Source: a virus. From it: a DNA stretch of 31,720 nucleotides. Positions 1 through 31,720 of this stretch are shown here, piece after piece (within the stretch, counting starts at the first letter, position 1; each line of letters begins with the position of its first letter). The position numbers and the translations under genes were made by a program. Location of the stretch: the IMG/VR virus record IMGVR_UViG_3300045988_054704; one strand, 5' to 3'. The notes beneath the pieces are model-generated. The model ran no database searches. It had not been told where the DNA came from and saw only the letters and a program-made list of their open reading frames with translations.

Positions 1-127
1 AGCATTACGCCAGGAGAAGCGGATCGAGGAAGAGCTGGAACGCTTAAAGCTGGATCGGATGCTTCCGGGAGCACTGGCAGCAGATGGGCTGCCAAAAAGC
101 AGCAACCATTCTGATCTGTCGGATTAT
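1..127. repeat. Left arm of terminal inverted repeat (partner 31594..31720)
   Basis: Positions 1..55 are the exact reverse complement of 31666..31720. Mismatches occur only at 56, 88 and 108 up to position 127, after which the two sequences diverge. The arm lies inside the regulator ORF. Confidence 0.95.
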
Positions 128-367
128 ATGGCGAAGATTGATGAACTGGAAAGAAAGCTGATCAGGCAGAGGGGAAAGAAAGTCCAGATTCGTACAGAAA
201 TCAGAGAGAGGATTGAAGAACTGGATAACGAGAAAGAAAAAGATGTGCTGACGAAACGATACATAGATTGTGAGGGATGGAACAGGATCTGTGATGAAAC
301 GGGATACAGATGGACACAGGTACACAGAAATCATTCAGAAGCTTTAAAAAAATTCAAAATGGTATAG
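2..367 (+). CDS. Late-gene transcriptional regulator, RinA/ArpU-like with a sigma region-4-type HTH (5' partial; ORF open to the window edge)
   Basis: The frame is open from nt 2. The C-terminus 'DVLTKRYIDCEGWNRICDETGYRWTQVHRNHSEALKKF' resembles a sigma-70 region 4 / RinA-ArpU HTH. It sits immediately upstream of the HNH and terminase genes. It is a paralog of 31327..31719. Confidence 0.6.
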   Translation, partial: ALRQEKRIEEELERLKLDRMLPGALAADGLPKSSNHSDLSDYMAKIDELERKLIRQRGKKVQIRTEIRERIEELDNEKEKDVLTKRYIDCEGWNRICDETGYRWTQVHRNHSEALKKFKMV

Positions 368-418
368 AATGGTACACTCGGTCTGTGATATAGTGTATTC
401 AGGTAAAGAGATGAACAG

Positions 419-451
419 GGCAGCAGTCGAAAGATTGTTGCCTTTTTCTTT
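419..451 (+). terminator. Intrinsic terminator-like hairpin after the regulator gene
   Basis: GGCAGCAGTC-gaaa-GATTGTTGCC forms a 10-bp stem including G-U pairs with a GAAA loop, followed by TTTTTCTTT. The partner copy has a C->T change that keeps pairing as U-G. Confidence 0.6.
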
Positions 452-585
452 GCCATGAATTCCGGAAAGAGGTTTGGCGGTTTACTCTGGAAAGAATTTA
501 TTCATACGTCAGTACATTTGTTTGTTGCGATTATTACTTTTTTGAACTCCTTATTACAGATACAGAAACCGTCAGAGGAAAAGAT
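419..585 (+). promoter_or_regulatory. Conserved noncoding late-operon leader (partner 31134..31300)
   Basis: It is nearly identical to the module B copy, with 65-nt (464..528) and about 38-nt (544..581) perfect blocks. The flanking coding DNA is only about two-thirds identical. Indels between the copies break any common reading frame. Confidence 0.7.
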
Positions 586-939
586 ATGAAGGAACAACGG
601 AACCCAAGAAGCGCTAACGGGAATCTGAGAAGAAAACACCGGGCGAGGTTTAAAGCAATAGGTGGAGAATGCGGGATATGTAAAGGCAGGCTTGGCCCCA
701 TACATTACAATGAACCAAGCGATAGCAAACATCCGTTGTCTTTTGTTATAGATGAAATCAAACCGGTGTCAAGGTGGCGTGAGTTTGGATATAACTCACG
801 TGAAGCAGCGGCACAGGACTGGAACAACCTGCAACCGGCGCATTACTGTTGCAACGCAGCGAAAAGCAATAAAACGTTGAATGAAATGCAGAGGAGCCAG
901 CAAAAGCCCAAAATGAACGTTACAGATGGGGAATGGTGA
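586..939 (+). CDS. HNH endonuclease (terminase-associated type)
   Basis: Motifs 'CGICKG', 'FVIDEIKPVSR' and 'NLQPAHYCCNAAKSNK'. It lies directly upstream of TerS/TerL. RBS GAGGA lies 6 nt before the ATG. Confidence 0.75.
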   Translation: MKEQRNPRSANGNLRRKHRARFKAIGGECGICKGRLGPIHYNEPSDSKHPLSFVIDEIKPVSRWREFGYNSREAAAQDWNNLQPAHYCCNAAKSNKTLNEMQRSQQKPKMNVTDGEW

Positions 940-950
940 GAACTGCAAAT

Positions 951-1009
951 AGAGGGTGGGGAGGGTACCCCGCCACGCGGCGGCGGCGACCACCGCTGTC
1001 CAGCGCCGA
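951..1009. other. GC-rich intergenic patch, candidate cos region of module A
   Basis: 'agagggtggggagggtaccccgccacgcggcggcggcgaccaccgctgtccagcgccg' stands out from the AT-richer surroundings. It contains the palindrome GGGTACCC and a GCG/GCC run. It lies between HNH and TerS. Confidence 0.35.
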
Positions 1010-1045
1010 TTTACACACAGGGAATTTCTTGAAAGGTGAATTTTG

Positions 1046-1315
1046 ATGGGAAGAGCAAAAAAAATGGCAACAGTAACAAGCGAAGGAAGCCGCTTGGAAC
1101 GCTTGGAAAATTTGGCACTGATACTCGCAAAACAGATTGATATATGCGCGAAAGATGCTGCTGACGGTCCGAAGACAATGCCTCAGCTCTCCAGACAATA
1201 CAGAGAAACAATCAAAGAAATTGAAGAAATAAAAGGAATGGAGAAAGACGATGACGAAATCGGAGAAATCCTGTCGGCACGAAAAGCTGATGGGAAGCCA
1301 GACACCGTCCGATAG
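1046..1315 (+). CDS. Putative terminase small subunit
   Basis: A small charged protein immediately upstream of, and overlapping, TerL. RBS AAGGTG precedes the ATG at 1046; the track start at 1043 is a TTG. The call is positional only. Confidence 0.5.
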   Translation: MGRAKKMATVTSEGSRLERLENLALILAKQIDICAKDAADGPKTMPQLSRQYRETIKEIEEIKGMEKDDDEIGEILSARKADGKPDTVR

Positions 1316-2684
1316 AATTGTTCCGGATTACGCTTATACGGATGGCCCAGATGCGGTGAAAGTGCTTGCGGTCGGGAAATTGATTGTGGATCCGTGGCAG
1401 AGTGAAGTGCTGAATGATTGGATGGGGCGTACAGAGGATGATGTTTGGTCAGCGCCGACATGTGGCTTATCTGTTCCAAGACAGAACGGGAAAACACTGG
1501 ATACTTCCGGGCGGATTGCATCCGGAATGATTCTGTATGCAGAATGGGTTATATACACAGCTCATCTGCAGAAAACTGCAACAGAAACCTTTATGGAATT
1601 GCGCGGCTTGTTTGAAAGCAGAGGACTCCGTAAGTATGTAAAAGAAATTAAGGCGGCACTCGGAAGAGAACAGATTATTCTAAAAAATGGTGGAAGAGTA
1701 GTATTTGTTGCCAGAACAAGGAATGGTGGTCGAGGACTGCATGGCGACTGTCTTGTGTTTGATGAAGCACAGGAATTGACAAGCGAGCAGCAGGCATCTT
1801 TTTTGCCGGCAATATCAGCGTCAAGGAATCCACAAACGATTTATCTTGGAACACCACCGGATGAAAATTGTACCGGCACAGTATTCCGGAAGATAAGAAA
1901 ACGGGCAACGGAAGGTGAGAGCAAATCCACAGCCTGGACAGAATATTCTGTGAAAGAGATTGGAGATGTTACTGATCGTCAGAGATGGGCGGATTGCAAT
2001 CCGGCACTGGGGCGAAGAATGACAGAAACAACCATAGCTGCAGAGTGCGAACAGATGGATGCGGACACGTTTGCAAGAGAGCGTCTCGGCTGGTGGTCGC
2101 CAATCAACAATGATCAGGACTATGCAATTGATAAGAAGAAATGGGAAGAATGTGCTTCGGAAAAAGAAAAACCGGAAGGGAAAACTGCTTACGGTGTAAA
2201 GTTTTCGCTTGACGGTTCGGCGGTAGCATTATGCGGAGCTGTCTGTCCAGAGGTAGGGGAAGCGAGAATTTCACTGATCGAGCTTAAAACAACGGACAGA
2301 GGAATCCAGTGGCTTGCGGATTGGCTAAATCAGAGATACAAGATGGCAAGCTGTGTGGTGATCGATGGAAGAAATGGAGTTGACTTCCTGATAGAGAAGA
2401 TAACACCGGTGTGGAAATATAAGCAGTCAATTGTTCGACCGGCAGCAAAAGAAGTGATAGCAGCGGCGAGTCAGCTATCACAGGAAATCAATGAACAGAC
2501 TGTAACATGGTATAAATACCAAGAAATACTGAATGAATCAGCAATTACGTCTGTAAAAAGACCGATTTCCGGTGGCTGGGGATTTGGTGGAGAAAACTCA
2601 ATCCCGATCGAAGCAGCAGCACTTGCACTTTGGGGATGCAGAACATCGAAACGAAATCCGAACAGAAAGATGAGGATAGGATAA
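1251..2684 (+). CDS. terL: Terminase large subunit
   Basis: Walker A-like 'VPRQNGKT', Walker B-like 'CLVFDEAQ', and the upstream 'DPWQ' motif typical of TerL N-termini. Confidence 0.9.
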   Translation: MTKSEKSCRHEKLMGSQTPSDRIVPDYAYTDGPDAVKVLAVGKLIVDPWQSEVLNDWMGRTEDDVWSAPTCGLSVPRQNGKTLDTSGRIASGMILYAEWVIYTAHLQKTATETFMELRGLFESRGLRKYVKEIKAALGREQIILKNGGRVVFVARTRNGGRGLHGDCLVFDEAQELTSEQQASFLPAISASRNPQTIYLGTPPDENCTGTVFRKIRKRATEGESKSTAWTEYSVKEIGDVTDRQRWADCNPALGRRMTETTIAAECEQMDADTFARERLGWWSPINNDQDYAIDKKKWEECASEKEKPEGKTAYGVKFSLDGSAVALCGAVCPEVGEARISLIELKTTDRGIQWLADWLNQRYKMASCVVIDGRNGVDFLIEKITPVWKYKQSIVRPAAKEVIAAASQLSQEINEQTVTWYKYQEILNESAITSVKRPISGGWGFGGENSIPIEAAALALWGCRTSKRNPNRKMRIG

Positions 2685-4117
2685 TGGAGTTAAATTTTGG
2701 AAGAGTAGAAGGATTACCACCGGAAGAACAACAGTGGCTTCAGGAATTGAAATACATATATGATTATCACAGAAGTGCAAATAGGAAAAAGCGCCGTTAT
2801 TATAACGGAAAAGTCACACTGAATGAAGTGAATCTTGGGATTGCATTGCCAGCAGGTCTTGGAAAACTTGAGATTGGATGTGCCTGGGGAGCAAAAACCG
2901 TTGATGTACTTGCGGGAAGATCGATGTTTGATGGGTTTGTTACAGAAAATGGAACGAAGTCAGAAGATATGGATCAGATTATGAAAAGGAATCATTTGAT
3001 AGCGGAATACAATAAAGCGGTCAAAGAAGAACTGAAATACGGTTGTGCATTTGCGGCGGTATCCGGAGAGGAAGATGATGCAAGAGTACGGTTTTACTCT
3101 CCACATTGTGCTGCAGCTTCGTGGAATGCACACGAAGGACGCATCCGATATGGATTTGCCTTTGAAGATGCGCGAAGAGACGAGTCGGATGTTACATGGT
3201 CTCCGGAACATGTAAATTTCTATACAGACACAGACATCTGGGAACTGGATCGGATTGGAGGTACATGGTATGCTACGCAGAATCCCCATTATTTCGGAGA
3301 ACCCCTTATGGTGGCTCTGATCTGGGACGCAACAAACGATAAACCATTTGGTCAGTCAAGGCTAAAAGAGCCGGTCCGCAGACTAATCCAGGGATATGTA
3401 AGAACAGTCGCAAATGCAACGATTGGACTGGAATTTGCCACTTCTCCACAGAAATATCTGCTCGGGGTGTCAGATGAACAATATGATATGCTGATTGATA
3501 ATAAATTCAAACAGTATGTTGGAAGTATTCTCTACAGTACCAATAATCCGGAGACTGGGGAAAAGCCGAATTTCGGGCAACTTTCGCAGGGAAATATTGA
3601 ACCACATGTTCAGATGCTCCGGATGCTTGCTACACAGTATTCAGCGGCAACGGGGTTGGCGGTTACGGATGTTGGTGTGATAAATGATGCAAATCCGACT
3701 TCCAGTGAAGCAATTATTGCACAGTCACAGACCTTGATCCTTATGGCAGAACAGCTGAATAAATCAAATGGTGATGCATTGTATCGGATTGGACGGATGG
3801 CACTTGCAATTGAACTTGGAACGATTCCGGATGAGCTTCCGGAAGAAACACATGAGCTGATTGCACATTTTAAGAATCCGGCAATGCCAAGCGTGGCATC
3901 TACTACAGATGCAGCACTCAAAATTGCGACAGCGCGACAAGGATTTGCACAGACAGATATTTTCCTTGAAATGATTGGTTTTGATCAGGCAGATATCCGC
4001 AGAATCCGAGCACAGGAACAAAGGGCAAAAGGTGACAGTATCTTGACGGAGGAATTTGGAAATGCAGATAACGGAGAAAGCGTGGCTGGAGTACATAACG
4101 AAGATGTCACAGATTAG
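2684..4117 (+). CDS. Portal protein (SPP1 gp6-like)
   Basis: About 478 aa, starting at 'MELNFGR' in an ATAATG overlap with the TerL stop. It is followed by a MuF/gp7-like gene, as in SPP1-type heads. Confidence 0.75.
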   Translation: MELNFGRVEGLPPEEQQWLQELKYIYDYHRSANRKKRRYYNGKVTLNEVNLGIALPAGLGKLEIGCAWGAKTVDVLAGRSMFDGFVTENGTKSEDMDQIMKRNHLIAEYNKAVKEELKYGCAFAAVSGEEDDARVRFYSPHCAAASWNAHEGRIRYGFAFEDARRDESDVTWSPEHVNFYTDTDIWELDRIGGTWYATQNPHYFGEPLMVALIWDATNDKPFGQSRLKEPVRRLIQGYVRTVANATIGLEFATSPQKYLLGVSDEQYDMLIDNKFKQYVGSILYSTNNPETGEKPNFGQLSQGNIEPHVQMLRMLATQYSAATGLAVTDVGVINDANPTSSEAIIAQSQTLILMAEQLNKSNGDALYRIGRMALAIELGTIPDELPEETHELIAHFKNPAMPSVASTTDAALKIATARQGFAQTDIFLEMIGFDQADIRRIRAQEQRAKGDSILTEEFGNADNGESVAGVHNEDVTD

Positions 4118-5345
4118 CCAGAAAGCAGCGGATCTGATGCAGTCCTGGGTTCAGAAGAATGGATTGGAAAACGATAAAGCACTTTTGGACTACGCCTATG
4201 CACTGTCACAACACTATGGACAGGCTATCGGTGCATTATCGTGCCAGATGTATGAAGCGACAGCTGCAGCACAGGGAGTAATAGTCCCTACGGCAGAAGT
4301 AGCAGATCTCCCGGACTATGGGGAAGTGGCAAAAGCAGTAAAAGGAACAAAAAAGCAGTCTCCGAACAATATTCCTGGAACGCTTGCAAGGCTTGTAAAA
4401 CAGGTAGGTGCAGATACGACACTGAAAAATGCAGAGCGTGACGGGGCACAGTTTGCCTGGGTGCCACATGGGGACACCTGTGCTTTCTGCATTACACTTG
4501 CGTCCAGAGGATGGCAGAACATGTCAAAGAAAGCTCTTAGGAATGGTCACGCGGAACACATTCATGCGCATTGCGATTGCGAATATGCAGTCCGGTTTGA
4601 TGGAAAAAGCACGGTTGCAGGATATGATCCGGATAAGTATCTGGAGGAGTATCAGGCAGCAGGCGGTGACATCAATGCCATGCGCCGGATGATATACAAA
4701 GAGAATAAAGAGGCTATTAATGCGAGGAAGAGAGAACTGTATGCAGAACAGGCTTACCGAAAGGTTAAAAGAGGAAAAGCAGAAGAAATTTCATTGACCA
4801 GAGGCGGCAAAGAAGTGGCGGTTTCGGTTAGAAAAGTGGAAAGCTATGATACATCTATGTATATATCAGATCAAGCACAGATAAAGCCAAAAGCATTGAA
4901 TGCAATTAATCAGAACACAGAAAAGGCCTTGAAAGAATATGGTGTTCCAAGCGAACGGAAGCCAACAATTGTGATTCTGGCAGATGATGAACTGAAAAAT
5001 GCCCTTGGTTTGTATGATCCGTGTACAAATACAGTATATTATAGTCAGTCAATAGCAAAGCAGGAAATACAGAAATTAGCTGGTGGAAAAGATGCTGTTG
5101 AAAGGCATGAAATGTGGCATATGAAACAGGCAGAAGAATTCCGAAAAGCGGGTTGGGAGATTACCAAAGAAAACCGTAGTGAATATCTGAAAGAACTGTG
5201 CAAAAAGGCAAAGAAAAATCTTGACGCATTAGGAATTACGCAGGATAATGTAAGTGAAATAAGCGATTATGCATATCAACAATATCAATTAGGACGATAT
5301 GATGAAACGGAAGCAGAATATATGTTGATTTATAACAGGAGATAG
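4062..5345 (+). CDS. MuF / SPP1 gp7-like minor head protein fused to a C-terminal HExxH domain
   Basis: MuF-type motifs 'AWVPHGDTCAFCITLASRGW' and 'HAHCDCEY' lie in the N-terminal half. The C-terminal third carries 'AVERHEMWHMKQAE' (HExxH). GGAGG lies 8 nt before the ATG at 4062. Confidence 0.75.
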   Translation: MQITEKAWLEYITKMSQISQKAADLMQSWVQKNGLENDKALLDYAYALSQHYGQAIGALSCQMYEATAAAQGVIVPTAEVADLPDYGEVAKAVKGTKKQSPNNIPGTLARLVKQVGADTTLKNAERDGAQFAWVPHGDTCAFCITLASRGWQNMSKKALRNGHAEHIHAHCDCEYAVRFDGKSTVAGYDPDKYLEEYQAAGGDINAMRRMIYKENKEAINARKRELYAEQAYRKVKRGKAEEISLTRGGKEVAVSVRKVESYDTSMYISDQAQIKPKALNAINQNTEKALKEYGVPSERKPTIVILADDELKNALGLYDPCTNTVYYSQSIAKQEIQKLAGGKDAVERHEMWHMKQAEEFRKAGWEITKENRSEYLKELCKKAKKNLDALGITQDNVSEISDYAYQQYQLGRYDETEAEYMLIYNRR

Positions 5346-5350
5346 AGAGA

Positions 5351-5509
5351 ATGAAACTCATAAAGTATCCGGATGAGATAGAAAAGTTAATGAAAGTATA
5401 CGAACCGTATGTCAATCATATTCATGATGGGAAAATTGAAAACGTGCCGGAAGAGGTTAGTGAAGCGTTTGAAAAAGTAAAAGCCTGGGCTTGGGAGCAA
5501 GAACAGTAA
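5351..5509 (+). CDS. Small hypothetical protein (52 aa), below the ORF-track cutoff
   Basis: ATG at 5351 is preceded by 'aggagatagagaga'. Translation is MKLIKYPDEIEKLMKVYEPYVNHIHDGKIENVPEEVSEAFEKVKAWAWEQEQ. It lies directly downstream of the MuF-fusion gene. Confidence 0.4.
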   Translation: MKLIKYPDEIEKLMKVYEPYVNHIHDGKIENVPEEVSEAFEKVKAWAWEQEQ

Positions 5510-5535
5510 CAGAGGGAAAAGAACCAGCAGGTTTT

Positions 5536-5676
5536 ATGAAAATACGAATTCCGGATGGAGAGATTGTAGAGCATGAAAATACAAGCATGTTTGCAGCACC
5601 ACACGTGAGGCGAGAATTGAAAAGGATTGCAAAGATGGATAATCCACCAAAAGAAAAAACGGTAATATGGTATTAA
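5536..5676 (+). CDS. Small hypothetical protein (46 aa from ATG 5536; the track offers a TTG at 5491)
   Basis: An open frame co-oriented with the operon. The RBS is weak and there is no recognisable motif. Confidence 0.25.
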   Translation: MKIRIPDGEIVEHENTSMFAAPHVRRELKRIAKMDNPPKEKTVIWY

Positions 5677-5740
5677 AAGCCACTGATCGGAAACGGTTGG
5701 TGGTATTTTTATACTCATTTTTAAGAAAGGAAGAAAGAAC

Positions 5741-6235
5741 ATGAGATTTGACGAGGCATTTAAAATAATGAAGCAGGGTAGCAAAGTGAAAATTCCATCT
5801 TGGGGCGGTTATTGGTTTTGGTCAAAAGAGAAACAGACTATTATCATGCACACAAAAGATGGCGAAGAGTTGGATATCAGAGAGACAAAGATTCCAGATT
5901 ATACATTTGGAAATATCTGTTCTGATGAATGGGTACTGGCAGACGGAGAAAATTGTCCGGAACTGGGCGGAGAAGCTCTGTTTTCATTTGGAGAAGCAAT
6001 TAAATATCTGAAACGTGGAATGAAAGTGGCACGTAAAGGCTGGAATGGAAAGGGACAGTACATCCAGCTTGCAACCGGAATTTCATATAAAACAGAAGAT
6101 GGGGATATTGTAAATTGTGAGCATGATGCCATCGGAAACATGGCTATTGCATTCTGCGGAACATCTGGTGTTCAGATGGGATGGTTAGCGTCTCAGGCTG
6201 ATATGCTGTCAGAGGATTGGAAATTTGCAGAATAG
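5741..6235 (+). CDS. Tandem DUF2829 (Tad2-like) protein
   Basis: The second half, 'FSFGEAIKYLKRGMKVARKGWNGKGQYIQL...GWLASQADMLSEDWKF', matches the DUF2829 signature. The first half, 'MRFDEAFKIMKQGSKVKIPSWGGYWF...ICSDEWVL', is a shorter copy of the same pattern. Confidence 0.7.
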   Translation: MRFDEAFKIMKQGSKVKIPSWGGYWFWSKEKQTIIMHTKDGEELDIRETKIPDYTFGNICSDEWVLADGENCPELGGEALFSFGEAIKYLKRGMKVARKGWNGKGQYIQLATGISYKTEDGDIVNCEHDAIGNMAIAFCGTSGVQMGWLASQADMLSEDWKFAE

Positions 6236-6264
6236 GAAAGGCGGTGATCCAGATATCTCCCTTT

Positions 6265-6293
6265 AAGGCGCAGGGTTACGCGTCTTATTTTTA
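6265..6293 (+). terminator. Terminator-like hairpin after the DUF2829 gene
   Basis: AAGGCGC-agggttac-GCGTCTT forms a 7-bp stem with one G-U pair, followed by ATTTTTA. Confidence 0.4.
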
Positions 6294-6351
6294 TGGCAAC
6301 ACGTGCCTTAAACGTGGCAACTAAAAACACTCAAATCAGGAGGGAAACAAG

Positions 6352-6798
6352 ATGGCAGATGACAAAACATTCACTCAGGCAGAAATGGATTCAATCATAG
6401 AGGGACGCCTTGCGAGAGAAAGACAGAAATATGCAGATTATGATGACCTGAAAGAAAAGGCAAGTAAGTACGATGAGTACCAGGCGCAGAATAAAACGGA
6501 ACTTCAGAAGGAAAAAGAAAAGTCCGATGCTCTTCAGGCAAAATTAAGCGCACTTGAAAAGAAAGACACTGTAAGACAGGTAAGAGAAAAAACAGCAAAA
6601 GACACTGGTGTACCGGTAGAATTACTGACAGGGGAAGATGAGGAAACCTGTAAAAAACAGGCAGAAGCGATTATGAAATTTGCGAAGCCAAAGAGTTATC
6701 CGGGAACTAAGGGAAACAGGAAAAAGACAACAGAGTATAACACAACGGATGATGCAATGAGAGAATTTGCACATCAAATTTTTGGTAAAGGAGAATAA
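6352..6798 (+). CDS. Capsid scaffolding protein (DUF4355-like)
   Basis: N-terminal 'FTQAEMDSIIEGRLARERQK', a long charged coiled-coil stretch, and a position immediately upstream of the capsid gene. Strong RBS AGGAGG. Confidence 0.8.
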   Translation: MADDKTFTQAEMDSIIEGRLARERQKYADYDDLKEKASKYDEYQAQNKTELQKEKEKSDALQAKLSALEKKDTVRQVREKTAKDTGVPVELLTGEDEETCKKQAEAIMKFAKPKSYPGTKGNRKKTTEYNTTDDAMREFAHQIFGKGE

Positions 6799-6803
6799 AG
6801 AAT

Positions 6804-7700
6804 ATGGCAGCACTTATTAGCTCAGATTTTGAAATTCCGGCAGAGATTTCGCAGGGGATTTTTGAAAAAGCACAGAAAGGATCTACTCTGGCGCAGTTAT
6901 CCGGAGCAAGACCGCAGAAATTTGGAAAACAGCAGGTGTGGGTACTTACATCGCCACCGAAAGCAGAACTCGTAGGAGAGGCAGGGCAGAAATCGCCAAC
7001 CCCAACTGCATATGCTCATAAAGCAGTAAATCCGTTCAAACTGCAGGTTACCATGAGATTTTCGCAGGAAGTACAGTGGGCAGACGAAGATGTACAGATC
7101 GGCGTACTGCAGGATCTGGCGTCAAATGCGTCAATCGCACTGGGAAGAGCATTGGATCTTGTTGGAATTCACAAAATCAATCCGCTTACAGGAACGGTAT
7201 CAAGCCTTGTAAAAGAAGGGCTGGTTGACACGAAACAGAGTGTGCAGCTTGCAGGCACAAAGTATGATGAAGCAATCGAGGCGGCAGCAGGAATGATCAT
7301 CTCGTCTGGCTATGTACCGAGTGGTATTGCAATGGATCCAACACTTTCCTTTGGTCTTTCCACTATGAGGGATGCGGATGGAAGAAAGATTTATCCGGAA
7401 ATTGGATTCGGACAGAATCTTACAAATTTTTCCGGAATGACTGCGGCAGTATCTGATACAGTTTCAGCAAAAAATGAAATCACACCAGATACGAAGTTAC
7501 TTGGAATCGTAGGACAGTTTGATGCGTTTAGATGGGGAGTACAGAGATCCATTGGCGCTCACTTGATCGAATACGGTGATCCGGATGGACTTGGAGACCT
7601 GCAGAGACAGAACCAGATTGCAATCCGTGCAGAAATTGTATACGGAATTGGAATCATGGATCAGGCAGCATTTACAAAGATCGTGAAGGCGGAAGAGTAA
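6804..7700 (+). CDS. Major capsid protein (HK97 fold, scaffold-dependent type)
   Basis: 298 aa, directly after the scaffold gene, with a capsid-like sequence ('...IAIRAEIVYGIGIMDQAAF'). Confidence 0.85.
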   Translation: MAALISSDFEIPAEISQGIFEKAQKGSTLAQLSGARPQKFGKQQVWVLTSPPKAELVGEAGQKSPTPTAYAHKAVNPFKLQVTMRFSQEVQWADEDVQIGVLQDLASNASIALGRALDLVGIHKINPLTGTVSSLVKEGLVDTKQSVQLAGTKYDEAIEAAAGMIISSGYVPSGIAMDPTLSFGLSTMRDADGRKIYPEIGFGQNLTNFSGMTAAVSDTVSAKNEITPDTKLLGIVGQFDAFRWGVQRSIGAHLIEYGDPDGLGDLQRQNQIAIRAEIVYGIGIMDQAAFTKIVKAEE

Positions 7701-7701
7701 T

Positions 7702-7983
7702 ATGAAATATTTATACAAACAAACTGGAATTGTAGTGGAGTCTGACGATGTGTTAGACTCCACAATGTTTAAGCCGATTATTGAAGAAAAAACCGAGGAT
7801 TTGATCGAGGATAGCGAAACAGAAACAGGAGTTGCAGAAGCTGAAAATACAGAAGAACCTGTGGAAGAACTCAAAGAACCGACAGAAGACTCAGAGCTTC
7901 CAGATATAGAAGAACCAGTCGAAGCAAAGAAAGAGGCATCAGCTAAGAACACCAGAAAGAGAACACAAACAGCGAAAAAGTAG
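7702..7983 (+). CDS. Acidic low-complexity protein with a basic tail, unknown function
   Basis: A Glu/Asp/Thr-rich centre ending in 'KNTRKRTQTAKK'. It is co-oriented and tightly spaced after the capsid gene. Confidence 0.5.
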   Translation: MKYLYKQTGIVVESDDVLDSTMFKPIIEEKTEDLIEDSETETGVAEAENTEEPVEELKEPTEDSELPDIEEPVEAKKEASAKNTRKRTQTAKK

Positions 7984-7991
7984 GTGATACA

Positions 7992-8369
7992 ATGGCATAC
8001 GCATCAATTGAGGATGTTTGGAAACGAAAAGGAACAGATATTTCGGATACAGATTATGTAACGGCACTCTTGGAGGATGCAGCGATCATCATTGATGCAT
8101 ATAACCACAATGCTACAGACGAGGCAAAGAAATTAGTGTCATGTAATATGGTTATCCGGACACTCGGAAGCAGAGAGGAAGGTGTACCTATTGGAACGAC
8201 ACAGACAACTACGACAGCAATGGTATATTCGCAGACCTGGACAAATGCAAATGGAAGCGGCGAATTGTATCTGACTAAATTGGATAAGAAAATCCTTGGT
8301 GTCGGGAATCGAATTGGCTATTTTAATCCATATTCGGATTTGATGCAGGAGGAAGAGGCTAATGATTAA
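7992..8369 (+). CDS. Head-tail connector (gp6 / SPP1 gp15-like)
   Basis: 'ASIEDVWKR...DISDTDYVTALLEDAAIIID' resembles the Phage_connect_1 N-terminus. It is the first neck gene after the capsid. Confidence 0.6.
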   Translation: MAYASIEDVWKRKGTDISDTDYVTALLEDAAIIIDAYNHNATDEAKKLVSCNMVIRTLGSREEGVPIGTTQTTTTAMVYSQTWTNANGSGELYLTKLDKKILGVGNRIGYFNPYSDLMQEEEAND

Positions 8370-8694
8370 AGGAATACCGGTGAAGCTCTACGAACGAACC
8401 GCAAGTGGGACAGATACATTCGGACATCCGATATATACAGAGACACCTGTGACCGTGGAAGACGTGTTGGTTGCTCCGGCATCGACAACAGAAGTGCTGG
8501 ATATGCTTAATATTACTGGAAAAAAAGCAGTCTACAATATCGCAATTCCAAAAGGAGATACGCACGACTGGCAAGACTGTAGAGTGGATTTTTTTGGCAC
8601 ATCATGGCGAGTAATTGGATTCCCACAGCAAGGAATTGAAGAAAATATTCCAGGAAGATGGAATCAGAGATGGATGGTGGAGCGTTATGGCTAA
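8362..8694 (+). CDS. Head closure / head-tail adaptor protein
   Basis: About 110 aa, in the second neck position, overlapping both neighbours. Confidence 0.5.
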   Translation: MIKGIPVKLYERTASGTDTFGHPIYTETPVTVEDVLVAPASTTEVLDMLNITGKKAVYNIAIPKGDTHDWQDCRVDFFGTSWRVIGFPQQGIEENIPGRWNQRWMVERYG

Positions 8695-8911
8695 AACGAA
8701 AGTTGAGTTAAATCGATCCGGTGTAAGAGAGTTGATGAAATCAGCAGAGATGCAGGCAATTTTGCTGGAACAGGCAAATCAAATATCATCAGATGCAGAG
8801 AAAGAGTCGTATGTGGCGCAAACGAGAGCGATTGTAAAAATAAATGGAGACGACGGCAACAATAGCTTGCTGAAAGCAATGGGTAGAAAAAATGATCGAG
8901 GAAAAAGTTAG
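8687..8911 (+). CDS. Neck/tail-joining hypothetical protein
   Basis: The ATG at 8687 ('MAKTKVELNRSGVRELMK') overlaps the upstream stop. The call is positional only. Confidence 0.4.
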   Translation: MAKTKVELNRSGVRELMKSAEMQAILLEQANQISSDAEKESYVAQTRAIVKINGDDGNNSLLKAMGRKNDRGKS

Positions 8912-9227
8912 AGAATATCTGGAAGACAAGCTTGATATTCCGGTAAGGATGGAAGAAGAACCGGGACTTCCGGAGGAATATGTACTGATTGAAAAGACTG
9001 GATCTGGCGAAGAAAATCATATTGCATCAGCAACTCTTGCTATCCAGTCTTATTCAGGATCCCTTTATGGGGCGGCATCACTCAATGAAAGAGTGAAAGA
9101 AGCAATGGAAAAAATTGTTGAAATGGATGATATCAGTAAGTGCCAGCTTAACAGCGACTACAACTATACGGATACAACAAGGAAGAAATATCGGTATCAG
9201 GCTGTATATGATATGGTTCATTTCTGA
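8892..9227 (+). CDS. Putative tail terminator / tail completion protein
   Basis: 111 aa, immediately upstream of the major tail protein. It occupies the same position as 23923..24258 in module B. Confidence 0.45.
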   Translation: MIEEKVREYLEDKLDIPVRMEEEPGLPEEYVLIEKTGSGEENHIASATLAIQSYSGSLYGAASLNERVKEAMEKIVEMDDISKCQLNSDYNYTDTTRKKYRYQAVYDMVHF

Positions 9228-9242
9228 TGAAGGAGGATAAAA

Positions 9243-9797
9243 ATGTCAGATGCTAAAAATGTAAGTACAGGTAAGCCGAAAGTAGGCGGCGCGATTTTTA
9301 GAGCACCGCTCGGAACAACATTGCCAACAGATGCAACCACAGCATTAAATGCAGCATTTAAGTCACTTGGATATTGCTCGGAGGATGGACTCACTAATTC
9401 TAATAGTCCGGAAACTGACAACAAAAATGCTTGGGGCGGCGACACTGTATTGAATATGCAGACCAGTAAGAAAGATAATTTTAAGTTTACGATGATCGAA
9501 GCCTTGAATGTAGAGGTCCTGAAGAGTGTTTACGGAGATGATAATGTTACCGGAACACTTGAGGAAGGGATTACGGTAAAAGTAAATGCAGATGAAGCGG
9601 AACAGAATGCGTGGGCTGTGGATATGATTCTGAAAGACGCAGTGAAGCGTATCGTTATTCCGTGTGCAAGCATTACGGAAGTCGGAGACATTGTATATAA
9701 GGACGATGATGCGATTGGATACGAGACAACGTTATCGGCAGTACCGGATGCGGATGGACAGACACATTACGAATATATTAAGGGGAATAAGAAATAA
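9243..9797 (+). CDS. Major tail protein (TP901-1 / Phage_tail_2-like)
   Basis: 184 aa starting '[19 protein letters not shown]', with strong RBS AAGGAGG. It is followed by the G/GT chaperone pair and the tape measure gene. Confidence 0.8.
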
Positions 9798-10060
9798 TGA
9801 AGGGAAAAACAAGCAGTGGTTTTGAGTATGAGTTAGATGAAGCGGCGTTGGATGATTATGAACTTCTGGAAGATCTGTGTGAAATGGATGCAGGAAATGT
9901 GGCGAAAATGAGTAGCATGCTGAATCGTCTGATTGGTACAGAACAGAAGGAGCGCTTAAAAGAACATTTGCGGACAGAAAATGGAAGGGTTCCAATGTCG
10001 AAAATGATGATCGAAATAGAGGAAATTTTCAAAAATGCAAAAGCAGGAAAAAACTCTTAA
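9797..10060 (+). CDS. Tail assembly chaperone (gpG-like)
   Basis: An acidic 87-aa protein between the major tail protein and the tape measure. It ends just after a slippery heptamer. Confidence 0.75.
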   Translation: MKGKTSSGFEYELDEAALDDYELLEDLCEMDAGNVAKMSSMLNRLIGTEQKERLKEHLRTENGRVPMSKMMIEIEEIFKNAKAGKNS

Positions 10061-10443
10061 TCCTCGCTCACATGCTTAATTTTGACAAGGATGCACTTTT
10101 GTGCGACCTTGCAGAAACATATCATATTTATGACTATAAGTCGTTACCGTGCAGAATGGTAGCGACTTTTTCTTGTGGGTTGAGGGAAAATTCAAGAATC
10201 AAAATGAAAATGGCAGGGATAGATCCTATACCGGAACAAATTCTTATGGCAGCTATTGCGGATGGAACACGTATGACCGCCTGGTTACAATCCGAGGATG
10301 GAGCGACTGGGAAAAACCGTCCGAAGTCATTGCTTGGAATGATCATAGGTGATGGAACGGAAAAATCCAAAGAAATTCAGACGTTTGATTCTGGAGAAGA
10401 TTTTGACAGAGAATGGGCGAGATTGACGGGAAAGGAGGGATAA
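9797..10443 (+). CDS. Tail assembly chaperone G-T fusion (via -1 frameshift at 10048..10054)
   Basis: The -1 frame is open from the slip site through 10443, and the tape measure gene starts at 10445. Confidence 0.65.
10048..10054 (+). promoter_or_regulatory. -1 programmed ribosomal frameshift site A_AAA_AAC
   Basis: The zero-frame codons GGA AAA AAC give X_XXY_YYZ = A_AAA_AAC. The -1 frame then reads ctc tta atc ctc gct cac atg, which is the frame of ORF 10072..10443. Confidence 0.7.
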
Positions 10444-10444
10444 G

Positions 10445-12313
10445 ATGGCTACGGAACTTGCAAAAGCGTATGTGCAGATCATACCATCGGCGGTAGGAAT
10501 TCAGGGAAGAATTCAAAAAGAAATAGAGCCGGAAGCAGACTCAGCCGGAAGTTCTTTTGGTGGGAAAATGGTTGGCATGATCAAAAAGGTTATTGCCGCA
10601 GCAGCAATCGGGAAAGCTCTGTCGGCGAGCATCAGTGAAGGTGCAGCACTCGAACAAAGTCTTGGTGGAATCGAAACATTATTTAAAGATTCTGCCGATA
10701 AAGTGAAAGCAAATGCGGCAAAAGCCTACCAGACAGCAGGAATGAGTGCAAATGACTACATGGAACTAACTACAAGCTTTTCAGCGAGCCTTCTTAGTTC
10801 CCTTGCTGGCGACACCTCCAAAGCTGCAGATGTGGCAGATATGGCAATGGTAGATATGTCTGATAATGCGAATAAGATGGGAACCAATATGGAAGACATC
10901 AAAAATGCATATCAGGGATTCGCCAAACAGAACTATACAATGCTGGACAACCTGAAGCTTGGATATGGTGGTACGAAGTCGGAGATGGAGCGTCTTTTGG
11001 CAGATGCACAGAAAATCAGTGGCGTGGAATACAATATTGATAATCTATCAGATGTCTACAGTGCAATTCACGTGATCCAGGGACAGTTGGATATTACCGG
11101 AACGACAGCAAAAGAAGCGGCAACGACTATATCTGGATCGTTCAACCAGATGAAAGCAGCGGCTAAAAATGTAATGGGAGAAATTGCTCTGGGAATGGAT
11201 GTAGGACCGGCACTTAATGAACTGGCGAATACGATCATAACCTTTGCAGTTGGAAATCTGCTTCCGGCAGTATGGAATGTTATATCTGCACTTCCATCAG
11301 CAATCGTTACATTTGTAACGGCACTCGGTCCACAACTGTTTGCTGCAGCGTCTGGACTGATTCCGCAAATTGCAAGCGGAATCACAACAGGAATACCGAC
11401 TCTTTATCAGAGCGCAATGCGGATTATGGATCAGTTTAATATCGGAATCCAGGAGCAACTCCCGATCTTGTTGCAGAATGGTGTGGATTTCATAACAAAC
11501 ATTGTGAATGGAATCTTGCAAAATTTACCGCAAGTAATAACGATGGCGGGCAATATTATTACATATTTTGCCAACACAATTATTTCTATGTTTCCGACTG
11601 TTTTGAGTGCAGGTGCATCATTGTTGCTGAAACTTGTAAATGGCATCATAAATAATTTGCCACAGATTGCCCAGGCAGCAGCGACTGCAATCGTGCGTTT
11701 TGTAGCGTCAATTGGTCAGAATCTTCCACAGATTCTTCAGAGTGGTATTACGATTATCGCTAAGCTGGCAGCAGGCTTGATACGTGCTATTCCGAATTTG
11801 GTTGGACAGATACCGGCAATTATCAGCGCAATTGTGAATGCTTTTACGAGCCAGAACTGGGGAAGTATTGGAATCAATATCATAAGCGGTATCGCATCCG
11901 GACTTCGTTCGGCGGCACATATGCTATGGGATGCTGTAAAAGGTGTTCTTGGTGGATTTAAAGAAAATGTTCTGGCATTCTTCGGGATTCACTCACCGTC
12001 ACGTTGGGGAATGTTTGTTGGAGAGATGATAGACACCGGTATTGCGAATGGACTTACCGGAAACACATCGTTGATCTCTAATGCTGCAGAAGAACTCCAA
12101 AAATCACTCAAGAAACCTGTCGGGACAAGCTTGGATTTTGCGGTTTCTGGAAGAAATAGCACTGAAAACGAGAACAATGCGCTCATTGAAAAACTGGAAC
12201 AGTTGTTGGAGTATTTGAAAACAACATCCAAACGAGGAGAAACTATCGTGATCAATCTGAATGACAGAGAGGTAATGAGAGTATTAAGAGAAATGGGGGT
12301 TGTGCTTGAATGA
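10445..12313 (+). CDS. Tape measure protein (622 aa)
   Basis: Ala/Gly/Ile-rich helical repeats, a C-terminal 'FGIHSPSRW' motif, and a position after the G/GT pair. Confidence 0.85.
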   Translation: MATELAKAYVQIIPSAVGIQGRIQKEIEPEADSAGSSFGGKMVGMIKKVIAAAAIGKALSASISEGAALEQSLGGIETLFKDSADKVKANAAKAYQTAGMSANDYMELTTSFSASLLSSLAGDTSKAADVADMAMVDMSDNANKMGTNMEDIKNAYQGFAKQNYTMLDNLKLGYGGTKSEMERLLADAQKISGVEYNIDNLSDVYSAIHVIQGQLDITGTTAKEAATTISGSFNQMKAAAKNVMGEIALGMDVGPALNELANTIITFAVGNLLPAVWNVISALPSAIVTFVTALGPQLFAAASGLIPQIASGITTGIPTLYQSAMRIMDQFNIGIQEQLPILLQNGVDFITNIVNGILQNLPQVITMAGNIITYFANTIISMFPTVLSAGASLLLKLVNGIINNLPQIAQAAATAIVRFVASIGQNLPQILQSGITIIAKLAAGLIRAIPNLVGQIPAIISAIVNAFTSQNWGSIGINIISGIASGLRSAAHMLWDAVKGVLGGFKENVLAFFGIHSPSRWGMFVGEMIDTGIANGLTGNTSLISNAAEELQKSLKKPVGTSLDFAVSGRNSTENENNALIEKLEQLLEYLKTTSKRGETIVINLNDREVMRVLREMGVVLE

Positions 12314-13149
12314 TTGAGATCAAATATGTGTGTTCCAATGGAGAGGAATATAATCTGATTGGTGATAAGATGAGAGCAACCTCCGGATATTTCCACGCTT
12401 ACGAATGGATACCAAATACTACAGAAAAAGAAATGGGAGTGGCGGTAAATTCTTTCACGAAAGAACCGGTGGTGTATGATATTACACTTACGGTGCGAGG
12501 GAAAGAATTTGAGAGAAAGCAGTTTCTGAATAAGCTTACCAATGCGTTTGAATATGATGTGGTGAATCTGTCACCTGGAAGGATTTATTATGGAAAATAT
12601 TACATTGACGGATATATAAAGAAATCGAGCAATGAGGTTTCAGGTGAAAATAATAGCAGAACAGATTGCAAGATAGAAATATACTGTCCGTACCCGTTTT
12701 GGTCAATGGAACAGGAACAGAGCTTTTATCCGGATTCGGCAAACAAAGGAGAAGCATACGGATTTTTGGAATATCCGTATGACTATCCATATGATTATTC
12801 AAGAAAAAGCGCTGGCACACAGAACTGGTTTATTGATCATTTTCGTGATAATAATTTTGAAATTGTGATATATGGACCATGTGCAGATCCAAGAATCATT
12901 ATCAATGATTATCCATATCAGATATATGAGACTTTGGAAAATGGAGAATACATTTTGATAAAGAGCAGGGATAAGACGATTACGAAACATCTTGGAAATG
13001 GAACGATCCAAAACATTTTTGCGAAAAGAGCAAAAGATAAAAGTGTGTTTTCTTTAATTCCGTCAGGCATGCTGACATTGAACTGGAGTGGCGAATTTGG
13101 TTTTGATATCAAAGTGTATAAGGAGAGGAGCGTGCCAGAATGGAGTTAA
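12310..13149 (+). CDS. Distal tail protein (Dit-like phage tail component)
   Basis: The first gene after the tape measure, with an ATGA overlap. It is a paralog of 16865..17707 (shared 'FLEYPYDY.YDYSR', 'IYGPC.DP.II.N.YPYQ'). Confidence 0.65.
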   Translation: MIEIKYVCSNGEEYNLIGDKMRATSGYFHAYEWIPNTTEKEMGVAVNSFTKEPVVYDITLTVRGKEFERKQFLNKLTNAFEYDVVNLSPGRIYYGKYYIDGYIKKSSNEVSGENNSRTDCKIEIYCPYPFWSMEQEQSFYPDSANKGEAYGFLEYPYDYPYDYSRKSAGTQNWFIDHFRDNNFEIVIYGPCADPRIIINDYPYQIYETLENGEYILIKSRDKTITKHLGNGTIQNIFAKRAKDKSVFSLIPSGMLTLNWSGEFGFDIKVYKERSVPEWS

Positions 13150-14144
13150 TCTACACAGATCCAAATGGTAAAGAACTTGGATATATCCTAAATGCAAATA
13201 TTGATATGGAAATCGGAGAGGATGAAAAGAACTCCATAAATGATTTTGAAATTGAATTTAAACGGTCAGGTTGGGATGGAACGATTGAATTTGGAAGCCA
13301 ACTGTATGTTCCTGATACGGAGTATGGTGGGATTGTACAGGAAATCTCGACAAGTACAAAGGCGAATAGCATTACCACAAAAGGGTATACGTGGCGTGGA
13401 ATGATGACAAAGAAGATTATTCAGCCTGGAAGTGGACAGGACTATGCAACGGTAGAAGGCGAACTGAATACAATCGTAAAGCAGAAAGTGCAGGAGGCTT
13501 TCCCAGGGCTTTTTTACGGCGTGAGTGAAGATACCGGTGTAGAAGTAACGAATTATCAGTTCGATCGGTATTGCACACTTCATGAAGGACTCCGAAAAAT
13601 GCTGCAGTCTGTTGGATATCGTATGGAAATTAAGTATATCCAGGGCGATAAATACGAAATGGGATACGTGCAGGTAAAAGCAGTTCCTATTGTAGATTAT
13701 TCATCGGAATATGAATTTTCAAATGATCAGAATATGAACTTCAAAATGGATGATAACAGAAGAGGCGTTAATCATTTGATTTGTCTTGGAAAAGGAGAAT
13801 TGAAAGATCGCCTGGTAATTCATCTGTATGTTGGCCAGAATGGGGAAATAGGACAGGAGCAGTATTTTAAAGGGACGGATGAAATTGTGGAAATCTACGA
13901 CAGTTCAGGATCGGAACGAGATGATCTCCTGAAAAATGGGATAAAAAAACTGGAAGAATCAAAGAATAAAACAGAATATGATATGACTATGGAGAAAATC
14001 GAAGGAAACATGGATGTTGGAGATGTTGTAGGTGGACGAGATTATCTTACCGGCGCAAGCATGAAGAAACCAATCGGACGTAAGATTTGGACAATTTCAG
14101 AGGGTAAAGAAAAAATAGAATATAAATTGGAAGGAGAGTCTTAA
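13140..14144 (+). CDS. Tail-tip protein, Siphovirus Gp37-like (Tal position)
   Basis: 334 aa, the second gene after the tape measure. It is a paralog of 15882..16874, roughly two-thirds identical by eye. Confidence 0.55.
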   Translation: MELIYTDPNGKELGYILNANIDMEIGEDEKNSINDFEIEFKRSGWDGTIEFGSQLYVPDTEYGGIVQEISTSTKANSITTKGYTWRGMMTKKIIQPGSGQDYATVEGELNTIVKQKVQEAFPGLFYGVSEDTGVEVTNYQFDRYCTLHEGLRKMLQSVGYRMEIKYIQGDKYEMGYVQVKAVPIVDYSSEYEFSNDQNMNFKMDDNRRGVNHLICLGKGELKDRLVIHLYVGQNGEIGQEQYFKGTDEIVEIYDSSGSERDDLLKNGIKKLEESKNKTEYDMTMEKIEGNMDVGDVVGGRDYLTGASMKKPIGRKIWTISEGKEKIEYKLEGES

Positions 14145-15040
14145 TGGATATCATCACAGGATATACAGGAAGTCCACATGTTACTGCTGAACAGGACAGA
14201 GATGTGAATATTGGAATTTTTGGAGCAGAATCATATGTTTTGCGAACTGGATCACGGTTAAAGGCTGAAGTGTCGTCAAATAATGAAATCAAGGTACGTG
14301 ATGGAGTTATCATGCATCAAGGGTGTGCTGCATCAATCAAAAAGAATACATATGATTCACTAACGATTGCAAATGGGTCACAGGGAATGAAGAGAGTAGA
14401 CCTTATCGTGGCACGATACAGCAGGGATCAGAACACAAAAGAAGAATCACTTGTGTTGAAAGTAATTCAAGGAACGCCAAAAGAAAGCGGTCCGGCAGTA
14501 CCGGGATATACTACAGGAGATATCCAAGCAGGGGATTTGATTGCGGACATGCCGTTGTATCAGGTAACTCTTAATGGACTTAATATTACAGAAGTGAAGC
14601 AGCTGTTTGCGACACAGGATTCGATTGCTGAATTAAGTAGCAATTTATTAAATGTAAAAGCAGATTTGACAAAAGCAAATAATAATATTGCGACCATAAA
14701 CAATAAACTGATTTCTATCGTAGAACGTGGAACCAAAAATAACTACAATTACACAAAATATTCCAACGGCGACATGGTTATGTGGAGTAAATATACTTGG
14801 AATACCAATCTTGCAACCAGTTGGTATAACTGGTATTTTGCTTCTAGTGCTGCGGTTGGTTTTCCAGTAGCATTCAAACAAGCGCCTTTAATTATAGTAT
14901 CTCCGGCAAAGACTAACGAACTGTATGGTCTTGGAGTTACCGAAGTGACTACAACCGGGTACAAGCTTACAGCATACAGTCCAAAGCAAGGAATGTGTTA
15001 TGTACAAGCTGATATGCTTATAATCGGAAAATGGAAATAA
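14144..15040 (+). CDS. Receptor-binding / tail fibre protein A (conserved N-terminus, variable C-terminus)
   Basis: The last gene of the operon. The first 168 aa align without gaps to 15043..15882; the rest diverges and ends in a small domain ('AVGFPVAFKQAP...MLIIGKWK'). Confidence 0.55.
   Translation: MDIITGYTGSPHVTAEQDRDVNIGIFGAESYVLRTGSRLKAEVSSNNEIKVRDGVIMHQGCAASIKKNTYDSLTIANGSQGMKRVDLIVARYSRDQNTKEESLVLKVIQGTPKESGPAVPGYTTGDIQAGDLIADMPLYQVTLNGLNITEVKQLFATQDSIAELSSNLLNVKADLTKANNNIATINNKLISIVERGTKNNYNYTKYSNGDMVMWSKYTWNTNLATSWYNWYFASSAAVGFPVAFKQAPLIIVSPAKTNELYGLGVTEVTTTGYKLTAYSPKQGMCYVQADMLIIGKWK
14628..14648. repeat. Inner inverted repeat, left arm (ctgaattaagtagcaatttat)
   Basis: A perfect 21-nt match to the reverse complement of 15378..15398. 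It encodes 'ELSSNL' at the exact constant/variable boundary of RBP A. Confidence 0.9.
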
Positions 15041-15042
15041 TT

Positions 15043-15882
15043 CTAATATGTTCCGATTGCAATATAGTCCATATAAAAAGCTTTATTTGTATATGCTGCA
15101 AAATATCCTAATCGAAGTTGGGAGATTCCATTCAAGGTTGTGGTTTTTCCAAGAATCATAACCCAATCGTCACTATTTTGAGTTATTGTACAACCTCTTA
15201 AAAATTTAAACGGTTTTGGAAATGTTGATTGTTCTATTTTGGTACTTACACCCGTATATCCAGTGCCATTTTTTTGCAATGAGGCATATACGTGAATTGT
15301 TCCGGCACATATTTGAATCCTATTTTTAGGGAATCGTATACAAATGCTTTTTGTGGATGAATCTATATAAGTTTCGTATAAATTGCTACTTAATTCAGGA
15401 AGCGTAGGAATTACCGTAAACATTTTATCCACCGACGTAACATTCAGTCCATCCAATGTTACTTTATACAGTGGCATATCTGCTACCAAATCTCCAGACT
15501 GAATATCTCCCGTTTTATACGTCGGTACTGCTGCCGTGCTTGCATTTGGTGTTCCCTGAATAACCTTCAGCATCACCTCTTCTATTTTTGTTTCCTCGTT
15601 CTTATTATATCTCGCCACAATAAGATCAATCCGTTTCATTCCCTGTGATCCGTTTGCGATTGTCACCGGATCATAAGTATTTTTCTTAATCACCGCCGTG
15701 CATCCCTGGATCACCAATACTCCGTCTCTGACTTTGATTTCGTTATTTGATACCAGTTCTGTTGCCAGCTGTGAGCCAGTTTTAAGAACAAATGATCCAG
15801 TATCAAAAATTCCTTCATTGACATCCCGGTCCTGCTCTGCCGTAACATGCGGCTTTCCGGTATACCCTGTAATGATTTCCAT
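15043..15882 (-). CDS. Receptor-binding / tail fibre protein B (conserved N-terminus, variable C-terminus)
   Basis: The N-terminal 168 aa are homologous to RBP A. The C-terminus is different ('...FPKPFKFLRG...MDYIAIGTY'). Confidence 0.55.
   Translation of the reverse strand: MEIITGYTGKPHVTAEQDRDVNEGIFDTGSFVLKTGSQLATELVSNNEIKVRDGVLVIQGCTAVIKKNTYDPVTIANGSQGMKRIDLIVARYNKNEETKIEEVMLKVIQGTPNASTAAVPTYKTGDIQSGDLVADMPLYKVTLDGLNVTSVDKMFTVIPTLPELSSNLYETYIDSSTKSICIRFPKNRIQICAGTIHVYASLQKNGTGYTGVSTKIEQSTFPKPFKFLRGCTITQNSDDWVMILGKTTTLNGISQLRLGYFAAYTNKAFYMDYIAIGTY
15378..15398. repeat. Inner inverted repeat, right arm
   Basis: The reverse complement equals 14628..14648. It is in the same codon phase in RBP B. 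Confidence 0.9.
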
Positions 15883-16874
15883 CAGCTTTCTCCTTTCAAT
15901 TTGTACTCAATCTTTTCTTCTCCATCCGTTATCTTCCAGATTTTCTTTCCAATTGGTTTCCGCATATATACTCCTGTCAAATAATCTCGACCGCCTACGA
16001 TATCTCCAATATCTATCTCGTCTTCCAACGTTTCCAATGTCAGATCGTATTCTATGGAATTCTTCGCTTTCTCCAGCCGTTCCGTTCCACCCTTTAACAG
16101 ATCCTCATATTCCGAACTTGAACTGTCGTAGATATCTGCAATCTCATCAACGCCTTGGAAGAACTGAGTCTGCCCTATTTTTCCGTTCTGGTCAACGTAT
16201 AAATGGATTACCAGTCGATCTTTGAGCTCGCCTTTTCCGAGACAAATCATATGATTGATACCGCGCTGATTGTTATCCATCGTAAAGTATAGACCGTTGT
16301 CATTTGAAAACTCGCATTCCACCGAACGATCCCTAATCGGAACTGCGCTGATCACAACATATCCTGACTCTTCTTTTTCTCTTTGAAAAAACTTGATATC
16401 CAGTCTGTATCCTACCGACTGCAGCATCTTTTGCAGTCCCTCATAGAGCGTGCAATATCTGTCGAATTGATAGTCTTTTACTTGTACCCCTGTATCTGCA
16501 TCACTTCCATAAAATAGCCCCGGGAACGCTTCCTTTACTTTTTCTCCCACGATCTCATTAAGTTCACCAGTTGCTGTTGCATAATCCTGTCCAGATTGCG
16601 GTTCAATGATCTTTTTCATCATCATTCCACGCCAGGTATATCCTTTCGCCGTAATGGTATTCGTCTTTGTGCTGGTTTTTATTTCCCGGACTATGCCTCC
16701 AAACTCTGTTTCCGGAACATAAAAAAAGCAGCCGTTCTCGACTGTTCCATCCCACTCTGACCTCTTATACTCAATCTCAAAATCATTCGTGGCTTCTTCT
16801 CCAATCTCCATATCAAGCGTTGTGTATACAACCCCAAGCTCTTTTCCTTTTGTGTCGGTATATATCAGATCCAT
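15882..16874 (-). CDS. Tail-tip protein, Siphovirus Gp37-like (Tal position)
   Basis: 330 aa, a paralog of 13140..14144 (shared 'GYTWRGMM.KKII.P.SGQDYAT', 'ICLGKGELKDRLVIHLYV'). Confidence 0.55.
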   Translation of the reverse strand: MDLIYTDTKGKELGVVYTTLDMEIGEEATNDFEIEYKRSEWDGTVENGCFFYVPETEFGGIVREIKTSTKTNTITAKGYTWRGMMMKKIIEPQSGQDYATATGELNEIVGEKVKEAFPGLFYGSDADTGVQVKDYQFDRYCTLYEGLQKMLQSVGYRLDIKFFQREKEESGYVVISAVPIRDRSVECEFSNDNGLYFTMDNNQRGINHMICLGKGELKDRLVIHLYVDQNGKIGQTQFFQGVDEIADIYDSSSSEYEDLLKGGTERLEKAKNSIEYDLTLETLEDEIDIGDIVGGRDYLTGVYMRKPIGKKIWKITDGEEKIEYKLKGES

Positions 16875-17707
16875 TTCGGTGCACCCCTCTCTTTGTAAAT
16901 GGTCAAATCGAACCCGAAAGTCCCATCCCAGTTAAGGATAAGTTCTCCCGAAGGAATCCGTTTAAATACACTGTTTTTCTTCTCTCTCTTTTCAAAAATA
17001 CTTTGAATCGTTCCATTACTCAGATATTTCATCACTTTCTTTTCACGGCTCCTGATTACAATATATTCTCCTGCTTCTAAGGTGTCGTTTACCTGATACG
17101 GATAACCATTTACAATAATCTTCGGGTCTACACACGGACCATAGATTGTCATTTCAAAATTACTGTCCCTGTAATGGTCAATATACCAATTTTCTGTCCC
17201 GGATTTCGGTCTTGAATAATCATATGAATAATCATACGGATACTCCAGAAATGCATAGTCCTCTCTTCTCTCAGCTGAATCCGGATAAAAGCTTTTCTTT
17301 TCCTCCATCACCCATACCGGGTATGGAGCATATATTTTAGCCTCAATCCGTTCCATACGGGTACGGCTGTCTTTCGCGCCTATTTCACTTCCGATCACGA
17401 AACATTTTATTTTGTAACCGTTCAGAAAAAGCGTTCCCGGAAACTTTCTGAAGATATCTTCTTCACACAGATCCGCAAAACGGTTTGCGTTTTCTGCTCT
17501 TTCCCTTTTATCACCGAGGAAATCAATGATCACTTTATAGGTTGCTGCGTCTCTTCTGAACTCTTCAACTTTCCTTCCCTGTGCCTGTTTCGTATCTTCT
17601 ACTTCCCATTCCGAATCATAAAGTCCGGATGTCCTGATTTTTGCGCGGATCTTTTTATCGCTTAATACAATTTCTTCCTGTGAACTTCCACTTAAATATT
17701 TAAGCAT
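16865..17707 (-). CDS. Distal tail protein (Dit-like)
   Basis: The ATG at 17707 overlaps the tape measure stop (ATGCTTAA). It is a paralog of 12310..13149. Confidence 0.65.
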   Translation of the reverse strand: MLKYLSGSSQEEIVLSDKKIRAKIRTSGLYDSEWEVEDTKQAQGRKVEEFRRDAATYKVIIDFLGDKRERAENANRFADLCEEDIFRKFPGTLFLNGYKIKCFVIGSEIGAKDSRTRMERIEAKIYAPYPVWVMEEKKSFYPDSAERREDYAFLEYPYDYSYDYSRPKSGTENWYIDHYRDSNFEMTIYGPCVDPKIIVNGYPYQVNDTLEAGEYIVIRSREKKVMKYLSNGTIQSIFEKREKKNSVFKRIPSGELILNWDGTFGFDLTIYKERGAPKWI

Positions 17708-20700
17708 TAAATACCACACCCCAATCCGACAATGTTCTTGTAACTTCTCGTTCGCCCAGGTAGGCTCTGATCTGTAGATCTTTCACTGCGTCCTTTATAA
17801 TGTTCCGAAGTGCTTTATACTGTGTATACTCGTTTTCAGCCATGTTTCCAAATGTCATGCTTGTACCGCTATAGTCAACCGCTTCTTTCACCGCATTCTG
17901 TGCCAGCAAAGAGTTTTCTGTCACACCATTTGCCAATCCCTGCATAGAATACTGTCCCATTCTCCAGAATACTTTCGATGGCGAATTGATTTCCAGTTTT
18001 TTCTTTGCCGTTGCGATTGCATCGCTTGCCACTCTGCTTGCCGCCGAGATAACTGCAGATCTTCCGTCCGAAATTCCATTCGCAAGACCAATAGAAAGAT
18101 TATATCCATATAACTGCGTCTTTGATGCCGTACATTGTGCTGCAAACACATTGATTGCTCCACTCGCTACACTTCTTGCTTCCGTTTTTACATTTGATTC
18201 TCCATTTTTCATCCCCTGGACAAGTCCAAGATCTACGTTTTTCCCAGATTCTCTTGTCTTTTTCGATGGTGACTGACATCCCAAGCCATTATTTACCGCT
18301 TCAACCGTCTTGACTCCCAGATCTTTACCGGCAGCATTTGCTTTTTCCTGTGCATTCTGCATTCCCTGAACCAATCCCATCACGGTATTTGTCCCACTTT
18401 CCTGCATAACAGATGTAAGACCATCCATTCCTCCTGCAATATTGGCAGCTCCAGACGTAAGTAGCTGCTGTCCCCATTCATTTGTCATTCCCTGAATGTC
18501 CACACTCTGGCTCCAAAGGTCATTCGCTTTTTTCAGTTCTTCATCTGTCATGGAATTGAACGCTGCAACATACCCGGATCCCTGTGGTCCCATCTCTGAC
18601 AACTTCTGCAAAATGCCCTGGTTAATTCCTCGATCAGCAAGAGCGGACAGATTTTGTTCCCATGCAGTCACGCCGTCTACCTGGCTTTGCATGTTTGCCA
18701 GCAAGTTCTCGGTCGAAATCTGCGTACCGGCATCAAACTCCTCAAACATATCCATCTGGGACTTCAGCGCACTCTGTACATTTTCCTGCATAGTAAGAAC
18801 ACTGTTTGTCACATTCACCGCCAGTTCCTGTTGTGATACTGACAAATTCTGATATGCTTCCAGTTCTTGACCTGCCATTGTAATACTGACCGAAGATTGC
18901 TCTGTCGCCTCAGTCTTTGCGCTGGTATTATTCTTTGTGGCTGCCGTATTATTGTTTGTCTCTTCCGTCATATCGGAGAGATAACTCATATACGGTTCCA
19001 TCTCGGCGTTTGCTTCTTTGATTGCATCATTTATCTCTTTTTGACTGTCCTTTGCCGTTTGCTTCGCATCATTGAGTTCCCGTTCATCGTCAGCCATCTG
19101 TCTTAACGCCTCTGTAACTGTAACTATATTCCCGTTATACTCAATCGTTGCTTCTGACTGATCCTGTGTGGCAGCGTAAAGTTCATCAACATTATCTGCA
19201 CCTTTTTTCAGTGCCTCGCTATACTTCTCCTGTGCTTCTTTCGTTGCCTCTGTCTTTTCCCTGAGTACATCATTTACTTCTGACCGCTTCGCTTCGATCG
19301 CCGCAAGCTTTTCTCCAATTTCGGAAACTTTGTTCTCTGCATCTGCTTTTTCAACTTCTGCATCCACCAGCTTTTCCACGCTGTCTTTCATTTTTTCCTG
19401 CGCAACCTGAATTTTCTGCATTTCCAAAGCACTCTTTATGTAGTTCTTCATCTCTTCCGAACTCATGCTTAATTTTCCGGTTGTCTCGTCAATCGCAAGT
19501 GACATTTCCGGAAACATGGTATTCAGTTCCATGACAATCGTTTTCATCCGGCTTTGCTGTTCTGTCGTCTGATTGGATTGTCCGGCAAGCTTTACAAGCT
19601 CATCTGTCAGGTTATTCGCCAGTGTTCCGCTTGCATTTACCTCTTCCATGGAAGAAGTCATATTCTGAGTTGCTTGTTTCAAGGCTTCGCTTGTTTCCGA
19701 TGCTTTGTCCTTCAGCTCGGAAGTGGACTGTATCAGCTCGTCCGTTTCACTGGTCGCATCCCCCATTTTGGATGCCAACACAGCCGTTACTCCGATCAGC
19801 GCCGTTACTCCTGCCACAACCAGTATTGCCGGATTCGCAGCCAATACTGCATTAAATCCTGCCTGCGCTACAGTTGCCCCTTCTGTTGCTGCTGTCTGCG
19901 CCACGGTTGCCGCTGTCTGCGTTGCTGTAGCTGCCGCCTGTGCTTCCTGCGCCACAGTAGATGCTGCTTCTGCCGTTGTCGCTGCAGTTCGTATTCCAAT
20001 CAGTTCCGCCGCCTTTTTTCCGAAATCAACCAGCGAGACCCCGGCATCTTTTACTTCAGAAATAAACTTTTTGCTCTTATTTACAACAAAAATACCACCG
20101 ATTGCAGTTCCCGCAAGCTCTGCCACCGGAACAATCGTTTCAAGATTGTCTGCAACCAGTTTAATTCCTTTTTGTGCCATTGGAAGATATTTCACAAGTA
20201 ATGGCTGTACAACATCCGCTTGCACCGTCCTTCCAAGAACCTTCCACTGGTTTGTGATACTGTCATACTTGATGTCCTTTACCTTTTCCATGGTTCCCTG
20301 GACATTTTTATAGGAATTATTTACGTTGTTCAGAGAAGTAATTACCTTCATGGCATTATCTTCTCCCAGCGCACTCCAGGTATCGCTTGCCAGTGTCAGT
20401 GCTTCCTGCTCATTCTTCATGCTTGCCAGATCAGAAATCACCGACTGGAACACTTCTTTTGTAGTTGCACTGCCATCATGCCACTTTTTAACAAGATCCT
20501 GTGTGCCGGCAGAAAATGATTTGATGTGATCATCTATTCTTCCGTCAGCAAGACTGTTTCCGAATTCCTTGACGTAGTCATTTACTTTATCCAGATTATA
20601 TGCTCCGGAGTTTAAACCGTTTTCAAGGATTGCAAACATCTCTTCCGCTGAAAATCCAGCCTGCGCCCACAGAGAAGAATATTCCGTAAGATTATCCGCA

Positions 20701-21770
20701 AGTTCTCCGGATTTATTTAACCCGTTTTGAGCTCCTTTTGCCATCAAATCGAATGCAGTCTTACCATCGATCCCCATATTTGTCACCAGTGCATCTGCGC
20801 CTCTGATTGATTCGCTCAGATCCATCCCAAATACGTCTTCCAATGCCATTCCGTTCTCTGCAAGCTCTTTGATTTTTGTCGGATCTGTCTCATTCGTATA
20901 CTGCTTCACCAACGCCATTGCACTTGCGGCTTCATCAATCGCATCTCCGTAACCACCTTTATACAGATTCTGCATTTCCTGTGAATAAGCTGCAGTTTCT
21001 CTTGCTGTTGCCCCTGTACTTGCCTGGAGTTTCTGCTGTGCATCTTGAAGCTCCAGCGTCCCCTGCACCGCATCTTTGAACACATTCGTTGCGAGACTTT
21101 TTCCGGCGTCTACCATTGTATTGATCAAGTTTGCCTTAATAATTTTCCCGGTACTGGTAATCTTTTCTGCAACATCATCTGTCTGTTTTCCAAACTTGTC
21201 AATACTTTTGGCGCACCCGTCTGTTGCTTTTTCTGCCTCTTCCAGATAGGCCGTATTCTCATTTACCGCTCTCGTTGCCTTGATTGTCTGTGCCTGTGCA
21301 TTATTTAACTGCTTCTGCCAGTCCTCCACTCTGTTTCCGGCTCTTTGGTAGGTGGCTTCACCTTTTTCCACCTTTTCCGTTAATTCACTGACTGCTTCCT
21401 GCTGCCGTGATAACGCTTCTTCTGAAACATCCGAAGACTGTTTCATTTCATCCAGTGTGCTTTGTGCCTGTTCCAGCTTTGTGCGGTACTCCTGAAGTTC
21501 TGTTCCAACACGTGCATAATCTTCCTGTGCATGTGTCAAACCTTTCCTTACTGCCTCCTCTTTTTCTACCTGCTTATCTAGCGTCCTTGTCAGGACCTCA
21601 TTCTTCTTACGCAATGTATCAACCGAGTTTGCATTTCCCGCCGTTTCCGCTTCTACAAGCTTCATTTCCGATTTCATTGTAGACAGGCTTTTATTGCACT
21701 GTGTCACCGCTGATCTGAATTCTTTTTCGCCATCGAGCGTAATGTATGCGCCCACTTTTTTCTTTGCCAT
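17700..21770 (-). CDS. Tape measure protein (about 1356 aa)
   Basis: A very long coiled-coil and Ala-rich protein with two hydrophobic segments and C-terminal 'CQSPSK' and 'INSPSKVFW' motifs. The likely start is the ATG at 21770 (RBS GGAGAG) rather than 21791, which abuts a terminator hairpin. Confidence 0.85.
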   Translation of the reverse strand: MAKKKVGAYITLDGEKEFRSAVTQCNKSLSTMKSEMKLVEAETAGNANSVDTLRKKNEVLTRTLDKQVEKEEAVRKGLTHAQEDYARVGTELQEYRTKLEQAQSTLDEMKQSSDVSEEALSRQQEAVSELTEKVEKGEATYQRAGNRVEDWQKQLNNAQAQTIKATRAVNENTAYLEEAEKATDGCAKSIDKFGKQTDDVAEKITSTGKIIKANLINTMVDAGKSLATNVFKDAVQGTLELQDAQQKLQASTGATARETAAYSQEMQNLYKGGYGDAIDEAASAMALVKQYTNETDPTKIKELAENGMALEDVFGMDLSESIRGADALVTNMGIDGKTAFDLMAKGAQNGLNKSGELADNLTEYSSLWAQAGFSAEEMFAILENGLNSGAYNLDKVNDYVKEFGNSLADGRIDDHIKSFSAGTQDLVKKWHDGSATTKEVFQSVISDLASMKNEQEALTLASDTWSALGEDNAMKVITSLNNVNNSYKNVQGTMEKVKDIKYDSITNQWKVLGRTVQADVVQPLLVKYLPMAQKGIKLVADNLETIVPVAELAGTAIGGIFVVNKSKKFISEVKDAGVSLVDFGKKAAELIGIRTAATTAEAASTVAQEAQAAATATQTAATVAQTAATEGATVAQAGFNAVLAANPAILVVAGVTALIGVTAVLASKMGDATSETDELIQSTSELKDKASETSEALKQATQNMTSSMEEVNASGTLANNLTDELVKLAGQSNQTTEQQSRMKTIVMELNTMFPEMSLAIDETTGKLSMSSEEMKNYIKSALEMQKIQVAQEKMKDSVEKLVDAEVEKADAENKVSEIGEKLAAIEAKRSEVNDVLREKTEATKEAQEKYSEALKKGADNVDELYAATQDQSEATIEYNGNIVTVTEALRQMADDERELNDAKQTAKDSQKEINDAIKEANAEMEPYMSYLSDMTEETNNNTAATKNNTSAKTEATEQSSVSITMAGQELEAYQNLSVSQQELAVNVTNSVLTMQENVQSALKSQMDMFEEFDAGTQISTENLLANMQSQVDGVTAWEQNLSALADRGINQGILQKLSEMGPQGSGYVAAFNSMTDEELKKANDLWSQSVDIQGMTNEWGQQLLTSGAANIAGGMDGLTSVMQESGTNTVMGLVQGMQNAQEKANAAGKDLGVKTVEAVNNGLGCQSPSKKTRESGKNVDLGLVQGMKNGESNVKTEARSVASGAINVFAAQCTASKTQLYGYNLSIGLANGISDGRSAVISAASRVASDAIATAKKKLEINSPSKVFWRMGQYSMQGLANGVTENSLLAQNAVKEAVDYSGTSMTFGNMAENEYTQYKALRNIIKDAVKDLQIRAYLGEREVTRTLSDWGVVFNA

Positions 21771-21791
21771 TTCTTCTCTCCAAACCGGCAT

Positions 21792-21819
21792 AAAAAAACC
21801 GCCTTCTCAGGCGGTTTTC
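21792..21819 (-). terminator. Strong intrinsic terminator after the membrane-protein moron, immediately upstream of the tape measure gene
   Basis: On the - strand, AAACCGCCT-gaga-AGGCGGTTT forms a perfect 9-bp stem followed by a T run. Confidence 0.75.
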
Positions 21820-21824
21820 ATGCA

Positions 21825-22145
21825 TCATCTACCAAAATCTTTTGCTATGCTTTCTTCTATGTATTTGTTCAATTCTTCTTTGACTTTTCGCTTTTCGCAT
21901 AAATGCCGTCCCTTAATTCCCGGTGATGCAAATTCATCCAGTTTGAAATAAATATGCCGTGGGATATAAATAATCAGAGCCGTTATAAACGGAAGCGCCA
22001 GGCAGAACAGTTTTCCTGTTGTGGCGAACTCAAAAAGAGAGGCTGCCGTAACAGACAGGAGCGCTGTCGCAATATAAATATGCCGTTTTGCATAAAATAC
22101 AAGTATTCTATATATCACCCATGCATATATCTTAACTTTCTGCAT
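21825..22145 (-). CDS. Small membrane protein (moron), unknown function
   Basis: The likely start is 'MQKVKIYAWVIY' with RBS GGAGG. There are two or three hydrophobic segments ('IYIATALLSVTAASLFEFA', 'LFCLALPFITALIIYI'). Module A has no counterpart. Confidence 0.6.
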   Translation of the reverse strand: MQKVKIYAWVIYRILVFYAKRHIYIATALLSVTAASLFEFATTGKLFCLALPFITALIIYIPRHIYFKLDEFASPGIKGRHLCEKRKVKEELNKYIEESIAKDFGR

Positions 22146-22169
22146 TTCCAGTCCTCCTCTTCTTTCTAC

Positions 22170-22178
22170 ATCATACCA
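22170..22178 (-). promoter_or_regulatory. Extended -10 promoter-like element (TGgTATGAT) upstream of the moron
   Basis: The - strand reads 'tgtggTATGATgtag' about 25 nt upstream of the ATG at 22145. The -35 region is poor. Confidence 0.35.
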
Positions 22179-22187
22179 CATTTTTCT

Positions 22188-22801
22188 TTACAAATCCATC
22201 ATTGAAGCAATTTTCTGCTGCTCAAAAACCTGTCTTCTCATCGTAATATTATGCATTTTCTTGAATTCTTCAAAAAGATCGCACCATTTACCGAAATACA
22301 TATGTGCAACCTCTTTTTCCGTATATCCAATCCGCATCCCAATAAGTACCACCCACGCAAAGTTTATCGGTTCTGGTTCTCCGCCTTCCCCTGCGTGGTT
22401 GTCGCGTTTTTTCTCTCAAAACATCTTGAGAATTCCTGATGCAAGATTGTAGATAATTCTCTTGGGTTGAAATCAATCTGCCGGATCAGTGTTCGATCAC
22501 TGATTTCCGGAATCTCCTCTTTGTTTTCTTCCCGTTTGATTGCGAGTCCCTCCTGAATGAACCATACCGCTGCCTCGTTGATAATCTTGATATCCGGCAT
22601 CTTGTAATGTCCAACAAGAAGTCCGTCTTCATTTCTGACTTCTTCACCGTATTCATCCAGCTCCGGTACGAATCCATTCAGCATATTTTCATATTTTCCA
22701 AGATCCTCATACTTGTCCTGGATCTTTTCCAGGACAAGATTGTCACATTTCATAGGGTATTCTTTTCCAGATAATACGATCATATTCATTTCTTCAAACA
22801 T
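22188..22801 (-). CDS. Tail assembly chaperone G-T fusion (via -1 frameshift at 22406..22412)
   Basis: The -1 frame translation is 'KKRDNHAGEGGEPEPINFAWVVLIGMRIGYTEKEVAHMYFGKWCDLFEEFKKMHNITMRRQVFEQQKIASMMDL'. It is absent from the ORF track because it has no long Met-initiated ORF. Confidence 0.6.
22364..22801 (-). CDS. Tail assembly chaperone (gpG-like)
   Basis: The start 'MFEEMNMIVLSG' at 22801 follows RBS GGAGG. The track start at 22894 would overlap the major tail protein gene. An acidic protein in the position after the major tail protein. Confidence 0.7.
   Translation of the reverse strand: MFEEMNMIVLSGKEYPMKCDNLVLEKIQDKYEDLGKYENMLNGFVPELDEYGEEVRNEDGLLVGHYKMPDIKIINEAAVWFIQEGLAIKREENKEEIPEISDRTLIRQIDFNPRELSTILHQEFSRCFERKNATTTQGKAENQNR
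22406..22412 (-). promoter_or_regulatory. -1 programmed ribosomal frameshift site A_AAA_AAC
   Basis: The - strand codons AGA AAA AAC give the same in-phase heptamer as in module A. The -1 frame stays open for about 72 codons to the TAA at 22188..22190. Confidence 0.7.
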
Positions 22802-22815
22802 TTTCCTGCCTCCGA

Positions 22816-23364
22816 TTATTCTGTTACTCCAAACATCGTATTGATCCATTTCAGCGCATCTTCTTCTGAGCTGCAAGCCTCTGTTTCTTTCCATGATCCG
22901 TCATCCAGTCCAAGCGCTCTTCCCGAAATAGACGGTGTTTTATATTCAATAGAATCTCCTTTGGTTGAATAATCTTCTGACGGTTCCGTAAATTTTGCTT
23001 TTTTCAGAAAATTTCCAATAAAACTTCTGACTCCATCCACTTTTTCAACAGACACCCATGCCATTCCAACATAGTTCGCCTGGTCATCTACATTGAATTT
23101 TACATTTTTCTTTTCAGTACCAACCGTATGTCCAAACATTTTTTCGTGTGCTTCGATTGGAAGTGTACTGGTATTCAGTGTTACTTCCGCATAAGTAAAC
23201 TCTTTGTCGTATTCCGCCTGCTTATCATCCGCATTTAGACTGCCTTCTGCATAATTCGGGTTTACCTGCAGTCCAATCGCCTTTCCGCAGGCAAAAGGCT
23301 TATCGTATTTTCCACTTTCTAACAATTTTGCAATAATTGGTTTTCTAAGTCCTACATATGCCAT
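22816..23364 (-). CDS. Major tail protein, phi13-family-like (copy 2)
   Basis: The 'MAYVGLRKPIIAKL...' N-terminus and 'AEVTLNTSTLPIEAHEKMFGH' are typical of phi13-type major tail proteins. It lies directly upstream of the G/GT pair. Confidence 0.75.
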   Translation of the reverse strand: MAYVGLRKPIIAKLLESGKYDKPFACGKAIGLQVNPNYAEGSLNADDKQAEYDKEFTYAEVTLNTSTLPIEAHEKMFGHTVGTEKKNVKFNVDDQANYVGMAWVSVEKVDGVRSFIGNFLKKAKFTEPSEDYSTKGDSIEYKTPSISGRALGLDDGSWKETEACSSEEDALKWINTMFGVTE

Positions 23365-23365
23365 T

Positions 23366-23923
23366 TTATTCTTCCTTTCCGATTCCTGCCATTTCTTCCA
23401 GCCAGGAATCCGCTTCTTGCATTGTGTTAAATATTTCTTTTTTTCTCCATTGTCCGCCGTATGCCGGCACCGCTTTTCCTGATGCCTGCATTGTCACATA
23501 CTTTAGTGCTTCTCCCCTTGTCTCTATGTCCTGTTCATCCTCTGTCAGCCGAACTTTATAGAGCCAGACTGCCACATAGTACGTTTTCCCATTACGCTTT
23601 TCTCTCACTCTGACTCCCAGACCAATGTATTCAGACAAATCTGTTTCATTCGATGCAGAACCAGTCTCTGATACTTCGAGTCCGAAAACTTCTTTTTCGG
23701 CCGTCTGGGTAATCTCCGAAGTTTCCAGCGTTACGGATGCATACGCAAACATTTCTTCCTCGTCTTCTGAATTGATGTCCCCGTATTCGCTAACATCTTC
23801 ATATTTTGGATCAATTCTTATCCTTACAGCTGATCCATATCGAAATCCGTTTGAATACTGGATTCCATTTTCCGTCTCACTGTATTTCGCGCCGACAACG
23901 TGTGCCAATCCTGTATAAGCCAT
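23366..23923 (-). CDS. Major tail protein paralog, phi13-family-like (copy 1)
   Basis: 'MAYTGLAHVVGAKY...ASVTLETSEITQTAEKEVFG' aligns with the downstream copy. Confidence 0.6.
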   Translation of the reverse strand: MAYTGLAHVVGAKYSETENGIQYSNGFRYGSAVRIRIDPKYEDVSEYGDINSEDEEEMFAYASVTLETSEITQTAEKEVFGLEVSETGSASNETDLSEYIGLGVRVREKRNGKTYYVAVWLYKVRLTEDEQDIETRGEALKYVTMQASGKAVPAYGGQWRKKEIFNTMQEADSWLEEMAGIGKEE

Positions 23924-24258
23924 CAGTCTTCCTCCTCAATATAGCAAGAAAAGCACAAATGGTAATATTTTGTTTCTTTCTCGTATATGGAATCTATATC
24001 AGTCACCGTAAATCCTGCTTTTCGCAATAATTTACGAATCGTTTTTCTGTCATCCATATAGTCTTCCCGGGTATATAAATGGATCTGCATGTGCAATGTC
24101 CATTCCTGGTCTTCATCATCAGCAAAACATTCCGCTGAATCAATTTCCGGATTATATACGATATATTTCCCTGGCGGGGATTCATAAGGACAGCACAGTG
24201 GCCAGATATTCTCTGTGATTACTCCCAGTGTGTTCTCTATTTTCTGATTTACATTCAC
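23923..24258 (-). CDS. Putative tail terminator / tail completion protein
   Basis: 111 aa with a GTG start after 'gaggtgacagg', immediately upstream of the major tail protein genes. Confidence 0.45.
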   Translation of the reverse strand: MNVNQKIENTLGVITENIWPLCCPYESPPGKYIVYNPEIDSAECFADDEDQEWTLHMQIHLYTREDYMDDRKTIRKLLRKAGFTVTDIDSIYEKETKYYHLCFSCYIEEED

Positions 24259-24668
24259 GGTCCTGTCACCTCGTCAAACTTCCTCTGCATTGCTTCCAGA
24301 CATTCTCCTTCTGCATTCTGTACTGCTTTGGAAATAACTGGTCTTGCCTGCTGCTTTGTTGTTCCATAATTGAGATATGCCAGTTTCTCATTCCGGCGAA
24401 CACCTTTTTTGTCTTTTCCGCTCGCTGTGATCGTTACATAATGGCCTCGTTCATTCTTTTCCGGTTTCCTTGATTTGATTGATCCGGCAAGATCTCCCGT
24501 TGCATACCCTCTGTTTGCCTCTGCCTGCACCTGGCCTTTCAATTCTCTTTCCAGAATCGGTGCCGCCGTCTCCAACATATCCGGCGCATACTCATCTAAT
24601 TTACCAAGCCGGTCCAGTTCTTTCGCAAAATCATCAAATCCTATCGCCTGAAATCCCATCTTAACCAC
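24255..24668 (-). CDS. HK97 gp10-like head-tail joining protein
   Basis: 'FDDFAKELDRLGK...APILERELKGQVQAEA...GDLAGSI' resembles the HK97 gp10 family. It occupies a neck position. Confidence 0.6.
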   Translation of the reverse strand: MVKMGFQAIGFDDFAKELDRLGKLDEYAPDMLETAAPILERELKGQVQAEANRGYATGDLAGSIKSRKPEKNERGHYVTITASGKDKKGVRRNEKLAYLNYGTTKQQARPVISKAVQNAEGECLEAMQRKFDEVTGP

Positions 24669-24975
24669 ACGTTATTTCTACGAAAGATTTTCCTTTTTTG
24701 TAAGCACGGATAATGTCGTACTCTGCCTCTTCGTAGATCACCTTTCTTGCGTATTCTGGTTTTCCATCTTCTCCTGGATGTCTGCTTGCTTCCCAGTCAT
24801 CTGTCCTGAGTTTCAGTATAATGCGGGCATTTACTCCTGCCCGCATAGATTCATATGCTTCCGCTCTGGTTACGGATTTTTCCATTGCATATACTTCAAC
24901 AGAACATCTTTTTCTTTCCGGGAAACCATTTTCATTTTTACAGATTTTCTCCCAGATCAGTTCCGCCGTTTCCAT
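24661..24975 (-). CDS. Head closure / head-tail adaptor protein
   Basis: The likely start is 'METAELIWEK' at 24975 with RBS AAAGGAGAAG. About 104 aa in a neck position. Confidence 0.55.
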   Translation of the reverse strand: METAELIWEKICKNENGFPERKRCSVEVYAMEKSVTRAEAYESMRAGVNARIILKLRTDDWEASRHPGEDGKPEYARKVIYEEAEYDIIRAYKKGKSFVEITCG

Positions 24976-25246
24976 TTTTCTTCTCCTTTGCATAATCCCC
25001 GGAAAGTGCCATGGAATCCCTCAGTTTTTCAAAGGCTGTCTGGAAGCGCTCTGTATTTTCATCATATCCGAAATTTGCTTTGCAATACAGAACCATTGCC
25101 TGATAGTACAGCGCATCCGTTGCCGGATCGCCGTACACACCAGTGTTTTCCAATTCCTTTACACACGCCAGTGCCAGTTCATTGATTTCTTCATCATTCC
25201 TGGTCCCGACACGTTTTTTCAGCCTCTCAATTATCCTTCCATCCAT
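24938..25246 (-). CDS. Head-tail connector (gp6-like)
   Basis: The first gene after the capsid. 'EEINELALACVKELENTG' is a connector-like helical N-terminus. Confidence 0.55.
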   Translation of the reverse strand: MDGRIIERLKKRVGTRNDEEINELALACVKELENTGVYGDPATDALYYQAMVLYCKANFGYDENTERFQTAFEKLRDSMALSGDYAKEKKNGNGGTDLGENL

Positions 25247-25247
25247 C

Positions 25248-26447
25248 TTAAGCCGCTTTCTTCTTCATGACTACAAGCGAATTCAGTTCCAGAGATTTTC
25301 CATCGCAGATCATAACCGCCTTTGTAATCTCATCTTCTGTATCATTGTCCTCATACTTTTTAACAGTCATTGCATAATTCGTATTGAACATATAATCAGA
25401 CCAGTCATACAGGAATGCCACTGTAGTATCCGCTTCCGTTGCAGCTCCATAGCTATCCATATAGTCATTGAGCACGACTTTTCTTCCAAGAAGTGTGCGC
25501 TCCGGTTTTCCGTCAATTCCCTGGTTTACTCTTGCGATTGGCTGTCCGTTCGCATCCACTTCTCCGACAAATGCCATGAAGGTCTTTTTCGTCATATTCC
25601 AGACCGCACCATTTTCATACGCGAGCGGAAGTGCGGCTTCTGCTTCAACAAGTTTCTTGTATAAAGAATCTTTATCACCAACTTCGATGCTCTGTCCTTC
25701 CGGAGCTGTTTCATTTAAAATTCCTTTCGGTTTTCCTTCTCCATCTCCATTTACAATCGCTTCCTCCTGTGCTTTCACCATGGCTTCCGCAATGCTGTTT
25801 ACAAATACAGTTTCAAATACAGTAAGCGACATGGTTACTGCTTCCAGTGTCATTGAAATTGCACATCTCAGCTTGAAACCTCTTATATCAATGTAGCCGG
25901 TTGTCTTTTTCTGTTTTTCACTTGTTCCACCTTCTGCAACCCATGTTGCAACCGGTTTTACGCTTGAAGCTGGAATTCTTGCGCCTGGTGCAAAAGTGGT
26001 CTTCGTAACCAGTGGAAGAATCATACCGATTGATTCCATTTTTTCAATAATACGGCTAATCAGAACCGGTGCAATGACAGAACCGATATCTCCCGTTTTA
26101 GTCGGTCCGGCTTCATTTTTGAACTTCTCCGGAATCTTTGTTCCATTGACTACATAATTCATGAAGGCAATTCGATATTCCTGAGAGTTATAAATATTTT
26201 CCGGTTCTGAAACTTTTGCTCCAAAATCAGCCTTGCTGCCATTCTGTTCAAATACATTTAACGGTTTCGGTTCTTCATTCAGTGCTTTGAAATTCGCCTG
26301 TGCCTGCGCAATCGCATCCCATTTCTCATCCAGATCCTTTACTTCATCCATTTTAGAATCTGCTTCCTTGATCTTCCCTTCATTGATCAGACCTTCCGCT
26401 TCATCCATCAGTTTTTTTCTCATCGCTTCATACTGCTTTTTGTTCAT
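25248..26447 (-). CDS. Major capsid protein, HK97 family (with N-terminal delta-like region)
   Basis: 399 aa with an N-terminal coiled-coil 'KKQYEAMRKKLMDEAEGLINEGKIKEADSKMDEVKDLDEKWD'. It directly follows a ClpP-like protease gene. Confidence 0.9.
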   Translation of the reverse strand: MNKKQYEAMRKKLMDEAEGLINEGKIKEADSKMDEVKDLDEKWDAIAQAQANFKALNEEPKPLNVFEQNGSKADFGAKVSEPENIYNSQEYRIAFMNYVVNGTKIPEKFKNEAGPTKTGDIGSVIAPVLISRIIEKMESIGMILPLVTKTTFAPGARIPASSVKPVATWVAEGGTSEKQKKTTGYIDIRGFKLRCAISMTLEAVTMSLTVFETVFVNSIAEAMVKAQEEAIVNGDGEGKPKGILNETAPEGQSIEVGDKDSLYKKLVEAEAALPLAYENGAVWNMTKKTFMAFVGEVDANGQPIARVNQGIDGKPERTLLGRKVVLNDYMDSYGAATEADTTVAFLYDWSDYMFNTNYAMTVKKYEDNDTEDEITKAVMICDGKSLELNSLVVMKKKAA

Positions 26448-27133
26448 CTTTTTTCTCCCTTCAATTTTAAAAGTTTTAACTTCTGCAGTGCCACTTTATC
26501 CGGAACTTCCTCTCCGGATTCCATCATTTTTCTTGCCGCATTCATCTTTGTCTGATCCGGCAATTTGAACATAGGTCCTGCCACAAGCTGTAAGTTTGTT
26601 TCCTTTTCTTCAAACATAACCTTATCAATCAGTTTCTTTTCTTTCGCCTGATCTGCAGTCAGCCAGGTTTCATGCTCCATCATTTCGAGTGCCTCTTCCT
26701 GGCTCATTCCGCTCTTGGCAACATACGCTGTACTCAACGCATTGTCTGCTGTTCGCAGCGTTTCCGCCATATGTTCCATATCGCTGTGATTTCCTTCTGT
26801 GCCCGAAGAAACACAATGTACCATCATCAGTGCTGTCGGGGACATTTCACAATATCCTGCCATTGCCACAATCGATGCAGCACTGCAAGCCTGACCGGTA
26901 ATATAGATTTTCACATCTGCCGCACACTGCCTAAGCATAGTGTAGATTTCAGATCCTACATCAATGATTCCTCCTGGAGAATTTATCATGACCTCCACTT
27001 CGTCACCCGGCTGAACATTTTTCAGCACATCTGTTACATCTTTCGGAGCTGTGCTGTCCGCGCCGAACCAGTCATAATACCACTTATAATCGTTCGGGAT
27101 CATAACGCCTTTAATATCAATCCTGTATTTCAT
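26444..27133 (-). CDS. Prohead protease, ClpP-like (S14)
   Basis: 'INSPGGIIDVGSEIYTML', 'GQACSAASIVAMAG' and 'MMVHCVS'. It lies between the portal and capsid genes. Confidence 0.9.
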   Translation of the reverse strand: MKYRIDIKGVMIPNDYKWYYDWFGADSTAPKDVTDVLKNVQPGDEVEVMINSPGGIIDVGSEIYTMLRQCAADVKIYITGQACSAASIVAMAGYCEMSPTALMMVHCVSSGTEGNHSDMEHMAETLRTADNALSTAYVAKSGMSQEEALEMMEHETWLTADQAKEKKLIDKVMFEEKETNLQLVAGPMFKLPDQTKMNAARKMMESGEEVPDKVALQKLKLLKLKGEKR

Positions 27134-28394
27134 TCTTCTTATCGCCTCCTTCCGCAGAATCAAGTAATCTTGTTATAATTTCCGCAGTGACCATGTAATT
27201 TTTACTGTCCATTTTTCCCAAAGCTTCTTTCACCAGATTCACAACCTGCGTATCCAGTCTTCGTATCGGTTCGTCGCCACCCGGAATCGGAGCCATATTC
27301 AGCGTTGCTCTCCATTCATTCGGAAGCATTGCACCTCTGTCAACCATTGCTTGGAATGCCAGTTTTGTTGTAAGGCTTGCGCAGGAAAGATTGTTTGCTT
27401 CAAATTCGATTCGGTTTCCGAACCCCCGTTCCTTTCTGGTAAAGATTCCGGTTGTATAGGTCTGGTGCATCTGAACAACTTCCGGTTCTATCTCCGCTTC
27501 GTAATACGCATTCCATTCATCCTCGTTATAATCACTCTGGACAATTTTCTTGTTGGTATTGAAAAATGAATAGATTCTTTCGATTGTGCGATCCGTCTGT
27601 GCTGCATTTGGAACGTAATCTTTTGGTTCAATTCGCTCCACCTTTGCCTTCGCATCCACGCCAGCCGCCCCGAACGTATCCGTTTCAACAGCCAGATAAT
27701 TTTCAACGAACTTCTCAACATTTCTCTTGATGTCCTCTTCCCTCATTGATGAACTGTAAGTCAGAAGCCACCGTATGATCCCGCTGTTCTTGATTGCGCG
27801 GATCATCCCTTTGTCAATCGTGCCGATCACATTCATCATCTGCGTAAGTGCCGGCGCAGGACTGTCTCCGAAAATATCATCTTCGTTGTAATCGTGGCGC
27901 AAATGGATGATATCTGCATACCGAAATGTCCCACTTTTCCCATTACGATACAAAAATTTCAGGAACAATTCACCCGAGCTGTCATACTTTGCTTCGGCAG
28001 ACACACACGGGACTGGATACAACTGCACCGGTTTCTCGTTCTCATCCCGTACGATCAATATGAATGCATTATTATTCAAACATAACTGTGTAGCAACCTT
28101 TTCCTGCATCTGCTGTGCCGTCATATACGGGTTTGGTTCGGAAAGTAAAAATCTGATGTTCGCTTCCGTGTTTACCTTGATCCCGCCTTTCGGATCATCT
28201 CGGATATGTTTTCCAACCAGCTTTCCGATCGCTTTCACTTTCGGACGGATGCAGGCTCTTACAATATCACTTTCATATAACTTTCCATCCCACGCATAGT
28301 AATAATCACCTGTCATGGTAATCATCTTGATCATGTTATGCTCTGTTGCTTTTTCGTCTGTCTTTGTTGGTTCTCTTTTCCAAAATGGTTTCAT
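27117..28394 (-). CDS. Portal protein, HK97 family
   Basis: 425 aa between TerL and the prohead protease. RBS GGAGG. Confidence 0.85.
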   Translation of the reverse strand: MKPFWKREPTKTDEKATEHNMIKMITMTGDYYYAWDGKLYESDIVRACIRPKVKAIGKLVGKHIRDDPKGGIKVNTEANIRFLLSEPNPYMTAQQMQEKVATQLCLNNNAFILIVRDENEKPVQLYPVPCVSAEAKYDSSGELFLKFLYRNGKSGTFRYADIIHLRHDYNEDDIFGDSPAPALTQMMNVIGTIDKGMIRAIKNSGIIRWLLTYSSSMREEDIKRNVEKFVENYLAVETDTFGAAGVDAKAKVERIEPKDYVPNAAQTDRTIERIYSFFNTNKKIVQSDYNEDEWNAYYEAEIEPEVVQMHQTYTTGIFTRKERGFGNRIEFEANNLSCASLTTKLAFQAMVDRGAMLPNEWRATLNMAPIPGGDEPIRRLDTQVVNLVKEALGKMDSKNYMVTAEIITRLLDSAEGGDKKNEIQD

Positions 28395-28405
28395 GTTACC
28401 TCCAC

Positions 28406-28428
28406 AAAAATAAGAGCCTCCTGGCTCT
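28406..28428 (-). terminator. Weak terminator-like hairpin between TerL and portal
   Basis: On the - strand, AGAGCC-agga-GGCTCT is followed by TATTTTT, beginning right after the TerL stop codon. Confidence 0.3.
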
Positions 28429-30120
28429 CTAAATCAATGACATATATTCATTTATGTTATCCTGCATCACTACATAGGCATCCAACAACGCCGCTGTTCC
28501 ATCAATCCTTCTTCTTGGACTGCTTGTTTTGATCGGCTGTATGTTATCGTTTCTGTCAATATCTACTGCCGTATTGCACAAACACCATTTATCAACCGGA
28601 TTGTTGTTATACACGATCAGCTTTCTTTCCAGATCAGCTCCAAGACACTTCATCGGCTGCGATAAAGTCTTTTTTCCCTGAATCACCGGTATCATTGCTG
28701 ATTTTCCGAAATAGTCCTGCATATCTTCCACAAAATATTTTGCACTCCATGCATCATAGCCGAACATATTCAAATAAATATCTTGCTTTTCCTGTATTTC
28801 TACAAACCATGCTTTTACATCTCTGTAGGAAATCTTGTTTCCTGGACACGTCCGCACATATCCTTTTTCTATCCAGATATCGTATGGTACTTTGTCCTCT
28901 GTCACATGTTTGTCTACCAGTTCTTCTGGAATCCAGTACATGGAAATTACATAAATATGTTCATCATTCGGAACTTTAAACAATACTTTCGCTGCTGTTA
29001 AATCCGTTGTAGACGACAGATCGACTCCGCCGATTCCATATCTCGGCTTTAACACTTCCAGATCGTACTTTTCCGGATTATTCGCCTGTTCAAATGTGAG
29101 CCATGCCTCTGATGAAGTTTCCCTGATGTTGAACTCTTTACAAAGCAGATTTTTAACCATGATCGGATTTTTCTTGGCTTTTTCCACCTTGTCTTTCAAA
29201 GTTTTGGCATTCTTGATCGTTCCAAGTCCCGGATTTGCTTTCATCCAGCATTCTTCCTGCGTCCACTCTTTCCGATTGTCCAATTCATAAATAAATGCAA
29301 TCAGATGTTCGTCTTTGTAGCCATCTGGATCAAAATATCCATTGATCACATTCTCTGCCTCTTCATACTTTTGATCATAGATATCTTCCCGGATAGTTCC
29401 GGCTGTTGAAGTAATGCTGATCAGCGGCTGTTCCCTCGCTGTGATTCCATCCGCCATGATATCATACAAGGCTTTCCCCTGTTTCCACTGGTGGATCTCG
29501 TCCATTAGAACACAATGGATATTAAGACCATCCAGAGTATCACTATCTGAAGCCAAAGGTTTGAATACACCATCATTGAACTCTGTCGTAAGTTCTGCCA
29601 CCAGAGGTTTCACTCTTCTCAGAAGTGATGGTGATTTCTTTACCATTCTTTTTGATTCCAACCAGATAATCTTACTCTGATCTTTCTTAGTGGCAACCGC
29701 ATATACTTCCGGTCCCATTTCTCCATCAGCAGTAAGCATATAAAGACCAACTACAGATGCCAGAAGAGATTTTCCGTTTTTCTTTCCCACAATCAAGATC
29801 GATTCCCGGTATTTCCGATTGCCCTCAATATCAATAAATCCAAACACTGTTGCGAGATAAGCTTTTTCCCACAATTCAAGCAAAACTCTTTTCCCACCAA
29901 ATTTTCCTTTGGAATGTCTGCAATAATTTTCAGCAAACTCGATCACATGATTTGCTCGCTTAGGACTGTAATAATATTCTCCTGGGTTTTGAATATCATA
30001 AACAACTTTCTTGTAAGTCCGATACACCTTATTCGATACAATAATTTCTTTGTTCTGGATCTTTTCCCAGTATTCCAGAATCGGATTGTATTCCTCAGGG
30101 TATCTAATCATCCCTGCCAT
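28429..30120 (-). CDS. terL: Terminase large subunit (Terminase_1-like)
   Basis: Walker A 'VGKKNGKS' and Walker B-like 'CVLMDEIHQ'. 563 aa. Confidence 0.9.
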   Translation of the reverse strand: MAGMIRYPEEYNPILEYWEKIQNKEIIVSNKVYRTYKKVVYDIQNPGEYYYSPKRANHVIEFAENYCRHSKGKFGGKRVLLELWEKAYLATVFGFIDIEGNRKYRESILIVGKKNGKSLLASVVGLYMLTADGEMGPEVYAVATKKDQSKIIWLESKRMVKKSPSLLRRVKPLVAELTTEFNDGVFKPLASDSDTLDGLNIHCVLMDEIHQWKQGKALYDIMADGITAREQPLISITSTAGTIREDIYDQKYEEAENVINGYFDPDGYKDEHLIAFIYELDNRKEWTQEECWMKANPGLGTIKNAKTLKDKVEKAKKNPIMVKNLLCKEFNIRETSSEAWLTFEQANNPEKYDLEVLKPRYGIGGVDLSSTTDLTAAKVLFKVPNDEHIYVISMYWIPEELVDKHVTEDKVPYDIWIEKGYVRTCPGNKISYRDVKAWFVEIQEKQDIYLNMFGYDAWSAKYFVEDMQDYFGKSAMIPVIQGKKTLSQPMKCLGADLERKLIVYNNNPVDKWCLCNTAVDIDRNDNIQPIKTSSPRRRIDGTAALLDAYVVMQDNINEYMSLI

Positions 30121-30520
30121 TTACAAAATCCTCGAATCCATCATTTGTCTTGGTCGCCACCTGCTCTTTCGGTACCAAATCCGTCAGCTGCTTTATGACA
30201 GCCATATAGTTTTTGATCATTGTATTATATATTTCAACTTCTGCAGACTTCTTGACGCCTTTCTGGTTCGCACCATTCTGGTATTCTTCTGTGTAACCTT
30301 TTTCGGCAATCTTTTGTCGCAATTCATGTAGAGAAGCACCCATGAAAGCAGCCTCTTCTACGAGATTTTCTGTTGCTTTTTTTGTTTTTTCATCAAGCTT
30401 TTTATAGATTCCGCCAAGTTTTCTTTTCTCGGCCGCAATAATCTGTTCTTTGGTTTTCCCCTCGTATTTCGCCACTTTTCCCGGTTTCTCCTTCCTTTTT
30501 TCGTTTATTCTTTTCACCAT
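30104..30520 (-). CDS. Terminase small subunit (P27-family-like)
   Basis: 138 aa, overlapping the TerL start, lying between a GC-rich gap and TerL. Confidence 0.6.
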   Translation of the reverse strand: MVKRINEKRKEKPGKVAKYEGKTKEQIIAAEKRKLGGIYKKLDEKTKKATENLVEEAAFMGASLHELRQKIAEKGYTEEYQNGANQKGVKKSAEVEIYNTMIKNYMAVIKQLTDLVPKEQVATKTNDGFEDFVNGRDD

Positions 30521-30523
30521 TAC

Positions 30524-30585
30524 CTACACCCCCTCACGCGCGCGACCTGCGTGTTGCATGGAGGTAGGACTGTGGTCAGCCGTGA
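30524..30585. other. GC-rich intergenic patch, candidate cos region of module B
   Basis: The - strand reads 'cacggctgaccacagtcctacctccatgcaacacgcaggtcgcgcgcgtgagggggtgtagg'. It lies between HNH and TerS, as in module A. Confidence 0.35.
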
Positions 30586-30596
30586 TTTTTTACAAA

Positions 30597-30920
30597 TTAT
30601 TTTTCAGGGGGGAGTACGACCATTTCCCCCTCGCTATCAAATTCATATTTCACAAGACCGTCCGCCGGTCCATCTTTCATATTTTCTTTTTGATGGCAGA
30701 TATGGCAGTCATACTTTAGATTATTAAATCCTAACGCAATGTCCAAGTCACTGATGTTGTCCGGCGTCAGTTCTATCTTGTGATGTACGATGTATCCTGG
30801 TACTTCATGACAGGTCTCACACATTCCGCCGTCAATCGATATTCTCTTTGCTATGTATGCTCTTCTACAATCCTTCCATCTCTTTGAATTGTAGAACGCT
30901 CTTGCAAATTCTTTTGCCAT
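30597..30920 (-). CDS. HNH endonuclease (terminase-associated type)
   Basis: 'FYNSKRWKDCRRAYI', 'CETCHEVPGYIVHHKIEL' and 'NLKYDCHICHQKEN'. Confidence 0.9.
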   Translation of the reverse strand: MAKEFARAFYNSKRWKDCRRAYIAKRISIDGGMCETCHEVPGYIVHHKIELTPDNISDLDIALGFNNLKYDCHICHQKENMKDGPADGLVKYEFDSEGEMVVLPPEK

Positions 30921-30926
30921 TCATCT

Positions 30927-31133
30927 CTACCTTCTATTCATTACAGTTGCAAGCTCACCAAAAAGGCTTGATAATTCCAAGCAGTCTTCTTTTGTGAGTT
31001 GGTGAGAAAAATAATCATCACACTGTTCATTCAGATAAACTGCATTGTTTTCAAAGCATATTGAAAATATTCTATCTTCTTTCATCTTGTCCAATAGGCA
31101 TTTATGTTTATCAATTATCTCTTCTCTATCCAT
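30927..31133 (-). CDS. Hypothetical protein (68 aa), first ORF after the conserved leader
   Basis: RBS 'agaggaaagaaacc' precedes the ATG. No recognisable motif, and no counterpart in module A. Confidence 0.5.
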   Translation of the reverse strand: MDREEIIDKHKCLLDKMKEDRIFSICFENNAVYLNEQCDDYFSHQLTKEDCLELSSLFGELATVMNRR

Positions 31134-31300
31134 GGTTTCTTTCCTCTGACGGTTTCTGTATCTGTAATAAGGAGTTCTAAAAAAGTAATTGCAACAAACA
31201 AATGTACTGACGTATGAATAAATTCTTTCCAGAGTAAACCGCCAAACCTCTTTCCAGAATTTACGGCAAAGAAAAAGGCAACAATCTTTCGACTGCTACC
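31134..31300 (-). promoter_or_regulatory. Conserved noncoding late-operon leader (partner 419..585)
   Basis: See 419..585. The homology stops a few nt before the first start codon in both copies. Confidence 0.7.
31268..31300 (-). terminator. Intrinsic terminator-like hairpin after the regulator gene
   Basis: On the - strand, GGTAGCAGTC-gaaa-GATTGTTGCC is followed by TTTTTCTTT. Confidence 0.6.
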
Positions 31301-31326
31301 CCGTTTCAATTCTTTACCTGCATATA

Positions 31327-31719
31327 CTATATCACAGGTTGAGTGTCGCATTCTATCGCATATTTAAATTTTTTCAATGCATCTGAATGCTTTTTATGCA
31401 CATACTGCCAGCAATACCCGGTTCTTGCACAGATTTCTTTCCATCTCATAAGATCTATGTAATGATAAGTCAGGATATCTTTCTCTGTCTCGTCTTCCAT
31501 CTGCTCAATTCTTTCCCTGATTTCAGTCCGGATCCTAACTCTTTTCTTTCTCTGTTCCACCAGTTTCCGTTCCTGTTCGTCCACTTCTGCTGCATAATCC
31601 GACAGATCAGAAAGGTTGCTGCTTTTTGGCAGTCCATCTGCTGCCAGTGCTCCCGGAAGCATCCTATCCAGCTTTAAGCGTTCCAGCTCTTCCTCGATCC
31701 GCTTCTCCTGGCGTAATGC
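31327..31719 (-). CDS. Late-gene transcriptional regulator, RinA/ArpU-like with a sigma region-4-type HTH (5' partial)
   Basis: The ORF is open to the window edge. The C-terminus is 'DILTYHYIDLMRWKEICARTGYCWQYVHKKHSDALKKF'. It is a paralog of 2..367. Confidence 0.6.
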   Translation of the reverse strand, partial: ALRQEKRIEEELERLKLDRMLPGALAADGLPKSSNLSDLSDYAAEVDEQERKLVEQRKKRVRIRTEIRERIEQMEDETEKDILTYHYIDLMRWKEICARTGYCWQYVHKKHSDALKKFKYAIECDTQPVI

Positions 31720-31720
31720 T
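31594..31720. repeat. Right arm of terminal inverted repeat (partner 1..127)
   Basis: Reverse complement of 1..127 with 3 mismatches. The outermost 55 nt are perfect. Confidence 0.95.

Follow-up and report, generated by a model that had tools for sequence, protein, structure and literature searches.

The 31,720-nt viral contig analysed here, referred to throughout as the window, is probably an assembly mis-join of two Coprococcus comes prophages, A and B, through an inverted segment that both of them carry. We infer that the assembler created the join and that no cell contains it. A replicon with two virion programmes would have had no precedent; since the arrangement is most likely an assembly product, it should be kept out of any catalogue of new phage architectures. 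The sequences do document, in C. comes prophages, a Rin-like shufflon of receptor-binding protein (RBP) genes served by a tyrosine recombinase, whose own gene flips as well.

Organization of the window

The window is an entire metagenome contig, and the longest contig carrying the exact RBP-A protein is likewise 31,720 nt. Its GC skew and ORF strands define an array on the + strand extending to 15040 and an array on the − strand running from 31662 down to 15043, with two stop codons facing each other, 2 nt apart, at 15040/15043. This bears out the two regulator-to-RBP operons that the first-pass annotation saw meeting at this point. They are not full as described there, since each contig end falls inside a regulator gene. 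The complete regulators are 141 and 150 amino acids long, and their genes start 58-59 nt outside the window. The features are as follows.

1..14628, + strand: late operon of prophage A, opening with the 5′-truncated regulator and ending in the constant N-terminal region of the RBP
1..581, + strand: left terminal repeat arm, comprising the 3′ part of regulator A and a conserved leader; 1-55 is the inverse of 31666-31720
14623..15398, no strand: shared invertible segment XY; no other part of the window occurs in both canonical prophages, and the two carry XY oppositely oriented with respect to the RBP gene
14629..14646, + strand: crossover site TGAATTAAGTAGCAATTT, which reads in frame as ELSSNL and lies at the constant/variable boundary of RBP-A
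14647..15040, + strand: cassette X, the variable C-terminal domain now joined to the RBP-A N-terminus
15043..15379, − strand: cassette Y, the variable C-terminal domain now joined to the RBP-B N-terminus
15376, no strand: discriminating SNP; the window has G, as do most prophage B copies, whereas canonical prophage A has A
15380..15397, − strand: second, inverted copy of the crossover site, at the constant/variable boundary of RBP-B
15398..31720, − strand: late operon of prophage B, opening with the 5′-truncated regulator and ending in the constant N-terminal region of the RBP
31140..31720, − strand: right terminal repeat arm, comprising the 3′ part of regulator B and the conserved leader

Genes were assigned to families using PHROG and Pfam. 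Module A begins with a DUF1492-type regulator, the leader, an HNH gene, TerS/TerL, an SPP1-type portal (PF05133) and a VG15/MuF-like protein, and continues with a Tad2-like gene, a DUF4355 scaffold, the capsid, tail genes, TMP, Dit, a Gp37-like protein and the RBP. In module B the regulator, leader, HNH gene and TerS/TerL are followed by a PF04860 portal, a ClpP protease and a 399-aa capsid, and then by tail genes, a 1363-aa TMP, Dit, a Gp37-like protein and the RBP. Both resources agree with the earlier assignment of the two heads to different lineages.

The homology previously noted at the outer and the inner ends of the modules is also confirmed. The terminal inverted repeats, 581 nt in length, comprise regulator and leader and show 77-98% identity, the outermost 55 nt being perfect copies. 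At the inner ends, 12659-14648 and 17353-15378 share 69% nucleotide identity; residues 1-174 of RBP-A and RBP-B are 67% identical, and the proteins are unrelated downstream. As reported before, no holin, endolysin or integrase gene is present among the ORFs of the window, and a tRNA search of it was empty; replication functions are likewise absent from the contig. Rfam models at gathering thresholds gave 0 matches in the window. Megablast of both halves against the phage collection found no close relatives: the Tad2-like gene matched Dorea phage DO134P1 over 590 bp, the TMP gave a weak hit, and nothing else in that collection matched.

Two canonical prophages and their shufflon

Each half of the window also occurs by itself elsewhere, in a separate canonical prophage that has a recombinase, a lysis module and a host flank of its own. 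Prophage A, corresponding to window 1..15398, is found on contigs of up to 552 kb and in one C. comes isolate. The 552-kb contig (L028) matches window 1-10939 at 100%, and L013, L015, L016 and L019 (102 kb) match 4144-15398 at ≥99.9%. Module A together with RBP-A is carried by these four contigs, which are the ones aligned up to 15398, by L073 (109 kb) and by the C. comes isolate contig L074 (GCA_013300465.1). In all six the sequence beyond the window encodes a tyrosine recombinase of 329 aa, then another pair of cassettes, a holin and a GH25 lysin before reaching the host SASP/carAB genes. Prophage B corresponds to window 31720..14623. A 644-kb contig (L032) and L036 (GCA_015554275.1) match 31720-20597 at 99.9%, and L003 matches 25882-14623 at 99.96%; in L003 and others the sequence beyond the window contains the recombinase, cassettes, holin, lysin and host SdpI/glyoxalase/ApbA/MurJ genes. 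The host flanks are thus different loci, SASP/carAB for A and SdpI/ApbA/MurJ for B.

These canonical continuations are present in dozens of contigs, and both modules reside in full prophages possessing replication, lysis and integration functions; GTA-like and satellite readings were set aside on this ground. No contig longer than 32 kb carries both modules on one molecule, every long contig having one module and its own flanks. The two prophages share a common backbone, with an early region 87-96% identical at the nucleotide level, recombinases 98% identical at the amino acid level, and holin and Big-domain genes 97-100% identical at the nucleotide level.

The overlap of the two halves is XY, a segment of 776 bp, prophage A contigs matching the window up to 15398 and prophage B contigs down to 14623. 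The 18-bp site TGAAYTAARTAGCAATTT occurs twice in the window, where 0 matches are expected by chance. Each prophage has four copies, oriented + − + − in turn. The inverted pair at 14629-14646 and 15380-15397 had been overlooked in the first-pass annotation.

Cassette X is silent and inverted behind RBP-B in L003-L012, and in P0101 it is joined to the RBP-B N-terminus within the same prophage B context. Cassette Y is silent behind RBP-A in canonical prophage A, and in L041 it is joined to the RBP-A N-terminus. Across assemblies all four RBP fusions are therefore present (B N-terminus with Y, B with X, A with X, and A with Y), as are both orientations and orders of the recombinase and second cassette pair. 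Because both orientations are seen in both prophages, XY is the first invertible unit of a four-cassette shufflon; to judge from these sequences, it really does invert within prophages A and B. Such an inversion would give the RBP a different receptor-binding C-terminus.

The cassettes found intact and in frame number at least seven (X, Y, Z, A3, A4, B3 and B4), are 109-139 aa long and come four to a prophage; those in the window are X and Y. The XY pair is 95-100% identical at the nucleotide level across phages that have non-orthologous virion modules and differ in their RBP N-termini, of which there are at least five kinds. Between the cassette pairs lies the gene for the tyrosine recombinase, and no resolvase-type gene is present in the shufflon. 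This protein (PF13495 and PF00589) is Xer-like and lacks an arm-binding domain; its best NCBIfam match is XerA, at 201 bits, under the cutoff of 220. The gene is found in related loci only and is absent from the window. Presumably this recombinase, adjacent to the shufflon, is what inverts XY; and since two convergent cassette pairs flank its gene, the gene itself flips.

Origin of the junction

Of the explanations listed in the first-pass annotation, the evidence favours an assembly join. In prophage A the XY segment stands with X expressed, and in prophage B the same DNA is reversed, with Y expressed. With XY oppositely oriented in the two phages, both enter one shared graph node from opposite sides. 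A walk from A through XY into the reverse of B is then a legal graph path, and it would be the one taken by the assembler: the contig would run outward along prophage A and then, via the repeat, backwards into the mosaically related prophage B. The parts that A and B have in common are the early region and regulator, the right arm (recombinase, holin and lysin) and the 776-bp X/Y pair. At either end the walk would halt inside the regulator gene, on reaching the point where the two phages become one sequence once more.

Several features of the contig are those expected of a chimera. Its halves overlap in near-identical sequence longer than a short read, each continuing differently elsewhere, and both its ends and the alternative break points are located at graph forks. 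Position 15376 is the only difference between the XY copies of A and B, and the crossover could therefore lie anywhere in 14634-15375. Two assemblies that are 100% identical to the window, L001 (k113) and L002 (Logan), both end at 15375, one base before this SNP. At the contig ends the inverted repeat is perfect for 55 nt and the first mismatch between A and B is at base 56, which is what a fork in a k = 55 de Bruijn graph would give; outside the window A and B stay identical for 154 nt more. Among the 57 other XY loci the tail-to-tail form is confined to L018, which includes a third virion module, and L068 shows the mirror arrangement. Both are short-read-style assemblies (their contig names are k141_ and an IMG/VR UViG), and the long XY contigs are all canonical.

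The alternative that survives best, though we consider it unlikely, is that the junction is real and arose in a double lysogen of C. comes by recombination of the prophage A RBP site with the distal site of prophage B. Either the shared shufflon recombinase would have acted at the sites, or homologous recombination would have taken place inside the 776-bp XY. The chromosome between the prophages would be inverted and the virion modules left tail to tail, and the reciprocal junction would bring the two recombinase/lysis arms together. With crossover sites identical in A and B and recombinases 98% identical, such an inversion is mechanistically plausible, and inversions between any +/− pair of sites within one prophage, presumably the work of this enzyme, are observed. 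L018 furnishes a second tail-to-tail contig, and L068, with a lysin on both sides, has the predicted reciprocal layout. A and B are 69% identical up to the site and about 100% identical from it onwards, an abrupt change that fits a past exchange there. L018 is a MEGAHIT contig that passes through the repeat unbroken, and this passage is easier to explain if the tail-to-tail form dominated that sample. To our knowledge, MEGAHIT does not use read pairs. Against a real inversion, all contigs >50 kb and the shufflon-carrying isolate contig L074 are canonical, and the tail-to-tail and mirror forms amount to 3 of the 58 loci, all of them in short-read-style assemblies. A mis-join would, moreover, yield an identical assembly graph, so that nothing observed requires a real molecule.

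It is somewhat more doubtful still that a shufflon recombinase encoded by one prophage also works in trans on a co-resident prophage, whose sites are identical, and inverts the intervening chromosome. If it did, the inversion would reversibly split both prophages into tail-to-tail and lysis-to-lysis hybrids, and RBP phase variation would double as an engine of inter-prophage module exchange or prophage disabling.

The remaining proposals are very improbable. One replicon with two alternative virion programmes, switched by flip-flop through the outer inverted repeats, is suggested only by the architecture of this single contig. Complete prophages carry one module or the other, each equipped with early, lysis and host-flank regions of its own, which is a finding that the first-pass annotation had named as refuting its proposal; the contig itself lacks replication, lysis and integration functions. 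The outer repeats were rejected as recombination sites: they are the shared regulator gene and leader, truncated symmetrically by the contig ends at the place where the assembly graph forks. Two prophages inserted tail to tail, with deletion of their lysis and integration modules, would account for the convergent layout without lysis genes in between, but we find this hardly credible, as the join is a seamless 776-bp overlap in a segment of both intact phages, with no deletion scar, and the attachment flanks of A and B differ. The earlier statement that the window is neither a simple duplication nor two ordinary adjacent prophages holds.

Comparison with known systems

Temperate siphophages are mosaic, and cos-type (protease-capsid) and pac-type (scaffold) heads are found on related backbones among Streptococcus thermophilus phages. 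Prophages A and B resemble these in having one backbone with two non-orthologous head and tail modules. Here the alternatives are in different genomes, which is ordinary mosaicism and not two modules on one replicon.

Chimeric contigs at inverted repeats common to co-occurring strains or phages are a familiar artefact of short-read assembly. As in such chimeras, the join in the window is within a near-identical repeat that exceeds read length, the two parents are also found apart, and discriminating SNPs mark both the contig ends and the points at which other assemblies break. The difference is that the repeat is here biologically invertible and present in both orientations, which multiplies the legal graph paths. 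The probable mis-join thus provides a worked example of how an invertible cassette common to related prophages can lead to hairpin-like chimeric viral contigs, the terminal inverted repeats of which could pass for genome termini.

Convergent alternative tail-fibre C-termini in an invertible segment are a feature that the shufflon shares with the G segment of Mu (Gin), the C segment of P1 (Cin) and Min of p15B, together with a crossover at the constant/variable boundary and a function in host-range switching. Those systems employ serine invertases with an enhancer and Fis. The present recombinase is of the tyrosine type and the segment is without tail-fibre assembly genes; membership in the Din family of serine invertase systems (Gin, Cin, Pin, Min) was rejected on account of the recombinase type. 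The layout also resembles the R64/IncI shufflon (Rci, pilV), with a tyrosine recombinase and multiple inversions; short sites of alternating orientation permit many permutations, and deletion derivatives occur. The target here is a phage RBP, whereas in R64/IncI it is a conjugative pilus adhesin.

The closest likeness is to the Rin shufflon of Bifidobacterium breve and B. longum prophages, which has an 11-bp crossover site, rix (TTCCCTAACCC) (Mavrich et al. 2018, PMC6109161). As in Rin (PMC6109161), several variable C-terminal cassettes without promoters lie behind a constant RBP N-terminus, and a short crossover site is repeated in front of every cassette. Also in common are an adjacent Xer-like tyrosine recombinase without an arm-binding domain and the occurrence of several inversion isoforms. 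In contrast to Rin, the host belongs to the Lachnospiraceae rather than the Actinobacteria, the site is 18 bp long and lies inside the ELSSNL codons, and the cassettes form two convergent pairs flanking the recombinase gene, which is outside the window. Because the site sequence differs, we have filed the shufflon as the same kind of system as Rin and not as a member of the same family. With its four sites, four cassettes and tyrosine recombinase, the shufflon of the C. comes prophages is Rin-like and, likened by architecture, the same kind of system, a newly found example of a kind already known.

Gene content of the convergent modules

The window comprises a plus-strand gene array reaching 15040 and a minus-strand array reaching 15043, between which the GC skew switches cleanly, enclosed by inverted repeats (arms 1-581 and 31140-31720, 77-98% identity). 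PHROG and Pfam assignments reveal two complete late operons, each running from a regulator to a receptor-binding protein (RBP), whose head genes are non-orthologous:

Module A (plus strand, left): SPP1-type portal, VG15/MuF-like protein, DUF4355 scaffold
Module B (minus strand, right): PF04860 portal, ClpP protease, 399-aa capsid protein

At the inner ends, Dit, the Gp37-like protein and RBP residues 1 to 168-174 are homologous between A and B (69% nt and 67% aa identity), and the RBP C-termini are unrelated. The first-pass annotation had described the arrays, repeats, operons and homologous inner ends accurately. No tRNA gene was found in the window, nor did any part of it match an Rfam family.

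Within head module A, a gene at 5741-6235 (+) specifies a 164-aa protein with a Tad2-like domain (PF11195, residues 82-161) and a full-length match to phrog_1048. The gene exhibits 93.6% nt identity to Dorea phage DO134P1; in loci L029 and L074 it is replaced by YjcQ and DUF6275 genes. The gene, whose position is thus variable in content, is a candidate for an anti-Thoeris function.

Canonical prophages carrying each module

Each half of the window is found elsewhere in a canonical prophage. For A, a 552-kb contig (L028) carries window 1-10939 at 100% identity, and four others (L013, L015, L016 and L019, the last of 102 kb) match 4144-15398 at ≥99.9%. Beyond 15398 these four carry the gene of a 329-aa tyrosine recombinase and another two cassettes, then a CD1375-like holin, Big-domain proteins, a second holin, a GH25/CW_7/LysM lysin and the host genes SASP, carA and carB. 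The layout is the same in a contig of a Coprococcus comes isolate (L074, GCA_013300465.1). In L017 (ERZ27281593 k141_12802, about 10900-11100) the prophage A match ends at 15241, inside cassette Y, with the RNase Y gene of the host directly after it. L017, which resembles two further contigs, represents a prophage that has been truncated or else another mis-join.

For B, window 31720-20597 is matched at 99.9% by L032 (644 kb) and L036 (GCA_015554275.1), and in L003 (43.5 kb) and nine other contigs the match extends down to 14623. L003 and several of these proceed through a recombinase, two cassettes, a holin, a lysin and host SdpI, glyoxalase, ApbA and MurJ genes; the rest stop within the shufflon. 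Upstream of both regulators lies an early region (DUF3846, REP_ORF2-G2P, RNase H, ParB, DUF4317, DUF551, YopX) in which A and B show 87-96% identity. Given this common region and the separate canonical contexts, A and B are mosaic relatives, separate genomes with a common backbone and alternative morphogenesis modules.

In L033 (GCA_964261755.1 CAXVQW010052500.1, 9200-9781), the regulator and leader ahead of module B are of the A type, with 97.9% identity to window 1-581, so regulator alleles are swapped between the backbones. Prophage A, 100% identical to the window, is also present in that metagenome assembly.

Origin of the join

Window 14623-15398 (776 bp), termed XY, is the only stretch in which the A and B contexts overlap:

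14629-14646 and 15380-15397, inverted copies: crossover site TGAATTAAGTAGCAATTT (2 matches, 0 expected by chance)
14647-15040, plus strand: cassette X
15043-15379, minus strand: cassette Y

The site lies in frame within ELSSNL codons, precisely where RBP homology ends. In prophage A, X is fused to the RBP and Y is silent; in prophage B the identical DNA is reversed, the sole difference between the copies being at 15376. Two contigs each 100% identical to the window, L001 and L002, end at 15375, which indicates a fork at that point in those assemblies.

The window is an entire contig, since the longest contig encoding the exact RBP-A protein is 31,720 nt. Elsewhere the regulators are 141 and 150 aa long and start 58-59 nt beyond the window, whose ends thus truncate the two genes symmetrically. 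Over their outermost 55 nt the two ends complement each other perfectly, the first mismatch falling at base 56, and in long contigs prophages A (L028) and B (L037) remain identical for a further 154 nt upstream; each end of the contig thus coincides with the last 55-mer that A and B have in common. Such ends are exactly those expected of a de Bruijn assembler run at k = 55, the highest k that SPAdes uses by default on short reads. The length of L001, a MEGAHIT k113 contig, would put its start 57 nt ahead of the window, and the end of its first 113-mer at the same base, 55. The window ends are assembly graph forks.

In such a graph A and B would both leave the node formed by their common regulator and meet again in XY, reaching that node from opposite sides, so that a walk from A through XY into reversed B would yield exactly the window contig. 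We therefore consider the contig probably an assembly mis-join, and the flagged architecture most likely occurs in no genome. All long contigs are canonical. Among 57 other loci carrying XY, L018 alone is tail-to-tail, its partner being a third virion module type; L068 is the mirror image, with lysin on both sides. The main rival, a genuine inversion in which co-resident prophages recombined at the crossover sites of XY, seems unlikely, although it is mechanistically plausible, given identical sites and nearly identical recombinases in A and B, and would explain how MEGAHIT came to assemble L018 through the repeat; its assembly graph, however, would be the same as that of a mis-join. The earlier proposals of one replicon with two virion programmes, or of prophages fused tail to tail with loss of lysis modules, are contradicted by the canonical context of each half and the seamless overlap.

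In L075 (ERZ501461 NODE_1164, 2.8x coverage) module A passes via the shufflon into a right arm of B type and the host genes that flank prophage B (SdpI, glyoxalase, ApbA). L075 may be another low-coverage chimera, alternatively joined at the same place as the window contig, or a real mosaic.

The non-coding leader between regulator and HNH genes (414-581 and 31140-31305) is 93-98% identical between A and B, the flanking genes about 77%. A strong hairpin in it precedes a U run (about 417-452; fold z-score -3.1), and the leader matched no Rfam family; it could be a terminator, an antiterminator target or a packaging-related site.

The RBP shufflon

Each prophage possesses four sites, oriented + - + -, in the order RBP site, cassette pair 1, site, recombinase, site, cassette pair 2, site. 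All cassettes are intact in-frame ORFs of 109-139 aa beginning ELSSNL or ELNSNL. One RBP (P0101) unites the RBP-B N-terminus with X in the same prophage B context and beside the same host flank, L041 has Y fused to the RBP-A N-terminus, and the recombinase gene and second cassette pair are found in both orientations and positions. These arrangements show XY to be a working invertible element. The recombinase is Xer-like (PF13495 and PF00589; best NCBIfam match XerA, 201 bits, short of the 220-bit cutoff), and its A and B copies are 98% identical. The copy in L003 (11368-12321, -) has 317 aa, diverges from the 329-aa form past residue 263, and may be frameshifted and inactive.

Eight two-cassette loci (L006, L009, L047, L055, L059, L062, L067 and L069) lack the recombinase and second pair downstream of the X-Y pair, and any switching there would need a recombinase in trans. 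Among two-cassette loci the sequence before X was read only in L006 and L008; in both, the distal-type site TGAACTAAATAGCAATTT lies there, together with a flank that elsewhere belongs to the fourth site. Such a hybrid beside X is expected after deletion between directly oriented sites, and suggests that the recombinase-less versions arose in this way. In L014 (10486-13130 of the 377-kb contig ERZ28759613) X occurs twice, in pair 1 with Z (109 aa) and in pair 2 with Y, which implies that cassette pairs reassort between phages.

C. comes phages whose RBP N-termini are of at least five different kinds have the first cassette pair in common, at 95-100% nt identity. The shufflon is real and Rin-like, and it belongs to an already known kind of system, typified by the tyrosine-recombinase RBP shufflon Rin of Bifidobacterium breve and B. 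longum prophages (Mavrich et al. 2018, PMC6109161), from which it differs in site, host and cassette layout.

Follow-up and report, generated by a model that had tools for sequence, protein, structure and literature searches.

Does the perfect inverted repeat between two facing RBP genes of a viral contig bound a DNA segment that inverts, and do the two tail modules that meet there belong on one molecule? The stretch that we analyzed (the window) is an entire metagenome contig of 31,720 nt. We conclude that the repeated 21-mer is the recombination site of a multi-segment, phage-encoded shufflon with a tyrosine recombinase. The two facing tail modules probably come from separate molecules. The best joint explanation, which we consider likely, is that the repeat is a shufflon site and that the tail-to-tail join is a chimera of short-read assembly. 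The window contains the left arms of two phages, A and B, and the following features:

1-55, + strand: contig-terminal 55-mer, copy 1 (the reverse complement of 31666-31720)
1-14627, + strand: left arm of phage A, from Pfam and PHROG annotation
14144-15040, + strand: RBP_A, 298 aa
14144-14647, + strand: constant N-terminal 168 aa of the phage A RBP, from alignment (PHROGs 9994 and 25635)
14628-14648, + strand: left site, an exact match to the 21-mer; the expression-site copy in the RBP gene of phage A
14638-14643, + strand: putative left crossover core TAGCAA, from its position within the family consensus
14648-15040, + strand: cassette A, the C-terminal 130 aa of RBP_A and the stop codon, from translation (a coiled-coil neck and a head domain)
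14649-15377, no strand: invertible segment, 729 bp, with two tail-to-tail cassettes; relatives carry both orientations
15043-15378, - strand: cassette B, the C-terminal 111 aa of RBP_B and the stop codon, from translation
15043-15882, - strand: RBP_B, 279 aa
15378-15398, - strand: right site, an exact match to the 21-mer; the expression-site copy in the RBP gene of phage B
15379-15882, - strand: constant N-terminal 168 aa of the phage B RBP, from alignment
15383-15388, - strand: putative right crossover core TAGCAA, read on the minus strand
15399-31720, - strand: left arm of phage B, from Pfam and PHROG annotation
31666-31720, - strand: contig-terminal 55-mer, copy 2 (an exact match to copy 1)

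Each RBP gene lies directly after genes for TMP, Dit, and Tal, which is the receptor-binding position in siphophages, and the genes directly upstream match PHROG 33 (Dit) and PHROG 538 (minor tail protein) in both arms. The arm of phage A matches L185 at 99.98% identity and L001 at 100%. (Labels of this form denote related contigs or loci that we compared with the window.) It encodes a DUF1492 protein, terminase, SPP1-type portal, Tad2-like protein, capsid, and tail tube, and it ends with TMP (622 aa), Dit, a Tal-like protein, and the RBP N-terminus. This TMP was named from its position and size and has no match to a TMP family in Pfam. The arm of phage B, which is 99.96-99.98% identical to L003 and L011, encodes a DUF1492 protein, small and large terminase, portal, ClpP protease, and HK97 capsid, and it ends with TMP (1363 aa, PhageMin_Tail), Dit, a Tal-like protein, and the RBP N-terminus.

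When we aligned the two RBPs, they matched without gaps for 168 amino acids (~69% identity), up to ELSSNL, and then diverged, as a preliminary description of this DNA had claimed. It had also stated correctly that the 729 bp between the repeats holds just the two C-terminal domains, tail to tail, with the stop codons 2 nt apart. The C-terminal domain is presumably the part that binds the receptor. Cassette A is the one part of the RBPs with matches to tail fibers: its C-terminus is similar to PHROG 2712 (tail fiber, E = 7e-11) and weakly similar to the side fiber of F2-pyocin (E = 0.003). The RBPs had no match in Pfam, and a search of the sequences in the PDB with a profile of 15 diverse N-terminal domains yielded just a spurious, repeat-driven match to a flagellin-hook IN-motif protein. 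A single-sequence AlphaFold model of RBP_A had a mean pLDDT of 31, so we did not use it. The collection of cultured phages held no close relative; the top match to the RBP N-terminus was from Clostridium phage phiCs5676-1 (37.5% identity). A scan of a genome collection found just two distant relatives, with 66-67% identity across the RBP N-terminus, in Coprococcus comes MSK.16.63 and in a Mordavella MAG, which were an early pointer to the host taxon.

By direct pattern search, the window has exactly two copies of the 21-mer CTGAATTAAGTAGCAATTTAT (14628-14648 on the + strand and 15378-15398 on the - strand), with no third copy even if up to 3 mismatches are allowed. Two matches were reached in 0 of 100 shuffles. 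The codon phase is the same in both RBP genes, which bears out the earlier report of a perfect inverted pair at the boundary of the constant and variable parts. (An automated repeat search of 12-18 kb missed the 21-nt pair, which the direct pattern search recovered.) No exact match between the two tail modules is longer than the 21-mer; the next-longest runs, which had been put at about 14-17 nt by eye, are 17, 17, 16, 15, and 14 nt. In simulations, a run of 21 nt within a homologous stretch of 504 nt with 68% DNA identity has P ~ 0.03-0.06, so the argument from run length is weak and we did not rely on it. This mild significance is compatible with the alternative that the preliminary description had raised, in which the 21-mer is a run of conserved linker codons (for ELSSNL) at a boundary where C-termini are exchanged in the course of evolution by ordinary mosaic homologous recombination, with no site-specific inversion. 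Indeed, the peptide that the 21-mer encodes is conserved and lies at a domain boundary, and phages with divergent N-termini share cassettes. The window by itself is no proof that the repeat functions as a site; the proof, to the extent that sequence comparison gives it, comes from the relatives.

About 190 related loci carry the site, with up to four copies each. The site is a 19-bp asymmetric sequence (consensus CTGAAYTAAR-TAGCAA-WTT, spanning 14628-14646 in the window) with an invariant 6-bp core, TAGCAA. Across 190 unique sites, positions 6 and 10 track the outer flank (mutual information of 0.79 and 0.83 out of 0.89 bits), and positions 17, 18, and 20 onward co-vary with the cassette. Because positions 6 and 10 follow the flank and positions from 17 onward follow the cassette, the crossover is bracketed within TAGCAA. 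The orientation of the sites alternates strictly in all 94 of the 94 loci with at least two sites, and 297 of the 319 sites lead into an in-frame ORF that is 60 amino acids or longer. The cassettes at these sites fall into ~23 families.

In the natural locus, as found in prophages of Coprococcus comes and related Lachnospiraceae, the gene with the constant 168-aa N-terminus follows genes for Dit and a Tal-like protein, and the site lies in the final codons of the constant part (ELSSNL). The preliminary description had suggested checking relatives for the 21-mer at their RBP domain boundaries, and the site is present at that same boundary. Downstream of this expression site are a tail-to-tail pair of cassettes, the recombinase gene, and a second pair of cassettes; the shufflon is followed by tail-accessory genes, genes for holin and endolysin, and then host DNA. 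For example, contigs of phage B have four sites (+,-,+,-) in the arrangement F1 / cassB >< cassA / F2-rec-F3 / cassC >< cassD / F4, where slashes mark the sites. The pairings of flanks and cassettes are permuted from contig to contig. Complete loci have four sites, four cassettes, and three invertible segments, while the window has two sites only. Since it has four sites and three invertible segments, the natural locus is a shufflon.

The segment in the window is found in the opposite orientation in relatives. It is 99.3-100% identical to a reversed copy behind the N-terminus of RBP_B in L003-L012, and it occurs in both orientations behind the F1A, F1B, F2, F3, and F4 flanks. The junctions expected from inversion, which the preliminary description had proposed looking for, were found in assemblies from several samples (L114, L118, L119, and L098) and as exact proteins. 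Up to 14648, L114 and L118 match the window at 99.9-100% identity (100% over 12147-14648 for L114); from there, their segment is inverted. On the other side, L098 matches phage B at 99.7% identity down to 15378 and continues with the inverted segment. The fusion of the RBP_A N-terminus to cassette B, which is the predicted product of inversion, is identical to a protein from Coprococcus comes (WP_346997825.1) that is encoded on 94 contigs. The other products that we built in silico, fusions of the RBP_B N-terminus to cassette C (53 contigs), cassette D (26 contigs), and cassette A (1 contig), likewise exist as exact proteins. In-frame chimeras of this kind had been postulated in the preliminary description. 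More broadly, the N-terminus of RBP_A (at 98-100% identity) is fused elsewhere to cassettes A, B, and C and to at least 7 further C-termini. This evidence for switching is a comparison of assemblies from different samples, and part of the apparent switching could be due to differences that are fixed between strains and not to ongoing inversion.

These comparisons make conserved linker codons with ordinary recombination very unlikely, and we reject a conserved linker as the sole explanation. The 19-bp site is also kept at three flanks that are non-coding or not expressed (F2, F3, and F4), always in alternating orientation. Backbones that are nearly identical (99.7-100%) differ in the orientation of the segment, and the breakpoints coincide exactly with the site. 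And the sites enclose a tyrosine recombinase gene, which some contigs carry in inverted orientation.

This gene encodes a 329-aa, Xer-like protein that matches PF00589 and PF13495. Its top family matches are XerA, XerC, and XerD, and its R-K-H-R-H-Y residues align with those of XerD, but it scores below the NCBIfam cut-offs of every named Xer family. It has a SAM-like core-binding domain and a catalytic domain and no others. In 45 loci, the gene shares the strand of the RBP gene; in 6, it is on the other strand. This protein presumably catalyzes the inversions. The window itself has no recombinase gene, as had been noted at the outset: we found none by tblastn with the relatives' recombinase or by Pfam scans of the end genes and the tail genes. 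(We also considered Terrisporobacter phage TPELB_ph1, which has an Xer-like "integrase" between its tail genes and holin, and dropped it: it has no inverted cassettes or convincing repeats.)

The preliminary description had likened the layout to the invertible segments of Mu and P1 and to shufflons. With a constant N-terminus and two facing C-terminal cassettes between inverted repeats, the window does look like a G segment, and one might imagine a Mu G/Gin- or P1 C/Cin-type switch, with a single segment and a serine invertase adjoining it or encoded elsewhere. But no serine invertase was found in the window or adjoining the segment in any relative, the gene between the sites encodes a tyrosine recombinase, and there are four sites and four cassettes in the natural locus. 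We therefore consider a switch of this type to be extremely unlikely. The parts of the analogy that hold are site-specific inversion and the shufflon; the mechanism and layout of Mu G/Gin do not. The preliminary description had also proposed looking nearby for a serine invertase or an Rci-like recombinase; a recombinase does adjoin the segment in relatives, and it is of the tyrosine type. The sole gene of the resolvase family that we saw is in L183, beyond the lysin and at the end of the prophage, and it looks like the prophage's integrase, separate from the recombinase of the shufflon.

We propose that strand exchange by the recombinase takes place within the invariant TAGCAA core, between any two inverted sites, at cleavage positions that we infer from the sequences. 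Such an exchange would flip a single segment or the whole array and would place the constant N-terminus in frame with another C-terminal cassette. Just the cassette at the expression site would be translated, and swapping the C-terminus would change which receptor the phage binds.

If the site belongs to a shufflon, why does the window have two tail modules and no recombinase? In other contigs, phage A and phage B each run on past the segment, with a recombinase gene, additional cassettes, and lysis genes of their own. L185 (102 kb, 29x coverage) matches positions 4144-15398 of the window at 99.98% identity; beyond 15398 come a recombinase gene of its own, cassettes E and F, genes for holin and a GH25 lysin, and host genes. 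L092 likewise tracks the window through 15398 and then enters the recombinase gene, and L092 and L186-L189 all share the continuation of L185. Phage B continues into its own shufflon as well, including in contigs of 378-395 kb that have long-read-style names (L181 and L187). The window has one segment (cassettes A and B) between the expression-site copies of two phages, and no recombinase. Most likely, a short-read assembler followed phage A into a shared stretch of 771 bp (~100% identity) and left along the reverse complement of phage B.

Several observations suggest that the contig has such a chimeric origin. Its terminal inverted repeat of 55 nt is exact, with the first mismatch at position 56, and is the signature of a k=55 graph. 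L001 and L002, which are 100% identical to the window, both end at 15375, one base before the SNP that distinguishes the copies of cassette B that are linked to phage A from those that are linked to phage B. (The SNP haplotypes of the segment put the branch at 15376, which fits either a chimera or a real crossover.) Other contigs fold back on themselves (L004, B/B, and L177, A/A), so assemblers do fabricate this topology. In addition, a loop is duplicated in L175, and fusions of two phages occur with other partners (L191, A/C; L097; and L117).

Alternatively, the join could be real. In a double lysogen, the shufflon recombinase might have joined a site in prophage A to a site in prophage B, by inversion between co-oriented prophages or by deletion between facing ones. 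The two left arms would then be connected through a single segment that they share, and later flips would swap heads between the tail modules. Both phages have the same site, the DNA of their recombinase segments is ~94% identical, and the geometry is compatible with an ordinary inversion reaction. Because the two phages have cassettes in common, at 99-100% identity, and have the same host flank in some contigs (L172 vs. L006), it is plausible that they reside together. The segment's haplotype in the window matches that of phage B (L011) throughout, which fits a crossover at the left site. Also, contigs that fuse two phages recur with different partners (L191, A/C; L097; and L117, besides the window), and they do so across several assemblies and two assemblers, as a real event between prophages would predict.

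On the other hand, the arrangement is absent from the contigs with long-read-style names (L181 and L187), and all of the long contigs of phage A or phage B enter their own recombinase and lysis module. The sister assemblies stop at the branch point, and the self-complementary 55-nt ends are typical of a walk through the graph. A molecule like the window would have no genes for lysis, lysogeny, or replication from either phage. A search for the reciprocal product, which would be a contig with two recombinase genes, turned up just L175, which is a tandem duplication of a loop and not the reciprocal arrangement. Overall, we think that a real join is unlikely. The earlier idea that inversion exchanges heads between the two tail modules presupposes the join of two phages, which is most likely a chimera of assembly.

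A related possibility is that the recombinase acts between prophages as well as within them, so that the site is a portable joint. Phages A and B are ~69% identical to the left of the site, 99-100% identical within the segment, and ~94-98% identical farther to the right, and their structural modules are otherwise unalignable. This reading fits because the identity changes sharply at the site, but we judge it to be quite unlikely. If true, unrelated head and tail modules (SPP1-type vs. HK97/ClpP-type) would trade the whole right arm, that is, the cassettes, the recombinase, and the lysis genes. Double lysogens would yield real tail-to-tail fusions, and two tail modules would draw on one pool of cassettes.

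Whether or not the join is real, the carriers of this shufflon are prophages of gut Coprococcus. Coprococcus comes and related Lachnospiraceae are abundant commensals of the human gut, and to our knowledge, almost no phages that infect them have been cultured. A shufflon with ~20 families of cassettes, shared by several lineages of prophages, would be a main determinant of which strains these phages can adsorb to. The locus also repeatedly gives rise to viral contigs that are broken or chimeric in gut metagenomes (fold-backs, loops, shortcuts that omit the recombinase, and fusions of two phages), so catalogs built from short reads may list false "genomes" like the window. Finally, the 19-bp site and the 329-aa recombinase are candidate tools and could be tried in building invertible switches in Clostridia.

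How does this shufflon compare to known systems? The G segment of Mu (Gin), the C segment of P1 (Cin), and the Min system of p15B are inverted by serine invertases with Fis-dependent enhancers. As in those systems, the constant N-terminal part lies outside the invertible DNA and the alternative C-terminal parts lie inside, and like p15B Min, our system has multiple segments. Unlike them, it has a tyrosine recombinase, and the sites are unrelated.

The shufflon of R64 and other IncI1 plasmids has a tyrosine recombinase (Rci), several inverted sfx sites, and alternative C-terminal cassettes for pilV. One cassette is expressed, and the site consists of one conserved arm and a short core. The Coprococcus system shares the tyrosine recombinase, the several inverted sites, the single constant N-terminal gene, the single expressed cassette, and a site with one conserved arm and a short core, and in the relatives' complete loci, four sites of alternating orientation bound three invertible segments. 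However, the target of the R64 shufflon is the pilus adhesin PilV, while here it is a phage tail protein encoded after TMP, Dit, and a Tal-like gene. Also, the recombinase gene is embedded in the array here, and its best family matches are XerA, XerC, and XerD (all below their cut-offs).

Among gut phages, the BV01-like phages of Phocaeicola vulgatus have a tail-fiber shufflon with three cassettes and six isoforms, and all of the configurations are seen in read data (2026 preprint, PMC13596623). Judging from its description, that system is also a multi-cassette shufflon at the distal end of a tail-fiber gene, flanked by a recombinase, in a temperate phage of the gut. Its hosts are Bacteroidota, and its motif is 10 bp (TGGGAGAACT).

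The closest kind of system that we identified is not the Gin-type serine switch of Mu; rather, our system resembles the Rin shufflon of prophages of Bifidobacterium breve and B. longum (Mavrich et al. 2018, PMC6109161). The likeness to Rin/Rc is one of described architecture; our search of the PDB with the N-domain profile did not match the RBP of phage 1358, which Rc resembles. The hosts differ (Bacillota here and Actinomycetota for Rin), and so do the sites: CTGAAYTAARTAGCAAWTT here, and TTCCCTAACCC for rix. The recombinase gene here is in the middle of the array, within its own invertible segment, while Rin's flanks the cassettes at the far end. Also, the cassettes here come in tail-to-tail pairs, with stop codons that are 2 nt apart or overlap slightly. 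Nevertheless, both systems are in prophages of Gram-positive gut bacteria and sit in the tail module of a siphophage. The invertase of the Rin system, an "armless" XerD-like tyrosine recombinase, is separate from the prophage's integrase, and multiple inversions between genomes were reported (PMC6109161); here too, an armless Xer-like tyrosine recombinase is encoded next to the RBP cassettes, separately from the integrase. Both systems have a short asymmetric site at which alternative C-terminal cassettes of ~100-130 amino acids are fused in frame, and the constant N-terminus of the RBP has the same length, 168 residues, in Rin (PMC6109161) as in the Coprococcus prophages.

The window consists of two different siphophage "left arms", placed head-on, each of which ends in an RBP gene:

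1-15040, + strand: arm A, with a DUF1492 protein, terminase, SPP1-type portal, Tad2-like gene, capsid, 622-aa TMP, Dit, Tal-like protein and RBP
15043-31720, - strand: arm B, with a DUF1492 protein, small and large terminase, portal, ClpP protease, HK97 capsid, 1363-aa TMP, Dit, Tal-like protein and RBP
14144..15040, + strand: RBP_A, 298 aa
15043..15882, - strand: RBP_B, 279 aa

The arms can be aligned only over Dit, Tal and the N-terminal part of the RBP (~69%). The first 168 aa of RBP_A and RBP_B, up to ELSSNL, form a gap-free alignment, beyond which the two diverge; their stop codons are 2 nt apart. At the end of the shared part is the 21-mer CTGAATTAAGTAGCAATTTAT, which a direct pattern search located at only two places in the window, 14628-14648 (+) and 15378-15398 (-), as the preliminary description had reported. 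Searching the whole window with up to 3 mismatches gave no further copy. No exact match between the two tail modules is longer than the 21-mer (the second is 17 nt). Because the N-terminal DNA of the two RBPs is 68% identical, a run of 21 nt has P ~0.03-0.06, so its length taken alone would be only mildly significant.

The window lacks genes for lysis, lysogeny and replication. It also has no recombinase gene, as previously claimed (by tblastn with the relatives' recombinase and Pfam analysis of the end and tail genes). Its ends (1-581 and 31140-31720) are inverted copies, 83% identical over 588 nt, and encode DUF1492 proteins (59..367, +; 31327..31662, -), so phages A and B also converge upstream of their structural modules. 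A 164-aa phage A protein (5741-6235, +), encoded between the head-morphogenesis gene and the scaffold and capsid genes, has a Tad2-like domain (PF11195, Thoeris anti-defence 2; E 1e-24). The phage A Tal-like gene contains a 23-nt tandem direct repeat (13703-13748, +; 83% identical). The phage B tape measure has 1363 aa in the window (17700-21791) and other contigs, versus 972 aa in contig L005 (5265-8183); this looks like an internal length polymorphism, which would alter tail length if real.

Related contigs that encode exactly RBP_B (L003-L012) carry the same 729-bp segment directly after the site, at 99.3-100% identity, as cassB and cassA (the window's two alternative C-terminal parts) tail to tail. 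Downstream are three additional sites, and the four are oriented +,-,+,-. The phage B locus thus reads: flank F1 (RBP-N), cassB and cassA, flank F2, a 329-aa tyrosine recombinase, flank F3, cassC and cassD (also tail to tail), and flank F4. Beyond F4 are tail-accessory genes, a GH25 endolysin (and, in phage A contigs, a holin), and then host genes. The pairing of flanks with cassettes varies between contigs:

Cassette adjoining each flank in related contigs
L003: F1-B, F2-A, F3-C, F4-D
L005: F3-D, F4-C
L181 and L183: F1-C, F3-D, F2-A, F4-B
L182: F1-C, F2-D, F3-B, F4-A

The pairings are the permutations expected if inversion can take place between any pair of inverted sites. By scanning viral and metagenome collections, we gained ~160 further loci from human gut samples. 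All 94 loci with two or more sites had strictly alternating site orientations, and 297 of 319 sites opened an in-frame ORF of 60 aa or more. The recombinase gene shared the strand of the RBP in 45 loci and lay on the other one in 6. The cassettes form ~23 families.

In six contigs (L006, L008, L009, L172, L173 and L021), the proximal segment is followed directly by F4, without the recombinase or the second cassette pair. These could be "locked" deletion derivatives, formed by recombination of directly oriented sites, or else assembly shortcuts. After the lysin gene, L172 (phage A) and L006 (phage B) have a common right arm and host flank (SdpI, glyoxalase, ApbA, MurJ; 98.5% identity), while other phage A contigs adjoin SASP and carbamoyl-phosphate synthase genes instead. 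One possibility is an attachment site common to both phages; another is that L172 is itself chimeric.

The window's own segment occurs in both orientations. Contig L114 is 100.000% identical to 12147-14648 and then has cassB first, as do L118 (99.9% identity) and L119, whose phage A backbone is more diverged (94% identical). Conversely, L098 matches phage B at 99.7% over 9.2 kb down to 15378 and then has cassA first. We also assembled the inversion products in silico from the window and sought them as exact proteins. The phage A N-terminus joined to cassB is WP_346997825.1 from Coprococcus comes, found in 94 contigs (the longest is 210 kb). The phage B N-terminus was joined exactly to cassC in 53 contigs, to cassD in 26, and to cassA in 1. 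More broadly, phage A N-termini (98-100% identical) were joined to cassettes A, B, C and at least 7 other C-termini. By comparison between samples, rather than within one population, we conclude that the 729-bp segment inverts.

The preliminary description had proposed a Mu-like invertible segment that forms in-frame chimeras. The inversion and the chimeras hold up; the Mu-type enzyme class and architecture do not, as relatives have a four-site locus with a tyrosine recombinase between the sites, near the element, where the preliminary description had advised looking for one. This protein has PF00589 (E 3e-34) and a SAM-like core-binding domain. Among named families it comes closest to XerA, XerC and XerD, each time below the NCBIfam cut-off, and the closest solved structures are a XerC-like protein (4a8e) and XerD. 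The catalytic R, K, H-x-x-R, H and Y align to XerD, so it is a tyrosine recombinase and not a Gin/Cin-type serine invertase. The gene is frameshifted or split in L003 (11368-12321; 317 aa with an aberrant C-terminus) and L181 (9349-10339; 132 + 190 aa), which reflects either sequencing errors or inactivated switches. The cultured Terrisporobacter phage TPELB_ph1 encodes a Xer-like "integrase" (PP197244.1 17645-18640; 35% identical to the shufflon recombinase), between a 577-aa hypothetical tail-region gene and the holin, as well as a separate large integrase. We found no inverted cassettes and no convincing site repeats in TPELB_ph1.

Across 190 unique copies, the site consensus is T-CTGAAYTAAR-TAGCAA-WTT. 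Positions 7-9 are invariant, while positions 11-16 (TAGCAA) were demanded by our search filter. Variable positions 6 and 10 are inherited with the non-cassette flank, and positions 17, 18, and 20 onward with the cassette, which places the probable strand exchange inside TAGCAA (14638-14643 and 15383-15388). Tyrosine recombinases have overlap regions of 6-8 bp, which the 6-bp TAGCAA fits. The window's two sites are identical over 21 nt because both are F1-type (T at 6, G at 10) and both cassettes start with AT.

Our best estimate is that the recombinase would bind the conserved 10-bp arm and the core at two inverted sites, exchange strands within TAGCAA, and invert the DNA between them. Flipping the proximal, distal or recombinase segment, or the whole array, would fuse the constant 168-aa N-terminus to one of four (or more) cassettes, and the remaining cassettes would be silent. 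At F4, for example, there is an in-frame stop just 5' of the site. The expressed gene follows Dit and the Tal-like protein, which is the usual position of a siphophage RBP. In translation, coiled-coil-like heptads stand at the start of cassettes A, C and D, ahead of a presumed head domain, and the C-terminus of cassette A resembles those of tail fibres. By analogy, cassette switching may alter host specificity.

The idea that two tail modules share one segment fared less well: the facing A and B modules are most probably an assembly chimera, and each phage continues into a shufflon of its own. In L185 (102 kb at 29x coverage), which is 99.98% identical to 4144-15398 and has the segment in the same orientation, the sequence goes on to F3, the recombinase, F2, cassF and cassE tail to tail, F4, holin, GH25 lysin and host genes. 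The layout is the same in L092 and L186-L189, and L172-L179 have the same phage A prophage with the opposite orientation. Phage A evidently has a separate shufflon. In L181 and L187 (378-395 kb, with long-read-style names), the shufflon is complete and there is no facing RBP.

The window is itself a full contig of 31,720 nt. Its first and last 55 nt are exact inverted copies in register, and identity first breaks at position 56. This looks like a k=55 de Bruijn path that begins at a vertex and finishes at its reverse complement. L173, a phage A contig made by SPAdes, has the same first base, and L001, from MEGAHIT with k=113, begins 58 nt (113 minus 55) beyond it. Both L001 and L002 match the window at 100% and end at 15375, one base short of a SNP at 15376. 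Cassette B copies adjoining phage A N-terminal or recombinase flanks have A at 15376 in 12 of 13 scored (L092, L114, L172-L177, L179, L185, L186, L188, L189; L187, which has a differing segment, was left out). The window and most phage B copies have G, as does L154 (a recombinase flank, phage not assigned). The branch in the assembly graph thus falls exactly at the window's passage from A to B. Also, the stretch common to A and B is 771 bp, which exceeds typical short-read inserts, so the link would be beyond any single read or ordinary read pair.

That assemblers create this topology here is demonstrated by self fold-backs (L004, B facing B; L177, A facing A), shortcuts without the recombinase (L006, L008, L009, L172, L173), and two-phage contigs with other partners (L191, phage A facing a third phage; L097; L117). 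L175 (11237-15141) has the recombinase gene and the cassE/cassF segment twice in tandem, which looks like a graph loop walked twice. Recombination between prophages in a double lysogen is mechanistically possible and could have made a real tail-to-tail join, but a chimera is much the likelier reading. Another phage A contig, L190, is 99.95% identical to the window up to 15241 (L190 ~11098), inside cassette B, and then jumps to host genes (RNase Y and others). In practice, these results are a warning to watch for chimeric viral contigs at shufflon loci.

Programmed inversions are known to target tail-fibre genes as a class (PMC9881135), and a tail-fibre shufflon has been reported in BV01-like Phocaeicola phages (PMC13596623). 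In the literature we searched, we found no published account of this shufflon in Coprococcus or Lachnospiraceae phages. It differs from Mu in enzyme class and architecture, and works like the R64 shufflon. Most alike in operation is the Rin shufflon of Bifidobacterium prophages, in which the tyrosine invertase is likewise Xer-like and armless, the constant RBP N-terminus has 168 residues and the cassettes have ~100 aa (PMC6109161). Unlike in Rin, the cassettes here are paired tail to tail, the site sequence is different, and the recombinase gene is embedded in the array and is itself invertible.
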